A stretch of 64,000 bases of DNA from positions 124,001 through 188,000 of IMG/VR virus record IMGVR_UViG_3300035703_000006, one strand, 5' to 3'. This document shows positions 1 to 64,000 of this stretch, one piece after another (within the stretch, counting starts at the first letter, position 1; each line of letters opens with the position of its first letter). The translations under genes and the position numbers were made by a program. Below the pieces are notes generated by a model. That model saw nothing but the letters and a program-made list of their open reading frames with translations. It did not search any database and was not told the origin of the DNA.

Positions 1-53
1 GAAATAACGTACTATCCAGTTCCCCCTGGACTTTTACTTACCCTTTAACGAAA

Positions 54-1394
54 ATGACTGCTTCTATTGCACAACGCAATTCTACTACTAATCTCTGGGA
101 ATCTTTTTGCCAGTGGGTTACTTCAACCGATAACCGCCTTTATGTGGGTTGGTTCGGTGTTCTTATGATTCCAACGTTGCTTGCTGCAACGACTTGCTTC
201 ATCATCGCATTCATCGGTGCTCCCCCTGTGGACATTGATGGAATTCGTGAACCCGTTGCTGGTTCACTCATGTACGGAAACAACATCATCTCTGGTGCTG
301 TGATTCCTTCGTCCAACGCAATTGGACTGCACTTTTACCCCATCTGGGAAGCTGCTTCTCTAGATGAATGGCTTTACAATGGTGGACCTTTCCAACTGGT
401 AGTGTTCCACTTCCTCATTGGTATTTACTGCTATATGGGTCGTGAGTGGGAACTTTCATATCGTCTAGGTATGCGTCCTTGGATCATGGTTGCTTACTCT
501 GCACCTGTTGCTGCTGCAAGCGCAGTGTTCCTGGTCTATCCTTTTGGTCAAGGTTCTTTCTCTGATGCAATGCCTCTAGGTATCTCTGGCACCTTTAACT
601 ACATGCTTGTGTTCCAGGCAGAGCACAACATCCTGATGCACCCCTTCCATATGCTTGGAGTTGCTGGTGTGTTTGGTGGTTCTCTGTTCTCTGCTATGCA
701 TGGATCTCTTGTTACCTCCTCACTGGTTCGTGAAACCACTGAGAATGAGTCACAGAACTATGGTTACAAGTTCGGTCAAGAAGAAGAGACTTACAATATT
801 GTTGCTGCTCATGGTTATTTCGGACGCCTTATTTTCCAATACGCTTCCTTCAATAACTCCCGTTCGCTGCACTTCTTCCTCGCTGCCTGGCCTGTTGTCG
901 GTATCTGGTTTACTGCTCTTGGTGTAAGCACTATGGCTTTTAACCTTAATGGATTTAATTTCAACCAGTCTATCGTTGATGGTCAGGGTAAGGTTATTAA
1001 CACTTGGGCTGACGTTCTGAACCGTGCAGGTCTGGGCATGGAAGTGATGCACGAGCGCAACGCTAGATTTGTTGGTGTTGTTGCCTAGTAATAGGCATTA
1101 GAAAAATCGGGTTAAACGGGGAAACTCTCAAGTAGACAATCCCGTACCAAGTCAGAAAGGGTTTAAGTTTTCTGAAAGGTCTAACGACTAGGTAGTGAGT
1201 CCCAACAATAATCTACCCACGAATGCCCGACTCCTTAATAAACATAAGGATGAAGAGATAGTCTGAACTTACTGGCGACAGTAAGAAGTAAAGAATAAAG
1301 AGTCTTTACGATAACACAATTGCACAATTTCCCTCTTGACCTCGCAGCAGCAGAAGCAACACCAGTTGCTCTTACTGCTCCAACCATCGGTTGA
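54..1394 (+). CDS. psbA: Photosystem II D1 protein, spliced: join(54..1064,1323..1394), 360 aa
   Basis: D1 sequence runs to ...[10 protein letters not shown] at 1064. The missing C-terminus [23 protein letters not shown] is encoded at 1323-1394. The 344-aa ORF-track call reads into the intron. Confidence 0.98.
1065..1322 (+). mobile_element. Group I self-splicing intron (IA-like, no internal ORF), 258 nt
   Basis: 5' exon ends in U1064 and the intron ends in G1322. P1 CAACGCU(1058-64)/GGUGUUG(1074-80) with U.G at the splice site. P2 UGCCUA-GUAA-UAGGCA. P3 UCGGG(1107-11)/CCCGA(1226-30). P4 ACGGG/CCCGU. P7 GACUA(1186-90)/UAGUC(1259-63). Extra GGUAG/CUACC stem between P7 and P3. P8 UCCUUA/UAAGGA. 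P9 UUACUG-GCGA-CAGUAA. Confidence 0.96.
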
Positions 1395-1420
1395 GTTTCT
1401 TAAAAACTGAATAATAATCA

Positions 1421-1447
1421 GAGAGACCTTTACGGGTCTCTTTTTTT
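1421..1447 (+). terminator. Intrinsic terminator after psbA
   Basis: agagacc-tttacg-ggtctct hairpin followed by a T run. Confidence 0.85.
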
Positions 1448-1458
1448 GTGGTATAATA

Positions 1459-1466
1459 TATAAATA
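1459..1466 (+). promoter_or_regulatory. T4-type late promoter TATAAATA (with an overlapping TATAAT -10-like element at 1452-1457)
   Basis: Exact TATAAATA 26 nt upstream of the ATG at 1493. Confidence 0.7.
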
Positions 1467-1492
1467 GTTATGGAAAGTTATGAGCAACCTTT

Positions 1493-2098
1493 ATGGATTT
1501 GCACCAACTAGTAATATCTGAATGTGATAGAAGAGGATTGGAACTAATTCATCTTCCTGAAAAACTTGTTCGTCGTTCTACTGATGTGATTGTAAGTTGC
1601 CCTTGCACAGGTCAACGAAATATGAGCATAAGAAACTTTATTGTGACCTATGAAAAAGGTGGTGAAGCATTCTGTTGTAAAAGAAAAGCAAAAATTGGAA
1701 AGAATAATCCAGCATTTGGGAAACCAACTTGGAATGCAGGAACTGTTGGTGTATCAAAGAGTTATGGATTTTTCGGTTTTAAAGAAGAATGGTCTGATAG
1801 AGAAGATTACTTGTATTTTATTGAAACCATTTATGGAACATACAAGATAGGAAGGTCTTTTCATGGAATAAAATATCGTTTTACTGAAACTATAAAAGAA
1901 CTTGGTGAATGGAAAGCAACTCATAAAGAAGTGTTTGATTGTGAGAGATACATTTTGGATGCATATAAGCAGTATCAAAAGAAGATTAGTGGTATAATTG
2001 GAGGGTCGGAGCACTTTACAAAAGAACTGCCGATACAAGAAATCATAGAATATGCAAACCAAAATCTTCAAAAAATGATAGAATACCTAAATACCTAA
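1493..2098 (+). CDS. Putative free-standing homing endonuclease: N-terminal Cys-containing region, NUMOD3-like motif, C-terminal GIY-YIG-like (T5orf172/Seg-type) domain
   Basis: YLYFIETIYGTYKIGRS...E...GGSEHF nuclease-like motifs; KIGKNNPAFGK NUMOD3-like motif; CPC/CCK; sits directly after the intron-containing psbA. Confidence 0.72.
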   Translation: MDLHQLVISECDRRGLELIHLPEKLVRRSTDVIVSCPCTGQRNMSIRNFIVTYEKGGEAFCCKRKAKIGKNNPAFGKPTWNAGTVGVSKSYGFFGFKEEWSDREDYLYFIETIYGTYKIGRSFHGIKYRFTETIKELGEWKATHKEVFDCERYILDAYKQYQKKISGIIGGSEHFTKELPIQEIIEYANQNLQKMIEYLNT

Positions 2099-2112
2099 AA
2101 AGTATTAGTAGA

Positions 2113-2820
2113 ATGGACGCACAGGAACTTCGCAATCTTCAAGAAGCATATAATAAGGTCCATCAACTTGATGAAATTTCTTCTGAACTTGCTAAAAGAG
2201 CAGGAGAAGAGAGGATGAATAGAACTTTTGCTCTTATGCAAAAAGATTGGAAAGAAGGTAGAAAGAAACCATCATTAGAGTTTCAAAAATCTTATAAGAA
2301 ACAACAGGATGACGAAAGAAGATATAGAAGAAAATTAAAAAAAGAACAAGTAGATATTTACGACATCATCCTCTCACATTTTCTTGATGAAGCATCTGGT
2401 GGTATTATAGGTGGAAAAACTTTTTCTTCTGGAAGTTCTCAATTAAAACAAAAACCAAAAAGTTCTTCAAAATTGGGTAGAAAAATTGGTAAATCTTTGA
2501 GTGGTTTTAGTTTCGGTGATGAAAAACCAAAAGATATTGTTAAAAGAACTAGAAATGCTAGTGATAGTGAATTGAATACCTTATCAAGAAGAAGTGATGA
2601 AAAGGAGCCAGGAAAAGGAAGAAGCAGAAGTGGTAGAGAGTTTCAGTTAAAAGTTATTGAAAGAGAGAAGAGAAGAAGAAGTAAAACGAATGAAGAAGTA
2701 GATATTTACGACATCATCCTCTCACATCTTCTTGATGAAAGATATGCTGAAACTCTAGAAGCAGCAGAAGCAATTATGGTGAATATGAGTGAAGAGTGGA
2801 GACAAAGTATTCTTGGTTGA
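2113..2820 (+). CDS. Basic, K/R-rich phage protein with duplicated VDIYDIILSH(F/L)LDE motif
   Basis: 235-aa ORF. Starts MDAQELRNLQEAY and ends ...AETLEAAEAIMVNMSEEWRQSILG, both of the type I recognise from cyanophage hypothetical proteins. Confidence 0.8.
   Translation: MDAQELRNLQEAYNKVHQLDEISSELAKRAGEERMNRTFALMQKDWKEGRKKPSLEFQKSYKKQQDDERRYRRKLKKEQVDIYDIILSHFLDEASGGIIGGKTFSSGSSQLKQKPKSSSKLGRKIGKSLSGFSFGDEKPKDIVKRTRNASDSELNTLSRRSDEKEPGKGRSRSGREFQLKVIEREKRRRSKTNEEVDIYDIILSHLLDERYAETLEAAEAIMVNMSEEWRQSILG
2350..2739 (+). repeat. 42-bp direct repeat (2350-2391 and 2698-2739, 1 mismatch)
   Basis: gtagatatttacgacatcatcctctcacat[t/c]ttcttgatgaa. Confidence 0.95.
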
Positions 2821-2845
2821 TAAAAACTGAATAACTGATATAATT

Positions 2846-2870
2846 AGAGGGTGTAACAACCCTCTTTTTT
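2846..2870 (+). terminator. Intrinsic terminator
   Basis: agagggt-gtaaca-accctct plus T run. Confidence 0.85.
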
Positions 2871-2993
2871 ATGTCTCATAATAATCAACACCATCCCATG
2901 GAATCCTGGATCATCTGGGCAGGAGTAGGTATGATGGCATTTACAGTTCTTGTGTTTGTCTTATTCACTCTCGGGCAGATGTATTGGGGATGA
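2871..2993 (+). CDS. 40-aa single-pass membrane microprotein (not in ORF track)
   Basis: MSHNNQHHPMESWIIWAGVGMMAFTVLVFVLFTLGQMYWG*; one hydrophobic helix; fills the intergenic gap. Confidence 0.65.
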   Translation: MSHNNQHHPMESWIIWAGVGMMAFTVLVFVLFTLGQMYWG

Positions 2994-3027
2994 GTGTATA
3001 ATAATATAAGTATCTTTGGGAATAATT

Positions 3028-3786
3028 ATGAAAAGAAAACCTGACGGAAGTGTTCATATTAGAGTTTTGTCAAATGGAACTGAAGTCGTAACGAAAAAAA
3101 TAGATGGAAAATGGGTACATCAAAAAAAATATCCCAATGGATATGTAGATAAATGGGGAAATTTTTCACAAAGAGGTAGAGGTGATAATAGTCCAGTTAT
3201 TGGAAAATCTGGACCAAGACCAGAACTTCGTGGTTTATGTCACGGAATAGGAATTAATGATGTTCATATTCCATATTTTACTAAAACTAAAATATGGAAA
3301 AAATGGAATGATATGTTAGGTAGATGTTATTCTAGAACCACTCAAAAACAAATTGAAAAAAATGCTCCTTGGGATGGATGTTCTGTTGATTCTCGATGGC
3401 ATAAACTTTCTGCATTTAAAGAATGGGTAGAACAATGGGAAGATTATGAAAATAAAGAATTGGATAAGGATATTTTAATACCTGGAAATAAAATTTATGG
3501 ACCAGATACATGTTTGATGGTTAGACCAGTTGTTAATTTATGGTTTAAACCAAATTCAAGTAAAAATGACCTTCCCAAAGGTGTCTGTATTAATAATAGA
3601 ACTGGTAGACCATATCGTGCTCAAATAACTCCTATCGGGGGAAAAAGAACACATCTTGGTTATTTTGACACTCCAGAAGAAGCATATGAGGTATATCATC
3701 AAAAATGGAAAGAACAAATTTTAGTTTTAATAGAACAAGAAAAAGATGTGATTGTAAAAAATGCTCTAACAAAATATGCTCAATGA
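3028..3786 (+). CDS. HNH-like homing endonuclease with C-terminal AP2-type DNA-binding domain
   Basis: GIGIND...WNDMLGRCYS...GCSVDSRW...ELDKDILIPGNKIYGPDTC; C-terminal LPKGVC...YRAQI...HLGYFDTPEEAYEVY. ATG at 3028 preferred over TTG at 3016. Confidence 0.8.
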   Translation: MKRKPDGSVHIRVLSNGTEVVTKKIDGKWVHQKKYPNGYVDKWGNFSQRGRGDNSPVIGKSGPRPELRGLCHGIGINDVHIPYFTKTKIWKKWNDMLGRCYSRTTQKQIEKNAPWDGCSVDSRWHKLSAFKEWVEQWEDYENKELDKDILIPGNKIYGPDTCLMVRPVVNLWFKPNSSKNDLPKGVCINNRTGRPYRAQITPIGGKRTHLGYFDTPEEAYEVYHQKWKEQILVLIEQEKDVIVKNALTKYAQ

Positions 3787-3799
3787 GCACAAACACTCA

Positions 3800-3834
3800 T
3801 TGACTTCCTTTGTTAACTTATGTTAAGATAAATA
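3800..3834 (+). promoter_or_regulatory. psbD promoter region: TTGACT/TGn-TAAGAT sigma70-like pair plus ATAAATA late-type motif
   Basis: ttgact 3800-05, taagat 3824-29, ataaata 3828-34; SD AGGAGG just upstream of ATG 3855. Confidence 0.55.
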
Positions 3835-3854
3835 TGAGAAACACATAGGAGGTT

Positions 3855-4916
3855 ATGACTTCTTCTACACTTTCACAACCTATTTCACAGAGAGGATGGT
3901 TTGATGTCTTGGATGACTGGCTTAAACGAGATCGCTTTGTCTTTGTGGGTTGGTCTGGATTACTTCTTTTTCCCACTGCTTATTTGGCCCTTGGTGGCTG
4001 GCTTACTGGCACAACGTTTGTTACAAGTTGGTACACCCACGGGTTGGCGAGTTCCTATCTTGAGGGTGCTAATTTCCTCACAGCAGCTGTGTCGACGCCT
4101 GCAGATTCTATGGGTCATTCTCTTCTTCTACTTTGGGGTCCTGAGTCTCAGGGGGATATCATCAGGTGGTTCCAACTTGGGGGACTCTGGACTTTTGTGG
4201 CACTCCATGGGGCCTTTAGTTTAATTGGATTCATGCTTCGCCAGTTTGAAATTGCTAGACTGGTTGGTATTAGACCTTACAATGCCATTGCATTCTCTGG
4301 TCCTATTGCTGTATTTGTATCTGTATTCTTGATGTATCCACTGGGTCAGTCCAGTTGGTTCTTTGCACCATCATTTGGTGTTGCTGCTATCTTCAGGTTC
4401 CTTCTGTTCCTTCAGGGTTTCCACAACTGGACCCTCAACCCCTTCCATATGATGGGAGTTGCTGGTATACTGGGAGGAGCACTGCTTTGTGCGATTCACG
4501 GAGCAACTGTAGAAAATACATTATTTGAAGATGGAAATCAAGCAAACACTTTTAAGGCTTTTGAGCCTACGCAGGAAGAAGAAACTTATTCTATGGTTAC
4601 TGCAAACAGATTCTGGTCACAGATCTTTGGGATTGCTTTTAGTAACAAGCGTTGGCTTCATTTTTTCATGCTATTTGTCCCTGTCATGGGTCTTTGGACT
4701 TCCAGCATTGGTATCATTGGGCTTGCCCTTAATCTTCGTGCTTATGACTTTGTAAGTCAGGAAATTAGAGCAGCAGAAGATCCAGAGTTTGAGACATTTT
4801 ACACAAAAAATGTGCTTCTTAATGAAGGTCTTCGTGCGTGGATAACACCAGTAGACCAACCACATGAGAACTTTGTGTTCCCAGAGGAAGTTCTACCTCG
4901 CGGTAATGCACTTTGA
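3855..4916 (+). CDS. psbD: Photosystem II D2 protein
   Basis: Full-length D2 (…[15 protein letters not shown]…[10 protein letters not shown]), uninterrupted. Confidence 0.99.
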
Positions 4917-4956
4917 TTAAGATATAAGACTTTATCTTATCTCAAAAATAAATAAG

Positions 4957-4981
4957 AGGAGTTCTCTGAACTCCTTTTTTT
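4957..4981 (+). terminator. Intrinsic terminator after psbD
   Basis: aggagttc-tct-gaactcct plus T run. Confidence 0.85.
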
Positions 4982-5056
4982 ATGCTTCTTATCTTAGTTC
5001 TCTTCCAACTTTTTGGAATACTAATGTTTATATTGTCCATCACACAAGATCTCTAA
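4982..5056 (+). CDS. Possible 24-aa hydrophobic peptide
   Basis: MLLILVLFQLFGILMFILSITQDL*; short, and could be chance. Confidence 0.3.
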   Translation: MLLILVLFQLFGILMFILSITQDL

Positions 5057-5081
5057 TACATAGAGAGGTTGCTTTTATTAA

Positions 5082-5243
5082 ATGAAAAACCTAGAACTTT
5101 CTGAAGACCAGATTAAACTTCTGGCAGATGCTCTTTGGATGAGACAAAGATGTTTTATTGCAGGTGACAGAAGATTTAAAGAATATGGAGCAATGTTAGA
5201 TGCACTTTTAGAAGGAATGGAATATACCCCAAAAAGATTCTGA
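5082..5243 (+). CDS. Hypothetical protein, 53 aa (not in ORF track)
   Basis: MKNLELSEDQIKLLADALWMRQRCFIAGDRRFKEYGAMLDALLEGMEYTPKRF*; stop abuts the next ATG. Confidence 0.7.
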   Translation: MKNLELSEDQIKLLADALWMRQRCFIAGDRRFKEYGAMLDALLEGMEYTPKRF

Positions 5244-5245
5244 TT

Positions 5246-5950
5246 ATGACTTACGATACAGTTTTCGTGTCTGATGTTCACCTAGGGACTCCACGATGTA
5301 ATACAGAAAAGTTTCTGAAGTTTCTTAAAGAAATAAAGACCAAAAAATTAGTTTTGGTTGGTGACATCATTGATATTCATTGTTTAGAAAAATATAATAC
5401 TCGTTGGAAAAAAGAACACACCGAATGTGTTCATCAGATTTTAAACCTAGTTAAGAAAGGGACAGAAGTTGTTTATATTCTTGGAAATCATGAGGCACAG
5501 ATTCGTCGTTATGTGAACTTTGAACACAATAACTTTAGAATGTTAGATGAATATACCCACAAGGATTCAAATGGAAATAAATTTCTTTGTGTCCATGGAG
5601 ATAAGTATTCGGAGTATTCTTCTGGATCTTGGAAGCAGTTGGTATTTAATAAAGGATATGAGATTATTACTCCATTGAGTTTTTGGTTGGAACGATTCTT
5701 TCGGTTTTCTTTGGTTTATGCTTTGAAGAATACAGTTCGTGGAAAGAATTATATTAATCAATATGAGACTGATATTGCTTCTTATTGTGCTCAAAGAGAT
5801 AAGAAGTATGATGGTGTGATTTGTGGTCATATTCATCATGGAAACATTCGTAATTTTGGCAAAATCACTTATATGTGTTGTGGTGATTGGTGCGATACCT
5901 GCTCTGCAATTGTGGAAAAGAATGGAATTTATTCTTTAGAAAAGTATTAA
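5246..5950 (+). CDS. Calcineurin-like metallophosphoesterase (LpxH/UDP-2,3-diacylglucosamine hydrolase-like)
   Basis: DVHLG, GDIID, GNHE, HGD and GHIHH motifs in the canonical order. Confidence 0.88.
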   Translation: MTYDTVFVSDVHLGTPRCNTEKFLKFLKEIKTKKLVLVGDIIDIHCLEKYNTRWKKEHTECVHQILNLVKKGTEVVYILGNHEAQIRRYVNFEHNNFRMLDEYTHKDSNGNKFLCVHGDKYSEYSSGSWKQLVFNKGYEIITPLSFWLERFFRFSLVYALKNTVRGKNYINQYETDIASYCAQRDKKYDGVICGHIHHGNIRNFGKITYMCCGDWCDTCSAIVEKNGIYSLEKY

Positions 5951-6072
5951 TGATAAGTTCAGAGACACCTTATAAACTTGCAGAAATAATCAGAGATACT
6001 TGGCCAGGTCTTTACGGAAAACCCGAAGTGCCTTATAATAAAGAAAAGGAAACTAAAAATGAAAAAGTATAA
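5950..6072 (+). CDS. Small conserved-type cyanophage protein, 40 aa
   Basis: MISSETPYKLAEIIRDTWPGLYGK...; TAATG stop/start overlap with the upstream gene. Confidence 0.65.
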   Translation: MISSETPYKLAEIIRDTWPGLYGKPEVPYNKEKETKNEKV

Positions 6073-6370
6073 TGAAGAATATTTTTCAGTCATTGAAATT
6101 AAGACTGGAAGAAAAATAGTAGATTGCGGAGATGAAATGGATGCTTTAGTGATGGTTTCTTTTGATCCACAGAATAGAACAATCACTAGAAATAAATTTT
6201 TAATGGGTCCTGTAGTTGATATTGAAATACCGAAAGCACTACCTACAAATGAAATTGTAATTGATACTAGATTATATCAAGAACACCAAGATAATTGGAT
6301 GGTGAAAAAGATCAATGAATTGCCACAAATCAAACTTCCTGATAGACAAGCAGAACCTGTGAGAATATGA
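6059..6370 (+). CDS. Hypothetical protein
   Basis: 103-aa ORF overlapping its neighbours in operon fashion. Confidence 0.75.
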   Translation: MKKYNEEYFSVIEIKTGRKIVDCGDEMDALVMVSFDPQNRTITRNKFLMGPVVDIEIPKALPTNEIVIDTRLYQEHQDNWMVKKINELPQIKLPDRQAEPVRI

Positions 6371-6570
6371 ATCACAGAAAAAGAAAACAATCAGAGAATC
6401 AAAAAAAGAAAAGAATGTATACTCCAGAAGGATACATTGCGGATCCTCCAGATGCTAAGTGCCCTTACTGCGGGAAAAAACAAAAACCTTGTTCTCATGT
6501 GAATAGTCTAAGTCGTGCTTGGGCAAGGGGTGCTTGTGCCCATAAATACAAGAAAAAAGACGATAATTAA
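6367..6570 (+). CDS. Small basic Cys-motif (zinc-ribbon-like) protein
   Basis: CPYC...C.H...C; ATGA overlap with the upstream gene. Confidence 0.7.
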   Translation: MNHRKRKQSENQKKKRMYTPEGYIADPPDAKCPYCGKKQKPCSHVNSLSRAWARGACAHKYKKKDDN

Positions 6571-8154
6571 ATGGGAAGATACGTCAAAACTAGAATTATT
6601 ACTGATGGATTGATTTATCTGAATGATGCTGGAAACTCTAAGTCATATTCTGGTGTCGGAACAGCAATTAAGAATTTAGTTGGATATGGTGCGACTAATA
6701 TTTCATTTAATCAAACATTTGTGTCTTCAGGGACTACGAGTTATTTTGTATCAACAGGTTCAACATCTTATATAAGCAATACAAACGTAAGTGTAAGTGC
6801 CTCTACTGGAAGAGGATTTACGATTTGTATGATGATTAAACCACAAACTTTAACAAATAGTGAATGGAATTATTGGTTTCAGCAACAATCTGGAACTAAA
6901 TCAATTGAATTTGGAAAATATGGAACTTCCAATGGATGGGAAATTAAAGATAATATAAAGGTAGAGGGGCAAAAAGTATTCACTTCAGTCGGCACTACAA
7001 CCTGGTCTGTTCCTGATGGGGTGACTTCTATCACTGCTGTTTGTGTCGGTGGTGGTGGTGGAGCAAGTGGAGGTTCTGCTTCTTCTGATGGTGGAACTGG
7101 AGGTGGTGGAGGAGGACTTGCTTATGGAACTATTAGTGTAACTCCTGGTGATGTTTTGTATATACGAGTTGGTACTGGTGGAACTGGTGGTCGTTCTTAT
7201 AATTATGATAATGCTTTTTCTCAAGGTAGCGCTGGAAATCCAGGTCAATCAAGCTACATAAAAACCGGATCACATTCAGGTACTGCATTTCTTGAAGGTG
7301 GTGGAGGTGGAGGTGGAGCATTCGGTTTTGGTGCCAGTGGAGGATCTGGGGGAACTTCTACTGGAACTGCAAGAGTTGGAGGTGGAAGTGGAGGTAGTGG
7401 TGGATCAAATGATGGTTCTAGAAGTGGAGGAGGAGCAGGAGCAGGAGGATATGGTGGAAATGGAGGAAATGGTGCAAATGGTAGTATAACTGATTTGTCT
7501 GGTTCTGCTGGAACTGGTGGTGCTGGAGGTGGTGGTGCAAATGCCAATGATATTGTAACAGAAGTCTATAATTCCGGTGGTGGTGTAGGTATAGGAGCAT
7601 CTGGTATTAATGGAGCTGGTGGATCTGGATCCTCTCAGAGTACCTTTCTTGCCGCGGGAACATCTGGATCAGATGGCATCTCTGCAACATCTTCATCTGG
7701 GAATTCCTCCAACCAAAGAGCAGTTGGTGGTCTTTATGGTGGGGGAGGAGGAACAAAAAGACATACTTCAATATTTGCTAACGTGAGAGATGGTGGAAAT
7801 GGAGGACAAGGTGCAGTAAGAATTGTTTGGGGTACTAGTAGATCTTATCCAACCACTAATACATCAGACCCAATACCAGTAACGCAATCGGTATCATTTA
7901 GTGATTGGACTTTTATTGTTTGTGGTGTAACAACAGACTATTATACTTTTATATCAACTAATGGATCAACCAAGACTTTAGGTTCTTCTAATGATTGGAA
8001 TAATTCTGATCAAATTAATCTTAATAAAATCTTTGGAACAGGAACAAGTAACTATAGTTGCTTGTGGAACAACGTGATGATTTATAATCGTGAATTAACA
8101 AATGAAGAAATACAAATAAACTTTGAAGCATTTAGACGTAAGTTTAATCTTTAA
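6571..8154 (+). CDS. Putative virion protein: LamG/ConA-like domain interrupted by a Gly-rich domain (paralog 1)
   Basis: N-terminal RIITDGLIYLNDAGNSKSYSG and C-terminal IYNRELTNEEIQINFEAFRRKFNL enclose VFTSVGTTTWSVPDGVTSITAVCVGGGGG...GAVRIVWG. Confidence 0.8.
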   Translation: MGRYVKTRIITDGLIYLNDAGNSKSYSGVGTAIKNLVGYGATNISFNQTFVSSGTTSYFVSTGSTSYISNTNVSVSASTGRGFTICMMIKPQTLTNSEWNYWFQQQSGTKSIEFGKYGTSNGWEIKDNIKVEGQKVFTSVGTTTWSVPDGVTSITAVCVGGGGGASGGSASSDGGTGGGGGGLAYGTISVTPGDVLYIRVGTGGTGGRSYNYDNAFSQGSAGNPGQSSYIKTGSHSGTAFLEGGGGGGGAFGFGASGGSGGTSTGTARVGGGSGGSGGSNDGSRSGGGAGAGGYGGNGGNGANGSITDLSGSAGTGGAGGGGANANDIVTEVYNSGGGVGIGASGINGAGGSGSSQSTFLAAGTSGSDGISATSSSGNSSNQRAVGGLYGGGGGTKRHTSIFANVRDGGNGGQGAVRIVWGTSRSYPTTNTSDPIPVTQSVSFSDWTFIVCGVTTDYYTFISTNGSTKTLGSSNDWNNSDQINLNKIFGTGTSNYSCLWNNVMIYNRELTNEEIQINFEAFRRKFNL

Positions 8155-8204
8155 AAATATAACTTAAATTTTAGAGATTAAAATAAATAGAAATAAAAAG
8201 TATA

Positions 8205-9818
8205 ATGACAATAGCACATAGTCCTCGTATTGTTACTGATGGATTGATTTATCTGAATGATGCTGGAAACTCTAAGTCATATTCTGGTGTCGGAACAGCA
8301 ATAAAAAATCTAGTTGGATATGGTGCAACTAACACTTCATTCAATCAAACATTTGTATCTTCGGGGACTACAAGTTATTTTGAATCAACGGGTTCAACAT
8401 CTTATATAAGCAATACAAACGTAAGTGTAAGTTCTTCAACAGGTCGTGGATTTACGATTTGTATGATGATTAAACCAGAAACTTTAACAAATAGTGAATG
8501 GAATTATTGGTTTCAGCAACAATCCGGAACTAAATCAATTGAATTTGGAAAATATGGAACTTCTAATGGGTGGGAAATAAAAGATAATTTAAAAATAGAA
8601 GGACAAAAAGTATTTACTTCGGTTGGTACTACAACTTGGACTATTCCTGTCGGAGTAACAACTATCACTGCTGTTTGTGTTGGTGGTGGTGGTGGTGCGG
8701 GAGGAAGTGATTCAACAAGAGCTGGAGGAGGTGGTGGGGGAGGAGGACTTGCTTATGGATCTACCATATCAGTAACTCCTGGAGATATATTGTATATAAG
8801 AGTTGGTTCTGGTGGAATTGGAGGAACATCTTATCTCAGTAGTTCTCCTGAAACTTTACCTACCAATGGAACTGCTGGTCAATCAAGTTACATAAAAACT
8901 GGATCACATTCAGGTACTGCACTTCTTGAAGGTGGTGGTGGAGGTGGAGGATTTTCTGGATATAATCTTAACAATGAAGGGAGTGGAGGAACAGTTGGTG
9001 GGACTGCGAGGACTGGTCCTGCTGGAAGTTTTCAGGGACATGGAGGTGGTGGGGGAAAATCTACGACTAGTGGAGTTGCTGGGGGTGGAGGTGGAGCAGG
9101 AGGATATCCTAGTTCAGGTTCTTTGGGAGAACCAGAATTTGCATATGGTGGATCAGGAGGTGGTTCATCGCCTGCCCAATCTGCTTCAAATGGTGTTGGT
9201 GGAGGAGGTGGTGGAGGTGGGTATATTAGTACACAAAATGGTGAGGTCACAAACCCTGGTGGTGGTGTTGGAATTTTTGGTAGGGGATCGAATGGAACTC
9301 TAGGATCCCCCAGTAATGGGGGAGGGGGTGGATCTGGTGGTCAATCTGGAACTTCATCAACGGGAAACCAACTAAATCAAAGATCTGTAGGGGGACTTTA
9401 TGGTGGTGGAGGTGGTTCAGTTAGACCCGCAACATCTGATGCTAACGTGAGAGATGGTGGAAATGGAGGACAAGGTGCAGTAAGAATTGTTTGGGGTACT
9501 AGTAGATCTTATCCAACCACTAATACATCAGACCCAATACCAGTAAGACAATCAACATCTTTTTCTGATTGGACTTTTGTTGTTTTTGGAGTAACGTCAA
9601 GTTACTATACTTTTATATCAACTAATGGAAGTACAAAAACTTTAGGTTCTTCTAACGATTGGAACACATCACCACAAATTAACTTTGATAAAATCTTTGG
9701 AACGGGAACAAGTAACTATAGTTGCTTGTGGAACAATTGTATGATTTATAATCGTGAATTAACAAATGAAGAAATACAAATAAACTTTGAAGCATTTAGA
9801 CGTAAGTTTAATCTCTAA
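8205..9818 (+). CDS. Putative virion protein: LamG/ConA-like domain interrupted by a Gly-rich domain (paralog 2)
   Basis: Same architecture as 6571..8154; termini near-identical, centre divergent. Confidence 0.8.
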   Translation: MTIAHSPRIVTDGLIYLNDAGNSKSYSGVGTAIKNLVGYGATNTSFNQTFVSSGTTSYFESTGSTSYISNTNVSVSSSTGRGFTICMMIKPETLTNSEWNYWFQQQSGTKSIEFGKYGTSNGWEIKDNLKIEGQKVFTSVGTTTWTIPVGVTTITAVCVGGGGGAGGSDSTRAGGGGGGGGLAYGSTISVTPGDILYIRVGSGGIGGTSYLSSSPETLPTNGTAGQSSYIKTGSHSGTALLEGGGGGGGFSGYNLNNEGSGGTVGGTARTGPAGSFQGHGGGGGKSTTSGVAGGGGGAGGYPSSGSLGEPEFAYGGSGGGSSPAQSASNGVGGGGGGGGYISTQNGEVTNPGGGVGIFGRGSNGTLGSPSNGGGGGSGGQSGTSSTGNQLNQRSVGGLYGGGGGSVRPATSDANVRDGGNGGQGAVRIVWGTSRSYPTTNTSDPIPVRQSTSFSDWTFVVFGVTSSYYTFISTNGSTKTLGSSNDWNTSPQINFDKIFGTGTSNYSCLWNNCMIYNRELTNEEIQINFEAFRRKFNL

Positions 9819-9841
9819 ATACTCATAAGTTGCAAAAACTT

Positions 9842-10210
9842 ATGACTCCTCTTCATTCGTCCAAAGAGTACTTGTTCAATCTTTACACGACAAGTTCTGG
9901 AGAAGCAAAACGAATATGGAGGCAACACATTAAAGAACATTGGAATCATAAATGTGCTTATTGTGATTCTGAAGAAAACCTTACAATTGATCATATTATT
10001 CCAAGATCAAAAGGTGGAACAGATTTCACAAACAATGTTGTTTGTTGTTGTCATAGATGCAATCAAGATAAAAAACATACTCACTGGGAAGATTGGTTTT
10101 CCGAACAAATTTTTTTTACAGAAGAAAAAAGACATGCTATACTAAAATGGATGCACAATAAGCAGGAGCAGGTGCTCTATAAATATCCTCAAAGACAAAA
10201 TAAAGTTTAA
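9842..10210 (+). CDS. HNH endonuclease
   Basis: CAYC...LTIDHIIPRSKGG...NVVCCCHRCNQDK; ATG 9842 preferred over TTG 9830. Confidence 0.9.
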   Translation: MTPLHSSKEYLFNLYTTSSGEAKRIWRQHIKEHWNHKCAYCDSEENLTIDHIIPRSKGGTDFTNNVVCCCHRCNQDKKHTHWEDWFSEQIFFTEEKRHAILKWMHNKQEQVLYKYPQRQNKV

Positions 10211-10218
10211 AAAGTATT

Positions 10219-10467
10219 ATGAATTTTACAATTTATTCAAAGCAAGGTTGCCCTTATTGTGATAAGGTAAAAATGGTTTTAAATCTTTTAAGTGAGTCAA
10301 AGGGATATAATATTATTTCTTATGAACTTAATACTGATTTCAATAGAGATCAATTTTATTCAGAGTTTGGAGAAGGTTCTACCTTCCCTCAAGTGATTTT
10401 GAATGATAAGCATATCGGTGGATGTACTGATACAATTTCATATTTGCAAGAAAATAATATGCTTTGA
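10219..10467 (+). CDS. grx: Glutaredoxin
   Basis: CPYC active site, TFPQV, IGGCTD. Confidence 0.93.
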   Translation: MNFTIYSKQGCPYCDKVKMVLNLLSESKGYNIISYELNTDFNRDQFYSEFGEGSTFPQVILNDKHIGGCTDTISYLQENNML

Positions 10468-10655
10468 TCGTGTCTATAAATAATTCTGAAAATTATAGCA
10501 TTAATCGTGGATTTGAATTAATGCTTAGAAAAAAAGGAGGAGAGAAAGAAGAAACAAAATTGATACCAAAAACTTTCAATTTTGAAAAAGTATTTTCTCT
10601 CTTCAATCGAGAGATATTCTTCAAGATTGAATTAGATATAATGAAAACAAAGTAG
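10464..10655 (+). CDS. Hypothetical protein
   Basis: 63-aa ORF filling the gap; start uncertain. Confidence 0.55.
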   Translation: MIVSINNSENYSINRGFELMLRKKGGEKEETKLIPKTFNFEKVFSLFNREIFFKIELDIMKTK

Positions 10656-10672
10656 TCTCTCGGAGAAGAACA

Positions 10673-10909
10673 ATGGCAGCAATAGATTTAGTATTTGGTT
10701 CCTTTTTAATTGTTTTGTTTTTTATTGTGGGACTTTTTATTGGATGGAGTGCCAGAGAATATATGATGAATTATCAAGAAGGACCAAAACAAATTGCTTA
10801 TCATCCAGAGTTTTACGATAAAAATGGTGAGTTAATAGATCAAGAAATTGTTTCAGTAAGATTTGAACCAGATTATTTTGATGATGAACTAGTTGATGAT
10901 GATGAATGA
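10673..10909 (+). CDS. Small membrane protein, DUF2973-like
   Basis: N-terminal TM helix plus HPEFYDKNGELIDQEIVSVRF motif. Confidence 0.65.
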   Translation: MAAIDLVFGSFLIVLFFIVGLFIGWSAREYMMNYQEGPKQIAYHPEFYDKNGELIDQEIVSVRFEPDYFDDELVDDDE

Positions 10910-10949
10910 TAAATAAATTTTAATTAATCTAATTCTGTATTAATTTTTT

Positions 10950-11540
10950 ATGACAATGACAATAAAAGAAAAAACAACGACCAGAAAACCTACTTCAAGG
11001 GCAAAGAAGGTTTTGGACGAAGTGGTAGAATTGCCAGCAAATCCATTTGCCTTTGAAGTTTTAAATCTTGCAAGTTCACAAAAGACAAATGCAAAAAAAG
11101 TCGAGATTCTCAAAAAATATGAACACGATTCATTGAAAGCAATTTTTATTTGGAATTTTGATGAATCGGTAATTTCACTTTTACCAGAAGGAGATGTTCC
11201 TTTTTTTGGTGACAATACGATGAAGACGACAACAATGTCTGAGAGAATTGAAGATGCAATTAAGCAGATGAGTGATTCTTCAATTGGAGCAATTGATCAA
11301 AAATATTCTACTCTCAGAAAAGAGTATACTTTGCTTTATAACTTTGTAAAAGGTGGAAATGATTCTTTGAATGGAATCAGAAGAGAGAATATTTTTGTCA
11401 ATTTGTTAGAAGGACTTCATCCATTAGAAGCAGAAATTATCTGTCTTTGTAAGGATAAAAAACTACAAACAAGATACAAAATAACTAAAGAAATTGTATC
11501 TGAAGCATACCCAGACATTACCTGGGGAAACAGAAGTTGA
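10950..11540 (+). CDS. Conserved-type T4-like cyanophage hypothetical protein
   Basis: 196-aa ORF with IFIWNFDESVISLLPEG and RENIFVNLLEGLHPLEA motifs. Confidence 0.85.
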   Translation: MTMTIKEKTTTRKPTSRAKKVLDEVVELPANPFAFEVLNLASSQKTNAKKVEILKKYEHDSLKAIFIWNFDESVISLLPEGDVPFFGDNTMKTTTMSERIEDAIKQMSDSSIGAIDQKYSTLRKEYTLLYNFVKGGNDSLNGIRRENIFVNLLEGLHPLEAEIICLCKDKKLQTRYKITKEIVSEAYPDITWGNRS

Positions 11541-11542
11541 TT

Positions 11543-11803
11543 ATGGTTTTAATACATAAAAATTGTGATCCTTCTGTAGCAAATAACAAATCTTTGCCAA
11601 GAAATTCTTATTTGGTTACATATCAAGAAGATAAAGAAACAAAGTATGACATTGTTCAAGCAGGTTCCTTTGTGGAAGTATTTGATAATTATTATGATCA
11701 ATATGGAAAAGGAAGCATTATGAATATCAAGTGGTCAGAGGGAACCATAAATCCAAAGTCATATAACTATAAAGTTAAAGATAATAAAAAATCAAAAAAA
11801 TAA
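11543..11803 (+). CDS. Hypothetical protein
   Basis: ORF after 10950..11540; ATG at 11543. Confidence 0.75.
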   Translation: MVLIHKNCDPSVANNKSLPRNSYLVTYQEDKETKYDIVQAGSFVEVFDNYYDQYGKGSIMNIKWSEGTINPKSYNYKVKDNKKSKK

Positions 11804-11806
11804 TAC

Positions 11807-11836
11807 AAAAGGGGAGGTTGATTCTCTCCTTTTTTT
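11807..11836 (+). terminator. Intrinsic terminator
   Basis: aaaaggggag-gttgatt-ctctcctttt plus T run. Confidence 0.75.
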
Positions 11837-11867
11837 ATGTTAAAATTTTGAAAGAGAATGGAATTTT

Positions 11868-12032
11868 ATGGACAAAGACAAACTAAAACTGATTGTTCGT
11901 AATCTTGAATTATTGGTTGATTCTCTGAAAGCAGAAATTTATTCTGATACTTCTTCATATAGACCTAAAGAACCAATGGGGAAAAAACCAATTTTGGATT
12001 ATGACGAAATTTTTGAGGATAGTGACTTATGA
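11868..12032 (+). CDS. Small conserved-type cyanophage protein, 54 aa (not in ORF track)
   Basis: MDKDKLKLIVRNLELLVDSLKAEIYSD...DYDEIFEDSDL*. Confidence 0.75.
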   Translation: MDKDKLKLIVRNLELLVDSLKAEIYSDTSSYRPKEPMGKKPILDYDEIFEDSDL

Positions 12033-12196
12033 CCAATAAAGCACGAGAACTTATAAAATTACTTGAGAGACTTGTTAAACAAGATCACCTTTATACCGAA
12101 GAAAAAATCATAGAAATGAAACAACAACTGCGAACATTGAAAGAGCAACTCGCAGAACTTGAAGCAAAAACATCAAAAGGATTTGGAAAGAAATGA
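12029..12196 (+). CDS. Small coiled-coil protein, 55 aa (not in ORF track)
   Basis: MTNKARELIKLLERLVKQDHLY...SKGFGKK*; ATGA overlaps on both sides. Confidence 0.75.
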   Translation: MTNKARELIKLLERLVKQDHLYTEEKIIEMKQQLRTLKEQLAELEAKTSKGFGKK

Positions 12197-12945
12197 AACC
12201 TATTAAAGCAAAAGATCTTCTGGAACTTGATAAGAGACTTCAAGTTGTAAAACTGCAATCCTACCCAATTCCAGAACAGGTAATTTGGCAGGCAGGAAAA
12301 GGAGATTATTCTGAAGTTCCTATTCATGAAGTCAAAGTACCTAATCACCAAGAATGTGGTGAGTGGATTGTGGAACAACTTCTTGCGAATGAAAGGGGGC
12401 ATTGGGGTCCATTGGAGCACCCTGCAATTACTTTTTCAGTATCTGGATTTGTTCATAATGTAATTGTTCAGGCAAGGACTCATCGTATTGGAACTTCTTG
12501 GGATGTTCAATCTCAGCGTTATACTGGTAAACGTGTAGTAAAAGTTGCCAAGAAAGAACTTGATATTGAAGAAGTGTTCTATGTGCGTCCTGAGGGGTTC
12601 TATACTAATCGTAAGGGTAAGAAGTATGAATGGACTCAAGAACATCGTCAACGCAAATTAGAACGTATTCTGGATGAATGTAAGGAGTATGCTGATTACT
12701 ATGAGCAGGGAATGTGTGAGGAACATATTCGTGATTATCTTCCTCAGGCAATTCGTCAGAATTTTGTAGTGTCTTTCAATCTTCGTTCTGTTCTTCACTT
12801 TATGGATCTTCGTTCGAAACTTGATGCTCAACTTGAGATTCAAGCACTATGTGAAGGTTTTGTTCCTGAACTTCAAAGATGGGCACCAAATGTTTGGAAA
12901 TATTATGAAGAAAAAAGGTTATATCGTGCTCGTTTGAGTCCATAA
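12193..12945 (+). CDS. thyX: FAD-dependent thymidylate synthase
   Basis: HWGPLEH, RTHRIGTSWDVQSQRY, NLRSVLHFMDLR, AQLEI. Confidence 0.95.
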   Translation: MKPIKAKDLLELDKRLQVVKLQSYPIPEQVIWQAGKGDYSEVPIHEVKVPNHQECGEWIVEQLLANERGHWGPLEHPAITFSVSGFVHNVIVQARTHRIGTSWDVQSQRYTGKRVVKVAKKELDIEEVFYVRPEGFYTNRKGKKYEWTQEHRQRKLERILDECKEYADYYEQGMCEEHIRDYLPQAIRQNFVVSFNLRSVLHFMDLRSKLDAQLEIQALCEGFVPELQRWAPNVWKYYEEKRLYRARLSP

Positions 12946-12973
12946 TAAATAAATTTATCTTGAAATTATAACA

Positions 12974-13222
12974 ATGCCGACGTATCCCGTAGTGAATATA
13001 AAAACTGGTGAAAAGAAAGAAGTGGAAATGAGTATCCACAACTGGGACCAGTGGAAAAATGATAATCCAGAATGGATTCGTGATTGGTCAGATCCATCGA
13101 CCTGCCCTTCTCCAGGGGAGGTTGGGGATTTATTGAGCAAACACGTCAATAGAAATCCAGGATGGAATGATGTCCTACGTAAAGTTTCAAAAGTTCCAGG
13201 TGCAAACGTAAAACCAATTTAA
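12974..13222 (+). CDS. Conserved-type cyanophage protein upstream of phoH
   Basis: MPTYPVVN...GWNDVLRKV. Confidence 0.8.
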   Translation: MPTYPVVNIKTGEKKEVEMSIHNWDQWKNDNPEWIRDWSDPSTCPSPGEVGDLLSKHVNRNPGWNDVLRKVSKVPGANVKPI

Positions 13223-13224
13223 CT

Positions 13225-13983
13225 ATGGCAAGAAAAAGAAGAAATAATGACAATCAACCAATTGGTATTGGTATGACTGCAAAACAAATGAAGAGGAGAA
13301 AACCAATCAGTTCTGATTATCTGATTGACATTGAACCTTTAACAGAAAATCAAAAGAAACTTTTTGAATCTTATAAAAATCAAAAGCATATTGTTGCTTA
13401 TGGTTGTGCTGGTACAGGTAAAACTTTTATTACTCTTTATAATGCTCTTCAGGATGTACTTGATGAAGTAAGTCCTTATGAGAGAGTTTATATTGTTCGT
13501 TCATTAGTTGCTACTCGTGAGATTGGATTTTTGCCTGGAAGTCACGATGATAAAGCAGATATTTACCAGATTCCTTACAAGAATATGGTTAAGTATATGT
13601 TCCAGATGCCATCTGATGCTGACTTTGAGATGCTTTATGGTAATCTAAAAACGCAAGAAACGATTAAATTTTGGAGCACTTCGTTTCTTCGTGGAACAAC
13701 TCTTGACAATTCAATCATCATTGTTGATGAGTTTCAAAACTTAAATTTCCATGAACTTGATTCTATTATTACTCGTGTTGGAGAAAATACAAAAATCATG
13801 TTCTGTGGTGATGCAACACAATCGGATTTGATCAAAACAAATGAAAGAAATGGAATCAGTGATTTTATGAATGTTTTAAGAAAAATGGATTCTGTTGATA
13901 TTGTTGAATTTGGAGTAGACGATATTGTTCGTTCTGGACTTGTTAAAGAATATATTATTGCAAAAATAGAAGCAGGTTATTGA
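13225..13983 (+). CDS. phoH: PhoH-like ATPase
   Basis: GCAGTGKT Walker A, GFLPG, RGTTLDNSIIIVDEFQN, GDATQSD, DDIVRS. Confidence 0.96.
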   Translation: MARKRRNNDNQPIGIGMTAKQMKRRKPISSDYLIDIEPLTENQKKLFESYKNQKHIVAYGCAGTGKTFITLYNALQDVLDEVSPYERVYIVRSLVATREIGFLPGSHDDKADIYQIPYKNMVKYMFQMPSDADFEMLYGNLKTQETIKFWSTSFLRGTTLDNSIIIVDEFQNLNFHELDSIITRVGENTKIMFCGDATQSDLIKTNERNGISDFMNVLRKMDSVDIVEFGVDDIVRSGLVKEYIIAKIEAGY

Positions 13984-14729
13984 TGGTAAATCCTCTTATT
14001 GAAAAATACAATGAATTGTATGGAAAAAAACAAATAAAGGAAACTAAAAATTTATTTGATCATATCAATATTAATCTTCCTAAACTTGAAAGAGAAACTA
14101 TAGATGGTGTTCGTTATTATAAAGTTCCTGAAGAAGAAGAATTTATAAAATTAGTTTCTATTACTTCTGTGACGAGTCATAAAAATCGGCAATTTTTTGC
14201 AGATTGGAGACAAAAAGTTGGAGAAGAAAATGCAAATAAAATCACAAAGCAAGCAACCAGTCGTGGTACTGACATGCACACACTATGTGAAACATATTTG
14301 AAAAATGAACAATTACCTAATGATATTTTACCAATTTCTCAAGTTTTATTTGGAATTGCAAAACCTTATTTGAATAATATAAATAATATTCACGCACTTG
14401 AAAATTCCCTTTATAGTAAAGTTTTGGGAATTGCAGGAACAGTAGATTGTATTGCGGAATATAATGGCGAACTAGCAATTATAGATTTCAAAACATCCAA
14501 AAAACCAAAACCACGGGATTGGATTGAACACTATTTTGTTCAGTGTGCTGCTTATGCTTGTATGTTATATGAACTTACTGGTATAATGGTAAAGAAATTT
14601 GTAATTATTATGGCTTGCGAAAATGGAGAATGCATCGTTTATGAAGAATATGACAAAGCAAAGTACATCAAACTACTCACCAAATATATTAGAGAATTTG
14701 TTAGAGATAAACTTCACGAATATGAATGA
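13983..14729 (+). CDS. PD-(D/E)XK exonuclease (RecB/Cas4-like, cyanophage exonuclease)
   Basis: SITSV, RGTDMH, AGTVDCIAE, IIDFKTS, QCAAYA. Confidence 0.88.
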   Translation: MVNPLIEKYNELYGKKQIKETKNLFDHININLPKLERETIDGVRYYKVPEEEEFIKLVSITSVTSHKNRQFFADWRQKVGEENANKITKQATSRGTDMHTLCETYLKNEQLPNDILPISQVLFGIAKPYLNNINNIHALENSLYSKVLGIAGTVDCIAEYNGELAIIDFKTSKKPKPRDWIEHYFVQCAAYACMLYELTGIMVKKFVIIMACENGECIVYEEYDKAKYIKLLTKYIREFVRDKLHEYE

Positions 14730-14976
14730 TAAAGTCAAGGAAGAATTAAATAGCAAATTTTTATGTCCTCAAAAATTTGCTCAAGATATAGAAAGCATCG
14801 TAAAGAATTCAAAGATTAACTATATTGATGCAATAGTTACTTATTGTGAAGAAAATAGTATTGAAATTGAAACAATATCAAAATTAATTTCAAAACCATT
14901 AAAGGAAAAAATTAAGAATGATGCCACCCAATTGAATTTTTTGAAAAAAACTACTCGTGCTAAATTGCCATTGTGA
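14722..14976 (+). CDS. g33: Late transcription coactivator gp33
   Basis: NYIDAIVTYCEENSIEIETISKLISKPLKEKI; ATG 14722; position upstream of g59. Confidence 0.88.
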   Translation: MNDKVKEELNSKFLCPQKFAQDIESIVKNSKINYIDAIVTYCEENSIEIETISKLISKPLKEKIKNDATQLNFLKKTTRAKLPL

Positions 14977-15563
14977 CTCCTTTTGATGTTTATAAAACTT
15001 ACTTAGCATTTAAAAATCATTTCACAAAAGAAAATTACGATTACTTCAAGTATTGTGGAAAGTCCAGAGCATCTTTGGACTCCTTTCATAAGAGGAAGGA
15101 TAGATATTTTTTTGAACGAACTTCTAGACAGAAGAATGACGAAGAAATTAAGGCATATTTTGTCGCAAATTTTGTTGAGTGTGATGATCCACAATCACTT
15201 TGGATTGGTGAAATTATCAAATGTGGAGAAGATGTTTTTTCTGATTGGTTAAAAAAATCTCAATCAATGACTTATTTGTTTAAAGAAGAAATAGAGAGCA
15301 TTTTTACAAAAGAAAATTTTGAAAAAATGTTTGATATAAGTGCAAATTGCCATCCAGAAATATTAAAATTATATTTTTCTAAAGAATTATCTTTAGAAAC
15401 AATGGTTATACTTGATATGATTCTTGAGTATGTAAAGAGATTTGATAAAAAACTCACTGATCCAGTGTGGGAATCCGTAAGTTTAAGAATTAAAAAATAC
15501 AAACCTTTTCTAAATATAGATGTAGATAGGTATAAAAAAATTCTGAAGGAGAACGTATTATGA
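14973..15563 (+). CDS. g59: Helicase loader gp59
   Basis: YLAFKNHFTKENYDYFKY...KRKDRYFF; GTG start overlapping the upstream stop. Confidence 0.9.
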   Translation: MTPFDVYKTYLAFKNHFTKENYDYFKYCGKSRASLDSFHKRKDRYFFERTSRQKNDEEIKAYFVANFVECDDPQSLWIGEIIKCGEDVFSDWLKKSQSMTYLFKEEIESIFTKENFEKMFDISANCHPEILKLYFSKELSLETMVILDMILEYVKRFDKKLTDPVWESVSLRIKKYKPFLNIDVDRYKKILKENVL

Positions 15564-15892
15564 GTAGATTTTTTGATTCAGATGTGGTCAGAGAATCATT
15601 GAAAGAACTTGATGATCTTCAGAAAGAAATTTTTCATGAGATGTTTGAACTTCCTTTTTTTAGTAAAGAAAAGAAAAAAGAACATCTCGGTAAGATGAAA
15701 TTGTTTCTAGAGAAACAGAAAAATTTTATTTTTAGAATTTCTTTATCAGATGATCCAGACGCAATAGAAATGAAAAATACAATTCTTGAATCAGCACAAA
15801 TGTTTGGTATTGGTCCAGTCAATAATGTGTCTATATTGTTTGAAAAAATGGAAAAATCTATTGACGCTCTCGAAAAGTCTCTTGACGATTGA
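15560..15892 (+). CDS. DUF1825-like cyanophage protein
   Basis: FFDSDVVRESL...FLEKQKNFIFRISLSDDPDA; located between g59 and g32. Confidence 0.75.
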   Translation: MSRFFDSDVVRESLKELDDLQKEIFHEMFELPFFSKEKKKEHLGKMKLFLEKQKNFIFRISLSDDPDAIEMKNTILESAQMFGIGPVNNVSILFEKMEKSIDALEKSLDD

Positions 15893-15953
15893 TTCGTTGC
15901 CTGCTACAATTAATACGTACAATACGTCTCAATACTACTAATACGGAGAATAC
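15882..15953 (+). promoter_or_regulatory. sigma70-type promoter of g32 and AATAC-repeat leader
   Basis: TTGACG(15882-87)-17 nt-TGc-TACAAT(15905-10); AATAC at 15912, 15921, 15931, 15940, 15949. Confidence 0.75.
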
Positions 15954-15955
15954 AA

Positions 15956-16900
15956 ATGTCCTTTGCTGATCTTAAAAAGCAATCCAAGATGGGTTCTTTG
16001 ACCGAGAAACTCATCAAACAAGTAGAAAAATTGAATGAAAGTGGTTCCAAAGATGATGATCGTTTTTGGAAACCCGTGATGGATAAAGGTGGTACTGGTT
16101 CCGCAATTATTAGGTTTCTTCCTGCTGCTGAAGGTAATGATCTTCCTTGGGTGCAAGTGTGGTCTCACGCATTTCAAGGCACTGGTGGTTGGTTGATTGA
16201 TAATTGTCTCACTACTCTTGGTCAACAATGTCCTGTTTGTGAGGCTAATCGTGAATTGTGGAATACTGGAAGTAAGGATAATCAAAATATTGTTCGTGAT
16301 CGTAAACGTAAACTTTCATATTTTGCAAACATTTATGTCGTAAAAGATCCTGCCAATCCTGCAAATGAAGGTAGAGTATTCCTTTATAAGTTTGGCAAAA
16401 AAGTTTTCGATAAGATTACTGCAGCAATGCAACCTGAGTTTGATGATGAAGAACCAATCAACCCCTTTGACTTTTGGAAAGGAGCAAACTTCAAACTGAA
16501 ACTGGTCAAGAAAGATGGATATTGGAACTATGATAAATCAGAGTTTGCTTCACCTTCAATTCTTCTTGATGATGACGATGAACTTGAAAAAATCTATAAG
16601 TCTCTTCATAATCTGAATGATTTTACTGATGCATCTCAATTCAAGTCATATGATGATTTGAAAAAACGTCTTGAGTATACTTTGGGTCTTCGTGGTGTTC
16701 CTAAGATGCAAGATCCAGAAACTATCGATGAAGAGGAAGAGTGGAACAATGAAAGAAGTGGTAAAACATCTTCTTCTGAACTTCCCAGCAATCTTCGTTC
16801 CGAATTGAATAGTTTGAGTTCTAGTAAATCTTCTAGTAGTGAAGATGATGAAGATGAGGACGATGCTCTCTCATACTTCCAAAAGTTGGCAGAGTCCTGA
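15956..16900 (+). CDS. g32: Single-stranded DNA-binding protein gp32
   Basis: DDRFWKP, IIRFLPA, WSHAFQG, CPVCE, INPFDFWKGANFKLK, acidic C-terminal tail. Confidence 0.97.
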   Translation: MSFADLKKQSKMGSLTEKLIKQVEKLNESGSKDDDRFWKPVMDKGGTGSAIIRFLPAAEGNDLPWVQVWSHAFQGTGGWLIDNCLTTLGQQCPVCEANRELWNTGSKDNQNIVRDRKRKLSYFANIYVVKDPANPANEGRVFLYKFGKKVFDKITAAMQPEFDDEEPINPFDFWKGANFKLKLVKKDGYWNYDKSEFASPSILLDDDDELEKIYKSLHNLNDFTDASQFKSYDDLKKRLEYTLGLRGVPKMQDPETIDEEEEWNNERSGKTSSSELPSNLRSELNSLSSSKSSSSEDDEDEDDALSYFQKLAES

Positions 16901-16927
16901 TTTCAAAATCGACTTTTAAATCCATTT

Positions 16928-16957
16928 TACCCTCGAAAAAATCGGGGGTATTTTTTT
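16928..16957 (+). terminator. Intrinsic terminator after g32
   Basis: taccctcga-aaaaa-tcgggggta plus T7. Confidence 0.8.
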
Positions 16958-16968
16958 GTCTGTAGGGT

Positions 16969-17262
16969 TCAAACCCCTGTGATTTTTGGATTATAACCAC
17001 GTTTAGTTGTTCGGTTTATGTATTGAGAAGACTCATCATATTTCATAATATTCTTCATATCACTTACGAACACAGATACAAATTCTGGTTTTAGAATTAA
17101 AATGAGTCTTTTCTTTTCATTTTGATCAACTTCATATTCATAGTTTGTAACTGCTTTAAAACTATTTTTTGTTGATACTATATTTCCAGTAGGTGTGGTA
17201 ATTTTAGTATCTTGTTTTTCTGTTGATATTTTTATTTTTACACCAGGTAATGGAGTTGCCAT
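16969..17262 (-). CDS. g53: Baseplate wedge gp53, C-terminal part as a separate ORF
   Basis: VTNYEYEVDQNEKKRLILILKPEFV...MKYDESSQYI is the usual gp53 C-terminus. Confidence 0.75.
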   Translation of the reverse strand: MATPLPGVKIKISTEKQDTKITTPTGNIVSTKNSFKAVTNYEYEVDQNEKKRLILILKPEFVSVFVSDMKNIMKYDESSQYINRTTKRGYNPKITGV

Positions 17263-17274
17263 TTTTATTTTTAT

Positions 17275-18117
17275 TTAGGATTGAGGTAAAAATTTAAACA
17301 CTGGAACTACTTTTCCATCTTGAAGTTCTCCGACAATTTCATACAATGTTGGATCTAATACGACATCATTATCAAATACAACATCACCGACTTGTATTGT
17401 TGTTGATATGCTATTTCTTCCTACTACTGCAAAACTTCCACCCCAACTATTTGGCCAATCGGATAAAGTATTTGTAATTGAAATTGGGGTATTAGTGTCT
17501 CTTGCCTTTACTTGTAAGAATGATTTGTTAGTTTCAATATCTTTTACAATCGCATCTGTATTTTCATTTGTGACATTGTTTCCGAAAACACGAACGAATT
17601 GGTTTAAATTGATTGTGATTACATTGTTTGTATCGGCACTTGGAAACTCAGATAGATTATAATCAAGATCTGTTGAATTTGTTGTAACTGATATTGTTTT
17701 TGGTGGGTCAACATACAAACCACCAGGAACAATTAGTCTATTAAAATCATCTCTAACTTCTATTGTCTCATAATGATGAACTTCTCCTATAGTTTCATCG
17801 TCACCATATTTGTCTAAAAGATACTTATAGAGACTATTATTGTCTAAAGGCCATTGATCATTTAAATTTGTGATATTATTTGCAATTAAAATGACCCAAT
17901 CAAGATCAGAATTGTTATAAACTTTTTGTGCTACTTGGTCTGGTCTTTCATTATCTGTAATTTGATAATATTCAAATGCTGTAACTGCATTGGCAATATC
18001 TTCTCTAAGTTTTGGTCTTTTGAATAGATTTTTTGTGATTATATAATCATCATTGAAACTTTGATTTGGAAAGTTTGAGATATACTCAAAATTGGGAAGT
18101 TCTCTAAAGTATGACAT
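17275..18117 (-). CDS. g53: Baseplate wedge gp53, N-terminal part with C-terminal extension
   Basis: MSYFRELPN...ERPDQVAQKVY...DWVILIANNITN...QWPL...HHYET. Confidence 0.88.
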   Translation of the reverse strand: MSYFRELPNFEYISNFPNQSFNDDYIITKNLFKRPKLREDIANAVTAFEYYQITDNERPDQVAQKVYNNSDLDWVILIANNITNLNDQWPLDNNSLYKYLLDKYGDDETIGEVHHYETIEVRDDFNRLIVPGGLYVDPPKTISVTTNSTDLDYNLSEFPSADTNNVITINLNQFVRVFGNNVTNENTDAIVKDIETNKSFLQVKARDTNTPISITNTLSDWPNSWGGSFAVVGRNSISTTIQVGDVVFDNDVVLDPTLYEIVGELQDGKVVPVFKFLPQS

Positions 18118-18118
18118 A

Positions 18119-19630
18119 TCAGTATCCTATATCGTCGTCGGTAATTTTTGCATAATCATTAGATAAACCATCAAAGATTTTATCTTGATAATCACTTTCA
18201 TAAATTGGTTCAATTTCTTGAAATCCTAGTGTCATTGTATATGAAACAGGTTGCCCTTCTTCATATGCAGACCATTGACCATCAGGTGCATAATTTACCG
18301 ACACTCCTTGAAGAGCACATATTTTAAATTTATTTACCCCTTCAATTGGTTTTTTTCCTGTTGTTCTGTACTCTAATTTAAATACATTTGGAGATCCAAG
18401 AAAAACTGATCCTTGCCCAGCACCTCCTGATGCATTTAGCTTTCTAGCAGCACTTCCTTGCTTGAAGAATCTAATAATTCTTCTTACGTCCTTTGCTTCT
18501 TCTTCACTTCTTGGACTGAAACGATACGCAAATTGGAATTGACGGAGAGTTGGACCTCTGAATAATAATTCAAGATTTGAATTGGGAACTATGCCAGCAC
18601 CCCTTGCCAAAATACTTTCTGGGGAAACTTCAAATTGAGCATTCTTTAATATCATTGCCATTAATGCTGTTTTCACTTCTGGCATATTTAAGTCCGCACC
18701 TGCTTGTTTTAATAATGCTGCTTGATTTATAGCACCTGTAGGTAATGAAAGTCCTGCCTTTGTTTGTGCGAGTGCATTGGTAAATCCAACTAAAGCTTGT
18801 TGAAGTCCAGTTCCAAATAAATTTTGCCCAACAGCACCAGTCACTGCCGTTGTCATATTATTCATTCTATCATCTCCCCATTCTACATTATTTGAGTCTG
18901 ATATTCCTGCGGGGATTGGTAAAATTACGGAACCTATAGAATCTTTTAATAGGGCACTATTTCTTTGAACTCCTTTTGTAAATATATCTGCAATATTTAC
19001 AGGTGTTGTGCCTGGTTTCGGATCAAATAAGTCTCCAAGAGGTGGACGATACCTAAACATTTCAATATGGAGGGTATCTTGTTGATTTTCTAGTATATCT
19101 TTTGGGTATTTCAGTACACCTTTAAATAACTTATCTTCATTTACACTTTCAAATTTTTTATAATTTCCTAGATTAAGTCCCGGATCAAAGAAGTTTCCTT
19201 GTCCCAGTGGAGCAGACAATGCCGTACCAATTCCAGGAATTGAAGGTGGTGGACCTGATCCTACTGGAGCATTATAAACACGAAATTTATCTTTATTTTC
19301 TGGTTTTGCTGCAGTATTAACCACATTACCTTTTGCTGTTCCACCTCTTGTTTGAAATGCAGCATAAACTTTTTTATTAATATCAATTGATAAATCTTTT
19401 GCTAATTGTGTTGGTCTATTTGGATCACCATCTACAAATAGTTTTGGATCTTTTATTGCATCGGAATACCAAACACCATTAGAAAAATACACAGAAGGAC
19501 TTAAAAGGGATAAACCTTTTAGTTCATAATCTCCTGTCTTATAATTGTAATTTATGCCAAGTTTTATTTCTCCAAATGAACCTGGAGGGGTGGATCTATA
19601 AAAATCTTCATCTAGAGTAATCCAAGACAT
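18119..19630 (-). CDS. g48: Baseplate tail-tube cap gp48
   Basis: ILPIPAGISDSNNVEW, NLELLFRGPTLRQFQF..FSPRSEEEA, FQEIEPIY. Confidence 0.88.
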   Translation of the reverse strand: MSWITLDEDFYRSTPPGSFGEIKLGINYNYKTGDYELKGLSLLSPSVYFSNGVWYSDAIKDPKLFVDGDPNRPTQLAKDLSIDINKKVYAAFQTRGGTAKGNVVNTAAKPENKDKFRVYNAPVGSGPPPSIPGIGTALSAPLGQGNFFDPGLNLGNYKKFESVNEDKLFKGVLKYPKDILENQQDTLHIEMFRYRPPLGDLFDPKPGTTPVNIADIFTKGVQRNSALLKDSIGSVILPIPAGISDSNNVEWGDDRMNNMTTAVTGAVGQNLFGTGLQQALVGFTNALAQTKAGLSLPTGAINQAALLKQAGADLNMPEVKTALMAMILKNAQFEVSPESILARGAGIVPNSNLELLFRGPTLRQFQFAYRFSPRSEEEAKDVRRIIRFFKQGSAARKLNASGGAGQGSVFLGSPNVFKLEYRTTGKKPIEGVNKFKICALQGVSVNYAPDGQWSAYEEGQPVSYTMTLGFQEIEPIYESDYQDKIFDGLSNDYAKITDDDIGY

Positions 19631-20128
19631 TTATGGTGCGTCCCAAACTTTAGTTTTAAATACAGGTTGTCCTCTTCTATCAACAAATTTCTCTGTAGGA
19701 AGTAAGGATACTCCTCCCCATTCTCCTTCAGGCACTTTGAAGAAATCACTTACTACTCCAGAGAAGAGATATTTATGTAAAGTTTTCTTGGGTGCATTTA
19801 CAATACCTGATTTATTTAGATAAGAATTTGCAACTGCTTCACGATATTTTGGTGTCAGATAATGAAGGTTTGAACCCAAAAAAGAACCTTCTCTTGGATT
19901 TACTTCAATAATATAAGATAAAGGATGCATATCCCAATAATCATATCGTTGTGGGTATTTGGCACTATACATAAAAAATACCAAATCCCCTGGAATAATA
20001 AAACTTGTATCCAATTGATTGATATTTTTTTTATTATATTCTAATAAAGAATTCATTAAAGAATTCACATACCAACTAGTGCTTTTATATTTTCCTCCTG
20101 TTTCTTTGATAATTTCTTCTGCTATCAT
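19631..20128 (-). CDS. g2: DNA end protector gp2
   Basis: FFMYSAKY..YWDMHPL..GSNLHYL; synteny. Confidence 0.82.
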   Translation of the reverse strand: MIAEEIIKETGGKYKSTSWYVNSLMNSLLEYNKKNINQLDTSFIIPGDLVFFMYSAKYPQRYDYWDMHPLSYIIEVNPREGSFLGSNLHYLTPKYREAVANSYLNKSGIVNAPKKTLHKYLFSGVVSDFFKVPEGEWGGVSLLPTEKFVDRRGQPVFKTKVWDAP

Positions 20129-20592
20129 TTGATGGAAATTCCTAAATCTTTTTCTGTCAGCACACGAAACTCATAATTTCTATCAGCACAATATTCTCTT
20201 GCTGCTTCCCATTTTGCTTGATTGACTGCCCAAGTTTTGACTGCATATGCCCAAGATTTTGTTTTTCTTTTTGGATTTGTTTCTGGCATTTTTAAATCTT
20301 TTTGTGGTTTAATTTCGACAACTAGATGTCTATTATTTCCATTCTTATCTTTATACTTAACAAAGAAGTCTGGGAAGTATCTATGAACTTTATTGTCTAT
20401 TGGAGAACGATATGGGATCCAAAATTCTTCAGACTTCCAAGTATTTACACTTTCAGTTAAGTCACAATATTGCATAAACTTTAATTCATATGATGACCTA
20501 TAAACTATATTTGTTGGGTCACCATTATATTTTTCTGGGTTTTGTGGTCTGTATTTTCCTTGTCTATATTTACTATCTTCGTTACGAGGCAT
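20125..20592 (-). CDS. g4: Head completion nuclease gp4
   Basis: KYNGDPTNIVYRSSYE...HRYFPDF...EIKP...NQAKWEAA. Confidence 0.92.
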   Translation of the reverse strand: MPRNEDSKYRQGKYRPQNPEKYNGDPTNIVYRSSYELKFMQYCDLTESVNTWKSEEFWIPYRSPIDNKVHRYFPDFFVKYKDKNGNNRHLVVEIKPQKDLKMPETNPKRKTKSWAYAVKTWAVNQAKWEAAREYCADRNYEFRVLTEKDLGISIK

Positions 20593-20614
20593 ACATATTA
20601 TATAATCTTAATCG

Positions 20615-20622
20615 TATTTATA
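20615..20622 (-). promoter_or_regulatory. T4-type late promoter for the leftward g4-g2-g48-g53 unit
   Basis: TATAAATA on the minus strand, 22 nt upstream of the g4 ATG. Confidence 0.75.
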
Positions 20623-20623
20623 A

Positions 20624-21322
20624 ATGGCATCAAGAGGACCAGGAGCAGGACAACCTGAAGTTGGTTTTTTGTATAAGACAACAGATGAAGCAAGAAAAAT
20701 CTTTGGTAAATTATCTCTCACTAGTCAATTTAAAGTATCATTGCACTTGACTAATAATGATGTTAATTTGATGGGATGGTTGAAAAAAGCTGAAATTACA
20801 GATAATTTAGAAGTCTCAAATTTATTTGATTTTTATTGTGCAGAGACTTCACTTCCTGGTGCAACTTTTGATGTCACAGAGGAGATTGGGTCACGTCAAG
20901 GGGTGATAGAAAGATTTCCAACTAAAAGAGTTTATCCTGATGTGACGATGACTTTCTATGTTGACTATGATTATAAACTTATTCGTCTTTTTGAGGAATG
21001 GATGAATTATATCAATCCCATTTATACAGATGACGGAGAGTTTCAACCAAATCCGAAAGGACAGGGAGACGCAAAAAATCGTTCAGACTTTTTTAGACTT
21101 AAATATCCAGATACATATAAGAGAATTATATCAATTGTAAAATTTGAAAGAGATTTAAATAAAACTAATGATGTACCAAGAATAACCTATCGTTTAATTG
21201 ATGCATTTCCTACAAACATAGCAGCGATGCCAGTAACTTATGAAGGAAGTACAATCACTAAAACAATAGTTACTTTTAGTTATTCACGTTATGTAATTGA
21301 AAAACACAAAGCAAGGACGTAA
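20624..21322 (+). CDS. Tail-tube initiator/gp19-fold protein (gp54-like)
   Basis: CAETSLPG, R.YPDVTMTFYVD..Y..LFEEWM, DAFP..I..M.VTY; synteny before g26. Confidence 0.75.
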   Translation: MASRGPGAGQPEVGFLYKTTDEARKIFGKLSLTSQFKVSLHLTNNDVNLMGWLKKAEITDNLEVSNLFDFYCAETSLPGATFDVTEEIGSRQGVIERFPTKRVYPDVTMTFYVDYDYKLIRLFEEWMNYINPIYTDDGEFQPNPKGQGDAKNRSDFFRLKYPDTYKRIISIVKFERDLNKTNDVPRITYRLIDAFPTNIAAMPVTYEGSTITKTIVTFSYSRYVIEKHKART

Positions 21323-21350
21323 ATAAATAAAAGCACTGAACTATTGAATT

Positions 21351-22079
21351 ATGCCATTACCTAAGATTTCTACACCAACGTATGAATTGGTTTTACCCTC
21401 AACTGGAAAAACAATTAAATACAGACCATTTTTAGTTAAAGAAGAAAAAATATTAATTCTTGCTCTTGAAAGCCAAGATACAAAAGAAATTACAAATGCA
21501 ATTAAACAAGTATTAAAGGATTGCATTTTAACCAAAGGAGTTAAAGTAGAGGAACTTCCAACTTTTGACATTGAATATTTGTTCTTAAATCTTCGTTCAA
21601 AGTCTGTTGGTGAATCTATTGATTTGATTATTACTTGCAGTGATGATATGGAAACCCAAGTTCCAGTCACAATTTATATTGATGAAATTCAAGTTCAAAA
21701 AGAAGAAGGTCATAGTATTGATATCAATCTTGATGGAAATTTAACTTTAAGAATGAAGTATCCATCTTTAGATCAGTTTATTAAAAATAATTTTGATTTT
21801 AGTACAGAACAGAGTGCATCAAATATTGAAAAGTCATTAGATATTATTGCTTCTTGTATTGATATAATATTCAGTGCAGAAGAGAGTTGGGCAGCATCTG
21901 ATTGCACAAAGAAAGAATTAGTTTCTTGGATTGAATCATTAGATTCAAATCAATTTAAACAAATTGAAAACTTTTTTAGTACAATGCCAAAACTTGCTCA
22001 TAAAGTAAAAGTCAAGAATCCAAAGACAGGAGTTGAAAGTGAAGTTACGTTGGAGGGGTTAACATCTTTTTTCGGTTGA
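21351..22079 (+). CDS. g26: Baseplate hub subunit gp26
   Basis: MPLPKISTPTYELVLPS...YRPFLVKEEKIL...FDIEYLFL.LR.KSVGE...TMPKL. Confidence 0.92.
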   Translation: MPLPKISTPTYELVLPSTGKTIKYRPFLVKEEKILILALESQDTKEITNAIKQVLKDCILTKGVKVEELPTFDIEYLFLNLRSKSVGESIDLIITCSDDMETQVPVTIYIDEIQVQKEEGHSIDINLDGNLTLRMKYPSLDQFIKNNFDFSTEQSASNIEKSLDIIASCIDIIFSAEESWAASDCTKKELVSWIESLDSNQFKQIENFFSTMPKLAHKVKVKNPKTGVESEVTLEGLTSFFG

Positions 22080-22081
22080 GT

Positions 22082-22255
22082 ATGGCATATATGGAATTGG
22101 AGGCATATTTTAGAATTAACTTCGCATTACTTCAATTTCATAAATGGCCGATTGGTGATGTTGGAAATATGATCCCTTGGGAAAGAGATATCTACTTAAC
22201 ACTTCTTCAACAACATATTGAAGATGAGAAATTAAAACAACAAAATGCTCAATAA
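22082..22255 (+). CDS. g51: Baseplate hub assembly catalyst gp51, 57 aa (not in ORF track)
   Basis: YFRINFALLQFHKW...NMIPWERDIYLTLLQQHIEDE. Confidence 0.88.
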   Translation: MAYMELEAYFRINFALLQFHKWPIGDVGNMIPWERDIYLTLLQQHIEDEKLKQQNAQ

Positions 22256-22279
22256 ATAATTTCAAAAGAAAAAAGTAAG

Positions 22280-24028
22280 ATGGCAATAGGTTCGGTTCTG
22301 AACCCAGAAAAAATAGTAGGTAAACAGAATACAAACCAACAACTTGCTAGAAATTTTATTTCTGGTGGGTCTTTTCTTGGGACATCTTCAATTGCTTCTG
22401 CTGCAAATAAAATAGTAGGATTTCAGAGGGGTACTGCAAAACCAGTTCCATCTTCAGTAGATTCAATTGTAAGTACTATTTCTACAAATATTACAAATAA
22501 TATAACAGGTACTTTAAATAATACTCTTCAGAGTTTTACCTCAGATTATAAGAAAAGAGTATCTGACGTTGATTCTGCAAAACCAACTAGCATTATAAGT
22601 AAATTTTTAACTACTTATAAAAATGTAACACAATTTATTCAGTTTTTTGGGAACAAAAAATTTGTGAATGGAATAAGTGATAATTTAAAAAGTCTTTCAA
22701 AATCATTTACTGAAAGTTTTGAAGTTGCAAAATTAATTCGTCAGGTCATTGTAAAAATAGTACAACAATTATCAAATCTCCCAAAAGCAACTCCTGGTGG
22801 TGGAGGTGGAATTGATATTGATGTTGATGTTCCTATGGGTGGTGTGAGAAAGAGCGCACCAAGAGGACTTGGGAATATGTTTAAAGGAAGAGGCAAAATG
22901 CTTGCTCTTGGTGCTGGTGCTCTTGGAGTAGGTGCTGTTGGTGCTGGTGCAGTCAATGCACTTTCTAATGTTGATGAAATCAGAGCAGGAATGTTCCAAC
23001 CAGGAGATGGTGGAGACATTATATCAACTTTTGGTTCTGCGATAGAGAGATTTATTGCAGCAATCAATACGATGGTTGGCATTGGGAAAGGTTCTAAACC
23101 TCCTGGTGGTGGAAGTAGTGGTGGAGGAGGTGGTGGGGGAAGTCCTGGTAGTCCTGGTGGTCCTGGTCCTGGTGGTCCTGGTCCTGGAATCACTCCCCCA
23201 CCAACTGGTGAGATAAGTGGTAATCAACAACAAATTGAATCTCAAATGTTTGATTATCTTAAACAAAATTATGGAGAAAATGTTGCTTATGGTATGTTGT
23301 CCAATGCAATGAGGGAAAGTGGTTATAGAACTAATGCACCAGAAGGTGGTTTTTTTGGAATGTTTCAATTAGATAAAAACAGAGAAGCAAGATTTAAGGA
23401 ATGGGCAAAATCTAAAAATCTTGATCCAATGAGTCACCAGGCCCAATTGCAGTATGGGGTTATAGAGGCACAACAACTTGGAACTTTAGATAGAATGAAA
23501 GCAGCAAAAACACCAGAAGATGCTGCAAGTCTTTTTTATAATGAATTTGAAAGAGCTGCTTATAGCAAACCGATTGTTGGTTCTGCGTATACACCTGACA
23601 ATCCACATGAACAAAAAAATAGAATATTTCTACAGAAAATAAAAGAAAGGCAATCTAAAAGAGTCCCTGGAACAATTCCTGGAGCACCACCAGCTCCAGT
23701 ATTGCCCTCTCCCCAACAATCACCTTTAGGGCAAGGTGGGCCAGATTTACCAGATTATATGCTTCCCCCAGAAAAAAGAGATCAATATAGAAACTTAGCA
23801 ACCAATGTTTCGCAACCTGTTCAGACAGCAGCACAATCACAAACAAATATTGTACCAATAGATTTGTCTGGCACAATTCCTCAACAATCTCAAGGTGGTG
23901 GAGGAGGTGTTTCGGCACCACCATCAACTCAAAAAAATGGACCTTCAGTTCCACTATTACCTTCTACAAACACCGATAACTTTTTAGTTTTATATTCAAG
24001 AATGGTTTATAACATAGTAGACGGATAA
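22280..24028 (+). CDS. Large tail-associated protein with phage tail lysozyme (lysozyme2-type) domain
   Basis: GMLSNAMRESG...GMFQL...QLQY...TPEDAASLFYNEFER at about 23225-23560, after a helical region and a Gly/Pro linker. Confidence 0.78.
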   Translation: MAIGSVLNPEKIVGKQNTNQQLARNFISGGSFLGTSSIASAANKIVGFQRGTAKPVPSSVDSIVSTISTNITNNITGTLNNTLQSFTSDYKKRVSDVDSAKPTSIISKFLTTYKNVTQFIQFFGNKKFVNGISDNLKSLSKSFTESFEVAKLIRQVIVKIVQQLSNLPKATPGGGGGIDIDVDVPMGGVRKSAPRGLGNMFKGRGKMLALGAGALGVGAVGAGAVNALSNVDEIRAGMFQPGDGGDIISTFGSAIERFIAAINTMVGIGKGSKPPGGGSSGGGGGGGSPGSPGGPGPGGPGPGITPPPTGEISGNQQQIESQMFDYLKQNYGENVAYGMLSNAMRESGYRTNAPEGGFFGMFQLDKNREARFKEWAKSKNLDPMSHQAQLQYGVIEAQQLGTLDRMKAAKTPEDAASLFYNEFERAAYSKPIVGSAYTPDNPHEQKNRIFLQKIKERQSKRVPGTIPGAPPAPVLPSPQQSPLGQGGPDLPDYMLPPEKRDQYRNLATNVSQPVQTAAQSQTNIVPIDLSGTIPQQSQGGGGGVSAPPSTQKNGPSVPLLPSTNTDNFLVLYSRMVYNIVDG

Positions 24029-26124
24029 TGAAAAAAGTAATCTCTTCTCCTTTAGTTGCTGCTTCCAATAACATAGTTTCTTTTAGTGGAGATTCTTCAA
24101 GAAGACTAAAAGGAATTCAAAGAGAAGTTATTAATTTTTCTAAATTTTTAAATACTCAAAATAAACAAATTGAAAGAATAAAGTTACCAGAAAAAAGAAA
24201 AATTAAAGAACTTGCAAACTTAAACATTGCATCAAGTTTTGGTTCTCCTGGAAATTTATTATCATCATTATTGGATGGTGCATTGGATGTTGCTGGATTT
24301 CTTGGTAATATGTTCCCACCAAGAGGAAGAATGGGAGCTCCTCAAAATACCAGAGGATTAAGACCACCAAAACCAATGGTCTCTGGTTCCAAGTTGCAAT
24401 TTGGAGGACTTAAATCTGTAGGTATTTTGAATGCGGTTTTTTCTGGATTGGACTTTGCTCAGGGATTATCAGAAGGAGAAAGTGCAGGACAAGCAGCATC
24501 AGGAGCAGTAGGAAATCTTGCTGGTTCATTGCTTGGTGGTGCTATTGGGCAAGCATTGATTCCAATTCCTGGACTTGGTTTTGTACTTGGAAGTATGGCA
24601 GGTGGATTTCTTGGTGGTTATGCTGCAGATAGAACGTATGAACTTGCGACTGGTGGTGCTGGAGGTGTGTCTAGTAAAGTTGAAGAAAGACTAAAAGCAC
24701 AGGAACAGCAACAAAAAGCATCAGTTCAAGAAAGTGGATTTGGTGATATAATAAACAGATTTAGTGACTCTGTAGGAAAGTTTGAGAACTTTGTTTATAA
24801 GTCATTCGCAAATGTAATGAATGCTGCAGCATCTACTGCTGGTTCTGATCAAATGATGATGGATTATGGATTAGATCCAGATGCAATTCCCGATTCCCCT
24901 GAACTTCCGGGGGACCTTCCAGAAATGACTGCAGAAGGTGGAGACATTCCAAGTAGGGTTGTATCTTCTTCTTATGGAATGAGATGGGGGAGACCACATA
25001 ATGGAGTTGATTATCCTAGACCAGATGGAACTCCGGTAAGTGTAATTCAACCAGGAACCGTTACTTCTGCTGGATGGAATGATGGTGGATACGGATATAT
25101 GGTTATGATTTCCCACCCTGGTGGTAATACAACTCTTTATGGGCACTTAAGTAAAATATCAGTCAAACAAGGACAACAAATAGAACCTGGAACTGTAATT
25201 GGAAATGTCGGAAGTACTGGACGTTCTACTGGACCACACGTCCATTTTGAAGTTAGAAGAGGAGGAGGTGGTATTCAAATACCAAATAATGAAGGAGACA
25301 AGTATTTCAGATTTGGTGGAAATGTAAAAGCAAAACCAAAGTCAGGAGTTTCGGGAGCAGGTTCTAATCCTTTTGTTTTAGAATTGCACGCAGACCCAAA
25401 TGCAAAAGGACAAAAAACAGGATTAATCCCAAGTAATACTAGTCCAGATACTGCTGTTTCTCAAGCACTTGTGTCTAGTTTCGGGACTTATGGTAAAAAT
25501 TTTAGAGGAGGATTGGGTGTTACAAATAGAGGTGGAAACATTCTAGAAACAGATATGGCATTAGGTGCTGAAGCAAATGCAAGAAGAATAGTTGAAGCAA
25601 TGATGAAAGACCCTAAACGTGCATATCATATTTTTGCAGGACACGCTGATGTGACAAAAGGTGAAACTGGTGCTCCTGGAGAAAAGGAATATAATTTGAA
25701 AACTGCTGAATTGGTTGAAAAATTAGCAAAAGCACAAAAATTAAATGTAATGTATCATAAATCTATTATCGCAAATGAAGCAAGTGATCCAAATTCAAAT
25801 CTCTCCAGAATTAAAGCAATAATGGATGCTCCAAAGAGACCTGGAATAGGAGGTCCAGATTTGACACCAGAAGCAATTGCTGCATATCAATCTGGAATGA
25901 TTCAAAATCTTCAACAATACCCTTCTTATAATCAACTACAACAGGTTACAACAATTATACCAATGATGATGAGTTCTCAAGGTGGAGGAGGACAACAAAA
26001 ACCAGTTTTTATTCCAGTTGGTGGAGGTGGGGGAGGTACTGTAATTCTTCCTGGTCCAGATGAAGGACAGGTGGTAAATAGTCTTATGAAAACTATGTTA
26101 CTTACTAATCTGTCAGCAAGCTAA
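24028..26124 (+). CDS. Large tail-associated protein with M23 peptidase and an amidase-like domain
   Basis: HNGVDY...YGHL...STGPHVHFEV (M23); LELHAD, ILETD, IFAGHAD..GEKEYN (amidase_3 motifs in permuted order). Confidence 0.85.
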   Translation: MKKVISSPLVAASNNIVSFSGDSSRRLKGIQREVINFSKFLNTQNKQIERIKLPEKRKIKELANLNIASSFGSPGNLLSSLLDGALDVAGFLGNMFPPRGRMGAPQNTRGLRPPKPMVSGSKLQFGGLKSVGILNAVFSGLDFAQGLSEGESAGQAASGAVGNLAGSLLGGAIGQALIPIPGLGFVLGSMAGGFLGGYAADRTYELATGGAGGVSSKVEERLKAQEQQQKASVQESGFGDIINRFSDSVGKFENFVYKSFANVMNAAASTAGSDQMMMDYGLDPDAIPDSPELPGDLPEMTAEGGDIPSRVVSSSYGMRWGRPHNGVDYPRPDGTPVSVIQPGTVTSAGWNDGGYGYMVMISHPGGNTTLYGHLSKISVKQGQQIEPGTVIGNVGSTGRSTGPHVHFEVRRGGGGIQIPNNEGDKYFRFGGNVKAKPKSGVSGAGSNPFVLELHADPNAKGQKTGLIPSNTSPDTAVSQALVSSFGTYGKNFRGGLGVTNRGGNILETDMALGAEANARRIVEAMMKDPKRAYHIFAGHADVTKGETGAPGEKEYNLKTAELVEKLAKAQKLNVMYHKSIIANEASDPNSNLSRIKAIMDAPKRPGIGGPDLTPEAIAAYQSGMIQNLQQYPSYNQLQQVTTIIPMMMSSQGGGGQQKPVFIPVGGGGGGTVILPGPDEGQVVNSLMKTMLLTNLSAS

Positions 26125-27437
26125 TGTCTCAATCTGTAGCAGCATTTAAACCGAATTATTTCATTATACAATCATTGGATGGTAGTAAAAAACTTGACGT
26201 TACTAACTCGTTACTATTTTTTGATTACTTTGAGGATATTTTATCTCCTTGTATAACTGCTACTGCACAAATAGTTAATAGTACAAGTTTGTTTAATCTT
26301 TTACCAATTCGTGGTGGAGAAAAAGTTTCTATCAGTGTTGATACCGCATTTGGTGAGTTCTTATTTGATGGTGATAATGCTTTTTATGTTTATAAGGTCA
26401 GCAACCTTGATGCTCAAAAATCAAGTGAAATGTTTACATTGCATTTAGTTTCTCGTGAAGGATTAACAAATGATACTGCTAGATGTGAAAGAAAATATAC
26501 AGGTAATATTCAAACTACAGTAACTAAAATTTTAAAGGATGTATTAAAAACTAAAAAATTTAAGAGTGAAAATATAGAAGGAACATCCAACGATTTTTCT
26601 TTTATTGGAAATAATAGAAAACCATTTCATATTTTAACTTGGTTGGGACCAAAAGCAGTTCCTGCGAATGGACAAAACTCTGGAACGTCGGGTGGAAATA
26701 ATAGTGGAATAGCAAAAGGAACTGCAGGGTTTTTATTCTATGAAAATAAAGATGGATTTAACTTTAGAAGTATTGATAGTTTAGTGTCAAGTACTAAGAT
26801 TCAAAATAATAGTGCTGATAAGGAATCAATATACAATTATCAATATGCTCCAATCATTGAGAGTAATAATGTAGAAACAAATTTTAGAATTTTAAATTAC
26901 AAGTACGAAAAGAATATTGATTTAATGAAATCCTTGAGAGTTGGTATGTATGCAAATAAAACATATTATTTTGATTTGTATTCAAATACTTTAGACATTT
27001 ATAAGTATACATTAAAAGACCAAGTTAAAAATAAACTAGGTGCAGCAGAAAGCATTGCTGTTTCTGATGAATTTGGAGATAGTATTAGTAGAATTATGGT
27101 TAAAGTTTCTGATAGAGGAAATTTAAACAACGATGGTACGATAAGTGGTAAGTCAAGGAGTGGTGCTGATATGTCAATGTCTTATTCTAGATATAATTTA
27201 TTGTTCACACAAGCACTAAATATGGTCATACCTTGCAATATAAGATTAAAAGTTGGAGATATTATAAATGCTCAGTTTCCAAAGATCACAAGATCTGATA
27301 ATAAAGAAGCAGACAATGAACAAAGTGGAAAATATTTGATTAAAGAACTGAGACATCACTTTGAAGGAAATCAAATGGTTACAAGTGTAAAATTAATTCG
27401 TGATAGTTATGGTCTTTATGGTCCCGAAAATGTTTAA
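26124..27437 (+). CDS. Baseplate hub protein (gp27/Mu gp44-like)
   Basis: DYFEDILSP, GFLFYENKDGFNFRSID, L.VGDII...SGKYLIKELRH; located upstream of g5. Confidence 0.7.
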   Translation: MSQSVAAFKPNYFIIQSLDGSKKLDVTNSLLFFDYFEDILSPCITATAQIVNSTSLFNLLPIRGGEKVSISVDTAFGEFLFDGDNAFYVYKVSNLDAQKSSEMFTLHLVSREGLTNDTARCERKYTGNIQTTVTKILKDVLKTKKFKSENIEGTSNDFSFIGNNRKPFHILTWLGPKAVPANGQNSGTSGGNNSGIAKGTAGFLFYENKDGFNFRSIDSLVSSTKIQNNSADKESIYNYQYAPIIESNNVETNFRILNYKYEKNIDLMKSLRVGMYANKTYYFDLYSNTLDIYKYTLKDQVKNKLGAAESIAVSDEFGDSISRIMVKVSDRGNLNNDGTISGKSRSGADMSMSYSRYNLLFTQALNMVIPCNIRLKVGDIINAQFPKITRSDNKEADNEQSGKYLIKELRHHFEGNQMVTSVKLIRDSYGLYGPENV

Positions 27438-27442
27438 GAAAA

Positions 27443-27652
27443 ATGGATTTACAAGAAACTATAAATGAAATTTGTGAGGAACTTATGGAGTCCTCAATAA
27501 ATAAACAAAGAAAAAGATACTTAAGTGCATATCTTGAGGATCTTATTAAATATCAAAAAAATAATCCTACGGCAACACAAACGCCAACAACATTTGAATT
27601 GTTTTGTGCGTTAAATCCTGATTCCTCCGAATGTAAAATTTACGATGATTGA
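27443..27652 (+). CDS. cp12: CP12 Calvin-cycle inhibitor-like protein (phage type)
   Basis: C-terminal FELFCALNPDSSECKIYDD matches the CP12 C-terminal Cys-pair motif. Confidence 0.8.
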   Translation: MDLQETINEICEELMESSINKQRKRYLSAYLEDLIKYQKNNPTATQTPTTFELFCALNPDSSECKIYDD

Positions 27653-29909
27653 AGAAGCATTATTAAAATCCAATTATATTGGTAAAGATGGTTTTCACTG
27701 GTGGATTGGTCAAGTAGCAAATCAAAATTCTTGGAAAAGTAAGTCTCAGTTTTCCGAAGAAAAAGGTTCCGATGGAAAAGTATGGGCAGCAAGATGTAAA
27801 GTAAGGATTGTTGGACATCATACTTTTGATGGCAATGTCCTTCCTGATGATGATTTGCCTTGGGCACAGATTATGATGGACCCTGCATTTGGAAGTGGTC
27901 AGGGTGGTATGGGTGCTACAATTAATCTAAAAGGTGGGGAAACTTGTTTTGGATTTTTTATTGATGGGGATGATGCTCAGCAACCAGTGGTAATTGGGTT
28001 GCTCCATCGCAGTGATGGTGTTAAGAATTTAATTAGTGAAGAATCAATAGCAAAAGAAAAAAGTTCTCAATTTAAACCATTCACTGGTCATCCTGGAAAT
28101 AACATCCCAGCAACTCAAAGAAGTGCAAGAAAACGTAAATCCATTACTCCTGAAAATCCTCAAACAGAAACTTCTCCATTATCAACAAAAGATAAAGTAG
28201 ATCTTGCTTTTAATTCAAATGTTGGATTTTATACTGGGACTACTCGTGTGTTTCCTCAGTATGGAGATAGACTTCAATTTGATGCTGCATCAATTTGGCA
28301 AGTTGCAAAAAAGGCAGACATAGAAATTACAATACCTAATGGTTGTCAAAATGGATTAATTGGAGATATCTCACAAGCTCTTCAGAGCTTTATGGCAATT
28401 ACAAATGGACTAGACCAATATTTAAATGTTTATGTAGATGCTGTACTAAATGAAATCGTAGATATACAAAACCAAATTCGCAATACTGCTAGGTCTATAC
28501 TTGGTATTGTGAAACTCATTATTAATAATTTAAGAAACACAATTTTTAAATGTATTACTTGGGCATTTAGAAAATTAGTTGGTCTTGTTGTCCCACAACC
28601 TCAACAAAAGATTGTTTTGGAATCAATGAAGAAAATTCTTGATGTAATTTTTTGTATTCTAGAAAAACTTCCATCAAGTCTTTTGAATTTTATTACAGAT
28701 GCATTAAGTGATTTGGTGAATAGAACAGTAAATGTTCCTCTTTGTGCAGCAGAGGAATGGACTGCTGGTATCCTTGCTAAATTAATGGATTCAATTGAAA
28801 ACGCATTATCTGGAATAATGTCTGGTATTAGTTGGTTGACTGGTGGATTAGGAACAATTTCTGGAATTTTAAATCAAGCAAGTTCATTGGCATCTCAAAT
28901 TTTTAGTTTTCTTGAGTGTACTGGACTTGCTTGTAAAAAACCTTACACTTGGGCAGCAAAGTTTGGTCCAAGTGAGAAAGAGGCAGATGATTGGAAGAAG
29001 ATGGTTAGTAGTGTGAACGTATTTAAGACTGCTGCTAATGCGGGAAGTTCAATAGAAAATGCTCTTCGTGATACTTCTTTATATTCTGCTGTCGATACAT
29101 TTGGATCTGGATTTGGTGGATTAATTGATAGAGCACTTAGTAATATATCTTGTTCATCCAAAGTTCTCAATCCGACCAATCAGGATGATTTAATGAGAAT
29201 GCCAATCGGAAGTAGGTGGAAAACTTGCATACCACCTCAAGTTTATATCACTGGAGATGGAGTAGGTGCTAAAGCAATTCCAATAGTTGGTGATAATGGT
29301 AGAATTTTCTCTGTGCAAATTATCAATAGAGGAGTTGGATATCAAAATGGAACAACAGATGTTAGAATTGTTGATAAAAGTAATTATGGTTTAGGTGCAA
29401 CTGCAAGAATTGAAGTTGATGAAAAAGATGGTGGAATCAATAGAATTGTAATTCTAAATTCTGGAGATGGGTATTGTAAAGGTAATATTGGTCTTGGAAC
29501 AAATGTAGTTGGTGGTCTTGGAACAAATGTAGTTGGTGGTCTTGGAACAAATGTAGTTGGTGGTCTTGGAACGAATTCATCTGGAATAAGTTCATCTATA
29601 ACTGGAATAGTTACTGACATTGTTGTGGATAAACCAGGTTATGGATATACGACTGGAGATAAAATTACTGATGGAAAAAATACTTATGAACCAATTGTTT
29701 CTCCAGGAAGTGGAGCAATTGTGGATGTTAAGATACCGACAAACATTATAGGCGGATTTAAAGACATTCCTATATTGACTATAAATACCAACACGGGGGT
29801 AGGAGCAGAACTCATTCCAGTTATGCAATTTACTCCAAATTATTCTTCAACAACTGGTATTCCAGCAGTATCTGGAATCGCAGTAACCTCAGTGATAGAT
29901 TGTGTATGA
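27645..29909 (+). CDS. g5: Baseplate hub/spike gp5, N-terminal OB-fold part
   Basis: GKDGFHWWIGQV...RCKVRIVGHH...LPWAQIM...GFFIDGDDAQQPVVIG; no T4 lysozyme motif recognised. Confidence 0.85.
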   Translation: MIEEALLKSNYIGKDGFHWWIGQVANQNSWKSKSQFSEEKGSDGKVWAARCKVRIVGHHTFDGNVLPDDDLPWAQIMMDPAFGSGQGGMGATINLKGGETCFGFFIDGDDAQQPVVIGLLHRSDGVKNLISEESIAKEKSSQFKPFTGHPGNNIPATQRSARKRKSITPENPQTETSPLSTKDKVDLAFNSNVGFYTGTTRVFPQYGDRLQFDAASIWQVAKKADIEITIPNGCQNGLIGDISQALQSFMAITNGLDQYLNVYVDAVLNEIVDIQNQIRNTARSILGIVKLIINNLRNTIFKCITWAFRKLVGLVVPQPQQKIVLESMKKILDVIFCILEKLPSSLLNFITDALSDLVNRTVNVPLCAAEEWTAGILAKLMDSIENALSGIMSGISWLTGGLGTISGILNQASSLASQIFSFLECTGLACKKPYTWAAKFGPSEKEADDWKKMVSSVNVFKTAANAGSSIENALRDTSLYSAVDTFGSGFGGLIDRALSNISCSSKVLNPTNQDDLMRMPIGSRWKTCIPPQVYITGDGVGAKAIPIVGDNGRIFSVQIINRGVGYQNGTTDVRIVDKSNYGLGATARIEVDEKDGGINRIVILNSGDGYCKGNIGLGTNVVGGLGTNVVGGLGTNVVGGLGTNSSGISSSITGIVTDIVVDKPGYGYTTGDKITDGKNTYEPIVSPGSGAIVDVKIPTNIIGGFKDIPILTINTNTGVGAELIPVMQFTPNYSSTTGIPAVSGIAVTSVIDCV
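29490..29572 (+). repeat. 24-bp tandem repeat x3.5 (GLGTNVVG)
   Basis: ggtcttggaacaaatgtagttggt exact x3 plus a partial copy. Confidence 0.95.
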
Positions 29910-30475
29910 CAACTCCAGATCCACATTTAAGACAAACTGATCATTTTATAGAAGCTTGTGGAGTAGAAAGTCCTCATAATGGGAAGATAGATTATTCTTG
30001 TACAACAAAGAAGGGACAAGGATTTATTTACTATGAAAATGGTGACTTAGATATTGTTGCAGACAAAACATCAAAAGAAGTTGTTGGAAGAAAAATAACA
30101 AATGAACAAGAACCAGCAAAAATCATTCGTGCTGAAAATGGGGGTATAATTTTATCGGCACCTTACGGAACTGTTACAATAGTTGCAGCAAATATTCGTT
30201 TTGTTGCTGTTGATGGTGTAGGTGGAGGAGAAATTACATTTCAAGCATCTAAAATAGTACATTTGGATGCCCCAACAGTTACTGGACAAGGAACAAATGT
30301 AACGACTGCAGCATCAAATAATGCTTCAGTGACAGGAGGTACTGCATCTGTTAGTGGAAATACACAAGCAGAAGTTCAGTCTGGAATAGATTCTGATAAG
30401 TCTTCAGTGTTAGGTAAAATATTAGATGCGATTACTAGATTTAAAAAATTCTTTGCTTCCATTTGTTCTGATTAA
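29906..30475 (+). CDS. Probable gp5 C-terminal (beta-helix spike)-like protein
   Basis: ATGA overlap with g5; short beta-strand periodicity (IIRAENGGIILSAPYGTVTIVAANI). Confidence 0.6.
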   Translation: MTTPDPHLRQTDHFIEACGVESPHNGKIDYSCTTKKGQGFIYYENGDLDIVADKTSKEVVGRKITNEQEPAKIIRAENGGIILSAPYGTVTIVAANIRFVAVDGVGGGEITFQASKIVHLDAPTVTGQGTNVTTAASNNASVTGGTASVSGNTQAEVQSGIDSDKSSVLGKILDAITRFKKFFASICSD

Positions 30476-30477
30476 TT

Positions 30478-31335
30478 ATGGCAGATTTTACAGTTGTTAA
30501 TGCTGGTGAAAAATTAATTGTAGGTCAATTGGATATGTCTTTTTTGACTGCTACCGATAAACTCACCCCAGGAACTGCAGTCATTAATGGTCCTTGTTAT
30601 ATTGGATTAACTCCACAAGTTGGAGTAGCAAGAGCAACTTGTATGATTGGACCACCTTTACCAGGACTTGCTGCTCCTGTGTCTCTAGAAGTTGCTGGAA
30701 TATCAAACTTTGCTGGAATTACAAATACTGCAGGAGTTATCAATGATACTGCAGTCACAAATAAACTTGGATTTATTAATAAACTTGGTGCAGAAATTGC
30801 TTCAGCAATGAAAGCAATTTTTGGATTGAAATTAAACAATGCAGCTCAAATTACTAATGGACCAAAGGCTTGTAATGCAGTCACAACAACACCAAAGATA
30901 TCGGCAACTTTTGGGTTATTTGGAACCTGTGAAGCAAAATTGGGAGTATTTGCATCAGTTGCAGCACCATTCAAAAAATTTGATATACCACATCCAATAA
31001 AAGAAGGATACCGATTAGTCCATACCTGCTTGGAAGGTCCAGAGATTGGAGTATATTATCGTGGACGATTGACCGATTCAAATGTCATTGAACTTCCAGA
31101 TTATTGGAGAGGTCTCGTAGATCCAGAAACAATTACTATAAGTTTAACACCTCATTCATTTTATCAAGAACTTTATGTTAAGAACATTGAATGGGGGTGT
31201 AGAATTAATATAGTAAATAATGCTGGTGGTCCAGTTGACTGTAGTTATATTGTATATGGAGAAAGAAAAGATGTAGATAAATTAATCGTAGAATATAAAG
31301 AAGAAAAAAATAACAACTATCCTGAGGAGATTTAA
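30478..31335 (+). CDS. Virion protein with C-terminal intramolecular-chaperone-like domain
   Basis: KKFDIPHP...LVHTCLEGPEIGVYYRG...LPDYWRGLVD...SYIVYGERKD. Confidence 0.7.
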   Translation: MADFTVVNAGEKLIVGQLDMSFLTATDKLTPGTAVINGPCYIGLTPQVGVARATCMIGPPLPGLAAPVSLEVAGISNFAGITNTAGVINDTAVTNKLGFINKLGAEIASAMKAIFGLKLNNAAQITNGPKACNAVTTTPKISATFGLFGTCEAKLGVFASVAAPFKKFDIPHPIKEGYRLVHTCLEGPEIGVYYRGRLTDSNVIELPDYWRGLVDPETITISLTPHSFYQELYVKNIEWGCRINIVNNAGGPVDCSYIVYGERKDVDKLIVEYKEEKNNNYPEEI

Positions 31336-31337
31336 TT

Positions 31338-33182
31338 ATGGGAGTAGATTATAGAAATATAGATGAATTTTTTGAAAGTATAGGAATATCACAAGATTAT
31401 TATTTGGGGAATTACCCAAAGAGTATTTTTTCAGATTCTTTGACTGAATTGGATGAGTTGCAAAAAAAATCAACAGAAAAAGAAACCACATTATCTGAAA
31501 AGTTTAAAAAAGATTTAAGACAAGATATAAAATTTAAAGAAGAAGAAAAAAAACAAATTGAAAATCAATTAACTTTACTTGATTTAAAAATCGATCAATA
31601 TGATATTTTAATTGGGAATATTGATAAAAAAATTGTTTCTCTAGCAAATGAGATAAATGCTTCCATTAATGAAGTAAAAGTTGCATATGATGCAAGAGTT
31701 GCTGCTGGATGTTCTAATAGTTTATATTGGAATTTAAGCAGACAATCAACATATGAAACATTTGGTGACATAAATGTCACCATAACATTATCAGAATACG
31801 TTGTAGAAGAAAATCCAAGTTTGAGAATAGATTATTCCAAATATGGTGCAAAGTATTATAGAAAACCTCAAAATCAAGACTATGGTTTTTATACCCCCTT
31901 AGATTTTGATGGCAACATTGGAGTAGCAAAAAGTTCACTTACTATTGTGAGTGCGGGTGGAACGAGTGGTATTTTAGTGGGAGATGAAATAATTGATAAC
32001 ATAGATAACCCTATTATATTTTCAAAAGCAAATATCCCATCAGTGGTTGGATTTGGAACTACATTGTCAATAGTATCTTCAATTGATTTTTATGGTTCAA
32101 TTTCTGCAGGTAGTACAATATTATCTGGTGTTGGAACTGGAACTACAACTGGAATATCTACAAATTATGCGATTAATCTTTCTGGAATTTTACCAAATAA
32201 TACAATTATTGTTGGAATTGGAACAACAACGATTTTGCAATCTGATATTTGGAATCCAAATGCTGGTGGTTCTGGCATTGGGGGATTTATATCAACAAGT
32301 GTTGTTGTTGATAGTTTAATTTTAAATCAGTCTGCTATAGTTGGAATTGCGACAACAGAACCTGAAATTTTTAAAGTCGGGACCATTGAAACTTTACCTA
32401 CATTAAATTTAAGTAAAAATTCAATTGGTTCAGGAAGCAGTGCTAATTTCTTAGTTATAAGAAAGACACAAGAAGATGTTTTTGAATTTGATATTAATAA
32501 TAATCCAATTAATCCAATAAAAGTTGGGATTTTAGACAATTCTACCATTGGTGTTGGACATAAACTAGTTAGGGTGAATAACGGAAAACCAGTTGGTCCA
32601 TTTAAATGGGAGGAAGTTTTGGGACCAAAATATGCTCCAGAACCAGAGTGTGGTGCAGGATTTTCAAGATATTATTTTGGCAATAGAAGTTGGCCTTTAA
32701 AAATTACATATACTTACGATCCTGAAGGAATGTTAGTGGGAAGTACAGAAGAATATGCAGAGTTGGGAGATATAATTGCAATTTCTATTGGTTCTACTTC
32801 AAGTGTAAGATATGGTATTGGATACACTGGAACTCCCGGTGGTCCTTATCCAGTTCCTTCTGGTGGATTGGATGGTTCTTATTGTCAACAACTGGCAACT
32901 AATATAACAACCAAAGAAAGCACGAGAGATACAATTATAAGCAGAAATCTTCCACAAATTGATAACTTAATATCATCATCATTAGCTTTGAGAAATACTA
33001 GAGATAGATTGGAGGGTCAAGCATTTTGTCTATTGCAAGGCAAAATTAATTCTCAAGTTGAATTAAATAATTTAAAGAAAGATTTAAATTCTTTAATTAA
33101 AACTGATTTCGCAGAATTTGAGCCAAGTTCATATTACTTTAACAAAGACAATGGAAAATTTAACTCGCAAAATATCCTATAG
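31338..33182 (+). CDS. Putative virion structural protein
   Basis: 614 aa; coiled-coil ends; VGIGTT-type motifs shared with the neighbouring fibre genes. Confidence 0.75.
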   Translation: MGVDYRNIDEFFESIGISQDYYLGNYPKSIFSDSLTELDELQKKSTEKETTLSEKFKKDLRQDIKFKEEEKKQIENQLTLLDLKIDQYDILIGNIDKKIVSLANEINASINEVKVAYDARVAAGCSNSLYWNLSRQSTYETFGDINVTITLSEYVVEENPSLRIDYSKYGAKYYRKPQNQDYGFYTPLDFDGNIGVAKSSLTIVSAGGTSGILVGDEIIDNIDNPIIFSKANIPSVVGFGTTLSIVSSIDFYGSISAGSTILSGVGTGTTTGISTNYAINLSGILPNNTIIVGIGTTTILQSDIWNPNAGGSGIGGFISTSVVVDSLILNQSAIVGIATTEPEIFKVGTIETLPTLNLSKNSIGSGSSANFLVIRKTQEDVFEFDINNNPINPIKVGILDNSTIGVGHKLVRVNNGKPVGPFKWEEVLGPKYAPEPECGAGFSRYYFGNRSWPLKITYTYDPEGMLVGSTEEYAELGDIIAISIGSTSSVRYGIGYTGTPGGPYPVPSGGLDGSYCQQLATNITTKESTRDTIISRNLPQIDNLISSSLALRNTRDRLEGQAFCLLQGKINSQVELNNLKKDLNSLIKTDFAEFEPSSYYFNKDNGKFNSQNIL

Positions 33183-33230
33183 TATGTTAGCACCTATATA
33201 GTATAACAAAAAAAGTACTAGCAATAAGTA

Positions 33231-36200
33231 ATGGCGGACAGATTTCCACTTATAGCAAATCCAACAACAAAACAGATTGAGGAATTGGCACCTGGGGATA
33301 ATCTCAATCTTCAAAATAGTGGAGTAGTTGGTGCTACTACAATCACTGCAAATAAATTTATTGGAAATCTTGAAGGTAATGCAACAAGTTCAGATACATT
33401 AAATAACGCAGCAAATATTTCTGCAGGTACAATTAGTAGTTCAAGATTATCTGGAACTTACAATATAAATGTAACTACAGCAACTAACCTATCAAATGCA
33501 GCAAATATTTCTGCAGGAACTATCAGCAGTGCAAGGTTATCTGGACATTATCCAATTTCTGTTGACTCTGCATCTTCATCTGATGCTTTGACTAATGCTT
33601 CAAATATTACAGGAGGAATACTTCCTTTTGGAAGACTATCTGGATTTTATAATATATCTGTAGGAGTAGCAAATACTGCGAATATTATTACTCCAGGAAG
33701 TTTTCAAAATATTGACATTGGTGGAAATGCTGCGACTGCTACTACAGCAACAAACCTTTCGGGTGGAGTGGTATCAGGCACTAATTTAAATATTACTGGG
33801 ATTGGAACAATAAATTCTTTAGGTGTTTCTGGTCTTACGACAACAACAAGTTTAAGTGTAACTAATCTAGCATCAATTGGATTTGCAAGTGTAGGTATTG
33901 CAACAATTGGATTTGGAACATTTACGAATATTAGAGTATCAAGTGCTGCTACCATTGGATTTTTAACAGCAACCAATGTTCGTGTTTCTGGAACTGCTAC
34001 TGTTGGCCTTTTAACAGCAACTAATTTAAATTCACCCAATGCAACTTTAGGAATTGTTACTGCAAGCACAATAACTGGAGTAAATACATTATCTGCGTAT
34101 GATTCTACACTTGATTTTATTAATAATACAAGAATTACGTCAAATCTATTAGTTGGAACTGCAGCATCTATTGGAATTGCAACAATAGGATTTGGGACTT
34201 TTACTAATGTTCAAGTATCAGGAATATTAACAGCAGGAACATTTTCTGGTAATTTTAGTGGAGGAATAGTTGCTACTGCTGCTTCTATTGGAATTGCAAC
34301 TATCAATTATGCAAATATTGGATTTACATCAGTTGGTGTTGCTACTATTGGATTTGCATCAGTTGGTGTTGCTACTATTGGATTTTTGACAGCAACCAAT
34401 GTTCGTGTTTCTGGAACTGCTACTGTTGGTTTTTTAACAGCAACAACAATTTACTCTAATACTTATCTTGGAAGTGGAGCAACTTTAGTTGGAATCGTAA
34501 CTCAAATTAATGTTGGAACAGGTCTTACAATATCATCAACGCAAACATCAGGAAAAGGAATAGTTAACGTAGGAATTCGCACTACTATAGGAAAAACAAT
34601 CTTTGTTTCTTTTGGAGGTGATGATTCAAATACTGGATTGTTAAACAATGATGCAAAGAAAACAATAAAAGCAGCAGCAGCACTTGCTTTACCTGGAGAC
34701 ACGATTAAAGTTTTTCCAGGAACTTATGTTGAAAATAATCCAATTATATTGTCAAAAAATGTTTCTATTGAAGGAACAGAATTACGTAACTGCCTAATTT
34801 CACCACAAAATACTGGACTTGATTTATTTCATGTTAATGATGGTGTTCATATTACCGACTTAAGTTTTGTTGGTGCTGCAGCAACAAATGGAGCAGCAGT
34901 AATAGCACTTCAACCACTTGCGGGAGTTTCTACTCATAGATTTTTTGATGCAGCAAGAATGATTCGTATGAATCTTGATTTTATTGTTTCAGAAAGCGTA
35001 GGATATCTAACCAGCACAGATTACAGAAATCCAGCATTTACGATTGGTATAGGTACAATCGGAACTGCTAAGGAATATATTTCGGGAATATTTAAAGCAG
35101 TTTGCCACGATATTACTAGAGGTGGTAACTCAAATTGTGTAGGGGCAGGGAAATCATACTATAATCAAACAGGAACACTTGAAAATATTGTCGGTGTCAA
35201 AACTGAAATGATTGATGTTTTAAATTATGCTGCAGGAATTGCAAAGTCTTGTATTAATAATGTTTCTTTTGCAAAAACAAGTGGTGGAAATTACCAATCA
35301 TATTATACGCAAGTAAAGGATGTTTCAATTCAGGCAGATACAGCAACTGGATCTAATACTAATTTAAACTCCTGTTCAAATGTGATTTCTGCGTTATATT
35401 CGTGTGTTGGAATTGTAACTACAATTATTAGAAACGGATTCAGTGCTCTTGGTGGAGCAGGAATTAATACAACATTACCATCAGCATATGATGGGCAAAC
35501 AAGTAATAATTGGTCCAGCACAAAACTTGAAGGGACGACTTTCTCACCTGGGGTTGGTATTATTTCAAAGGGTCCTTACATTCGTAACTGCACAAATTTC
35601 ATACCAAATAGCATCGGATTAAAGGTAAATGGATTTGATGCAGAACCAGGTTTTGATATTGATAATGGAATTCAAGGTTCTATGAGTGTTGATTCTTATA
35701 CTCAATATAATCAAGGTGGAATTGGAGTTTCAATTACTAATGGTGGTTATGCTCAATTAGTATCCATCTTTACAATTTGTGATGATATTGCAATTTATAC
35801 ATCTTCTGGTGGTCAATGTGATCTTACTAATTCCAACTCTTCATTTGGGACTTATGGATTGTATTCAAATGGGGTCGGAGATTATACGAGTAGATCTATT
35901 TTTAGATATACAGGAACTGCAACTACAACAGCAAATTCAAATCAAAATGTAATTTCGGTGTCTGGTCTTGGAACTAATAGACCTTACCAAGGACAAGCAA
36001 TTTATTTTGGAAATTTATATTATTCTGTTGAATCTATAAATGTTACTAATGGTGGTTCTGGATATACTTCTGAACCGATTGTAACTATTGATGCCCCATC
36101 TGGTCCAAATGGAATTAGAGCAGAAGCATTTCCAGTAGTTCAAAACGGAAGTGTAGTCTCAATTAATATCATTAGTACTGGAAATCAATATTTGACTGCA

Positions 36201-36662
36201 CCGAATGTAACAATTAGTGGTCCTGGAGCAGGAACAACCGCAACTGCAACCGCAAATCTTTCCCCAATATATTATAAAGTTGATAGTGCTACTTTACCAT
36301 CTTCAGGTATTTCTACTATCACATTAACTGAGAATCTAAATAATACCATCAGTGCAGGAACAACTGCTTATTTCTCAAGAATGAGTTTACAAGTTGCTTC
36401 TACAATATCATTTGAGTATATCGGAGCAGGAAATGCTATTGAATCTGCTAGACCATCTAAAGGTGGTGTAACAATACAAGAGAATGAAGTTGTAAGAACA
36501 AATGGTGGAGAAGTTGTTTATACAAGCACTGACCAATCAGGAAACTTTAGAATTGGTGAAGGAGTGGTGATTAACCAATTAACAGGAACAATTACTGGAA
36601 GATCCTTTAGTCAAAGTTTGTTAAATACAGTAACACCTTTACTTATTGCACTAGGAAAATAA
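33231..36662 (+). CDS. Tail fibre/anchor protein with beta-helix-like domain (module A anchor)
   Basis: 1143 aa; ANISAGTISSSRLSG and ASIGIATIGF repeats; PYIRNCTNF, VDSYTQYNQGG, VYTSTDQSGNFRIG. Confidence 0.82.
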   Translation: MADRFPLIANPTTKQIEELAPGDNLNLQNSGVVGATTITANKFIGNLEGNATSSDTLNNAANISAGTISSSRLSGTYNINVTTATNLSNAANISAGTISSARLSGHYPISVDSASSSDALTNASNITGGILPFGRLSGFYNISVGVANTANIITPGSFQNIDIGGNAATATTATNLSGGVVSGTNLNITGIGTINSLGVSGLTTTTSLSVTNLASIGFASVGIATIGFGTFTNIRVSSAATIGFLTATNVRVSGTATVGLLTATNLNSPNATLGIVTASTITGVNTLSAYDSTLDFINNTRITSNLLVGTAASIGIATIGFGTFTNVQVSGILTAGTFSGNFSGGIVATAASIGIATINYANIGFTSVGVATIGFASVGVATIGFLTATNVRVSGTATVGFLTATTIYSNTYLGSGATLVGIVTQINVGTGLTISSTQTSGKGIVNVGIRTTIGKTIFVSFGGDDSNTGLLNNDAKKTIKAAAALALPGDTIKVFPGTYVENNPIILSKNVSIEGTELRNCLISPQNTGLDLFHVNDGVHITDLSFVGAAATNGAAVIALQPLAGVSTHRFFDAARMIRMNLDFIVSESVGYLTSTDYRNPAFTIGIGTIGTAKEYISGIFKAVCHDITRGGNSNCVGAGKSYYNQTGTLENIVGVKTEMIDVLNYAAGIAKSCINNVSFAKTSGGNYQSYYTQVKDVSIQADTATGSNTNLNSCSNVISALYSCVGIVTTIIRNGFSALGGAGINTTLPSAYDGQTSNNWSSTKLEGTTFSPGVGIISKGPYIRNCTNFIPNSIGLKVNGFDAEPGFDIDNGIQGSMSVDSYTQYNQGGIGVSITNGGYAQLVSIFTICDDIAIYTSSGGQCDLTNSNSSFGTYGLYSNGVGDYTSRSIFRYTGTATTTANSNQNVISVSGLGTNRPYQGQAIYFGNLYYSVESINVTNGGSGYTSEPIVTIDAPSGPNGIRAEAFPVVQNGSVVSINIISTGNQYLTAPNVTISGPGAGTTATATANLSPIYYKVDSATLPSSGISTITLTENLNNTISAGTTAYFSRMSLQVASTISFEYIGAGNAIESARPSKGGVTIQENEVVRTNGGEVVYTSTDQSGNFRIGEGVVINQLTGTITGRSFSQSLLNTVTPLLIALGK

Positions 36663-36663
36663 A

Positions 36664-37017
36664 ATGGCAGTAGTAGCACTTAATACATTTAAAACAGTAA
36701 GGAAGTCATTAACAACTTCTAATGTTGGAATTTATACTTGTCCATCTGGAGTTGCTTCCATTGTAATTCTAGCACAAGTTACTAATGTTTCTGCAGGAAC
36801 AACTACTTATACAGTCTCTGCTGTTCATTCAAGAAGCACAGAATCTCCAACTGACTATAAATTTGCAAATAATGTCTCTGTTCCACCAAATGATTCCGTA
36901 AATTTAATTCCAGATGGAAGACTTGTTTTAGAGACAGGTGATGTTATCAAGGTTTCATCTAATTCAAATGATGAAATGAATATTGTATTAAGTGTTTTAG
37001 AAACTGCTAAGGGATAA
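36664..37017 (+). CDS. Small virion adaptor-like protein (module A)
   Basis: Paralog of 55251..55580 (LN.F.TV...IYT.P.G...V.LAQV.N). Confidence 0.8.
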   Translation: MAVVALNTFKTVRKSLTTSNVGIYTCPSGVASIVILAQVTNVSAGTTTYTVSAVHSRSTESPTDYKFANNVSVPPNDSVNLIPDGRLVLETGDVIKVSSNSNDEMNIVLSVLETAKG

Positions 37018-37022
37018 TTTAA

Positions 37023-38465
37023 ATGTATAATTATACTTCTGGAAGAGTAAAAAAAGAAAGTAGAGTTGGATTAACATCAGATAGATATGAGTTTTTAGCA
37101 TTAAATCAAGCTGAACCCGATCTTGGAGATCCACTTGTAGGTCCCTCTTCTATTGGTGCAAATCCATCACCACCTTCGGTATCAGGGGATCAATATTTGC
37201 TTGTTGCTAATAAAAATAATCCAGGAAAGAGATATTGGATTGCATCTTCTCAGGTACTGACTGGTGGTTTAATACCTGGTTCTTTTACTGTTTTTGATGA
37301 CAACATTCAAGTAGGTGCGGCAAATAGTTTTAATGTTTTTAACTTAGTTGGTGATATTGTATCCGTAGATCCCGTTGGTTCAGGTGTTTCCGATCAAACT
37401 GGTATCGCAACAATTAGATTTTCACTAAAAGCGCCTGGTCAAGCAAATCAAATAATGTATCACGGAAGTGGTAATTTAATCAAAGCAGCAAGTGGATTCG
37501 TTTATTCGTCAGGAAATATTGGAATCGGAAGTAATTCACCTACAGAATTACTAGATGTAAGTGGAAATGGAAAGTTTCTTGGATCTGTAACTGCCTCAAA
37601 TTTTGTTGGTGATTTAACTGGCACAGCATCATTTGCATCTGGATTCAGCACAACAGCAAATATTAACACTTCGGGTATTATAACTGCCTCTAGTTTCGTA
37701 GGAAATCTGATAGGAGAGGCAACTGGATTAAGTACAACATCAAGTATTAATACTTCAGGTATTATAACTGCTTCTAGTTTTGTTGGTAATGTTACTGGTA
37801 CAGCAACCACAGCAACTACAGCACTTGGTGTATCAACAACAATTAATATCAATACTAGTGGTATTATAACTGCTTCTAGTTTTGTTGGTAATGTTACTGG
37901 TACAACAACTACAGCAACTACAGCACTTGGTGTATCAACAACAATTAATATAAACACTTCAGGTATTATAACTGCTTTTAGTTTTGTTGGTAACTTAACT
38001 GGTACAGCAACCACAGCAACCACTTCAACAAATGTAATTGGTGGAATTGCTTCGGTAACATCTTTGAGTGTTTCTGGAGTAACTACAATTGGAACAGCAT
38101 CTACTACTACAAATACTCCATTGCAAGTTGAAACTTATGGAGTAAAAACTGGAACTGGTAGTTTTATTGCTTCTGTTGGTATTACTACAACAATAGATTC
38201 ATTCTCAATCATAGATACAGATTTTAAACTCGTTGAGTATTCTGTGCATATTGGATTTAGTAGTAGTATTCAAGTACAAAAAGTTTTGATTATGCAAGAT
38301 GGCATTGATGCAAATGCAGAATCTTATGGAATTATGTACAATAAGAATGCATTAGTTTCAATTGGTGCAACTTTAGATGGAAGTAATTGCAAATTACAGG
38401 TTATTCCTCAATCTGGAGTAAATGGTTTGACTACTTATAGATTTGTAAGAGGAAGTTTATTGTAA
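37023..38465 (+). CDS. Tail fibre-like protein
   Basis: INTSGIITASSFVGN repeats x5; GNIGIGS motif. Confidence 0.8.
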   Translation: MYNYTSGRVKKESRVGLTSDRYEFLALNQAEPDLGDPLVGPSSIGANPSPPSVSGDQYLLVANKNNPGKRYWIASSQVLTGGLIPGSFTVFDDNIQVGAANSFNVFNLVGDIVSVDPVGSGVSDQTGIATIRFSLKAPGQANQIMYHGSGNLIKAASGFVYSSGNIGIGSNSPTELLDVSGNGKFLGSVTASNFVGDLTGTASFASGFSTTANINTSGIITASSFVGNLIGEATGLSTTSSINTSGIITASSFVGNVTGTATTATTALGVSTTININTSGIITASSFVGNVTGTTTTATTALGVSTTININTSGIITAFSFVGNLTGTATTATTSTNVIGGIASVTSLSVSGVTTIGTASTTTNTPLQVETYGVKTGTGSFIASVGITTTIDSFSIIDTDFKLVEYSVHIGFSSSIQVQKVLIMQDGIDANAESYGIMYNKNALVSIGATLDGSNCKLQVIPQSGVNGLTTYRFVRGSLL

Positions 38466-38510
38466 TTATTTTATCATTTCAAATGAAAACATAAATACTT
38501 TAAAACTCTC

Positions 38511-41500
38511 ATGGCAGATAAAAGTTTCGGTTTAAATCAATTAAATTTTACTGGAATAGCAGGAACTTCATTAATTGAAAGTGAGAGTGGGTTGCAGATA
38601 AATTCACCTTCAGTTTCTATTAGTACTGATCTTTCTATTGGTGGAAAGGTTAATTCTAATTTAATTATTTCAAGTTCTTATTCTGTTGGCATTGGTTCTA
38701 CTCAACCACAACAAAAACTTGATGTTGTAGGAAATATAAACGTCTCAGGTTCCATAACCGCAACTTCTTTTGTCGGTTCTGGGACCAATCTCACTGGAGT
38801 AGCAAGAAATACCATAACAGCAATTGATGAGAATATTTATTATTATCCAATCTTTACTCCGTCAAATGCAAGTGCTGGAACTTATTCAACAATTGCAATA
38901 CCATCAGATAAAATTACTTATAATCCATCTGGTTTGATTGGAATTGGAACCAGTACTCCAAATTATAATATAGATGTTGTTGGGACTGGAAGATTTACAG
39001 GAAATTTAATTGCATCAACATTTATAGGTAGTTTAACTGGTACAGCAACCACTGCTTCCAGTTTAACGTCAACAGCAAGTGTCAATACATCAGGCATTAT
39101 AACTGCTTCTAGTTTTGTAGGTAACTTAACAGGTACAGCAACTGCAGCAGTTGGTTTAGGCACAACATCAAGTATTAATACTTCTGGTATTATAACTGCT
39201 TCTACTTTTGTAGGTAACTTAACAGGTACAGCAACTACAGCAACTTCTCTTGCCGATGCTTCTAATATTACCACAGGAACTATTAGTAGTTCTAGACTTA
39301 GTGGTTCTTATGGTATTTCTATAACAGGAACAGCAACTTCTCTTGCCGATGCTTCTAATATTACCACAGGAACTATTAGTAGTTCTAGACTTAGTGGTTC
39401 TTATGGTATTAATATTACTGGAACAGCAAATACTCTTGCTGATGCAGCAAACATAACTACTGGTACTATTAGTAGTTCTAGATTATCAGGGAGTTATGGA
39501 ATTTCTATAACAGGAACAGCAAATACTCTTGCTGATGCAGCAAACATAACTACTGGTACTATTAGTAGTTCTAGATTATCAGGGAGTTATGGAATTTCTA
39601 TAACAGGAACAGCAAATGCTCTTGATGATGCAGCAAACATAACTACTGGTACTATAAATTCATCAAGACTTAGTGGTTCTTATGGCATCAATATTACAGG
39701 AACAGCAGCTACAGCAACTACAGCACTTGGTGTATCAACAACAATTAATATCAACACTTCAGGTATCATAACTGCCACAACTTTTAGAGTTGGGACTAGT
39801 GCAACTGAATCAATTGGAATCACCACAAATATTATTAATGGTGGAAATTTATTACTTATAAATCCTGCTACAATTGGAGTTTCTACAGGAACAGTAAGGA
39901 TACTTGGAAACTTAATTGTTGAAGGAACTACATCTACTACTCAAGAATTAGTTTTAACTTCTAGTGATAAGCTCATTGCAATTGCAAGTACAGTTGGTAC
40001 TATTATTGATTTAGATGGGGCAGGAATAGGTATAGGATCTACATCAATAAGAAAGTTTATAAGATGGAATTATGGTTCAAGTTCTTTAAAATCTTCTGAA
40101 AACTGGAATTTAGATTCAGGAAAAGCATATCAAATCAATGACACTTCGGTTCTTACATCAACTGCCTTAGGTTCTGGTGTTACTATATCAAGTCTTAGAA
40201 GTGTTAGTTCTGGAATCATAACTGATAGAACGGAACTCACTTCAGGTCAAGTTTCTTCTGGTGATTATATATTAATTTACGACGTAAGTGATCCCACAAA
40301 CTTGAAGAAAGCAACAATACAAAATGCTGCACTTCAGGGACTTCAGGGAACACAGGGCACTCAAGGTGCTCAAGGACTTCAGGGAACACAGGGCACTCAA
40401 GGTGCTCAAGGACTTCAGGGAACACAGGGCACTCAAGGTGCTCAAGGAACACAAGGAACACAAGGAACACAAGGTCTTCAGGGTACTCAAGGTACACAAG
40501 GGACACAAGGTCTTCAGGGTACTCAAGGTACACAAGGGACACAAGGTCTTCAGGGTACTCAAGGTACACAAGGGACACAAGGTCTTCAGGGTACTCAAGG
40601 TACTCAGGGAACTCAAGGTACACAGGGAACTCAAGGAACACAGGGTACTCAAGGAACTCAAGGTACACAGGGAACTCAAGGTACACAGGGTACTCAAGGT
40701 CTCCAAGGTTTACAGGGCACACAGGGAACTCAAGGTACTCAAGGTCTCCAAGGAACTCAGGGCACTCAAGGTACTCAAGGAAGACAGGGAACTCAAGGAA
40801 GACAGGGAACTCAAGGTCTTCAGGGAACTAGTGGATCTAATGGAACTAGTGGTTCTTCTAATTGGATTCCAGTTTTAGTTAATGTAACGCAAGATTCTTC
40901 AAATCCATCAACATTTACAAAAACTGGAGCTGGAGGAACTGATGCAAATTGGGATGCTTCAGTTTATTCAGAGCAAGGTTTTGTTCTTGGTGCTTATGTG
41001 TCCACAAAAATATCATCAACAAGTGGAAGTGCCATAATTGGATTAGGAACTAATCCATCATTATCAAATGACACACTTATCAATTACGGATTATATCTTG
41101 ATAGTGGAACTTTGAAATCTATTGAAAATAACTCTCAAACTGGTCTTGGGACAACTTATGATATAACTGACGTTTTATCAGTTACTTATGATGGTGCAAA
41201 CGTTAGATATTATAAAAATTCATCTTTATTGAGAACTGTTTCTCGTTCTTTTGGTGATGCTTTATATTTGGATAGTTCTATCTATAGTACAGGTCTTGCC
41301 TTTAACAATCTTGTTTTTGGTCCCATGGGACCTCAGGGTACTCAAGGTCTCCAAGGTACTCAAGGAACTCAAGGTCTTCAGGGACTTCAAGGTACACAGG
41401 GAACTCAAGGAACTCAGGGAACTCAGGGAACTCAGGGAACTCAAGGTACACAGGGAACTCAAGGTCTCCAAGGTTTACAGGGAACTCAAGGAACTCAAGG

Positions 41501-42662
41501 TACTCAAGGAACTCAGGGTACTCAAGGAACTCAGGGTACTCAAGGAACTCAGGGTACTCAAGGAACTCAGGGTACTCAAGGAACTCAGGGTACTCAAGGA
41601 ACTCAGGGTACTCAGGGTCTCCAAGGTCTCCAAGGTTTACAGGGAACTCAAGGTACTCAAGGAACTCAAGGAACTCAAGGTACGCAGGGAACTCAAGGTC
41701 TCCAAGGTTTACAGGGAACTCAAGGTACTCAAGGAACTCAAGGTACTCAAGGAACTCAAGGTACTCAAGGAACTCAAGGTACTCAAGGTCTCCAAGGTTT
41801 ACAGGGAACTCAAGGTACTCAAGGAACTCAAGGAACTCAAGGAACTCAAGGTACACAGGGAACTCAAGGTACACAGGGAACTCAAGGTACACAGGGAACT
41901 CAAGGTACTCAAGGTCTCCAAGGTCTCCAAGGTTTACAGGGAACTCAAGGAACTCAAGGTACACAGGGAACTCAAGGTACACAGGGTACTCAAGGTACTC
42001 AAGGTTTACAAGGAACTCAAGGTACTCAAGGTCTCCAAGGTTTACAGGGAACTCAAGGAACTCAAGGAACTCAAGGAACTCAAGGAACTCAAGGAACTCA
42101 AGGAACTCAAGGAACTCAAGGAACTCAAGGAACTACTGGACCTGTGGCAGGTTCTGCAAATCAGATTGTTTACAAAGATTCATCAAATAATCCAACCAGT
42201 TCAAGTAGTTTGAGTTATATCGGCCCAGTTTCTGGAATCGGAACTCTAGGAATTGGAACCATCATTACAATCAAGCATAATGATACTTTAAATTCTGGAA
42301 CTTTAACTTTTGAGGGGTCTGCAGGTCAATTATTCACAATCACAAATAATCTCACTAGTGGTTCTATATTCTCAGTGGCAGATTCTTCTGGGATTCCCAG
42401 TATAGATGTAAATGCCGACGATACTGTTCTTTTAGCACCTTATAATGGAAATGTTGGTATAGGAACCACATTGCCACAAGCAAGAGTTCATATTGTTGGT
42501 AATACATTAATTACTGGTATTACAACTGTAGGTCTTGCAGATACTTCAACCCCCCCAAATAATTCTCAATTGAGTTTTGAACTTACTAGTAATACTAATC
42601 TAAGAATTAAAGTTCGTGGTACAGATGGAGTATTAAGATCAGCAAACATTACTCTTTCTTGA
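38511..42662 (+). CDS. Collagen-like tail fibre protein, 1383 aa
   Basis: 31-aa repeats, two G-X-Y blocks, an internal beta-rich domain, C-terminal LRIKVRGTDGVLRSANITLS. Confidence 0.88.
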   Translation: MADKSFGLNQLNFTGIAGTSLIESESGLQINSPSVSISTDLSIGGKVNSNLIISSSYSVGIGSTQPQQKLDVVGNINVSGSITATSFVGSGTNLTGVARNTITAIDENIYYYPIFTPSNASAGTYSTIAIPSDKITYNPSGLIGIGTSTPNYNIDVVGTGRFTGNLIASTFIGSLTGTATTASSLTSTASVNTSGIITASSFVGNLTGTATAAVGLGTTSSINTSGIITASTFVGNLTGTATTATSLADASNITTGTISSSRLSGSYGISITGTATSLADASNITTGTISSSRLSGSYGINITGTANTLADAANITTGTISSSRLSGSYGISITGTANTLADAANITTGTISSSRLSGSYGISITGTANALDDAANITTGTINSSRLSGSYGINITGTAATATTALGVSTTININTSGIITATTFRVGTSATESIGITTNIINGGNLLLINPATIGVSTGTVRILGNLIVEGTTSTTQELVLTSSDKLIAIASTVGTIIDLDGAGIGIGSTSIRKFIRWNYGSSSLKSSENWNLDSGKAYQINDTSVLTSTALGSGVTISSLRSVSSGIITDRTELTSGQVSSGDYILIYDVSDPTNLKKATIQNAALQGLQGTQGTQGAQGLQGTQGTQGAQGLQGTQGTQGAQGTQGTQGTQGLQGTQGTQGTQGLQGTQGTQGTQGLQGTQGTQGTQGLQGTQGTQGTQGTQGTQGTQGTQGTQGTQGTQGTQGTQGLQGLQGTQGTQGTQGLQGTQGTQGTQGRQGTQGRQGTQGLQGTSGSNGTSGSSNWIPVLVNVTQDSSNPSTFTKTGAGGTDANWDASVYSEQGFVLGAYVSTKISSTSGSAIIGLGTNPSLSNDTLINYGLYLDSGTLKSIENNSQTGLGTTYDITDVLSVTYDGANVRYYKNSSLLRTVSRSFGDALYLDSSIYSTGLAFNNLVFGPMGPQGTQGLQGTQGTQGLQGLQGTQGTQGTQGTQGTQGTQGTQGTQGLQGLQGTQGTQGTQGTQGTQGTQGTQGTQGTQGTQGTQGTQGTQGTQGTQGLQGLQGLQGTQGTQGTQGTQGTQGTQGLQGLQGTQGTQGTQGTQGTQGTQGTQGTQGLQGLQGTQGTQGTQGTQGTQGTQGTQGTQGTQGTQGTQGTQGLQGLQGLQGTQGTQGTQGTQGTQGTQGTQGLQGTQGTQGLQGLQGTQGTQGTQGTQGTQGTQGTQGTQGTQGTTGPVAGSANQIVYKDSSNNPTSSSSLSYIGPVSGIGTLGIGTIITIKHNDTLNSGTLTFEGSAGQLFTITNNLTSGSIFSVADSSGIPSIDVNADDTVLLAPYNGNVGIGTTLPQARVHIVGNTLITGITTVGLADTSTPPNNSQLSFELTSNTNLRIKVRGTDGVLRSANITLS
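39241..39705 (+). repeat. 93-bp (31-aa) tandem repeat x5
   Basis: A(T/N)(S/T/A)L(A/D)DA(S/A)NITTGTI(S/N)SSRLSGSYGI(S/N)ITGT; units start 39241, 39334, 39427, 39520, 39613. Confidence 0.92.
40338..40859 (+). repeat. Collagen-like G-X-Y block (58 triplets; GTQ/GLQ/GAQ)
   Basis: 9-bp degenerate tandem repeat. Confidence 0.95.
41319..42143 (+). repeat. Collagen-like G-X-Y block (about 91 triplets; GTQ/GLQ)
   Basis: 9-bp degenerate tandem repeat. Confidence 0.95.
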
Positions 42663-42666
42663 TGAC

Positions 42667-42695
42667 TTGACATTAAAAGGTTTTTGTGCTAAAAT
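42667..42695 (+). promoter_or_regulatory. sigma70-type (early) promoter
   Basis: TTGACA(42667-72)-17 nt-TGc-TAAAAT(42690-95). Confidence 0.8.
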
Positions 42696-42719
42696 ATTAG
42701 AGTACTGAGTAACATCAAA

Positions 42720-42893
42720 ATGCAAATTAGTCGTGAAACTCTTCGGGAACTTCAGGGAATGCAAGAAGACATTGCATCCCATTTCACCGAGGAGTTTTTT
42801 CCTATCAGTGGAGAAACTTATTGGACTTGTGTGCAGTGCCTTGCGGAAGCAAAATTGGCAGAACTTCGTGGTGAATTGACATATTCGAGTTGA
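42720..42893 (+). CDS. Hypothetical protein, 57 aa (not in ORF track)
   Basis: MQISRETLRELQGMQEDIASHFTEEFFPISGETYWTCVQCLAEAKLAELRGELTYSS*; directly downstream of the promoter. Confidence 0.75.
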   Translation: MQISRETLRELQGMQEDIASHFTEEFFPISGETYWTCVQCLAEAKLAELRGELTYSS

Positions 42894-42923
42894 ACTCTAA
42901 ATATAGAAAATAGGGTTCGTTCT

Positions 42924-43196
42924 ATGAAGTACCGCATAGACACTACGTACTGTTGGTATAATTGTGGAACAGAAATCGTTCTTATGTATTTTATAAATGG
43001 AATTCCATTTACATTTGATGAGTTACCACATTCTGGAATGCACACTACAGAAATTGTGGAACACGCAAATAATGAATTGTCATATGAACCAGAAGATTTA
43101 TATCAATCTTCTTATTATTTGATGCTTGAAGAATGCCATCCACTTATGTTTGAATTGGAATTGGAAAATCCAGAACTGCTACCCTGCGATGACTAA
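42924..43196 (+). CDS. Acidic conserved-type cyanophage protein
   Basis: LMYFINGIPFTFDELP...YLMLEECHPLMFELELENPE. Confidence 0.75.
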   Translation: MKYRIDTTYCWYNCGTEIVLMYFINGIPFTFDELPHSGMHTTEIVEHANNELSYEPEDLYQSSYYLMLEECHPLMFELELENPELLPCDD

Positions 43197-43307
43197 AACC
43201 AAAATTGACTTTTAATTGCAAAAAGGGTGCAAAAAATTTCCCGCAAAATTTTTTGACCTAAGGTTTTTGTCTAAATACAACTATAAAAGATTTATAGTGC
43301 TAATAAA

Positions 43308-46300
43308 ATGCCTCTGTCAAGATTAGAGAATTTTTTAAAAAATGCTGAAGGAAATATTCTTTACGTAAATCCATCAGATTTTGATGCTACAGATAGTTAC
43401 GAAAATCAAGGCAATTCTTTAACTCGTCCATTCAAGACAATTCAAAGAGCATTAATAGAAGCTGCAAGATTTTCATATCAAAGTGGCAGAAATAATGATA
43501 GGATCGACAGAACGACTATATTAGTTTATCCGGGAACTCATTATATTGACAATAGACCTGGTTTTTCAATCCAAAAGCAAGGTGCTAACGCAATTTATAA
43601 AAAAAGAACTGGGACATCTACTTGGTCTGAGGTTAATTTACCAGAACTTAATGATAATACAAATTATGACATTTTAGATACAAATAACGATTTATATAAA
43701 TTTAACTCAGTTCTTGGTGGTGCAATTTTACCTCGTGGAACCTCAATTATTGGATATGATTTAAGAAAAACAAAAATTCGTCCTCTTTACGTTCCAAATC
43801 CAGAAGATTCCTCTGTTGAAAATACAAGTATTTTTAATGTAACTGGTACTTGTTACTTCAGTACCTTCACATTTTTAGATGCAGATCAAACAAAGACGGT
43901 ATTTAGAGATTATACTGATAATCGTTTTGTCCCTAATTTTTCACACCATAAGGTAGTTTCGTTCGCTTATGCTGATGGTGTAAATAAAGTTGCTCTTGGA
44001 ACAGAGCAGACTGATTTGACCGACCTTGACATGTATTATTATAAGGTCGCAAGGGCATATGGTGATATCACTGGAAGAGGAGTTGTTGATTATCCATCTC
44101 TTACTGACTTTGAACCATCCAAAGATGAATTTAGAATTGTTGGAGAATTACAAGCAAATCCACTTGGTATTTCAAATATTAGTGGTGGTGATGGGGTCAC
44201 GCAAGCAACAAATGTAATTACAGTTACGACAAAAAATCTTCAAACAGGAGAAGAAATCCCTCACGGACTTTTTGTTGATAGTCCAGTATTAATTTCTGGA
44301 ATTACTACAGATGCTGCAACATTTAATGGATCTTTTACAGTTAGAGAAGTTGTTGGATTATCCACTTTTACTTACACTTCAACCTCTTCACCGACAAATC
44401 CCAACCCACAAGTTGCGAATTATGAAACTGGTATCGTAACAATTGAGGCAGATAGTGTAAGTTCTGCATCTCCTTATGTATTTAATTGTTCAATCCGTTC
44501 TGCATATGGATTGTGCGGAATGTGGGCAGATGGCAATAAAGCAGATGGTTTTAAAAGTATGGTTGTTGCCCAGTTTACTGGGGTATCTCTACAAAAAGAC
44601 GATAATGCTTTCATTATTTACAATAAAACCACAGGAAAATATGAAGGTAATGATATCTTAGCATTAACAAGTAATGAAAGACCATTACACATAAATGGTA
44701 ATGCAATTTACAAACCAGATTATGAAAGTTATCATATTCGTGTCTCAAATAATGGTTTCGTTCAGTGCGTTTCTATCTTTGCTATTGGTTTTGCAAAACA
44801 TTTTATAACTGAATCTGGTGGTGATATGAGCATCACCAACTCAAACTCAAATTTTGGTGCAATTTCTCTTGAATCTGTTGGATATAGAAATGAATCATTC
44901 GATAGAGATGATGTTGGTTATATCACTCACATTATACCACCTAAAGAAGTAGATGAACCAGAAACTAATATTAATTGGTTACCACTTGATGTATCAAAAA
45001 CTATTTCAGTAGGTTCTGTAGAAAAATTATATCTTTATAATTACAAAGATAAAGAATTTTCACCATCAAAAGACGTAGATGGATTTAAAATTGGTGCAAA
45101 GATAAGTGATAAATTAAATCTGAATATAACAATTGGAACTGCACAAACTGTTTATAGTTCTCCAATATTGATGCCAGTTTCCTCTGGAGTTGGAGTTACT
45201 GCAAGAAAGTCATATCAAGTAACTAGAACTGCTGGCAATTTAAATAGTATCTCTAATAATGTTTTAACTTTAAATACTAATCATCAATTAATTAATGGAG
45301 AGAGTGTTAGAATTTTTTCAGATACTGGTGAAGTTCCAAATGGAATTTCAGTAAATACAGTTGCGTATGCAATTACAACTGGATTAGCAGCAAATCAAAT
45401 CAAACTCGCTTATTCATTAAATGATGCAATTGCACAAAATGAAATAAAAGGAATTAATGATAGGGGTGGAATTCTTACTATTGTAAGTTCAGTAACTGAT
45501 AAAAAACCTGGAGAAATTGGAAGTCCTATACAATATGATGATGCAAATGGACAATGGTACATTTTAAGCAGTAATTCATATGACAATCAAATCTATTCTT
45601 CCATTGTTGGATTTGGAACAACATCGTTAGGGAACGAAACTTCATCTACATTTTTAAAAAGAAAATTAGATAATCGTGCCATTCAAGATAGAATTTATAA
45701 AATAAGATATGTAGTCCCAAAAGAGTTCACTAATGCAAGACCACCACAAGCAGGATTTGTATTACAAGAATCAAAAAGTGTAGGAATTAGTTCTATTTCT
45801 TTTAATTATAATCAAGAAATTACTAATTTAACTCCACCAGCATATTTAAGAAATGAAAAAATTGTAACAAACGCAGTAGTTGGTGCTTTATCTGGAGGAA
45901 AACAAACAGTAACTATTACGACAGAAAAACCTCATAAGTTTTTTGTTGGAGATAAAGTTAAGATTCAAAGAGTTAAGAGTACAAATAACCCCTCTGCAGT
46001 TGGAATTACTTCATCTTATAATGGATCATATGTAATTAATTCTGTACCAAGTTCTAAAACTTTTACTTATGAAATTTCTGGAGTAAAAGTAAATCCAGGA
46101 ACATTTTCTACTTTAATTAATGAAAGAGATACAAATCAAGAAAGAAAAGATATACCTCTAGTTTCTAGAGAGCAATATAAGAATGATTTTTACATTTATA
46201 GAGTAGATACAATCAGACCTCATATTCCTGGAGTAAATGGTCAAGATGGCGTATATAATTTAATTATTTTAGCATCCAACATCTCTCCGTCTTCGGATAT

Positions 46301-49300
46301 AGGATACAATCTTTCAAGCAAAGCATTTAATCAAGATGTAAGGAATTTATATCCACAAATTGATCGTGATAATTTCAATTCAGACCCGTCAGAAGTAGTT
46401 AGTTACGCTGATGCATCTGTAATAGGAAAAGTTGTAACTGATGATAAAAGAAAATCTATTACAAGAGAAACAATAAACTCTTTTATAAAAAATTCAAATA
46501 TTGGATTTGGAATTACTGGAGTAGTTGCATCAGGAACTGGATATACAACAATCACATTACATACAAATGTTGAGCACAATTTAAATTCAATTAAATCAAT
46601 AACCATAAAAGATGCTGTTTCGGGGATATCTTCTGGTGCTGGATATGGTAATACTACAATATACTCTGCATCTTTGGTTGGAGGAACTGGTCAGGATGCT
46701 TCTCTTTATGTTCCTGTTGTTGGTTCAACTGGAACAATCAATGCAAATTCAATTAAAATAGTTGATCGAGGATCAGTTTATTCTGTAGGAGACGTTTTGG
46801 ATGTCTCTGGTCCATCCGGGATTACTCCAACAATATATGCAAAGGCAGAAGTCCTGGAAATCAATAATAATGTTGGAGATGCCCTAGAAATACGTGGATT
46901 TAACACCACAGAAATGGATGGTGTTTATAAAATTATAAGTGTTCCATCTGCAAAGTCTATTCAAATTTATGTTCCAAGCGGAGTTCCATCATATCAATCA
47001 AATACGAATGGAAGAATTCCTTTGGCAATGTTATCATCTAAAGGAGTTGGAATTAATTCATTCAGATTTGATAATGTTAATACTGGAATAGTTACAGTTA
47101 CAACAGAAATTGCTCACGGATTGTTAAGGGGAAATAAATTTACAATTGTTGGTAGTGGACATACAATTTATGACAAAACATTTGTTGTAAAAGAGAATGT
47201 TGGATTGACCACATTTACCTTTAATGTTGGTATTGTAACACAAACCAAAATATCAACCACTGGAACATTACTTAAGCACTCTTTAAGTGCTAATGAATTA
47301 GTTCTGACAAGGGGCGAGGACAATCTTGGATCTAGAGCATCTTATTTTTATGCTGGAATCACAACAACCATTTCTGCATCAATAAGTGTATCGGATCTAA
47401 CAATTACATTGACAAGTTCCAAAGGATTTGAACGTGGAGATTATATTGCCATAAACAATGAAATTATTCGTCTTGCAAATTCAACATCTACGAATACTTT
47501 TAATGTTCTTCGTGGTGCATTCAGTACATTTAAAACTACTGCAGAAGCAGGAACTCAAGTTAAGAAAATAAGTATAATGCCAATGGAGGTTCGTAGACCT
47601 TCATTTATGAGAGCATCTGGCCATACTTTTGAATATCTTGGATATGGACCAGGAAACTATTCTACTGGTATGCCACAAAAGCAAACTAGAATTTTAACAG
47701 AAGATGATGTTCTTGTATCGCAGGCAAGAAAGCAAAAAGGTGGAGTAGTCGTTTATACTGGAATGAATGATGTTGGTGAATTTTATTCTGGTGCTAAAAA
47801 GTTAAGTTCCTCAACTGGTGAAGAAAAAATTGTTGAAGCACCAATTATCAGTTATACAGGAGACGATGCTGAAGGGACTAACACAAATAAACTAGATGTA
47901 ACTTTTGATAATATTTTGGCAAGAGGAAGAATTACTATTGAAGGTGGTGAAGGAGCAAGAGAAACAAGTCAATTTTATGGTCCAGTAAGTTTTAGTAAAA
48001 AAGTTGTAAGTACTTCTGATGAAGGTATCATATCCAAAAATCTTTATATCAGTGGGGATACATCATCTAATAAGTTAATCACAGTTGGATTATCAACACC
48101 AACTAGTGCAAATTTAGTAAATAGTGGTAATATATCTCTTAAATCACTTCCAAATGATGGTTATATTGGTCAAGTTTATATTGATAATGAATGGAAAAAA
48201 TTTGGTTTAATTAGCCAATCTAAAGACATTTTAGACCTTAAGGTTGATAAAATTGGAATTGGAAATTCCAATTTATTTTTAAATGCAGCAGATTCTGGAG
48301 TAAATAATGCAATATTTTATGTTGGAGGAAAGGCAAAGTTTAGAGATGTCGTATTTTCTGGAAATGTTGACATTGAATCTGGAGTCACATTAGATAATGT
48401 TACTTTTAATAGTATAAATGTTAGAAAAACTGCTTTCTTTAGTGGTGTTGGTGGAGGTGGAACTTCTTATGCAATTTATGTTTATGATCCAGGAACTTTA
48501 GTTCCTTTTGGTGCTGGAACAACAAATGCCCCAAGACTTAGAAGTAGATTCTATGATTTAGAAGTTGCTGGAGTTTCTACATTTACAAGTGGTCTTGTTG
48601 GAATAGGAACTACAACCTTTACAGGTACTTCCAATCAATTGCTGCAGGTAAATGGAGGTGCTTACTTTAGTGGTTCTGTCGGAATTGGAATCACAAATCC
48701 ATCTGAAAAACTTGTTTCATTTGGTGATGTTGGAATACATACGAGTTTAAATTTATATTCACCAACTCAACAAAAAAGAGCATCATTACAAGCAGTAGAG
48801 GCAACACAAAAGTATAAATCTGGACTAGTTATTAATGTTCCTGATGGTGATGAGATTGCTATCTCTGATGGGGAAACTACTAATGTAGTTATAACTGGTT
48901 CTGGTTCTGTTGGAGTTGGAACAACAAATCTATCATCAAAACTACAAGTACACGGAACAATTGGAATATCTTCTTCTGGAGATACTGAACAAATTGTTTC
49001 TGGTGGAAGAACAAAACTTTCATCTAATAGCACTACTGGATTTATTATTAATCAAACTGACTCTAATGATATAATTTTACAAAACCAAGGAACTGAAAGA
49101 CTTAGAGTTGGTGCTGCAAGAACAGCAACTTATACAAGCAATAGTAATGATAGTGACTTAAAGGGAAGTCACTTTAAACTTAAAAACACAGGAATAGGAG
49201 ATGTTATTTTATCTTGGTTTGCAGATGACGCAAGCAATCAAAGATGGTATTCTGGAATTGATGTAAGTGATTCTTATTCTTGGAAATTAGCAAGTCCAAA

Positions 49301-50981
49301 TAGTTCTGTTGCTTTAGGACAAGAAAACTTTGATTCTGTTGGTGAAAATTCAGCAAGAAATCAAATTGAAACAAAACTAAGAGTTAATGGTGATGGCGAT
49401 TTAAGTGTTCTTGGTTCTTTAACTTTGAGAGGTCTGAATACACCACCAAGACTTGAAGTTAATTCAGTTGGTGTTGCAACTATTAGAGGAAGTTTAAATC
49501 TTTCCAATCTTACTAACACAAGTGGAGCAACATTAGCAGTATCCGATATTACAATTAATACTGATAGATTCATTGTTGCAGGAAATACAGGAAACATTAC
49601 TACGAAAGGAACAATTGTTTCTGATGGGGCACTTACAGTAAATTCGGCAAATCAATCAGTATTTGGAGGAAGTCTTGGAGTTACTGGTGCGATAACTGCT
49701 GGTTCATTTGTAAAAACAAATGGTGGTTCTTTGGGTGGAATTTCAAACATATTGAGAGCAGATGGAAGTGATACTGAATTAAAAGAACTAGATATCCTAA
49801 ATGCTCTAGGATACAAACCTTCTCCCCCAATTGCAACATCATCTTTACCAACAGGCAATTCTGAATTATTAAACGATATTGGTGTATTTTTTAATGGGAC
49901 AAATACAATATTTGCATTAAAAAGAAGATATTTCATAGAAGGTACTACACAATTTCAATCATATATTCCCCTCGGTCCTGATAACTTGATAGTTTCTTTA
50001 GGTGGTGTAATACAAAGACCATCTACTGATTACGAGTTGGAGACATCTGTTGTAAATGGGGCAGTAGTTTATACTGGGAATATTAGATTTATAGAGGCAC
50101 CTCCTGCTTCTCTTAAAAATGAATGTTTTATTCTTGCTCTTGGTGGTCAAGGAAGTCTTCTTAATAATGTAGATTGGGAAAGTGAAGGTGATATTGCTGT
50201 TGGAATACAAAATAATTCCGCAAAAATACTTCCAATTGGAACCAACAATCAAGTGCTTATTGTTGATACAACTATAGGAAATATTGGCAAATTGAAGTGG
50301 TCAAACGATTTAGATATTAATAATTTAACAGTCAATAATAATTTAACAGTCAAAGGAAACTTTACGTTAGGGGATCAAAGTACAGATATTATTACAATCA
50401 ATTCTCTAACAACAGCAAATGAAAAAATTGAAATTGCACAAAACAAATATTTAAAAGTTGGAAATGCCCATTTATCTTCTGGTGGAGACTATGTGCATTT
50501 AGCAAATAATGAATGGTATAATGGAACTGCTTGGACACAAAGTGCAAATGGTGCATTATTTCAAATTACTGGACAAACCTTTAATTGGTATAAGTTCACT
50601 AATGGAAATCAAAATCATACCAGTTTAATGAGTCTTGATGCATCTGGAAATCTCTCAGTAACAAATGATATTACTGCATTTGCGTCTGATATTAGACTTA
50701 AAACTAATATTGAACCGATCAAAAATGCTCTGAATAAAGTCCTTAAACTTCATGGATTTACTTATAATTTTAATGAAAAAGGCAAAGAACTTGGGTTTGA
50801 TACTAATAGTCGTTATGTTGGAGTTTCTGCTCAAGACATTCAAGCAGTTCTTCCTGAAGCAGTTAAGCCTGCTCCATCGAATGAAAATTATATTACGGTT
50901 CAATATGAGAAGATTGTTCCATTGTTAATTGAAGCAATCAAAGAGTTGAAAGCAGAAATTGAAGAATTGAAGAATAAATAA
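43308..50981 (+). CDS. Giant virion/tail fibre protein, 2557 aa, with C-terminal peptidase S74-type chaperone
   Basis: MPLSRLENFLKN...; RASGHTFEYLGYGPGNYS anchor motif; C-terminal SDIRLKTNIEPI...GVSAQDIQAVLPEAV...LLIEAIKEL. Confidence 0.9.
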   Translation: MPLSRLENFLKNAEGNILYVNPSDFDATDSYENQGNSLTRPFKTIQRALIEAARFSYQSGRNNDRIDRTTILVYPGTHYIDNRPGFSIQKQGANAIYKKRTGTSTWSEVNLPELNDNTNYDILDTNNDLYKFNSVLGGAILPRGTSIIGYDLRKTKIRPLYVPNPEDSSVENTSIFNVTGTCYFSTFTFLDADQTKTVFRDYTDNRFVPNFSHHKVVSFAYADGVNKVALGTEQTDLTDLDMYYYKVARAYGDITGRGVVDYPSLTDFEPSKDEFRIVGELQANPLGISNISGGDGVTQATNVITVTTKNLQTGEEIPHGLFVDSPVLISGITTDAATFNGSFTVREVVGLSTFTYTSTSSPTNPNPQVANYETGIVTIEADSVSSASPYVFNCSIRSAYGLCGMWADGNKADGFKSMVVAQFTGVSLQKDDNAFIIYNKTTGKYEGNDILALTSNERPLHINGNAIYKPDYESYHIRVSNNGFVQCVSIFAIGFAKHFITESGGDMSITNSNSNFGAISLESVGYRNESFDRDDVGYITHIIPPKEVDEPETNINWLPLDVSKTISVGSVEKLYLYNYKDKEFSPSKDVDGFKIGAKISDKLNLNITIGTAQTVYSSPILMPVSSGVGVTARKSYQVTRTAGNLNSISNNVLTLNTNHQLINGESVRIFSDTGEVPNGISVNTVAYAITTGLAANQIKLAYSLNDAIAQNEIKGINDRGGILTIVSSVTDKKPGEIGSPIQYDDANGQWYILSSNSYDNQIYSSIVGFGTTSLGNETSSTFLKRKLDNRAIQDRIYKIRYVVPKEFTNARPPQAGFVLQESKSVGISSISFNYNQEITNLTPPAYLRNEKIVTNAVVGALSGGKQTVTITTEKPHKFFVGDKVKIQRVKSTNNPSAVGITSSYNGSYVINSVPSSKTFTYEISGVKVNPGTFSTLINERDTNQERKDIPLVSREQYKNDFYIYRVDTIRPHIPGVNGQDGVYNLIILASNISPSSDIGYNLSSKAFNQDVRNLYPQIDRDNFNSDPSEVVSYADASVIGKVVTDDKRKSITRETINSFIKNSNIGFGITGVVASGTGYTTITLHTNVEHNLNSIKSITIKDAVSGISSGAGYGNTTIYSASLVGGTGQDASLYVPVVGSTGTINANSIKIVDRGSVYSVGDVLDVSGPSGITPTIYAKAEVLEINNNVGDALEIRGFNTTEMDGVYKIISVPSAKSIQIYVPSGVPSYQSNTNGRIPLAMLSSKGVGINSFRFDNVNTGIVTVTTEIAHGLLRGNKFTIVGSGHTIYDKTFVVKENVGLTTFTFNVGIVTQTKISTTGTLLKHSLSANELVLTRGEDNLGSRASYFYAGITTTISASISVSDLTITLTSSKGFERGDYIAINNEIIRLANSTSTNTFNVLRGAFSTFKTTAEAGTQVKKISIMPMEVRRPSFMRASGHTFEYLGYGPGNYSTGMPQKQTRILTEDDVLVSQARKQKGGVVVYTGMNDVGEFYSGAKKLSSSTGEEKIVEAPIISYTGDDAEGTNTNKLDVTFDNILARGRITIEGGEGARETSQFYGPVSFSKKVVSTSDEGIISKNLYISGDTSSNKLITVGLSTPTSANLVNSGNISLKSLPNDGYIGQVYIDNEWKKFGLISQSKDILDLKVDKIGIGNSNLFLNAADSGVNNAIFYVGGKAKFRDVVFSGNVDIESGVTLDNVTFNSINVRKTAFFSGVGGGGTSYAIYVYDPGTLVPFGAGTTNAPRLRSRFYDLEVAGVSTFTSGLVGIGTTTFTGTSNQLLQVNGGAYFSGSVGIGITNPSEKLVSFGDVGIHTSLNLYSPTQQKRASLQAVEATQKYKSGLVINVPDGDEIAISDGETTNVVITGSGSVGVGTTNLSSKLQVHGTIGISSSGDTEQIVSGGRTKLSSNSTTGFIINQTDSNDIILQNQGTERLRVGAARTATYTSNSNDSDLKGSHFKLKNTGIGDVILSWFADDASNQRWYSGIDVSDSYSWKLASPNSSVALGQENFDSVGENSARNQIETKLRVNGDGDLSVLGSLTLRGLNTPPRLEVNSVGVATIRGSLNLSNLTNTSGATLAVSDITINTDRFIVAGNTGNITTKGTIVSDGALTVNSANQSVFGGSLGVTGAITAGSFVKTNGGSLGGISNILRADGSDTELKELDILNALGYKPSPPIATSSLPTGNSELLNDIGVFFNGTNTIFALKRRYFIEGTTQFQSYIPLGPDNLIVSLGGVIQRPSTDYELETSVVNGAVVYTGNIRFIEAPPASLKNECFILALGGQGSLLNNVDWESEGDIAVGIQNNSAKILPIGTNNQVLIVDTTIGNIGKLKWSNDLDINNLTVNNNLTVKGNFTLGDQSTDIITINSLTTANEKIEIAQNKYLKVGNAHLSSGGDYVHLANNEWYNGTAWTQSANGALFQITGQTFNWYKFTNGNQNHTSLMSLDASGNLSVTNDITAFASDIRLKTNIEPIKNALNKVLKLHGFTYNFNEKGKELGFDTNSRYVGVSAQDIQAVLPEAVKPAPSNENYITVQYEKIVPLLIEAIKELKAEIEELKNK

Positions 50982-51019
50982 TATTATACTTTGCTTTAAT
51001 ATTCCAATATTAAAAGATT

Positions 51020-51772
51020 ATGCCTACACCAACAGGAACTATTAGCGCAAGTCAAATAATCAATGAATTTGGTCCAAATAATAACACTAATGATCTTCCC
51101 AACAGAACAAAAATGGGATCTTATAGAGTATCTCAATCTGCAGGATTATATTCAAATCTTCCTCTTGATGCAGGAATACCACAAAGTGGTCCAATTAGTT
51201 TTAGTCAATTGAGAGGAAAAAGATTGAATGTGGTAGTAGATATTTCTGGAGGGGATGAATATAGAGTCAACATGAGATCAAAGTATGATGCAAATGCTGG
51301 TGTTGCTGTAATTGGAGGTTTTAAATCTAAACCTGCAGATCCAAGTCAAACTAATGTGCTAATTAGTATCAATAAAAAAATTGGATCTTCTGCTGGGTCT
51401 AGGCAACAAGTAGCATTGAGGACAGGTTCATGGGGAACCTCAACATTTCTTACTGTTACTTTAGGATCAAGTGCAATAATAATTGGAGCTGGTGGAAGAG
51501 GTGGTGATTTTACTGCAACTACAAACACTACACAAACATCGGTCCCACTATATGATAATGAGGGCAATCAAGTATATTATTATGATCCCGAAAACGACTC
51601 GTATTATCCTGCTTATACTACTGAGGAGACTACAACTACAGATTTTGTTGCAAATAATGGATCAACAGGATCTAGTGCCTTTGGGGTAGACTATCCTTGC
51701 ACTATTTTTAATTATGGTTATATACAAAATGGATTTGGTGGTGGTGGTGCTGGTGGATACAGATCAAGATAA
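51020..51772 (+). CDS. Fibre-tip-associated protein, N-terminal part of a Gly-rich protein
   Basis: TGTISASQIINEFG...GAGGRGG...NYGYIQNGFGGGGAGG; ends at a TAA in frame with the next ORF. Confidence 0.75.
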   Translation: MPTPTGTISASQIINEFGPNNNTNDLPNRTKMGSYRVSQSAGLYSNLPLDAGIPQSGPISFSQLRGKRLNVVVDISGGDEYRVNMRSKYDANAGVAVIGGFKSKPADPSQTNVLISINKKIGSSAGSRQQVALRTGSWGTSTFLTVTLGSSAIIIGAGGRGGDFTATTNTTQTSVPLYDNEGNQVYYYDPENDSYYPAYTTEETTTTDFVANNGSTGSSAFGVDYPCTIFNYGYIQNGFGGGGAGGYRSR

Positions 51773-51784
51773 GGAGGTAATCTA

Positions 51785-52171
51785 ATGAGCAAAGGTGGTG
51801 GTGGAGGAGGAGGTGGAGGCACCTCTACTGGTGGTGGAGGAGGTGGAGGCGCTGGTCTTCCTGGAGGAGCAGGTGGATCCTCTACAGGAGAGGGAGTAGC
51901 AGGACAAGGAACATCAGGATCAGGAGGTTCTGCTGGAGGAGAAACTACAAGGGGAACTGGAGGTAATGGTGGTAGAGAAGCAGGTCGTGGGGGTGATGGT
52001 GGTGATCCATCTCAAGGGCCACAACAAGGTGAGGGAACACCAAATCAAGGTGGAGGACAACCTGGGTCAAATGGACATGCTTTTGTATCCTTAGGGGGTC
52101 CTGGTTATTTTACTTTATTTAATTACAATATAATTATTGGAGACATAGCTTATAATACTTCTCCAGAATAA
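51785..52171 (+). CDS. Gly-rich protein, apparent C-terminal continuation of 51020..51772
   Basis: Same frame; GGAGGT SD 6 nt upstream; GGGGGGAG...GSNGHAFVS. Confidence 0.65.
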   Translation: MSKGGGGGGGGGTSTGGGGGGGAGLPGGAGGSSTGEGVAGQGTSGSGGSAGGETTRGTGGNGGREAGRGGDGGDPSQGPQQGEGTPNQGGGQPGSNGHAFVSLGGPGYFTLFNYNIIIGDIAYNTSPE

Positions 52172-52194
52172 ATATAAAAATCAGAGATAGATTT

Positions 52195-52536
52195 ATGAAA
52201 CTATTATTTAAAATTATTCAACATCTTCCAGAGACTGAACAAATTATAGTCAAATGTTGCAGACAAAATGCACCAAAACCAATAGATGACTATAATGCTG
52301 TTGCTATAGATCTTATGCACGTTGATTTAAGTAGCTATGAAAATTTTAAACACTCATTAATTATGAATTTGGTACATATTATCAGAAAACAGATAGAAGA
52401 TGAACCAATTCTTACGGAAAATGAATTTACAGAAGAGATAGATTCTGAAGATTTAAATGATTATGTAAATAAAATTATTGATATAGATTTAGATGAGATT
52501 ATGGATGATTCTTACGTTTTCAAATCAATGCTATGA
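52195..52536 (+). CDS. Hypothetical acidic protein
   Basis: 113-aa ORF preceded by ATAAATA. Confidence 0.75.
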   Translation: MKLLFKIIQHLPETEQIIVKCCRQNAPKPIDDYNAVAIDLMHVDLSSYENFKHSLIMNLVHIIRKQIEDEPILTENEFTEEIDSEDLNDYVNKIIDIDLDEIMDDSYVFKSML

Positions 52537-53024
52537 AAGCACCTATTTGTAGACGATTTCACAGAAAGTGTGAAGATTTTACCCTGTGTGTAAATATTGG
52601 AGAAAAAGGTTATGTTCTAGCAGAACATCCCAATGAAAGATACACACTTTTTCATTATGCATCGTATGGATCTGGAAAAATTGGAAAAATTTTTGAATCT
52701 GATTATACATTAATAGAATCAAAAAAATTAGTTGATGTTCGAGATTATGTAAATTCAGAAGTTGTATTTCAGGCACATGAAGATTTTTGTCTTATTGGAT
52801 TCAATACAATGGATAAAAATATTCATTGGGATGCTAAAGTATTGAATGTAGATACTAAAATTATAAAAGAAAATAAAAACTCTATATTAATTTGTCTAGA
52901 TGGAGACATGATTGTAAATGATAAAAAATTCAAAAGATATCATTATACGACTTTAAATTCTGAAGAAGAATATTATTTAGAAATGAATCAAAATACAGCA
53001 GCAATAATTTTTACTAAAATTTGA
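52533..53024 (+). CDS. Hypothetical protein (beta-rich, possibly cupin-like)
   Basis: 163-aa ORF, ATGA overlap. Confidence 0.72.
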   Translation: MKAPICRRFHRKCEDFTLCVNIGEKGYVLAEHPNERYTLFHYASYGSGKIGKIFESDYTLIESKKLVDVRDYVNSEVVFQAHEDFCLIGFNTMDKNIHWDAKVLNVDTKIIKENKNSILICLDGDMIVNDKKFKRYHYTTLNSEEEYYLEMNQNTAAIIFTKI

Positions 53025-53163
53025 AAATAATTAAAAACAATAATTTGAATACTTTAAAATGAAGACATATTATTTTCAATGTTTTTGATTTTTGACTTAA
53101 ATCACACAAAAATCTAAATGTTATTCAAAACATAAATATCCTCGTAGTTATTCTATATCAATT

Positions 53164-53334
53164 ATGACTAAAGAAGAAATGACGGAGACTCTAACAAAAA
53201 AAGCAATTAAAATTCGTGATGAACTTCTTGCTCTTGAGCAAGAATTCAATGTCAAAAAAGAAGAGTTCCTTAAAGTTCAAGGAGCACTCGAAGCACTAAG
53301 TAATTTGGAAAATGAAGAGAAAGAAGAAGAATAA
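53164..53334 (+). CDS. Small coiled-coil protein, 56 aa (not in ORF track)
   Basis: MTKEEMTETLTKKAIKIRDELLALEQEFNVKKEEFLKVQGALEALSNLENEEKEEE*. Confidence 0.7.
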   Translation: MTKEEMTETLTKKAIKIRDELLALEQEFNVKKEEFLKVQGALEALSNLENEEKEEE

Positions 53335-53337
53335 ATA

Positions 53338-53364
53338 AAAGGGATAAGGATATTATCCCTTTTA
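53338..53364 (+). terminator. Intrinsic terminator (perfect 10-bp stem)
   Basis: aaagggataa-ggata-ttatcccttt. Confidence 0.8.
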
Positions 53365-53460
53365 TAATTTAAAAAATGAAGTTCCTACTATTACTTTAGT
53401 AATTATAGAAACAAGGAAAAAATATCCATAAACTCTGAGGTTATTTTCTTCTAATACCAG

Positions 53461-55248
53461 ATGGATAATATTAAAGTAAGAGTAGGAACAAATAATGCTA
53501 TAAAGGTAATTTCATCAAATTTTGCTGATGTAGTACAGATTAATTCTGATTATGTAGTTTCAAATATCTTATATGTCACAGAAGACGGAAATGATTCCAA
53601 CACAGGAAAAAAACTCGGAGAAGCAAAAGCAACTATCGCAGCAGCAGTTGGAATTGCAACAGAGGGAACTGTTATTAAAGTTAGTGCTGGAACTTACATA
53701 GAAAATAATCCAATTTCTTTACCAAAACAAATCAGTATTGTTGGAGACAATTTAAGAGAAGTTACAATTATTCCACAGAATGCAAATGCTGATTTATTTT
53801 ACGTCAATAATGGAAATTATATCTCAAACGTATCATTTTCTGGAAGTTTGAATGCAGGAAAGGCAGTCTTTGCATTTGACCCAACCAAACCAACTTATAT
53901 CAATCAATCACCTTACGTTCAAAATTGTACTAATTTTATTCCAAATAGTATTGGATTAAAAGTCGATGGGTCTAAAGCAATTGGACCAACTAAAAGTATG
54001 GTCTTAGACTCATATACTCAATATAATCAAAATGGAATTGGTGCTTCAATTACCAATGAAGGGTATGCACAATTAGTGTCCATGTTCACTATTTGTAATG
54101 ATACTGCAGTTTATTGTGGTTCTGGTGGCGGTTGTGATTTGACCAATTCCAATTCATCCTTTGGAAATTATGCTTTAGTTGCCGATGGAGTAAGTGCTAA
54201 AAAATATACAGGAATTGTTACTGTAGAAGCATCTGAAAATTCAGATACTTTTGTTTTAAATTTAAATACACCAACACTAAATGTTACAAATGCAGTTTAT
54301 GATAATGTGACTGGATTGACAACAATCACAGTCAGTCAAAGTCATAATTTTAATGTTGGAATGGGAGTTTCAATAAGTAATCTTATTTTCTCTTGTTCTT
54401 CGGGTGGTGGAGTTGCTGCTTTCCCATCAGGAAACAATGGTTATATTTTTGAAGTTGCAAATATTCCAACATCAACCTCCTTTGAAGTATATGTTGGGGT
54501 TTCCACAATTCAACATACTTATGTTTCCGGAGGAACTACAAAAGTAAATGCTGTTCGTCCATTTGATGGGCAAGTTGTTTATTTTGGACAATCCTATTAT
54601 ACAGTTGGAAGTGTGAACGTAAGTTCTGGTGGAACTGGTTATACTGGAAATACATCCGTTATATTTTCTTCACCCGAAACCTCTTGGGGGATACCTGCTT
54701 CTGGAATTGCTGAAGTTAAAAATGGATCTGTAACTAAAGTTGAAATTGTATCTTCAGGAAGAGGGTATGGTTCAACTCCTCCAACATTAACTTTTGGTTC
54801 TCCAAATGTTGGAATAAATACTGCAATAGGAGTTGCTAATTTGATTCCATCTTATTATACAATTCAAAGTTCTACCCCTATTGTTTCTGGAATTTGTACA
54901 ATCACTTTGAATGATAGTGTTCCATTTAATGTTGGTATTGGCACTACGACTTTCTTCTTTAAGCAAAGTCGCATTTTGGCATCAGGTCATTCATTTGAAT
55001 ATATTGGGTCAGGAACAAATATTGCATCTGCTTTACCTGTAACTGGTGGTGTTGCAATTCAAGAAAACGAAATTGATATGAGAAATGGTGGTCTTGTAGT
55101 GTATACTTCAACCGACCAATCTGGAAATTTTAGAATAGGAGATGGTGTTACAATCAATCAACAAACAGGAACAATTAGTGGAACATTTTATTCTAAGAGT
55201 TTGTTTTCATCTATGACACCATTCATTTTAGCATTAGGAGGAGAATAA
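53461..55248 (+). CDS. Tail fibre anchor protein (module B), paralog of the C-terminal half of 33231..36662
   Basis: PYVQNCTNFIPNSIGLKVDG, VLDSYTQYNQNG, ASGHSFEYIG, VYTSTDQSGNFRIG. Confidence 0.85.
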   Translation: MDNIKVRVGTNNAIKVISSNFADVVQINSDYVVSNILYVTEDGNDSNTGKKLGEAKATIAAAVGIATEGTVIKVSAGTYIENNPISLPKQISIVGDNLREVTIIPQNANADLFYVNNGNYISNVSFSGSLNAGKAVFAFDPTKPTYINQSPYVQNCTNFIPNSIGLKVDGSKAIGPTKSMVLDSYTQYNQNGIGASITNEGYAQLVSMFTICNDTAVYCGSGGGCDLTNSNSSFGNYALVADGVSAKKYTGIVTVEASENSDTFVLNLNTPTLNVTNAVYDNVTGLTTITVSQSHNFNVGMGVSISNLIFSCSSGGGVAAFPSGNNGYIFEVANIPTSTSFEVYVGVSTIQHTYVSGGTTKVNAVRPFDGQVVYFGQSYYTVGSVNVSSGGTGYTGNTSVIFSSPETSWGIPASGIAEVKNGSVTKVEIVSSGRGYGSTPPTLTFGSPNVGINTAIGVANLIPSYYTIQSSTPIVSGICTITLNDSVPFNVGIGTTTFFFKQSRILASGHSFEYIGSGTNIASALPVTGGVAIQENEIDMRNGGLVVYTSTDQSGNFRIGDGVTINQQTGTISGTFYSKSLFSSMTPFILALGGE

Positions 55249-55250
55249 GA

Positions 55251-55580
55251 ATGGCACTACCATTAAATGTATTCCAGACAGTTACCGCAGTTGTATCTAC
55301 AAGTCCAACGGAAGTTTATACTGCTCCAGTCGGGTATACTGGGGTTGTTCTTTTAGCACAAGTTGCAAATATTGGAGCATCATCTCAAGATATTACAATG
55401 CTCCATCGTAGAAGTGTAACTGATACTGAGATGTTAAAGGCATATCCAGTTGCGGGAAATGATACAATAAATCTTCTTTCTGGAAAATTGGTTCTTGAAA
55501 GTGGAGATAAATTAGTTATATCTGGTAGTAATGCAACTGATCTGAAACTTGTTGCAAGTATTTTAGAAACACTTAACTAA
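55251..55580 (+). CDS. Small virion adaptor-like protein (module B)
   Basis: Paralog of 36664..37017. Confidence 0.8.
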   Translation: MALPLNVFQTVTAVVSTSPTEVYTAPVGYTGVVLLAQVANIGASSQDITMLHRRSVTDTEMLKAYPVAGNDTINLLSGKLVLESGDKLVISGSNATDLKLVASILETLN

Positions 55581-55592
55581 TATTAAATAAAA

Positions 55593-58500
55593 ATGGCAAA
55601 GTACCTCAGCAATCGTCAAAAGAACTTTAAGATTGGTATAAGTTCTTATACAGAAGGAAAAACGGTACTTGAAGTTTCTGGAAATGTTGGCATTGGAACA
55701 ACAAATTCTGGTGGAAGAAGTTTATATGTAATTGGAGATGGTGAATTTACTGGCATTTTAACTGCAAATAGAATTTTTAGTTCAGTTTATGGTGAATTTA
55801 TAGGAGGAATAACAGGAACAAATATTGTAGGTACTTCATTATCTATTTCTGGAATTTCAACTCTCGGTATTACAAGTATTTCTCAACTTTATGTTTCTGG
55901 AATCACTACTTTAGCATCTGATGGTGGTATTACAACAACTGGTGGTAATTTATATGTTGGTCAGAATTTACAAGTTGCAGGAACTTCTAATTTTATAGGA
56001 ACTGCAATTTTTAGAGGTGGGACCATAGGAATTGGTGATTCGATTTCTGATAATATAGATGTTGGTGGTGAATTTATATCAAATTTAGTTCCAAGTGATG
56101 ATGGACTTTATGATCTTGGAATTGATGGAAAAAGATGGAGAAATGCAAAATTTTCTGATTTAACTACAACTACAGATCTTTATGTTTCTGGTGTTGGAAC
56201 TATACAAAACTTAGTTACAGCAAATGCAACATTAACTAATATTAATTCTACTGGAATTAGTACATTTGGGATTACTGAAATATCAGTTAATAGTTCTTCT
56301 AACGCATTAACGATCACTCAAACTGGATCTGGAAATGCTTTAGTTGTTCAACCAAATGCTAATGGTTTAGTTGTCACTGATAATGGATTTGTTGGAATTA
56401 GAAATTTAACTCCTGGAGAAGCACTTCAAGTTGGTGGAAATTTAAGAATAGGGTCTTCAGAGTCAAATTACATTGCATTCCGAGGGACTAGTGGAGATGG
56501 TGCCGGAGAATTTGATCATACTTATATTGGCGAAAGAGTTTATGAACCAGGCACAGAATTATCTGAACTTTTTATTTTTAAAGGAAATGATCCTGATACT
56601 CCATCGGTAGGTCCAGATAGAATTAGATTAGCCGCTGCAGAAATTAGATTAGATACTTATACTATAACCACACCATTATATGGTCCTTTTGAAGATGCTG
56701 CTACTTCAGTAAATTTAGACACAAGAGTCATTATAAAGGACCATGGATTTGTTGGCATAGGGACAACAGAACCATCAACACTTCTTGATGTATATGGTGG
56801 ATTTAATGTAAGTGGCATTGGAACTATAGCAACTTTAGATGTCACTACAGGTACTATTGATTACTTATCGGGAACTAATGTCTTTTGTAGTGGTATTACT
56901 ACCTTAGGCACTTTAGGTGTCACTGGTCTTACTACAACTCAAAATCTTCAAGTTATTGGAGTATCAACACTTGGAGTTACAAGTGCTACGAATCTAATAA
57001 CACAACAACTAAATGTCTCTGGAATTTCTACTTTTATTGGTGGAATTACTGGTACAATTTCTACAGCAACAAAATTAGAAAACTCTAGAACATTTGAAAT
57101 TACTGGTGATATTGTTGCATCACCAATTAGTTTTGATGGAACTGGTAATGTATCTTTAGCAGCAACAATACAACCAAATTCTGTTGCTTTGGGTGGTGAT
57201 ACTACTGGAGATTATGTTCAGATAATTTCTGGAACTGCAAATCAAATCACAATAACTGGTGGAACTGGAGAAAGTTCTACTCCAGTAGTTGCTTTTGCTC
57301 CAAATCCAACAATTCCAGGAAATGTAACAATTGGAAATGATTTGCAGGTTAATAATAATTTAAATGTAACAGGTAATATTACTGTTGGTGGAACAACTGG
57401 TTATATTATTGTTGAAGATTTTAGAGTCACTGATGCTGATATAACTCTTGGTTTTACGACTGATTCTTATGGAAATGATAATTCTACCGATACTACCGCA
57501 AATCATGGTGGTATTGCGATTGCGTCAACTGAAGGAAATCCTTTAGTTCAACTTGTTAATGTTGCAATTGGTGAATCATTACCTGCCACATACAAGAAAT
57601 TTATGTGGTTCAAGGCAGGTGCTTTTTCTGGACTGAATACAGATGCCTGGTTGAGCAATTATGCAATTGGTATTGGATCTACTCAGTTTCCATCAGGAAC
57701 AATACTTTCTGTTGGAAATGTTCAATTCAATCAAAATGATTTATCAGTTATAAGAAATATTAATGCTTCTGGTGTTGTAACCGCAACTAGATTCATTGGT
57801 ACTGCAACTAGTCTTGATATTGATGGTCTCACAACAATTGCTGATCCCCAAGGTAGTGATTTTATTGCACTTTATGATGTAAGTGGAGCAGTTGTAGGTA
57901 AAGCAACAATACAGAATGCAGCACTTCAGGGCACTCAAGGTACTCAAGGACTTCAAGGAACTCAGGGAACACAAGGAACTCAAGGAACCCAAGGTCTTCA
58001 GGGCACTCAAGGCACTCAAGGAACTCAAGGCACTCAGGGAACCCAAGGTCTTCAGGGAACCCAAGGTCTTCAGGGCACTCAAGGAACTCAAGGAACTCAA
58101 GGAACTCAAGGAACTCAAGGAACTCAAGGCACACAGGGTACTCAAGGAACTCAAGGAACTCAAGGTCTCCAGGGTACACAGGGCACACAGGGTACTCAAG
58201 GTACACAGGGTCTCCAGGGAACTCAAGGAACTCAAGGCACACAGGGCACTCAAGGTACACAGGGTCTCCAGGGAACTCAAGGAACTCAAGGCACACAGGG
58301 CACTCAAGGAACTCAAGGTCTCCAGGGAACTCAAGGAACTCAAGGAACACAGGGCACTCAAGGACTTCAAGGAACTCAAGGAACTCAAGGAACTCAAGGA
58401 ACACAGGGAACTCAAGGTACTCAAGGAACACAGGGCACACAGGGAACTCAAGGTCTCCAAGGAACTCAAGGAACTCAAGGAACTCAAGGAACTCAAGGTC

Positions 58501-61500
58501 TCCAGGGTACTCAGGGAACTCAAGGTACACAAGGAACTCAAGGTTTACAAGGACTTCAAGGAACTCAAGGAACACAGGGTACTCAAGGTACTCAAGGTAC
58601 TCAAGGAACTCAAGGTTTACAAGGTCTTCAGGGAACTCAAGGTCTTCAGGGAACTCAAGGTCTTCAGGGTACACAAGGAACTCAAGGAACTCAAGGAACT
58701 CAAGGAACTCAAGGTACTCAAGGTACACAAGGAACTCAAGGTACTCAAGGTACTCAAGGTACTCAAGGTACTCAAGGTACTCAAGGTACTCAAGGTACTC
58801 AGGGAACTACTGGACCAGTAGCAGGTTCTGCAAATCAAGTTGTTTACAAAGATGGTTCCAATAATCCCGCAGGTTCTAATAATTTAACTTTTGATGGAAC
58901 TGCTCTTTATGTAAATCAAATTACTGGACCAACAGAACTCATAATAGACCCAACTGCAATTGGAGATAATACAGGTGCAGTTAGAATTAAAGGCGATTTA
59001 TATGTTGATGGCAATCAAACTTATATTAATTCTACAACTATTGAACTTGCTGATTTCAATGTTGGTGTTGCTACAACAATAGGAACTAATTTACTTCTTG
59101 ATGGTGCTGGTATTGGAATTGGTTCTACTGGAATTCGTAAAACTTTAACTTATGATTATATAAATGATTCATTAAAATCGAGTGAAAATGTTAATATTGC
59201 TATAGGAAAAACTTATAAAATTGATGGAACTGATGTACTAAGTTCTACGACTCTTGGTGCTGGTGTAACTATTTCAAATATAAGAAGTGTAAATCCAGGA
59301 TTAATTTTTGATAGAACTACATATTCACCAACTTCAGATGATTATTTGTTAATTTATGATAATGCCGATAATCAACTGAAAAAAGCAACAATTCAAAATG
59401 CTGCTTTACAGGGTATTCAAGGTACTCAAGGTCTTCAAGGAACTCAAGGAACACAGGGTACTCAAGGTTTACAAGGTCTTCAGGGAACACAGGGCACTCA
59501 AGGAACTCAGGGAACTCAAGGTACTCAGGGAACTCAAGGTACACAAGGAACTCAAGGTTTACAAGGACTTCAAGGAACTCAAGGTACACAAGGAACTCAA
59601 GGTTTACAAGGACTTCAAGGAACTCAAGGTACACAAGGAACTCAAGGTACTCAAGGTACACAAGGAACTCAAGGTACTCAAGGTACTCAAGGTACTCAAG
59701 GTACTCAAGGAACTCAAGGTACACAAGGAACTCAAGGTACTCAAGGTACACAAGGAACTCAAGGTACTCAAGGTACTCAAGGTACTCAAGGTACTCAAGG
59801 AACTCAAGGTTTACAAGGTCTTCAGGGAACTCAAGGTCTTCAGGGAACTCAAGGTCTTCAGGGAACTCAAGGTACACAAGGAACTCAAGGTACACAAGGA
59901 ACTCAAGGTCTTCAAGGTCTTCAAGGACTTCAAGGCACTCAAGGAACACAGGGTACTCAAGGAACACAGGGTACTCAAGGTACTCAAGGACTTCAAGGTA
60001 CTCAAGGTACACAGGGAACTCAAGGAACTCAAGGTACACAGGGAACTCAAGGAACTCAAGGTACACAGGGAACTCAAGGTACACAGGGAACTCAAGGTAC
60101 ACAGGGAACTCAAGGAACTCAAGGAACTCAAGGTCTTCAAGGAACTCAAGGAACACAGGGTACTCAAGGTTTACAAGGTCTTCAGGGAACACAGGGCACT
60201 CAAGGAACTCAGGGAACTCAAGGTACTCAGGGAACTCAAGGTACACAAGGAACTCAAGGTTTACAAGGACTTCAAGGAACTCAAGGTACACAAGGAACTC
60301 AAGGTTTACAAGGACTTCAAGGAACTCAAGGTACACAGGGCACTCAAGGTACACAGGGCACTCAAGGTACACAGGGCACTCAAGGTACTCAAGGTACTCA
60401 AGGTACTCAAGGCACTCAAGGTACTCAAGGTACTCAAGGTACTCAAGGTACTCAAGGCACTCAAGGTACTCAAGGCACTCAAGGACTTCAAGGAACTCAA
60501 GGACTTCAAGGAACTCAAGGAACACAGGGAACTCAAGGTCTCCAAGGCACACAGGGCACACAGGGAACTCAAGGTCTCCAAGGTACTCAAGGAACTCAAG
60601 GAACTCAAGGTCTCCAGGGTACTCAAGGTACACAGGGAACTCAAGGAACTCAAGGTCTCCAGGGTACTCAGGGAACTCAAGGTACACAAGGAACTCAAGG
60701 TTTACAAGGACTTCAAGGAACTCAAGGAACACAGGGTACTCAAGGTACTCAAGGTACTCAAGGAACACAGGGCACACAGGGAACTCAAGGTCCCCAAGGT
60801 ACTCAAGGAACTCAAGGAACTCAAGGAACTCAAGGTCTTCAGGGAACTCAAGGAACTCAAGGAACTCAAGGAACTCAAGGTACACAAGGAACACAGGGTA
60901 CTCAAGGAACACAGGGTACTCAAGGTACTCAAGGTACTCAAGGAACACAGGGCACACAGGGAACTCAAGGTCTCCAAGGTACTCAAGGAACTCAAGGTCT
61001 TCAGGGAACTCAAGGAACTCAAGGAACTCAAGGTACACAAGGAACTCAAGGTATCACTGGGCCAGTAGCAGGTTCTGCAAATCAAATTATTTTCAAAGAC
61101 ATCTCCAATAATCCAACTGGTTCTGGTAATTTAACTTTTGATGGATCTAATCTTTATGTCGGTGGAAATGTAACGATTGGTGGTACTAGTGTTCTTATTG
61201 CTGCCAATACTTTAACTGTAAAAGATAAAGATATTATTGTTGGACTTGCAACAACTGCTGGTGGAGTTGTAATTTCCAATGACACAACAGCAAATCATGG
61301 TGGTATTGCTGTTGCTTCTACCGAAGGAAATCCACTAATTGATATTAATGCTGGTGTTGGTACTGATGATATTCCATCCACATATAAGCAACTTATGTGG
61401 ATTAAGGCAGGCACTTTTACTGGTTTGAATACTGATGCGTGGATATCAAACTATGCAGTTGGTGTTGGTACTTTTGATCTTTCCAATGGAGTAAGATTTG

Positions 61501-64000
61501 CCGCAGGTGGAATGAGAGTCAGTGATGACATTACAACTATCAATGCACTTGATGTAAATAAATTGTCTCCAAATGGCACTGATTTTGGTGCTGCATCTTA
61601 TGTTCCAATTGCAGATGGTGCAGGAAATTGGAGTTGGGGAACAGTAAGTGCTGCTGGTGCGGCAACAACAAACGCAATTAATATTAGAGATGAAAATACC
61701 CCACAAGGAAGTGCAACAACACTAAACTTTACTGGAGATGGTATAAGTGCATCGGTTGCATCTGGAACTGCGACTATAACTGTTAATACTATTCAAGGTC
61801 TTCAGGGAACTCAAGGTACTCAAGGATTTCAAGGAACTCAAGGAACTCAAGGAACTCAAGGAACTACAGGTACTCAAGGAACTACAGGTACTCAAGGTAC
61901 TCAAGGACTTCAAGGAACTCAAGGAACTACAGGTACTCAGGGAACTACAGGAACTCAAGGAACTACAGGAACTCAAGGAACTACAGGAACTCAGGGAACC
62001 ACAGGTACTCAAGGAACCACAGGTACTCAAGGAACTACAGGTACTCAGGGAACTACAGGAACTCAAGGAACTACAGGTACTCAAGGTACTCAAGGACTTC
62101 AAGGAACTCAAGGAACTACAGGAACTCAAGGAACTACAGGAACTCAAGGAACCACAGGTACTCAGGGAACTACAGGTACTCAGGGAACTACAGGTACTCA
62201 GGGAACTACAGGAACTCAAGGAACTACAGGTACTCAAGGAACTACAGGTACTCAGGGAACTACAGGAACTCAAGGTTTACAGGGTTTACAAGGAAGACAG
62301 GGAACTCAAGGAACTACAGGTACTCAAGGAACCACAGGTACTCAAGGAACCACAGGTACTCAAGGAACTACAGGTACTCAGGGAACTACAGGAACTACAG
62401 GTTTACAGGGTTTACAAGGAACTACAGGTACTCAGGGAACTACAGGAACTCAAGGAACTACAGGAACTCAAGGAACTACAGGAACTCAGGGAACCACAGG
62501 TACTCAAGGAACTACAGGAACTCAGGGAACCACAGGTACTCAAGGAACTACAGGTACTCAAGGAACTCAAGGTTTACAGGGTTTACAAGGAAGACAGGGA
62601 ACTCAAGGAACTACAGGTACTCAGGGAACTACAGGAACTCAAGGAACTACAGGAACTCAAGGAACTACAGGAACTCAGGGAACCACAGGTACTCAAGGAA
62701 CCACAGGTACTCAAGGAACTACAGGTACTCAGGGAACTACAGGAACTCAGGGAACCACAGGTACTCAAGGAACTACAGGAACTCAAGGTTTACAGGGTTT
62801 ACAAGGAACTACAGGAACTACAGGTACTCAAGGAACTACAGGTACTCAGGGAACTACAGGTACTCAGGGAACTACAGGTACTCAGGGAACTACAGGTACT
62901 CAAGGAACTACAGGAACTCAGGGAACTACAGGAACTCAAGGAACTACAGGTACTCAAGGTTTACAGGGTTTACAAGGAACTACAGGAACTACAGGTACTC
63001 AAGGAACTACAGGTACTCAGGGAACTACAGGTACTCAAGGAACTACAGGAACTCAGGGAACTACAGGAACTCAAGGAACTACAGGTACTCAAGGAACTAC
63101 AGGTACTCAAGGAACTACAGGTACTCAGGGAACTACAGGTACTCAGGGAACTACAGGTACTCAGGGAACTACAGGTACTCAAGGAACTACAGGTACTCAA
63201 GGAACTCAAGGTTTACAGGGTTTACAAGGAAGACAGGGAACTCAAGGAACTACAGGTACTCAAGGAACTACAGGTACTCAAGGAACTACAGGTACTCAAG
63301 GAACTACAGGTACTCAGGGAACTACAGGAACTCAAGGAACTACAGGAACTCAAGGAACTACAGGAACTCAGGGAACCACAGGTACTCAAGGAACTACAGG
63401 TACTCAAGGAACTACAGGAACTACAGGTTTACAGGGTTTACAAGGAACTACAGGAACTACAGGTACTCAAGGAACTACAGGTACTCAGGGAACTACAGGT
63501 ACTCAAGGAACTACAGGAACTCAGGGAACTACAGGAACTCAAGGAACTACAGGTACTCAAGGAACTACAGGTACTCAGGGAACTACAGGAACTCAGGGAA
63601 CCACAGGAACTCAGGGAACCACAGGAACAGGTACTCAGGGACTTCAGGGACTCCAAGGTCCTGCTGCCGCAGGAGGAGGTGGTGGTGGATCTTTAACGGT
63701 TATTGATGACACAACTACAAATGCTACTTGGTATGTTGGAGTTCTTTCTGTTACGGCAGGAACTGCTTCAACCATTCATACTTCATCTACAAAACTCAAC
63801 TTCAATCCAAGCACTGGAACGTTATCAGCAACAGTCTTTACATCTCTTTCTGACCAAACACAGAAAACAAATGTAAGAAAGATTGAAAATGCTTTAGAAA
63901 TAGTTAAAAAAATTGAAGGTGTAAAATATGAATGGATCGACAATCACAACCAACCCTCAATCGGTGTAATTGCTCAGGAAATTGAAAAAGTACTTCCTGA
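55593..64000 (+). CDS. Giant collagen-like tail fibre, >=2802 aa, 3' end beyond the window; C-terminal peptidase S74-type chaperone
   Basis: ATG 55593 (MAKYLSNRQK). All three collagen blocks and the terminal SDQTQKTNV...IGVIAQEIEKVLP are in the same frame. Absence from the ORF track is consistent with no stop before the window end. Confidence 0.9.
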   Translation, partial: MAKYLSNRQKNFKIGISSYTEGKTVLEVSGNVGIGTTNSGGRSLYVIGDGEFTGILTANRIFSSVYGEFIGGITGTNIVGTSLSISGISTLGITSISQLYVSGITTLASDGGITTTGGNLYVGQNLQVAGTSNFIGTAIFRGGTIGIGDSISDNIDVGGEFISNLVPSDDGLYDLGIDGKRWRNAKFSDLTTTTDLYVSGVGTIQNLVTANATLTNINSTGISTFGITEISVNSSSNALTITQTGSGNALVVQPNANGLVVTDNGFVGIRNLTPGEALQVGGNLRIGSSESNYIAFRGTSGDGAGEFDHTYIGERVYEPGTELSELFIFKGNDPDTPSVGPDRIRLAAAEIRLDTYTITTPLYGPFEDAATSVNLDTRVIIKDHGFVGIGTTEPSTLLDVYGGFNVSGIGTIATLDVTTGTIDYLSGTNVFCSGITTLGTLGVTGLTTTQNLQVIGVSTLGVTSATNLITQQLNVSGISTFIGGITGTISTATKLENSRTFEITGDIVASPISFDGTGNVSLAATIQPNSVALGGDTTGDYVQIISGTANQITITGGTGESSTPVVAFAPNPTIPGNVTIGNDLQVNNNLNVTGNITVGGTTGYIIVEDFRVTDADITLGFTTDSYGNDNSTDTTANHGGIAIASTEGNPLVQLVNVAIGESLPATYKKFMWFKAGAFSGLNTDAWLSNYAIGIGSTQFPSGTILSVGNVQFNQNDLSVIRNINASGVVTATRFIGTATSLDIDGLTTIADPQGSDFIALYDVSGAVVGKATIQNAALQGTQGTQGLQGTQGTQGTQGTQGLQGTQGTQGTQGTQGTQGLQGTQGLQGTQGTQGTQGTQGTQGTQGTQGTQGTQGTQGLQGTQGTQGTQGTQGLQGTQGTQGTQGTQGTQGLQGTQGTQGTQGTQGTQGLQGTQGTQGTQGTQGLQGTQGTQGTQGTQGTQGTQGTQGTQGTQGLQGTQGTQGTQGTQGLQGTQGTQGTQGTQGLQGLQGTQGTQGTQGTQGTQGTQGLQGLQGTQGLQGTQGLQGTQGTQGTQGTQGTQGTQGTQGTQGTQGTQGTQGTQGTQGTQGTQGTTGPVAGSANQVVYKDGSNNPAGSNNLTFDGTALYVNQITGPTELIIDPTAIGDNTGAVRIKGDLYVDGNQTYINSTTIELADFNVGVATTIGTNLLLDGAGIGIGSTGIRKTLTYDYINDSLKSSENVNIAIGKTYKIDGTDVLSSTTLGAGVTISNIRSVNPGLIFDRTTYSPTSDDYLLIYDNADNQLKKATIQNAALQGIQGTQGLQGTQGTQGTQGLQGLQGTQGTQGTQGTQGTQGTQGTQGTQGLQGLQGTQGTQGTQGLQGLQGTQGTQGTQGTQGTQGTQGTQGTQGTQGTQGTQGTQGTQGTQGTQGTQGTQGTQGTQGTQGTQGLQGLQGTQGLQGTQGLQGTQGTQGTQGTQGTQGLQGLQGLQGTQGTQGTQGTQGTQGTQGLQGTQGTQGTQGTQGTQGTQGTQGTQGTQGTQGTQGTQGTQGTQGTQGLQGTQGTQGTQGLQGLQGTQGTQGTQGTQGTQGTQGTQGTQGLQGLQGTQGTQGTQGLQGLQGTQGTQGTQGTQGTQGTQGTQGTQGTQGTQGTQGTQGTQGTQGTQGTQGTQGTQGLQGTQGLQGTQGTQGTQGLQGTQGTQGTQGLQGTQGTQGTQGLQGTQGTQGTQGTQGLQGTQGTQGTQGTQGLQGLQGTQGTQGTQGTQGTQGTQGTQGTQGPQGTQGTQGTQGTQGLQGTQGTQGTQGTQGTQGTQGTQGTQGTQGTQGTQGTQGTQGTQGLQGTQGTQGLQGTQGTQGTQGTQGTQGITGPVAGSANQIIFKDISNNPTGSGNLTFDGSNLYVGGNVTIGGTSVLIAANTLTVKDKDIIVGLATTAGGVVISNDTTANHGGIAVASTEGNPLIDINAGVGTDDIPSTYKQLMWIKAGTFTGLNTDAWISNYAVGVGTFDLSNGVRFAAGGMRVSDDITTINALDVNKLSPNGTDFGAASYVPIADGAGNWSWGTVSAAGAATTNAINIRDENTPQGSATTLNFTGDGISASVASGTATITVNTIQGLQGTQGTQGFQGTQGTQGTQGTTGTQGTTGTQGTQGLQGTQGTTGTQGTTGTQGTTGTQGTTGTQGTTGTQGTTGTQGTTGTQGTTGTQGTTGTQGTQGLQGTQGTTGTQGTTGTQGTTGTQGTTGTQGTTGTQGTTGTQGTTGTQGTTGTQGTTGTQGLQGLQGRQGTQGTTGTQGTTGTQGTTGTQGTTGTQGTTGTTGLQGLQGTTGTQGTTGTQGTTGTQGTTGTQGTTGTQGTTGTQGTTGTQGTTGTQGTQGLQGLQGRQGTQGTTGTQGTTGTQGTTGTQGTTGTQGTTGTQGTTGTQGTTGTQGTTGTQGTTGTQGTTGTQGLQGLQGTTGTTGTQGTTGTQGTTGTQGTTGTQGTTGTQGTTGTQGTTGTQGTTGTQGLQGLQGTTGTTGTQGTTGTQGTTGTQGTTGTQGTTGTQGTTGTQGTTGTQGTTGTQGTTGTQGTTGTQGTTGTQGTTGTQGTQGLQGLQGRQGTQGTTGTQGTTGTQGTTGTQGTTGTQGTTGTQGTTGTQGTTGTQGTTGTQGTTGTQGTTGTTGLQGLQGTTGTTGTQGTTGTQGTTGTQGTTGTQGTTGTQGTTGTQGTTGTQGTTGTQGTTGTQGTTGTGTQGLQGLQGPAAAGGGGGGSLTVIDDTTTNATWYVGVLSVTAGTASTIHTSSTKLNFNPSTGTLSATVFTSLSDQTQKTNVRKIENALEIVKKIEGVKYEWIDNHNQPSIGVIAQEIEKVLP
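57930..58817 (+). repeat. Collagen-like block 1 (about 98 triplets, GTQ/GLQ)
   Basis: 9-bp degenerate tandem repeat. Confidence 0.95.
59412..61064 (+). repeat. Collagen-like block 2 (about 183 triplets, GTQ/GLQ)
   Basis: 9-bp degenerate tandem repeat with long internal duplications. Confidence 0.95.
61797..63665 (+). repeat. Collagen-like block 3 (about 207 triplets, alternating GTQ-GTT)
   Basis: 18-bp degenerate tandem repeat; one register break (GT-GTQ) near 63627. Confidence 0.95.

What the first reader, a model, noticed from the sequence alone, without database searches (positions are those of the whole stretch)
1058..1322. ORF-less group I intron in psbA with a fully readable ribozyme core
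Seen: 258 nt separate ...ERNA from HNFPLDLA. P1 (with the U.G splice-site pair), P2, P3, P4, P7, an extra stem between P7 and P3, P8, P9 and terminal G are all identifiable. Established: a short group I intron near the 3' end of psbA is known from cyanophage S-PM2. I cannot tell whether this is the same lineage or exact site; the length and the downstream nuclease may differ.
Basis: partly seen in the sequence, partly recalled or inferred. Interest (0 to 1): 0.6.

Follow-up and report, generated by a model that had tools for sequence, protein, structure and literature searches.

The report
Second-site self-splicing intron in phage psbA
A cyanophage photosystem gene (psbA) carries a 258-base self-splicing group I intron with no gene of its own, of a different lineage and 6 bases away from the one known case (phage S-PM2), and it always sits beside a free-standing nuclease gene that probably moves it.

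Summary
Window 1065-1322 (258 nt) interrupts psbA between ...HERNA and HNFPLDLA.... It scores 61.5 bits on Rfam RF00028 (cut-off 50, E 3e-15). The same intron sits at the same site in at least 51 other IMG/VR contigs. On 19 distinct copies, 98.8% of cells pair and 14 pairs show compensatory changes, including one between the exon's Arg codon and the internal guide.

It is not the S-PM2 intron. The insertion site lies 6 nt downstream (A336|H337 instead of R334|N335). Global identity to S-PM2-type introns is 51-56%. It has a P2 and a P9.1 that S-PM2 lacks.

No F-CphI gene follows. The gene about 100 nt after psbA (1493-2098, 201 aa) is an unannotated protein whose distant relatives carry CapR-type zinc-finger and T5orf172 (GIY-YIG clan) domains, a putative homing-endonuclease architecture. 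All 31 relatives with enough upstream sequence follow an intron-bearing psbA. Near-identical introns elsewhere are paired with F-CphI-like or phrog_314 nucleases.

Best reading: a working ribozyme mobilised in trans ("collaborative homing"). Splicing and cleavage remain untested. This is a new variant of a known kind.

The parts
54..1064 (+). psbA (D1) exon 1, 337 codons, ends ...MEVMHERNA
   Evidence: ORF list. Megablast to 318 cyanophage psbA genes annotated as photosystem II D1, all ending at 1063/1064.
1065..1322 (+). ORF-less group I intron, 258 nt, subgroup IA-like
   Evidence: RF00028 at 61.5 bits, E 2.9e-15. Same intron at the same site in 51 other IMG/VR contigs. Covariation supports the structure.
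1058..1080 (+). P1: exon 1058-1064 plus intron 1065-1066 pair with the internal guide 1072-1080. The splice-site wobble is U1064.G1074.
   Evidence: 9 pairs, 100% paired in 19 copies. Pair 1058/1080 switches C-G to G-C, tracking the third base of the Arg codon.
1083..1096 (+). P2 hairpin with a GNRA loop (GUAA); absent from the S-PM2 intron
   Evidence: 5 pairs, one compensatory change C-G to U-A. Alignment with S-PM2 shows a gap here.
1107..1111 (+). P3 5' strand (pairs with 1226-1230)
   Evidence: 5 invariant pairs. Recovered by MFE and RNAalifold and by the Rfam alignment.
1116..1145 (+). P4 (1116-1121/1140-1145) enclosing P5 (1126-1128/1134-1136)
   Evidence: All pairs kept in 19 copies and invariant, so this is neutral evidence. 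Matches the Rfam core.
1147..1179 (+). P6 (1147-1148/1178-1179) and P6a (1152-1158/1169-1175)
   Evidence: 5 pairs with compensatory changes. Copy L017 changes four of them at once.
1184..1190 (+). P7 5' strand with bulged C1185. G1186-C1263 is the putative guanosine-binding pair. It pairs with 1259-1264, forming a pseudoknot with P3.
   Evidence: 6 invariant pairs. The sequence matches the conserved GACUA / AUAGUC core of RF00028.
1191..1217 (+). P7.1, the extra hairpin between P7 and P3 (stem 1191-1195/1213-1217)
   Evidence: 2 pairs with compensatory changes and one G-U change.
1226..1230 (+). P3 3' strand
1232..1250 (+). P8 hairpin
   Evidence: Paired in the 258-nt class. Replaced by a shorter hairpin in the 251-nt class, which also has a GGAA rather than GUAA L2 loop.
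1259..1264 (+). P7 3' strand
1268..1285 (+). P9 hairpin with a GNRA loop (GCGA)
   Evidence: 7 pairs, one compensatory change G-C to A-U.
1288..1309 (+). P9.1 hairpin
   Evidence: 4 pairs with compensatory changes.
1322..1322 (+). Terminal (omega) G, the last intron base
   Evidence: Invariant in all copies. Exon 2 begins at the next base.
1323..1394 (+). psbA exon 2 ([23 protein letters not shown], then stop)
   Evidence: Aligns with the S-PM2 3' end.
1420..1450 (+). Terminator-like hairpin and T run after psbA. A -10-like TATAAT follows at 1452-1457.
   Evidence: consensus scan only.
1493..2098 (+). Free-standing 201-aa gene (ORF201). It has an N-terminal Cys4 CapR-like domain, a NUMOD3-like motif and a C-terminal T5orf172/GIY-YIG-like domain. 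Proposed trans-acting homing endonuclease.
   Evidence: No direct Pfam or PHROG family above threshold. Profile search gave 224 relatives. Among 40 of them, T5orf172 is in 11, MUG113 in 4 and CapR in 4. 39 IMG/VR homologues all lie 143-173 nt after the start of psbA exon 2, and all 31 with enough upstream sequence have the intron.

Best explanation
Window 1065-1322 is a functional, ORF-less group I (IA-like) self-splicing intron in the psbA gene of a 247-kb T4-like cyanophage.

Splicing (inferred from anatomy). The internal guide 1072-1080 pairs with the last seven exon bases and sets the 5' splice site at U1064.G1074. An external guanosine bound at the P7 pair G1186-C1263 attacks there. The terminal G1322 then takes its place, and the exons are joined to restore ...[13 protein letters not shown].... 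By standard D1 numbering (established knowledge) this stretch holds the Mn-cluster ligands His332, Glu333, His337, Asp342 and Ala344. Unspliced RNA stops 8 codons into the intron, so D1 depends on splicing.

Lineage (shown). This intron is separate from the S-PM2 one and occupies a site 6 nt downstream.

Mobility (inferred, about 0.55). The intron has no nuclease of its own. It is carried into intron-less psbA alleles by the adjacent free-standing gene 1493-2098, a CapR-like/T5orf172 (GIY-YIG clan) putative homing endonuclease. On this reading the nuclease cuts intron-less psbA near the insertion site and is kept off its own genome by the intron. This is the 'collaborative homing' scheme shown for S-PM2 and F-CphI.
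For: Ribozyme.
- RF00028 scores 61.5 bits against a cut-off of 50, E 2.9e-15.
- MFE and RNAalifold recover P1-P6a, P7.1, P9 and P9.1 without guidance; the single-sequence MFE fold also recovers P8.
- On 19 distinct natural copies, 98.8% of 1288 cells pair. 14 pairs show double-sided changes, against 0-3 when partners are slid by 1-3 columns. 0 of 500 shuffles reach this.
- The exon Arg-codon third base covaries with the guide base 1080.
- The terminal G and the U.G wobble are invariant.
- The intron is more conserved (median 96.1% identity to the window over 55 loci) than the psbA exons around it (84-86%).

Different site and lineage.
- The S-PM2 intron lies at L001:26329-26540, between CGT and AAT.
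- Global identity is 51-56%, with only a 38-nt blastn match. By contrast, identity is 73.5% over 151 nt to a Clostridium phage intron.

Nuclease partnership.
- 39 ORF201 homologues in IMG/VR all lie just after psbA. All 31 with enough upstream DNA carry this intron, and none follows an intron-less psbA.
- Of the 22 intron-bearing contigs found by the site pattern that have downstream DNA, 13 have ORF201, 8 have an F-CphI-like gene and one has a phrog_314 'homing endonuclease'.
- Introns 98.5% identical to the window's pair with each of the three nuclease types.
- S-PM2-site introns have F-CphI-family genes in 36 of 45 contigs and never ORF201.
- ORF201's relatives carry T5orf172, MUG113 and CapR domains. 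Y108, K118, G120, R129, E151 and E173 are conserved. This architecture is described as a putative homing-endonuclease family in PMC8096241 and PMC10448857.
- Collaborative homing, and splicing of the S-PM2 intron in vivo, are described in PMC6083498, PMC3984707 and PMC5931967.
Against: - No spliced product was seen. Metatranscriptome contigs from 4 runs hold intron pieces and one unspliced piece (993-1342), but no 1064-to-1323 joint. Contigs cannot settle this, and intron-less alleles would mimic a joint.
- The core helices P3, P4, P5 and P7 never vary, so covariation says nothing for them.
- ORF201 itself matches no nuclease family above threshold: CapR 17.4 bits against a cut-off of 24.2, NUMOD3 E 0.15, and no direct T5orf172 hit.
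- Fold matches to the GIY-YIG nucleases Slx1 and HIGLE are weak (Z 4.4-4.5). Foldseek found nothing.
- The ORF201-intron association could partly reflect common descent of one cassette.
- ORF201 (86% nt identity) is no more conserved than the exons, while the intron is. The two have not obviously swept together.
Confidence: 0.78

Rival explanations
1. The intron is real and splices, but ORF201 is not its homing partner. ORF201 could be an ordinary 'intron-less homing' nuclease aimed at another nearby site, or a DNA-binding regulator derived from a nuclease (as CapR is). On this reading it travels with the intron only through linkage.
For: ORF201 has no direct nuclease-family hit. CapR itself is a domesticated, non-cutting relative (PMC8096241). 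ORF201 is much less conserved than the intron (86% against 96%). All ORF201 homologues are 84-96% identical in protein, so they could be one inherited cassette.
Against: The association is 31 of 31. ORF201 was never found away from an intron-bearing psbA. The same slot is filled by F-CphI-like or phrog_314 nucleases when ORF201 is absent. The GIY-YIG-type residues Y108, R129 and E173 are kept across distant relatives.
Confidence: 0.3
2. It is the S-PM2 intron lineage that has slid 6 nt along psbA, not an independent intron.
For: The gene is the same, the site is only 6 nt away, the core motifs are shared, and F-CphI-like genes sit beside some copies.
Against: Global identity is 51-56%, and the only blastn match is 38 nt of the universal P3-P4 core. 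The P1 guide differs, and there are an extra P2 and P9.1. The 3' half is closer to a Clostridium phage intron (73.5% over 151 nt). The F-CphI-like genes at this site are only 37-46% identical to S-PM2 F-CphI, against 72-84% at most S-PM2-site loci.
Confidence: 0.06
3. It is a decayed, non-splicing remnant, and this psbA copy is a pseudogene.
For: No spliced RNA was observed. Two related contigs (L050, L054) carry copies with internal deletions.
Against: Both exons are intact and in frame. The score is above Rfam's cut-off. There are 14 compensated pairs. The intron is more conserved than the coding exons.
Confidence: 0.03
4. The intron spreads by reverse splicing into psbA RNA followed by reverse transcription and recombination, without any nuclease.
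For: The guide pairs with 7 exon bases and tracks exon changes. That is what RNA-level site recognition needs.
Against: No reverse transcriptase is evident nearby. A nuclease gene is present beside every copy that could be checked. The guide-exon covariation is needed for forward splicing in any case.
Confidence: 0.08

Closest known systems
psbA group I intron of Synechococcus phage S-PM2 with free-standing F-CphI (collaborative homing; Millard 2004, Zeng 2009, PMC6083498, PMC5931967)
   Same: [quoted passage not shown]
- It interrupts the codons for the Mn-cluster ligands.
- A free-standing putative nuclease gene starts about 100 nt after the psbA stop, with psbD further downstream.
- It has an extra hairpin between P7 and P3.
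   Different: - The site is 6 nt downstream (A336|H337 instead of R334|N335).
- The intron is 258 nt instead of 212 nt.
- Identity is 51-56%.
- It has P2 and P9.1, and the internal guide differs.
- The adjacent gene is a T5orf172-like protein, not Endo VII-type F-CphI.
- Splicing and cleavage are shown for S-PM2 but not here.
CapR-domain / T5orf172 putative homing endonucleases of vibriophage ICP1 and other phages (PMC8096241, PMC10448857)
   Same: - An N-terminal Cys-rich zinc-finger-like domain with a weak CapR hit.
- A C-terminal domain whose relatives match T5orf172 or MUG113.
- A free-standing gene beside a conserved phage gene.
   Different: - ORF201 does not itself reach the Pfam thresholds.
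- It lies beside an intron insertion site in a photosynthesis gene.
- No member of that family is known to me as a partner of an ORF-less intron.
Group I introns of Firmicutes phages (for example the tape-measure gene intron of Clostridium phage phiCP13O / CPQ4; Streptococcus thermophilus phage introns)
   Same: These are the best nucleotide matches in the phage collection: 73-76% over about 150 nt, covering P6 3' to the 3' end.
   Different: - The host gene and the 5' half differ.
- The Clostridium intron spans about 1 kb between the two annotated exons, which leaves room for an ORF.
T4 td / nrdB / nrdD introns (subgroup IA2)
   Same: A phage IA-type core with an extra element between P7 and P3. 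There are short blastn matches to many T4-like phages.
   Different: Those introns carry their own endonuclease ORFs (established knowledge). This one has none.

Membership tests
Group I catalytic intron (Rfam RF00028) | Covariance-model score at or above the curated gathering score | tested here: met
   61.5 bits against 50, E 2.9e-15, full model 1-253. The default whole-window scan missed it.
Group I catalytic intron (Rfam RF00028) | P1 formed by the 5' exon and an internal guide, with a U.G wobble at the splice site | tested here: met
   U1064.G1074. 9 pairs kept in 19 copies, with one exon-guide compensatory change.
Group I catalytic intron (Rfam RF00028) | Conserved core P3-P8 with the P3/P7 pseudoknot, a bulged base and a G-C pair in P7 | tested here: met
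   All pairs are present in all copies. P3, P4, P5 and P7 are invariant, so support comes from sequence and the model, not from covariation.
Group I catalytic intron (Rfam RF00028) | Terminal guanosine as the last intron base | tested here: met
   G1322, invariant in 23 complete copies.
Group I catalytic intron (Rfam RF00028) | Guanosine-dependent self-splicing that gives ligated exons | tested here: inconclusive
   Read laying on 4 metatranscriptomes showed intron and unspliced pieces but no 1064-to-1323 joint. Only contigs were available. This needs RT-PCR or an in-vitro assay.
Subgroup IA | Extra paired element(s) P7.1/P7.2 between P7 and P3 | tested here: met
   One hairpin at 1191-1217 with 2 compensated pairs. 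Only one hairpin is seen, so I do not assign IA1, IA2 or IA3.
S-PM2-type psbA intron lineage | Insertion between the Arg334 and Asn335 codons | tested here: not met
   The window's intron lies 6 nt downstream. 45 complete S-PM2-site introns (of 50 contigs matched) are all at CGT|AAY.
S-PM2-type psbA intron lineage | Sequence relatedness beyond the universal core | tested here: not met
   51-56% global identity; a single 38-nt blastn match.
Collaborative (trans) homing system | An ORF-less intron with a free-standing nuclease gene next to the interrupted gene | tested here: met
   No ORF in the intron. ORF201 starts 98 nt after the psbA stop. Co-occurrence is 31 of 31. Other nuclease families fill the same slot.
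Collaborative (trans) homing system | The nuclease cuts the intron-less allele at or near the insertion site, and the intron confers immunity | not testable with these tools
   This needs purified protein and DNA substrates.
T5orf172 / GIY-YIG-clan homing endonucleases | A match to the T5orf172 (PF10544) or GIY-YIG profile | tested here: inconclusive
   There is no direct hit. Homology is transitive: the ORF201 profile finds P0023 at E 3.5e-12 over the region where P0023 matches PF10544 at 21.5 bits, cut-off 20. 11 of 40 relatives match T5orf172.
T5orf172 / GIY-YIG-clan homing endonucleases | GIY-YIG-like fold and conserved Tyr / Arg / Glu | tested here: inconclusive
   Y108, R129 and E173 are conserved. 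The AF2 model has pLDDT 82.5. The matches to Slx1 (Z 4.5) and HIGLE (Z 4.4) are below a convincing level. Foldseek found none.
F-CphI (Endo VII-motif) homing endonucleases | Sequence similarity to F-CphI / phrog_2633 | tested here: not met
   ORF201 has no PHROG hit, whereas S-PM2 F-CphI hits phrog_2633 at 5.8e-42. ORF201 has no tblastn hit in the phage collection.

The most novel reading that the evidence does not exclude
Cyanophage psbA has at least two independent intron 'landing sites' 6 nt apart in the codons for the Mn-cluster ligands. At the newly described one, three unrelated free-standing nuclease families compete to mobilise one nearly invariant ORF-less ribozyme: ORF201 of the T5orf172 type, a divergent F-CphI type, and a phrog_314 type. 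ORF201 would then be the first T5orf172-family enzyme with a predictable natural target, the intron-less A336|H337 junction. That would make the poorly characterised T5orf172 homing-endonuclease family directly testable.
Probability: 0.45. Interest if true: 0.65.

Novelty: new variant of a known kind. Interest (0 to 1): 0.5.

Why it matters
psbA introns in cyanophages are the textbook case of 'collaborative homing', in which an intron without a nuclease is paired with a nuclease without an intron. In S-PM2, splicing is light-dependent and gates D1 production (PMC5931967).

A second, unrelated intron sits 6 nt away. It is present in dozens of uncultured phages from fresh, estuarine and marine waters and in none of the isolate genomes searched. 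It is partnered with different nuclease families. This shows that the stretch of psbA is a recurrent target of selfish elements, and it gives a natural experiment in how ribozymes and nucleases converge on one site.

It also has a practical consequence. Gene callers will truncate D1 at 1088 in such genomes, and psbA-based diversity surveys will mis-handle these alleles.

Tried and rejected
- Whole-window Rfam scan at gathering threshold: 0 hits. A 500-nt scan and the own-genome search found the intron above threshold, so I treat the blank as a filter artefact.
- tblastn of ORF201 against 50,697 phage records: no match.
- Pfam, PHROGs and NCBIfam on ORF201: nothing above threshold.
- Foldseek against the PDB: nothing at E <= 0.001.
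- Profile search against PDB sequences: only a chance-level hit.
- VIA wide: GIY-YIG nucleases at Z 4.4-4.5 only. I report this as weak.
- RNA evidence: one run search and one read-laying run on four metatranscriptomes. No exon-exon joint was seen. Only contigs were available, and intron-less alleles of other phages would look the same. This is neither support nor refutation.
- I did not build or search the joined exon 1 + exon 2 sequence. The exons were handled separately by reference.
- Scan of 185,579 species genomes for anything but C after ...AAYGCT: 16 hits, none an intron. Four are Nostoc divergent D1 genes with Tyr in place of His337, a fifth Nostoc hit does not continue as psbA, and the rest are chance. 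No cellular psbA intron at this site was found.
One PHROG call failed on a wrong frame.
- Zeng 2009, Millard 2004 and Millard 2010 are not in the held library. I could not check whether environmental psbA introns at this second site were already noted there.
- The HNH endonuclease at 3016-3786 was considered as the intron's partner and rejected. It occurs in none of the other site-pattern loci with the complete intron.
Full report
WHAT IS THERE

The window is bases 124001-188000 of a 247,112-bp IMG/VR virus record rated complete. It opens with psbA, followed by psbD at 3855-4916. psbA is about 84% identical at the nucleotide level to the psbA of many T4-like Synechococcus phages.

- Exon 1 runs 54-1064 and ends ...MEVMHERNA.
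- The frame then runs into a stop at 1086-1088.
- Exon 2 begins at 1323 with [23 protein letters not shown] and stops at 1392-1394.
- The 258 nt between them (1065-1322) follow a T and end in G, as group I introns do.
- A shift of one base would also keep the frame, but it would put C before the splice site and T at the intron end. The boundaries 1064|1065 and 1322|1323 are therefore the ones that fit.
- All 318 megablast matches to phage psbA genes break off at 1063/1064.
They were read separately by reference.

IS IT A GROUP I INTRON?

Yes, by every test available here.

- Rfam RF00028 matches 1055-1285 over the whole model at 61.5 bits (gathering score 50), E 2.9e-15. It is the only such match in the phage genome.
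- The default scan of all 64 kb returned nothing. That is a speed-filter effect and would have wrongly refuted the finding.
- A plain MFE fold of 1055-1332 recovers P1, P2, P3, P4, P5, P6a, the hairpin between P7 and P3, P8, P9 and P9.1, with z -3.63.

RELATIVES AND COVARIATION

A scan of IMG/VR for psbA with anything but C after ...AAYGCT gave 25 contigs. Every one carries this intron at this site, 258 or 251 nt long. With the loci found through the neighbouring gene, the union is 51 contigs besides the window's own.

I aligned the 19 distinct sequences (alignment A2) and wrote a structure by hand, with P3/P7 as a pseudoknot. The results:

- 98.8% of 1288 cells form standard pairs.
- 14 pairs have changes on both sides, against 0-3 when the partners are slid by 1-3 columns. 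No shuffle in 500 reaches the observed values.
- Compensated pairs lie in P1, P2, P6, P6a, P7.1, P9 and P9.1.
- RNAalifold finds 13 compensated pairs on its own.
- P3, P4, P5 and P7 never vary, so they are supported by the model and by sequence only.

Two details are telling. First, the third base of the Arg codon (1058, C or G) changes together with guide base 1080 (G or C), so the guide tracks its exon. Second, the 251-nt class has a GGAA rather than GUAA L2 loop together with a different, shorter P8. That would fit an L2-P8 contact, which is inference only.

COMPARISON WITH S-PM2

In S-PM2 (NC_006820) the 212-nt intron lies at L001:26329-26540, between CGT (Arg) and AAT (Asn). It scores 87.8 bits.

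- The window's intron lies between GCT (Ala) and CAC (His), 6 nt further on. In standard D1 numbering this is A336|H337 against R334|N335. That numbering is established knowledge, with a +1 offset in this protein.
- The two introns share the universal core motifs, but global identity is only 51-56%, with one 38-nt blastn match.
- The window's intron has a P2 and a P9.1 that S-PM2's lacks.
- Its best matches in 50,697 phage records are introns of Clostridium, Streptococcus, Bacillus and T4-like phages. One example is 73.5% over 151 nt to the tape-measure intron of phiCP13O. No cyanophage is among the 40 best-ranked records listed, and no record covers more than 57% of the intron.
- A parallel IMG/VR scan for the S-PM2 site gave 50 contigs. 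That round number may be a cap. Their introns are 199-212 nt.

Cyanophage psbA therefore has two occupied sites 6 nt apart, held by different intron lineages. No cellular genome among 185,579 species representatives has an intron at the new site.

THE NEIGHBOURING GENE

After a terminator-like hairpin (1420-1443) and a TATAAT comes ORF 1493-2098 (201 aa). It is not F-CphI.

- It has no PHROG, NCBIfam or tblastn match. Its only Pfam hits are sub-threshold: CapR (residues 8-52, E 0.005) and NUMOD3 (65-77, E 0.15).
- The word search found ten unnamed relatives.
- A profile search of 1.8 billion representatives found 224, most sharing the C-terminal half.
- Of 40 scanned, 11 match T5orf172, 4 MUG113 and 4 CapR (best 5e-35). 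Others match DUF723, DUF4379 or NUMOD3.
- In P0023 the T5orf172 match (107-185) coincides with the part aligned to ORF201.
- K118, G120, E151 and E173 are invariant. L107, Y108, R129 and L155 are nearly so. This pattern is like the Tyr/Arg/Glu set of GIY-YIG nucleases.
- The AF2 model is confident (pLDDT 82.5), but its structural matches to the GIY-YIG nucleases Slx1 and HIGLE are weak (Z 4.4-4.5).

A CapR-type zinc finger followed by T5orf172 is the architecture described for putative homing endonucleases of phage ICP1 and others (PMC8096241, PMC10448857). I therefore call ORF201 a probable, unproven member of that group.

ASSOCIATION BETWEEN NUCLEASE AND INTRON

- All 39 ORF201 homologues in IMG/VR begin 143-173 nt after the start of psbA exon 2. 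All 31 with enough upstream DNA have the intron at this site, two of them with internal deletions. None follows an intron-less psbA.
- Conversely, of the 22 contigs found by the site pattern that have downstream DNA, 13 have ORF201, 8 have an F-CphI-like gene (37-46% identical to S-PM2 F-CphI) and one has a phrog_314 'homing endonuclease'.
- Introns 98.5% identical to the window's occur with each of the three nuclease types.
- At the S-PM2 site, 36 of 45 contigs have an F-CphI-family gene, mostly 72-84% identical to S-PM2 F-CphI. None has ORF201.
- The HNH-AP2 endonuclease at 3016-3786 occurs in none of the other site-pattern loci with the complete intron, so it is not the partner.

HOW IT MOST LIKELY WORKS

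Shown:
- The ribozyme anatomy and its conservation.
- The distinct site and lineage.
- The invariable presence of a free-standing nuclease-like gene.

Inferred:
- The intron splices itself out of psbA RNA and restores the Mn-ligand segment of D1.
- Having no nuclease of its own, it is copied into intron-less psbA when the neighbouring nuclease cuts that allele near the junction and repair uses the intron-bearing genome. The intron protects its own genome by splitting the target. This is collaborative homing as in S-PM2 (PMC6083498, PMC3984707).
- Splicing might also regulate D1 supply, as reported for S-PM2 (PMC5931967).

One observation complicates a simple joint-sweep picture. The intron is far more conserved (median 96.1%) than the exons (84-86%) or ORF201 (86%). 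Either the whole RNA is under tight constraint, or the intron moves more often than its neighbours.

WHAT IS MISSING

There is no evidence of splicing. Four metatranscriptomes contain intron pieces (for example 1079-1301 and 1086-1322) and one unspliced piece (993-1342), but no joint. Contigs cannot decide this. There is no evidence of cleavage by ORF201.

The key papers on environmental psbA introns were not available. An earlier mention of the second site cannot be excluded. PMC5931967 does say that psbA introns are widespread in marine metagenomes.

VERDICT

It is a new variant of a known kind: a second-site, second-lineage ORF-less psbA intron with a different putative nuclease partner. 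Interest is moderate.

Noticed in passing
window 3016-3786 (+): A free-standing HNH endonuclease (phrog_953, E 8e-59) with an AP2-like C-terminal stretch lies between psbA and psbD. It is found in none of the other site-pattern loci with the complete intron, so it looks like a separate, recent insertion.
   Followed up: partly
window 2113-2820 (+): A 235-aa ORF of unknown function carries the motif VDIYDIILSH(F/L)LDE twice. Its only weak hit is phrog_3708. Only its last 56 residues recur, in one related locus (L012).
   Followed up: no
L050:2400-3010 and L054:2400-3010: Two contigs from one sample series carry this intron with internal deletions. L054 lacks about 63 nt (P4-P6). L050 lacks the whole 3' half and the first two bases of exon 2. 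These are either decaying copies that would kill psbA or assembly artefacts.
   Followed up: partly
window 1216-1322 and 1086-1322 (read laying records 8 and 16): Two metatranscriptome contigs stop matching exactly at the last intron base and continue for 30 letters unlike the window. This could be a divergent exon 2, a k-mer overhang, or a circle or other processed form. The letters were not shown.
   Followed up: no
window 1065-1322 compared with 54-1064 and 1323-1394: The non-coding intron is more conserved between contigs (median 96.1% identity) than the flanking psbA coding sequence (84-86%) or the neighbouring ORF201 (86%).
   Followed up: partly
L004, L006, L011, L012, L016, L018, L021, L023 (about 140-680 nt after the intron): F-CphI-like genes beside the new-site intron are only 37-46% identical to S-PM2 F-CphI. 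Most of those beside S-PM2-site introns are 72-84% identical. This may be a sub-family with a shifted target.
   Followed up: partly
L026:3834-4505 (-): In one contig the slot right after the intron-bearing psbA holds a 224-aa phrog_314 / phrog_15526 'homing endonuclease'. This is the same PHROG as S-PM2p181, the gene after F-CphI in S-PM2.
   Followed up: partly
L118, L120, L123, L126 (Nostoc MAGs): These are divergent D1-like genes reading ...MHERNA-YNF(S/F)LDL..., with Tyr where the Mn ligand His337 should be. They were picked up by the site pattern and are not introns.
   Followed up: no
window 1-64000: The default whole-window Rfam scan at gathering threshold reported no family, although the intron scores 11 bits above the cut-off when a short stretch is searched. 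No tRNA genes were found in the window.
   Followed up: yes

What the first reader, a model, noticed from the sequence alone, without database searches (positions are those of the whole stretch)
25366..25830. Apparently circularly permuted Zn-amidase fused behind an M23 peptidase
Seen, in N-to-C order: FVLELHAD..TGLIP (His at 25387), FRGGLG...ILETD (Glu at 25546), helix ARRIVEAM, then IFAGHAD (His at 25642)..GEKEYN (Glu)..AELVEKL..NVMY..SNLSRIKA. Established: amidase_3 (N-acetylmuramoyl-L-alanine amidase) domains have the order xxGH...E (first two Zn ligands), then xxH (third ligand), then the catalytic E and a final helix. Here the two halves are swapped while every catalytic motif is kept. 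From recall, the local motifs resemble a picocyanobacterial amidase-like family in the normal order. Inference: a natural circular permutant forming a dual-activity (endopeptidase plus amidase) virion peptidoglycan hydrolase.
Basis: partly seen in the sequence, partly recalled or inferred. Interest (0 to 1): 0.75.

Follow-up and report, generated by a model that had tools for sequence, protein, structure and literature searches.

The report
Circularly permuted cell-wall amidase domain
A cyanophage tail-hub protein carries, behind an M23 peptidase, a zinc amidase-like cell-wall domain whose two halves are in swapped order compared with its relatives in host cyanobacteria and other cyanophages, yet every catalytic residue is kept: a natural circular permutation that appears to be undescribed.

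Summary
ORF 24028-26124 (+, 698 aa) lies in a T4-like baseplate-hub module of a 247-kb cyanophage. It has an intact M23 peptidase (aa 323-414) followed by a 155-aa domain (aa 447-601, window 25366-25830).

A search of 1.84 billion proteins found a small, unnamed family with the same order as the window. It also found a sister family that matches in two pieces in reversed order. That sister family includes 255 Prochlorococcus/Synechococcus/Cyanobium loci, Ma-LMM01 gp094 and S-CREM2 ORF208.

- **Permuted versus normal-order family:** two swapped profile-profile hits (P 1e-18 and 2.5e-17). Against a tandem-doubled target they become one alignment (P 6e-33).
- **Normal-order family versus Amidase_3 (PF01520):** one colinear full-length alignment (95%, P 2e-8).
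- **Both orders pooled versus Amidase_3:** 97%, P 2e-10.
- **Permuted profile versus tandem-doubled Amidase_3:** rises from 45% to 90%.

H539, E552, H454 and E507 map onto the three Zn ligands and the catalytic Glu, and all four are invariant in both orders. The permuted sequences form one clade.

Not shown: enzyme activity, the Zn-site geometry, and presence in the virion. The domain fails Pfam's Amidase_3 threshold, and sequential fold searches find no match.

The parts
24028..26124 (+). Whole gene, 698 aa. Tail-hub or tape-measure-like peptidoglycan hydrolase; its start and stop overlap the neighbouring ORFs by 1 nt.
   Evidence: ORF list; 40 near-full-length homologues in metagenomes.
24499..24627 (+). 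Gly-rich hydrophobic segment (aa ~158-200), possibly membrane-inserting, as in tape-measure or ejection proteins.
   Evidence: Kyte-Doolittle window above 1.2 only here. The functional role is inference.
24994..25269 (+). M23 (LytM-type) metallo-endopeptidase domain, aa 323-414, with HxxxD (H324, D328) and HxH (H404, H406).
   Evidence: Pfam PF01551, 109.9 bits against a cut-off of 28.7. Motifs seen in the sequence and nearly invariant in A1.
25366..25605 (+). First half of the permuted domain (aa 447-526). It corresponds to the C-terminal half of Amidase_3: strand with E452-x-H454 (third Zn ligand), GLIP strand, helix, and the ILE507 strand (catalytic Glu) followed by the last helix.
   Evidence: hhalign: permuted 10-95 against normal-order 102-196, P 1.1e-18. 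Mapping onto Amidase_3 SIHaN and LvE. Atlas fold hits cover model residues 7-92 only.
25606..25623 (+). New linker (KDPKRA, aa 527-532) joining the ancestral C-terminal helix to the ancestral first strand.
   Evidence: Junction between the two hhalign segments. Model pLDDT is 94-98 in this block.
25624..25830 (+). Second half of the permuted domain (aa 533-601). It corresponds to the N-terminal half of Amidase_3: strand FAGH539xD541 (first Zn ligand), GxxGxxGE552 (second ligand), long helix, strand NVMY, and helix DPNSN..RIKA.
   Evidence: Pfam Amidase_3 partial hit, aa 535-578 to profile 3-48. hhalign: permuted 97-170 against normal-order 7-99, P 2.5e-17.
25831..26124 (+). C-terminal Gly-rich region ending in the conserved tail ..LLTNLSA.
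   Evidence: Invariant columns in A1.
22280..24028 (+). Upstream neighbour, 582 aa, Gly/Pro-rich with a Phage_lysozyme2 domain. A third wall-degrading module in the same gene block.
   Evidence: Pfam PF18013, 54.4 bits.
21351..22079 (+). gp26-like baseplate hub protein.
   Evidence: Pfam T4_baseplate, 250.6 bits.
26124..27437 (+). Downstream tail/hub protein (phrog_350).
   Evidence: PHROG E 9e-98.
27645..29909 (+). gp5-like baseplate hub/spike protein with no recognisable lysozyme domain.
   Evidence: phrog_1922 E 8e-111. Pfam finds only a weak Gp5_OB hit.

Best explanation
The 698-aa protein is a virion-borne wall-digesting protein of the baseplate hub (tape-measure-like) of a T4-like cyanophage. 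It carries two catalytic modules. One is an intact LytM/M23 endopeptidase. The other is a compact zinc amidase-like domain that is a circular permutant of a divergent Amidase_3 lineage. In the ancestral order, which is kept in picocyanobacterial host proteins and in virion proteins of other cyanophages, the elements run b1(GH)-a1(E)-b2-a2 | b3(ExH)-b4-a3-b6(E)-a4. In this protein the second block comes first, and a short new linker (KDPKRA) ties the old C-terminal helix to the old first strand. H539, E552 and H454 would bind Zn, and E507 would act as the general base, as in Amidase_3, cleaving MurNAc-L-Ala bonds while M23 cuts peptide cross-links. On tail contraction the hub proteins reach the periplasm and open the peptidoglycan locally for the tail tube. 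Shown here: the permutation, the homology, the conservation of the catalytic residues, the single origin of the permuted clade, and the genomic context. Inferred: Zn binding, bond specificity, virion location, and the duplication-then-truncation route to the permutation.
For: Permutation:
- The A2 profile against 1.84 G proteins found about 26 same-order clusters and 9 that match in two stretches in reversed order, for example P0063 at 3e-12 and 2e-4.
- hhalign of the permuted against the normal-order family gave two swapped hits (P 1.1e-18 and 2.5e-17). Against the tandem-doubled target it gave one alignment, score 221, P 5.7e-33.
- Six stand-alone proteins start directly at the permuted N-terminus.

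Amidase_3 link:
- The normal-order family against 36 PF01520 domains gave a full-length colinear alignment, 95.3%, P 2.1e-8. Pooling both orders gave 96.8%, P 2.2e-10.
- The permuted profile against doubled Amidase_3 gave one alignment across the junction, score 48 against 31.7, 89.7%. Of 150 column shuffles, 149 scored 22 or less.
- The Atlas model of the host family has only PF01520 clusters as named neighbours (TM 0.48-0.62, 165-185 aa).
- 3QAY (CD27L) is the top PDB sequence hit for the normal-order family.

Active site: the mapping is. E452, H454, E507, H539, D541 and E552 are 98-100% conserved in 27 permuted and 52 normal-order sequences.

Selection: this domain is the best conserved part of the protein, with pairwise identity 0.77 against about 0.5 elsewhere.

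Single origin: the permuted clade has SH-aLRT support of 98.

Function and context:
- Fusion partners are M23 (on either side), DPBB and Hydrolase_2.
- The gene lies between the gp26-like and gp5-like hub genes, with synteny in a relative at 38% identity.
- S-CREM2 ORF208, which carries the normal-order domain at the same genomic position, was found in virions by mass spectrometry (PMC10665884).

Model: pLDDT 87.6, pTM 0.86, with secondary-structure elements in the cyclically shifted order.
Against: - The domain fails Pfam's Amidase_3 gathering score (13.6 to 17.3 bits against 27) and matches profile positions 3-48 only.
- Single sequences scored against my Amidase_3 HMM gain almost nothing when the halves are swapped (9.3 to 9.5 bits).
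- The family lacks the strand that precedes the catalytic Glu in canonical Amidase_3. It also has two extra invariant acidic residues (E452, D541) that are not part of the canonical site, so the chemistry or substrate may differ.
- There is no biochemical evidence for any member of either order.
Confidence: 0.8

Rival explanations
1. The domain is a real permutant of the cyanobacterial/cyanophage family, but the whole family (both orders) is not a MurNAc-L-Ala amidase. It would be a related Zn, or two-metal, hydrolase with another target in the cell envelope, such as a peptide bond of the stem, a carboxypeptidase-type cut, or deacylation.
For: - The family has its own signature, ExH and GHxD, with two extra invariant acidic residues (E452, D541). 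It also lacks one strand of canonical Amidase_3.
- It is not recognised by Pfam or NCBIfam models.
- Every picocyanobacterial genome checked already has a separate canonical Amidase_3.
- Identity to Amidase_3 is only 13-23% in the profile alignments.
Against: - The H/E/H ligand spacing and the catalytic Glu match Amidase_3 position for position.
- All named structural neighbours of the host family are Amidase_3.
- Fusion partners are all peptidoglycan hydrolases.
Confidence: 0.15
2. The resemblance to Amidase_3 is convergent or spurious. On this view the domain is an unrelated alpha/beta Zn-hydrolase fold, for example creatininase-like or SGNH/flavodoxin-like, in which this element order is native.
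For: - Direct permuted-versus-Amidase_3 hits are individually weak (P 2e-4 and 6e-3).
Against: - The link through the normal-order sister family is strong at both steps (P 6e-33, then P 2e-8 to 2e-10).
- The two weak direct hits fall in exactly the order and register that a permutation predicts.
- Shuffled and reversed controls score 12 to 22 against 48 for the real alignment.
Confidence: 0.04
3. The domain is a catalytically dead binding or scaffolding module, and only M23 is active.
For: No activity data exist. LytM/Amidase_3 pairs in bacteria include non-catalytic partners; EnvC, NlpD and ActS appear among the M23 hits.
Against: - All four catalytic positions and the surrounding glycines are invariant in 79 sequences of both orders.
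- The domain is more conserved than M23.
- It is retained in a homologue that has lost M23 (P0037).
- It occurs alone in small proteins.
Confidence: 0.05
4. The swapped order is an assembly, frameshift or gene-calling artefact of this contig.
For: None found.
Against: There is one open frame without stops. The same order appears in 40 close homologues from many samples, 21 IMG/VR contigs and about 26 divergent clusters.
Confidence: 0.01

Closest known systems
Unnamed picocyanobacterial/cyanophage 'ExH...GHxD' amidase-like family in normal order. Members include a core protein of about 250-300 aa in Prochlorococcus, marine Synechococcus and Cyanobium; Microcystis phage Ma-LMM01 gp094 'baseplate protein'; and Synechococcus phage S-CREM2 ORF208.
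   Same: It has the same motifs and the same ten invariant residues. Profile similarity is P 6e-33 once the order is accounted for. The phage members sit in the same baseplate-hub position and are next to or fused with M23.
   Different: The order of the two halves is reversed. The window's family starts at the ExH strand and ends after the DPxxNW helix. The host members are separate cellular proteins with an N-terminal extension. No family model or experimental function exists for either order.
Pfam PF01520 Amidase_3 (N-acetylmuramoyl-L-alanine amidases such as CwlV, AmiA/B/C, and the endolysins CD27L and PlyPSA)
   Same: Distant homology (hhalign 90-97%). The His/Glu/His Zn ligands and the catalytic Glu are at equivalent positions. 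Both act in a peptidoglycan-hydrolase context.
   Different: - The topology is circularly permuted.
- The score is below Pfam's gathering threshold.
- One strand before the catalytic Glu is missing.
- There are extra invariant residues E452 and D541.
- There is no autoinhibitory helix insertion (from my knowledge of AmiB/AmiC; not tested here).
Two-enzyme tail-tip or tape-measure wall hydrolases of phages, for example phi29 gp13 (lysozyme-like plus LytM/M23) and tape-measure proteins with M23 domains (PHROG 10030, 167, 4070)
   Same: Both are virion-borne proteins of the tail/hub that combine M23 with a second wall-cleaving domain. The phi29 example rests on my own knowledge.
   Different: Here the second domain is the permuted amidase-like module. 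Together with the neighbouring Phage_lysozyme2 protein, the locus encodes three different predicted wall activities.
Circularly permuted members of the NlpC/P60 (papain-like) wall-hydrolase superfamily
   Same: This is a precedent for natural circular permutation of a peptidoglycan-hydrolase catalytic domain with the catalytic residues retained (from my own knowledge; not tested here).
   Different: It is an unrelated fold with unrelated chemistry (Cys-His rather than Zn). I found no report of permutation for Amidase_3 in the held literature.

Membership tests
Pfam PF01520 Amidase_3 | Score at or above the curated gathering threshold (27 bits). | tested here: not met
   13.6 bits for the whole protein and 17.3 bits for the domain alone, covering profile positions 3-48 of 174 only. 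A six-frame search of the genome gives 15.5 bits.
Pfam PF01520 Amidase_3 | Zn ligands His (GH strand), Glu (start of helix 1) and His (SIHaN strand), plus the catalytic Glu (LvE strand). | tested here: met
   The hhalign mapping gives H539, E552, H454 and E507. All four are invariant in 27 permuted and 52 normal-order sequences.
Pfam PF01520 Amidase_3 | Canonical order of elements: b1-a1-b2-a2-b3-b4-a3-b5-b6-a4. | tested here: not met
   The order here is b3-b4-a3-b6-a4-b1-a1-b2-a2. The b5 region is absent in both the permuted and the normal-order families.
Pfam PF01520 Amidase_3 | Homology to the family (common descent). | tested here: met
   - Normal-order sister family against Amidase_3: 95.3%, P 2.1e-8.
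- Pooled family against Amidase_3: 96.8%, P 2.2e-10.
- Permuted profile against doubled Amidase_3: 89.7%, P 1.9e-6, with shuffles at 22 or less.

Pfam PF01520 Amidase_3 | Three-dimensional fold with a mononuclear Zn site. | tested here: inconclusive
   The model is confident (pLDDT 87.6). The available aligners are sequential and find nothing significant. Only residues 7-92 superpose on cyanobacterial family models, at rmsd 2.7-3.1.
Pfam PF01520 Amidase_3 | MurNAc-L-Ala amidase activity. | not testable with these tools
   Needs biochemistry.
Picocyanobacterial/cyanophage ExH-GHxD amidase-like family (unnamed) | Shared motifs and invariant residues: GHxD, GxxGxxGE, DPxxNW, ExH, GLI, FGxY, RGxxxLE. 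| tested here: met
Picocyanobacterial/cyanophage ExH-GHxD amidase-like family (unnamed) | Colinear domain order (GHxD half first). | tested here: not met
   HMMER and hhalign give reversed two-piece matches. The permuted sequences form their own clade.
Pfam PF01551 Peptidase_M23 | Gathering score, plus the HxxxD and HxH metal-binding motifs. | tested here: met
   109.9 bits. HNGVD and HVH are present in the sequence and nearly invariant in A1.
Virion-associated peptidoglycan hydrolase of the baseplate hub / tape-measure class | Encoded within the hub module and physically present in the virion. | tested here: inconclusive
   The genomic position between the gp26-like and gp5-like genes is met. 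Virion presence is known only for S-CREM2 ORF208, a normal-order relative at the same position (PMC10665884).

The most novel reading that the evidence does not exclude
The permutation is adaptive rather than neutral. It arose once in T4-like cyanophages from a host-like normal-order amidase. It moved the chain ends to the a2/b3 loop, so that the domain can be threaded through the tail tube and refold, or act, as part of an extended tape-measure-like protein. Alternatively, it could give a constitutively open active site that needs no LytM-type activation. The ExH/GHxD family, including a core and still uncharacterised Prochlorococcus/Synechococcus protein, would then be a new class of wall hydrolase with its own metal site.
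Probability: 0.15. Interest if true: 0.75.

Novelty: new variant of a known kind. Interest (0 to 1): 0.6.

Why it matters
Amidase_3 is one of the main catalytic modules of bacterial autolysins and phage endolysins, and it is widely used in lysin engineering. A natural permutant with its unpermuted sister family at hand is a ready-made pair for asking three things: how this fold tolerates relocated termini, how permutations arise, and whether new fusion geometries are possible.

The work also gives a first functional lead for two sets of proteins. One is a conserved Prochlorococcus/Synechococcus protein family that has no family model and is partly auto-named 'dehydrogenase'. The other is a set of large cyanophage hub proteins annotated only as 'hypothetical', 'baseplate protein' or 'endolysin'.

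Finally, it shows that profile scans and sequential fold searches both miss this domain. Similar permutants may therefore be hidden among viral proteins of unknown function.

Tried and rejected
- **Sequence search of the PDB:** nothing useful with the domain alone or with the family profile. A weak hit to acetylpolyamine amidohydrolase, E 0.64, was judged chance.
- **Plain HMMER of native versus half-swapped sequences against my Amidase_3 HMM:** no real gain. Profile-profile comparison was used instead.
- **Cultured phages:** tblastn of the domain found no cultured phage with the permuted order, only normal-order relatives.
- **Duplication intermediate:** I looked for a protein with three alternating half-domains among the 38 representative hits and found none.
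- **Protein language-model features:** only weak leads for the domain (score 0.62, although 54 of 100 hits carry Amidase_3).
- **Shuffle outlier:** one column shuffle scored 131.9 over 6 aligned columns. This is a numerical artefact of hhalign.
- **Literature:** searches found nothing on permuted Amidase_3.
Full report
**What is there**

The window is bases 124001-188000 of a 247-kb virus record. The finding lies inside one open frame, 24028-26124 on the + strand, encoding 698 aa. The codon positions given for His 454 (25387), Glu 507 (25546) and His 539 (25642) are exact.

Pfam finds an M23 peptidase at aa 323-414 (109.9 bits). It also finds a sub-threshold Amidase_3 match in which aa 535-578 align to profile positions 3-48 of 174 (17.3 bits on the domain alone, cut-off 27).

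**Context**

The gene sits in a T4-like tail/baseplate block:

- on the minus strand: gp53-like wedge, gp48-like tube cap, DNA end protector and head closure;
- on the plus strand: a tail-tube-like protein, a gp26-like hub protein (250.6 bits), a 582-aa Gly/Pro-rich protein with a Phage_lysozyme2 domain, this gene, a phrog_350 tail protein, a 69-aa CP12 gene, a gp5-like hub protein, and tail fibres.

The three hub genes overlap by one base. The same gene order, including CP12, is found on the contig of a relative with only 38% identity in this domain (P0052). The nearest cultured phages by tblastn are Synechococcus phages B23 and B3. Their gp10 shares the M23 domain but not the amidase-like domain.

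**The family and its mirror image**

A word-indexed search returned 40 near-full-length homologues (alignment A1).

A profile of the domain (A2) was then scored against 1.84 billion representative proteins and gave 38 hits. About 26 of them have the domain in the window's order. Six of those are small proteins in which the domain starts at residue 1-10 with the ...LELH.D strand, so the permuted order is an autonomous domain.

Nine further hits match in two separate stretches in reversed order. Profile positions about 88-162 (FAGHxDV, GETG..E, helix, NVxY, DPxxNW) lie N-terminal of positions about 4-80 (LEIHFD, SGLIP, FGxYP, FRGGLGxPRRG, ILE). Both stretches are individually significant, for example P0063 at 3e-12 and 2e-4, P0066 at 3e-5 and 2e-9, and P0071 at 2e-7 and 1e-4.

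A scan of one genome per species found 255 loci of this normal-order form, nearly all in Prochlorococcus, marine Synechococcus and Cyanobium.

Among cultured phages only the normal order was found. Ma-LMM01 gp094 ('baseplate protein', aa 337-519, E 1e-29 to the normal-order HMM) is followed by an M23 gene. S-CREM2 ORF208 is a 1565-aa protein that lies next to the gp26-like gene.

**Quantifying the permutation**

hhalign of the 27-sequence permuted alignment (A3) against 50 non-redundant normal-order sequences gives two hits in swapped order:

| Permuted columns | Normal-order columns | P |
|---|---|---|
| 10-95 | 102-196 | 1.1e-18 |
| 97-170 | 7-99 | 2.5e-17 |

Against the same target alignment written twice in tandem, they fuse into a single alignment of 159-169 columns with score 221 and P 5.7e-33.

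**Link to Amidase_3**

I collected 36 PF01520 domains from 41 cyanobacterial genomes, canonical and divergent.

- The normal-order family aligns to them colinearly over the whole profile: 95.3% probability, P 2.1e-8.
- Pooling both orders, with the permuted rows re-ordered for analysis only, gives 96.8%, P 2.2e-10.
- The permuted profile alone gives two weak hits in swapped order: 101-141 against 4-47 (P 2.2e-4) and 10-68 against 75-133 (P 6e-3).
- Against the tandem-doubled Amidase_3 alignment it gives one alignment running across the junction: score 48.0 against 31.7, probability 89.7% against 45%, P 1.9e-6.
- As controls, 149 of 150 column shuffles score 22 or less. The remaining one is a 6-column numerical artefact. 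The reversed alignment scores 12.

Two results support the link independently. The ESM-Atlas model of the host family has only PF01520 clusters as named structural neighbours (TM 0.48-0.62 over 165-185 residues). The best PDB sequence hit of the normal-order profile is the Amidase_3 endolysin CD27L (3QAY), aligned on the Glu and ELH motifs, although at E 0.44.

The host genomes each carry a separate canonical Amidase_3. Neither Pfam nor NCBIfam recognises the normal-order family at threshold.

**Active site**

In the alignments:

- H539 falls on the GH histidine;
- E552 falls on the Glu at the start of helix 1;
- H454 falls on the SIHaN histidine;
- E507 falls on the catalytic Glu of the LvE strand.

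These four are 98-100% conserved in 27 permuted and 52 normal-order sequences, together with E452, D541 and four glycines.

Among full-length homologues this domain is the best conserved part, with mean pairwise identity 0.77 against 0.49-0.53 for the N-terminus, M23 and the C-terminus. One homologue has lost M23 but keeps the domain (P0037).

Both orders differ from canonical Amidase_3 in two ways. They lack the strand that precedes the catalytic Glu, and they carry the ExH and GHxD acidic residues.

**Structure**

With the 27-sequence alignment AlphaFold2 gives a confident model (pLDDT 87.6, pTM 0.86). Its elements are E10-15, E26-28, H37-46, E65-68, H75-86, E93-98, H113-130, E134-137 and H152-161. 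This is the Amidase_3 series started at b3, and the new linker region has pLDDT 94-98.

Sequential structure searches find no significant match in the PDB, AFDB clusters, Swiss-Prot or BFVD. The Atlas search returns cyanobacterial proteins of 175-197 aa, one cluster named 'amidase family'. These superpose only on model residues 7-92, at rmsd 2.7-3.1 A. This is what a permutant should give.

No permutation-aware aligner and no coordinates were available, so the fold and the Zn geometry remain unverified by structure.

**Evolution**

I built a tree from the permuted rows (re-ordered), the normal-order rows and an Amidase_3 outgroup.

- All 27 permuted sequences fall in one clade (SH-aLRT 98).
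- The host proteins fall in another clade (SH-aLRT 99).
- The permuted clade lies next to two normal-order phage proteins, P0071 and S-CREM2 ORF208, with weak support (80). P0071 is itself M23 followed by a normal-order domain.

All members share the same break point. This fits a single permutation event in a phage lineage. No tandem-duplicated intermediate was seen.

The permuted family is rare, unnamed and found only on metagenomic, phage-like contigs. Its fusion partners are M23 on either side, a DPBB domain and Hydrolase_2, all of which act on the cell wall.

**How it most likely works**

The protein is probably a hub or tape-measure-like component that is expelled into the periplasm on tail contraction. 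Four observations point this way:

- its position among the hub genes;
- a Gly-rich hydrophobic segment;
- PHROG matches to M23-bearing tape-measure proteins;
- the mass-spectrometric detection of S-CREM2 ORF208 in virions (PMC10665884).

Once in the periplasm, M23 would cut peptide cross-links and the permuted domain would cut MurNAc-L-Ala bonds. The neighbouring Phage_lysozyme2 protein would add a glycan-cleaving activity. The gp5-like spike has no detectable lysozyme domain of its own. All of this is inference from homology and context.

**Novelty**

Full-text searches for circular permutation together with this amidase family returned only papers on circularly permuted genomes. I therefore rate the finding as a new variant of a known kind: a permuted branch of a divergent, unmodelled Amidase_3-like family. 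It is not a member of PF01520 by Pfam's own criterion, but it very probably works like one.

Noticed in passing
window 27443-27652 (+): A 69-aa CP12 gene (Pfam 39.2 bits). CP12 is a cyanophage auxiliary metabolic gene (Calvin-cycle regulator). Here it is embedded in the baseplate-hub block between the phrog_350 protein and the gp5-like hub. It occupies the same position on the syntenic contig L163.
   Followed up: partly
window 22280-24028 (+); L001 2195-4897 (Synechococcus phage B23 gp10): The 582-aa upstream protein carries Phage_lysozyme2 and long Gly/Pro runs. In phage B23 the lysozyme2-like region and M23 are in one 900-aa protein without the amidase-like domain. The hub wall-hydrolase genes are therefore modular and are split or fused differently between relatives.
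   Followed up: partly
window 27645-29909 (+): The gp5-like hub/spike protein has no recognisable lysozyme domain, unlike T4 gp5. It contains a short tandem repeat, GLGTNVVG, four times near its C-terminal third.
   Followed up: no
window 24028 and 26124: The stop and start codons of three consecutive hub genes overlap by one base, which suggests coupled translation.
   Followed up: no
L003-L082 (picocyanobacterial genomes): The normal-order relatives form a conserved single-copy-looking gene in Prochlorococcus, marine Synechococcus and Cyanobium (255 loci). It has no Pfam or NCBIfam model. One Atlas cluster of 1618 members is auto-named 'dehydrogenase', which is probably a mis-annotation of a wall amidase-like enzyme.
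   Followed up: partly
L138 760-5457 (S-CREM2 ORF208) and the following ORF209: Two giant 'endolysin' virion proteins (1565 aa and about 1456 aa) follow the gp26-like gene in the phage with the longest known cyanomyovirus tail (about 418 nm, PMC10665884). Their combined length would suit a tape-measure role. ORF208 carries the normal-order amidase-like domain at about aa 798-950.
   Followed up: partly
P0037 (homologue, 757 aa): This close homologue has replaced the M23 region with unrelated sequence but keeps the permuted domain at 88% identity.
   Followed up: no
window 24994-25269 with 25366-25830: In bacteria, LytM/M23-type proteins (EnvC, NlpD, ActS) activate Amidase_3 enzymes. Here an M23 domain with intact catalytic motifs is fused to an amidase-like domain. 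Whether there is any functional cross-talk between the two is unknown.
   Followed up: no
P0075 (751 aa, hit): This hit to the domain profile is a repetitive, coiled-coil-like protein that matches only the helix region (profile 73-129) three times. It was judged a spurious low-complexity match.
   Followed up: partly

What the first reader, a model, noticed from the sequence alone, without database searches (positions are those of the whole stretch)
40263..61120. Collagen blocks are bracketed by conserved entry and exit caps: a portable collagen cassette
Seen: the entry cap D(Y/F)I.(I/L)YD......K(K)ATIQNAALQG occurs three times (40263, 57858, 59340), across two different genes. The exit cap GPVAGSANQ(I/V)(V/I)(Y/F)KD.SNNP also occurs three times (42138, 58812, 61059). 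Established: collagen triple helices need adjacent trimerisation/registration domains. Inference: these short caps are previously unnamed nucleation and registration motifs that allow arbitrary lengths of proline-free G-X-Y to be dropped into beta-structured fibres.
Basis: partly seen in the sequence, partly recalled or inferred. Interest (0 to 1): 0.62.

Follow-up and report, generated by a model that had tools for sequence, protein, structure and literature searches.

The report
Fibre-module joints flanking phage collagen spacers
Two short conserved motifs do sit at the start and end of collagen-like stretches in two tail-fibre genes of a marine cyanophage, but both are general joints between fibre modules that also occur without collagen, so the collagen looks like a length-adjustable spacer grown at those joints.

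Summary
The entry motif occurs at 40263, 57858 and 59340, and the exit motif at 42138, 58812 and 61059. They lie in two tail-fibre genes of a 247-kb T4-like cyanomyovirus, and none are expected by chance. Conservation is at protein level: 44 different DNA versions encode the same exit 9-mer.

- The close form of the exit motif nearly always follows G-X-Y in uncultured cyanophage contigs (83 of 84 contexts).
- Those same tracts start with at least six other junction types. The entry cap starts only 2 of 44.
- Two of the window's five tracts use other junctions.
- Both motifs belong to wider phage-fibre motif families found mostly without collagen. The entry core lacks it in 26 of 45 contexts and the N-type exit core in 106 of 110.
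- Cultured phage S-SCSM1 carries a full exit motif with no collagen.

Between the same joint types the spacer runs from 0 to 255 triplets.

A trimer model of a natural mini-cassette scored 0.86 (best control 0.00), and its most confident inter-chain contacts lie in the entry unit.

Neither motif matches anything in Pfam, NCBIfam or the PDB by sequence. My verdict is trimeric module-boundary motifs with collagen as an expandable linker, a new variant of a known kind.

The parts
38511..42662 (+). P0001, a 1383-aa tail-fibre gene. It holds N-terminal repeats, a beta module, the entry unit, collagen A, a globular insert, collagen B, the exit cap and a C-terminal beta module.
   Evidence: ORF list and translation. 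PF01391 matches at E 6e-69. PHROG tail-fibre families match.
40212..40340 (+). Entry unit 1. The conserved unit extends about 17 aa upstream (GIITDRTELT...).
   Evidence: Regex. An HMM built only from collagen-free instances aligns from ITDRTELT to ATIQN at E 1.9e-5.
40338..40859 (+). Collagen tract A: 58 uninterrupted G-X-Y triplets with no proline. It has no exit cap and runs straight into the insert.
40860..41318 (+). A 153-aa all-beta globular insert between tracts A and B. A SPRY-like fold is a lead only.
   Evidence: phrog_19691 matches at E 5e-13. The Atlas feature hit scores 0.88 to SPRY clusters. The AF2 monomer is poor, pLDDT 39. The insert is absent from orthologue L009.
41319..42146 (+). 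Collagen tract B: 92 triplets. It has no entry cap and starts directly after the insert.
42138..42218 (+). Exit cap 1 (K-type).
55593..64000 (+). P0002, a giant tail-fibre gene with 2802 aa inside the window. It ends 124 nt beyond the window and has a C-terminal Peptidase_S74 chaperone domain.
   Evidence: PF01391 matches at E 4e-212 and PF13884 at E 1.1e-12.
57858..57932 (+). Entry cap 2 (DFIALYD...VGKATIQNAALQG variant).
57930..58820 (+). Collagen tract 1 of P0002: 99 triplets.
58812..58892 (+). Exit cap 2 (K-type). It is also the start of the inter-collagen module.
   Evidence: Alignment A8.
58893..59339 (+). Core of the inter-collagen beta module (type 1: ...IIDP..IGDNTG.VRIKGDLYVDG...LLDGAGIGIGS...). 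The same core occurs without caps or collagen in S-SKS1.
   Evidence: tblastn gives 57.5% identity to an S-SKS1 structural protein. The PHROG matches stop before the entry cap.
59340..59414 (+). Entry cap 3.
   Evidence: The collagen-free HMM scores E 7.4e-4.
59412..61067 (+). Collagen tract 2 of P0002: 184 triplets.
61059..61139 (+). Exit cap 3 (K-type). It is followed by a type-2 beta module (...TANHGGIAVASTEG...).
61719..61796 (+). Alternative N-side junction of the third tract (TLNF.G.G...ATITV..IQ type). This type is itself conserved in other contigs.
   Evidence: The same type precedes collagen in L057, L062, L078, L095 and L113. In S-SCSM1 and L106 it precedes 0 and 30 triplets respectively.
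61797..63632 (+). Collagen tract 3 of P0002: 204 triplets (GTQ/GTT). One register break follows, before a short GLQGLQG tail.
63657..63773 (+). Alternative C-side junction of the third tract (Gly run, then ..LTVIDDTTTNATWYV.. type). It is conserved in other contigs.
   Evidence: The same type (NGG[VF]T[VI]..D.[ST]TN) closes tracts in L010, L024, L035, L049, L095, L096 and L114.
63849..63998 (+). Start of the Peptidase_S74 intramolecular chaperone domain.
   Evidence: PF13884 matches residues 2753-2802.

Best explanation
The two 'caps' are boundary motifs of trimeric beta-structured fibre modules. The entry unit is about 40 aa: I[IT].[RQ][TS]E.., then D[YF].L[IL]YD, a turn, and LKK....N. It is the last element of the module on the N-side. 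The exit unit is about 27 aa: GS..Q[VI].[FY][KN], a loop, and [LF].[FY][DN]. It is the first element of the module on the C-side.

In many phages these two kinds of element are joined by a few residues or a glycine-rich linker. In this cyanomyovirus lineage the linker has expanded into proline-poor G-T/L-Q collagen of almost any length.

Each boundary motif lies in the three-fold interface and so holds the three chains together and in register at the end of the triple helix. The C-side joint is nearly uniform while the N-side joint is very varied. P0002 and other fibres of this lineage also carry a C-terminal S74 folding chaperone, though the window's P0001 does not. I therefore infer that the helix is nucleated at the already trimerised C-side module and zips towards the N-terminus.

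Shown: the motif distribution, the protein-level selection, the combinations of junction types, and the length series. Inferred: the trimer-register role, which rests on a model only, and the direction of folding.
For: Context. The window carries D1-type photosystem II genes and T4-type baseplate and tail genes, and six large fibre ORFs match PHROG tail-fibre families.

Exit cap and collagen. Patterns without collagen letters found 403 stretches in IMG/VR, of which 319 were confirmed. In the 80 best loci, 83 of 84 unique contexts sit directly after G-X-Y, and the 84th is cut by a contig end. All HMM hits above about 14 bits follow collagen.

Varied partners. The same tracts open with at least six other conserved junction types. 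In the tracts that could be classified at both ends, 2 of 44 K-exit tracts open with the entry cap, and 15 of 22 entry-capped tracts close with an exit-family motif.

Not specific to collagen.
- A degenerate scan for D[YF].L.YD.....LKK gave 45 unique contexts, 26 of them without collagen, in contigs of 34-48% GC.
- An HMM built from those collagen-free instances finds the window's caps at E 1.9e-5 and 7.4e-4.
- An HMM built only from post-collagen K-type caps finds collagen-free instances: L249 at 1.9e-5, L229 at 6.7e-5, and S-SCSM1's annotated virion tail-fibre protein at 43.5 bits, E 9e-12.
- K-type and N-type caps occupy the same position in orthologous modules, and two different module cores share the same caps (alignment A8).

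Length series between like junctions, in triplets: 0 (L119, S-SCSM1), 11 (L029), 28 (L009), 30 (L106, whose upstream module is 52.6% identical to S-SCSM1's), 42-46, 99, 184-189 and 255.

Selection acts on the protein. 44 DNA versions encode GPVAGSANQ, with mean third-position identity of 0.56. The window's own copies differ at synonymous sites.

Trimer model of the natural mini-cassette P0005 in three copies.
- Score 0.86, best control 0.00.
- That mark was reached by 21 of 30 proteins solved as pairs of one chain and by 0 of 23 solved as single chains.
- The runs agree in at least 94% of contacts and the pLDDT is at least 77.
- The least-error contacts are inter-chain, between the IISDRT, DYILFYD and QLKK segments of the entry unit.
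- The G-X-Y part and both strands of the exit unit are also in the interface.
Against: No experiment bears on folding or nucleation.

The trimer score is the model's own confidence. The tool's calibration used two copies, not three, and no coordinates were returned, so the fold of the caps is not known.

AF2 monomer models were useless, with pLDDT 37-39.

The HMM built from 102 collagen-free N-type motifs did not detect the window's K-type exit caps. The link between the two types therefore rests on the reverse search, on positional equivalence in A8, and on S-SCSM1.

The loci examined were chosen by motif patterns. The counts describe those samples, not all phages.

Within close relatives the K-type exit cap is almost exclusively post-collagen, so a collagen-adapted subtype is not excluded.

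The window's P0001 has no S74 domain, so part of the case for C-to-N folding does not apply to it.
Confidence: 0.6

Rival explanations
1. The two caps are dedicated, collagen-specific nucleation and registration elements, and together with G-X-Y they form one portable cassette.
For: Within the genome the caps occur only at collagen ends. The K-type exit cap follows G-X-Y in 83 of 84 contexts. The entry cap with its ATIQNAALQG tail is followed by G-X-Y in 35 of 36 loci. A natural mini-cassette of entry cap, 11 triplets and exit cap exists in L029 and models as a trimer with score 0.86 against 0.00 for the best control; 21 of 30 solved one-chain pairs and 0 of 23 solved single chains reached that mark; the runs agree in at least 94% of contacts and pLDDT is at least 77. 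The short lead-in AALQ before the first Gly is shared by two different entry types, so a small part of the entry cap may be collagen-specific.
Against: Both motif families occur mostly without collagen. S-SCSM1 has a full K-type cap with no collagen, at E 9e-12. L119 has the entry and exit motifs 8 residues apart. The pairing is rare, at 2 of 44 K-exit tracts. Two of the five tracts in the window use other junctions.
Confidence: 0.12
2. The caps are conserved mainly as DNA homology patches. They would let recombination shuffle fibre modules and collagen blocks, as proposed for conserved motifs in T-even adhesin genes (from my own knowledge), and any structural role would be incidental.
For: Fibres in the related contigs are strongly mosaic. 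The same caps join two different module cores and many junction combinations occur. The three exit copies in the window share a 17-nt identical stretch.
Against: Third codon positions vary freely: there are 44 DNA versions of one 9-mer, with mean third-position identity 0.56. The window's copies have synonymous differences. Exact DNA matches are short. Conservation tracks amino acids, including conservative swaps such as I/V and Y/F.
Confidence: 0.1
3. The caps look conserved only because the collagen blocks are recent intragenomic duplicates or gene-conversion tracts that carried their edges along.
For: The repeats are highly similar, and the collagen-coding DNA has a distinct composition (GC 0.43-0.46 against 0.34 elsewhere) and long tandem arrays.
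Against: Synonymous differences lie inside the caps. The sequence immediately outside each cap differs. The same caps occur in hundreds of IMG/VR stretches and in the freshwater phage DSL-LC02.
Confidence: 0.03

Closest known systems
Collagen-like side-tail-fibre proteins EPclA-D of E. coli O157 prophages (Ghosh et al. 2012, PMC3368898)
   Same: These are phage fibre proteins in which one or two G-X-Y domains are 'capped' by conserved non-collagenous domains. The Col length varies in multiples of three. A repeat (Pf2) lies between two Col domains. The flanking PfN and Pf2 domains are stated not to be exclusive to collagen proteins.
   Different: No PF08400, PF06820 or PF03406 match is found here. 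The joints here are 25-40-aa beta-type motifs, not roughly 100-aa domains or an alpha-helical coiled coil. The tracts are far longer, up to 204 triplets here and 255 in relatives, and are almost free of proline.
T4 fibritin foldon and engineered (GPP)n-foldon constructs (from my own knowledge of the literature)
   Same: Both are short C-terminal beta elements at the end of a trimeric phage fibre that set trimerisation and register. The foldon can nucleate a collagen helix placed N-terminal to it, which is the role I infer for the exit unit.
   Different: There is no sequence relation. The cap HMMs score below 0 bits on T4 wac even with a database size of 1. The exit unit is internal and continues into a larger module. 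Its fold is unknown.
Streptococcal Scl1/Scl2 V domain and other collagen trimerisation domains (review PMC8968730)
   Same: These are non-collagenous domains adjacent to bacterial G-X-Y that nucleate trimerisation. Their Thr- and Gln-rich, hydroxyproline-free helices are stabilised by hydration networks.
   Different: The V domain is N-terminal, helical and much larger. P0003 matches NCBIfam Scl and Lcl models only through its G-X-Y stretch and far below the cut-offs.
Peptidase_S74 intramolecular chaperone of tailspikes and fibres (PF13884)
   Same: It is present at the C-terminus of P0002, of the neighbouring 2557-aa fibre, and of P0001's orthologue L009. It is a C-terminal device that drives trimer folding of the fibre (from my own knowledge).
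   Different: It is a single terminal domain, not a joint repeated at each collagen end. The window's P0001 lacks it.

Membership tests
Collagen triple helix repeat (PF01391) | Long uninterrupted Gly-X-Y periodicity | tested here: met
   The tracts hold 58, 92, 99, 184 and 204 perfect triplets. PF01391 matches at E 6e-69 and 4e-212.
Collagen triple helix repeat (PF01391) | Three chains actually form a triple helix | not testable with these tools
   The only evidence is a model. In the three-copy fold of P0005, the G-X-Y residues of all three copies lie in the interface. The score was 0.86 against 0.00 for the best control; 21 of 30 solved one-chain pairs and 0 of 23 single chains reached that mark; contact agreement was at least 94% and pLDDT at least 77.
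   The entry core lacks collagen in 26 of 45 contexts. The N-type exit core lacks it in 106 of 110. A K-type exit cap without collagen occurs in S-SCSM1 at E 9e-12 and in L249 at E 1.9e-5. The criterion is met only for the close K-type subtype in IMG/VR, at 83 of 84.
   2 of 44 K-exit tracts open with the entry cap, and 15 of 22 entry-capped tracts close with an exit-family motif. Inside the window, two of five tracts use other junctions.
   This needs CD, SEC-MALS and refolding of constructs with and without the caps.
EPcl-type prophage collagen fibres (PfN, PCoil, PfC, Pf2) | Presence of PF08400, PF06820 or PF03406 flanking domains | tested here: not met
   Pfam scans of the whole proteins, and of the non-collagen pieces at E up to 1, list none of them.
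Foldon (T4 fibritin C-terminal domain) | Sequence similarity to the fibritin C-terminal 27-30 residues | tested here: not met
   All five cap HMMs were run against T4 wac. Scores were below 0 bits and none aligned to the C-terminus.
Foldon (T4 fibritin C-terminal domain) | Beta-hairpin propeller fold | tested here: inconclusive
   No coordinates came from the trimer job. In the AF2 monomer the entry cap shows two short strands (YLLIYD and LKKATI), but at pLDDT below 50.
T4-like cyanomyovirus tail fibre with S74 chaperone | C-terminal PF13884 domain, fibre PHROG matches, and a T4-type structural gene neighbourhood | tested here: met
   PF13884 matches P0002 at E 1.1e-12. PHROG tail-fibre families match. 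The gp5-like hub, the tube cap and the D1-type photosystem genes lie in the window. P0001 itself has no S74 domain.

The most novel reading that the evidence does not exclude
The entry-type and exit-type motifs would be two halves of a widespread and so far unnamed 'joint code' of phage fibres. In this reading they are short autonomous trimer-register elements at the end and start of beta modules. The exit unit would work like a natural foldon, unrelated to it in sequence, that nucleates proline-free collagen of any length from its C-terminal side. That would give a compact natural tag for making recombinant collagens, and a rule for reading module boundaries in unannotated fibre genes.
Probability: 0.25. 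Interest if true: 0.6.

Novelty: new variant of a known kind. Interest (0 to 1): 0.4.

Why it matters
Phage collagen, and non-collagenous domains that cap it, have been known since the late 1990s. Gly-X-Y runs in cyanomyovirus fibre genes were noted in 2005. The general idea is therefore not new.

Three things are new here.
- Two short motif families that match nothing in the Pfam, NCBIfam or PDB sequence searches used here are defined, with their boundaries.
- They are shown to be general module joints rather than collagen caps.
- Natural variants carry anything from 0 to 255 triplets between the same kinds of joint.

This makes a concrete question testable: how does a proline-free G-T-Q helix hundreds of residues long get nucleated and kept in register? 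It also points to short natural candidates for trimerisation tags in recombinant collagen work.

It helps in reading the huge mosaic fibre genes of marine cyanophages, which decide host range. At the standard collagen rise of about 0.29 nm per residue (my own knowledge), P0002's 487 triplets would span roughly 420 nm. That figure is an inference.

Tried and rejected
- Megablast of the fibre region against 50,697 phage records gave no match.
- tblastn of the 48-aa entry region against cultured phages gave no match. The exit region matched only DSL-LC02 and S-SCSM1.
- The word-index protein search restricted to the exit region of P0001 gave only 2 hits among 43 candidates. A 50-aa region has little power against 5.8 billion sequences, so I dropped this route.
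- I did not run the large representative search. A profile of about 25 conserved positions yields roughly 30 bits, which is not significant against 1.84 billion proteins. The claim also does not rest on absence of relatives.
- Pfam, NCBIfam, and PDB sequence and profile searches for both motif families found nothing meaningful. The weak 'Pizza' designer-protein and cohesin matches are chance matches to short words.
- A full-text search for six motif strings returned 0 papers.
- AF2 monomer folds of the insert and of the inter-collagen module had pLDDT 39 and 37 and were not usable for fold search. No fold search was run.
- The HMM from collagen-free N-type motifs did not hit the window's exit caps. 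The link was made through the reverse search and the orthologous alignment instead.
- The foldon resemblance I recalled from memory was tested against T4 wac and rejected at sequence level.
- I looked for an S74 remnant in the 645-nt gap after P0001 and found none.

Full report
WHAT IS THERE

The window is bases 124001-188000 of a single 247,112-bp contig with 34% GC. It carries two D1-type photosystem II genes, a gp5-like baseplate hub, a tail-tube cap and six large ORFs that match PHROG tail-fibre families. It is therefore the fibre region of a T4-like cyanomyovirus. The two genes in the finding are P0001 (38511-42662, 1383 aa) and P0002 (55593 to 124 nt past the window, 2802 aa within it). 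P0002 ends in a Peptidase_S74 chaperone domain.

THE OBSERVATION

A six-frame regex and degenerate-codon searches find exactly three entry caps (40263, 57858, 59340) and three exit caps (42138, 58812, 61059). Shuffles gave zero matches. There are no further copies anywhere in the genome, even with loose patterns.

The genome has five long G-X-Y tracts, all perfect, of 58, 92, 99, 184 and 204 triplets. X is mostly Thr or Leu and Y is mostly Gln, with Thr in the last tract. There are 0-3 prolines per tract.
- Only P0002 tracts 1 and 2 have both caps.
- In P0001 one entry cap and one exit cap enclose two tracts separated by a 153-aa beta-rich insert.
- The third P0002 tract starts after a TLNF.G.G...ATITV..IQ junction and ends in a Gly run followed by ..LTVIDDTTTNATWYV...

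ARE THE CAPS CONSERVED FOR THEIR OWN SAKE?

The three copies differ at synonymous sites inside the identical peptide stretches. Across related contigs, 44 different DNA versions encode GPVAGSANQ and 16 encode KATIQNAALQG. Third codon positions are only 56-59% identical on average. Selection therefore acts on the protein. Recent duplication, gene conversion or DNA-homology patches do not explain the conservation.

RELATIVES OF THE EXIT CAP

Peptide patterns that contain no collagen letters matched 403 stretches of IMG/VR, and 319 were confirmed.
- In the 80 best loci, 83 of 84 unique contexts lie directly after G-X-Y. The last is cut by a contig end.
- An HMM scan of all fetched loci found no significant hit without collagen upstream, apart from that truncated one.
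- The freshwater Synechococcus phage DSL-LC02 has the same cap after its collagen, but with a different N-side junction.

The same tracts open with at least six other conserved junction types. Among them are ..GS[IV]L.STG.GVSW..[FY]AA, the TLNF.G.G type..NNEDVIITFARTGD..GEIAINHYDGKVF.., and the end of the globular insert. In the tracts that could be classified at both ends, 2 of 44 tracts closed by a K-type exit cap open with the entry cap. Of 22 tracts opened by the entry cap, 15 close with an exit-family motif, 3 run into the insert, and 4 end otherwise.

RELATIVES OF THE ENTRY CAP

With the full cap as query, 35 of 36 loci continue into G-X-Y. That query included the collagen-proximal tail.

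A degenerate DNA scan for the core alone (D[YF].L.YD, five residues, LKK) is expected to match about once by chance in the collection, by my own estimate. It returned 45 unique contexts, and 26 have no collagen. Those lie in contigs of 34-48% GC, sometimes as two tandem copies (L145).

An HMM built only from the collagen-free instances aligns to the window's caps from ITDRTELT through ATIQN, at E 1.9e-5 and 7.4e-4. The real unit is therefore about 40 aa and is not tied to collagen. Only the last few residues (AALQ before the first Gly) look collagen-linked, because the same lead-in follows a different entry type as well.

THE WIDER EXIT FAMILY

Some post-collagen caps in the related contigs have Asn in place of Lys and a loop one or two residues shorter (N-type). 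In orthologous inter-collagen modules, K-type and N-type caps occupy the same position. Two unrelated module cores carry the same caps at both ends (alignment A8).

About a third of them follow a glycine-rich linker, often after a ..TDG.GNL.W.. motif.

The HMM built from these did not find the window's caps, which is a weakness. The reverse search did work. An HMM built only from 64 post-collagen K-type caps finds collagen-free instances at 1.9e-5 (L249), 6.7e-5 (L229) and several between 2e-3 and 1e-2. It also scores 43.5 bits (E 9e-12) on the tail-fibre protein of cultured phage S-SCSM1, annotated as a virion protein, where the cap follows the TLDF.G.G-type junction after eight residues with no collagen. 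Contig L106 has the homologous upstream module (52.6% identity over 76 aa), the same exit cap, and 30 triplets between them. In L119 an entry-type and an exit-type motif are eight residues apart.

Between like joints the spacer is 0, 11, 28, 30, 42-46, 99, 184-189 or 255 triplets.

STRUCTURE

Neither motif family matches anything in Pfam-A, NCBIfam or the PDB by sequence or profile. Six motif strings occur in no held paper.

AF2 monomer models failed, with pLDDT 37-39. In the second model the entry cap is drawn as two short strands, but at low confidence.

I folded a three-copy model of a natural mini-cassette from L029. It comprises the end of the upstream module, the entry cap, 11 triplets, the exit cap and the start of the next module. 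It scored 0.86, and the best of three controls scored 0.00. That mark was reached by 21 of 30 proteins solved as pairs of one chain and by 0 of 23 solved as single chains. The runs agree in at least 94% of contacts and the pLDDT is at least 77. The calibration used two copies, so the counts hold only roughly.

The least-error contacts are between chains. They link the IISDRT segment, the DYILFYD strand and QLKK of the entry unit. The G-X-Y residues of all three copies, and the QVVYK and NFTFD parts of the exit unit, are in the interface, while most of the exit loop is not. This supports a trimeric in-register arrangement but does not show it.

HOW IT MOST LIKELY WORKS

The caps are the last and first elements of trimeric beta modules. 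Collagen has expanded at the linker between them, plausibly by slippage of the 9-bp repeat. Tandem arrays with periods of 9, 18, 27, 36, 45 and 54 nt are present.

The C-side joint is nearly uniform and the N-side joint is very varied. P0002 and other fibres of this lineage carry C-terminal S74 chaperones, though P0001 does not. I infer nucleation at the C-side module and C-to-N zipping, as in fibrillar collagens and in engineered collagen-foldon fusions (my own knowledge). A recalled resemblance to the foldon itself was tested and not found at sequence level.

COMPARISON AND NOVELTY

Phage collagen flanked by conserved fibre domains that are not exclusive to collagen proteins, with Col lengths varying in threes, is described for E. 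coli prophage proteins EPclA-D (PMC3368898). Gly-X-Y in cyanomyovirus fibre ORFs was noted for P-SSM2 (PMC1079782). None of the EPcl domains is present here.

This finding is therefore a new variant of a known kind. It defines short beta-type joints that match no Pfam or NCBIfam model and no solved structure, and that turned up in no held paper, shows that they are general module boundaries, and provides a natural 0-to-255-triplet series.

Noticed in passing
window 40860-41318: A 153-aa beta-rich globular domain is inserted between two collagen tracts of P0001. The IMG/VR orthologue L009 lacks it and has one 28-triplet tract instead. The Atlas feature search points to SPRY-like phage clusters at 0.88, below the level the tool treats as more than a lead.
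   Followed up: partly
window about 39250-39800: The N-terminal part of P0001 holds about five tandem copies of a roughly 37-aa unit (..ADASNITTGTISSSRLSGSYGI.ITGTA..), preceded by shorter ..INTSGIITAS.F.GNLTGTATTA.. repeats.
   Followed up: no
window 37023-38465, about aa 139-161: The fibre ORF just upstream of P0001 has an exit-like string (GQANQIMYHGSGNLIKAASGFVY, followed by ..GNIGIG..) with no collagen. It is conserved in L004 and L009, but its HMM score of 2.6 bits is not significant.
   Followed up: partly
window 42663-43307 and the end of P0001: P0001 lacks the C-terminal Peptidase_S74 domain that its orthologue L009 carries. The 645-nt gap after it holds only short ORFs and no S74 remnant.
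   Followed up: partly
window 63630-63660: The third P0002 tract has a single register break (..GTTGTG TQG..) after 204 perfect triplets. A short GLQGLQG tail and a run of six Gly follow.
   Followed up: no
window 40001-42000 and 58001-64000: Collagen-coding DNA has GC 0.43-0.46 against about 0.34 elsewhere, and a strong A-over-T skew. Both follow from the GGN ACN CAR codon repeat.
   Followed up: no
L029:1945-6135 (IMG/VR 3300036770_003690), also L026, L112: A second kind of collagen interruption recurs in related fibres. A tract ends in ..RGG[IV].Y.F.., is followed by a globular domain of roughly 110-120 aa, and the next tract begins after ..F.[RK][TS]G. The pattern repeats several times within one protein.
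   Followed up: no
window 54-1088 and 3855-4916: Two ORFs both match the photosystem II D1 PHROG at E 1e-189 and 3e-171. They are presumably psbA and psbD.
   Followed up: no
window 43308-50981: A neighbouring 2557-aa fibre gene also ends in Peptidase_S74 (E 5.7e-17). It has no collagen and neither cap.
   Followed up: partly
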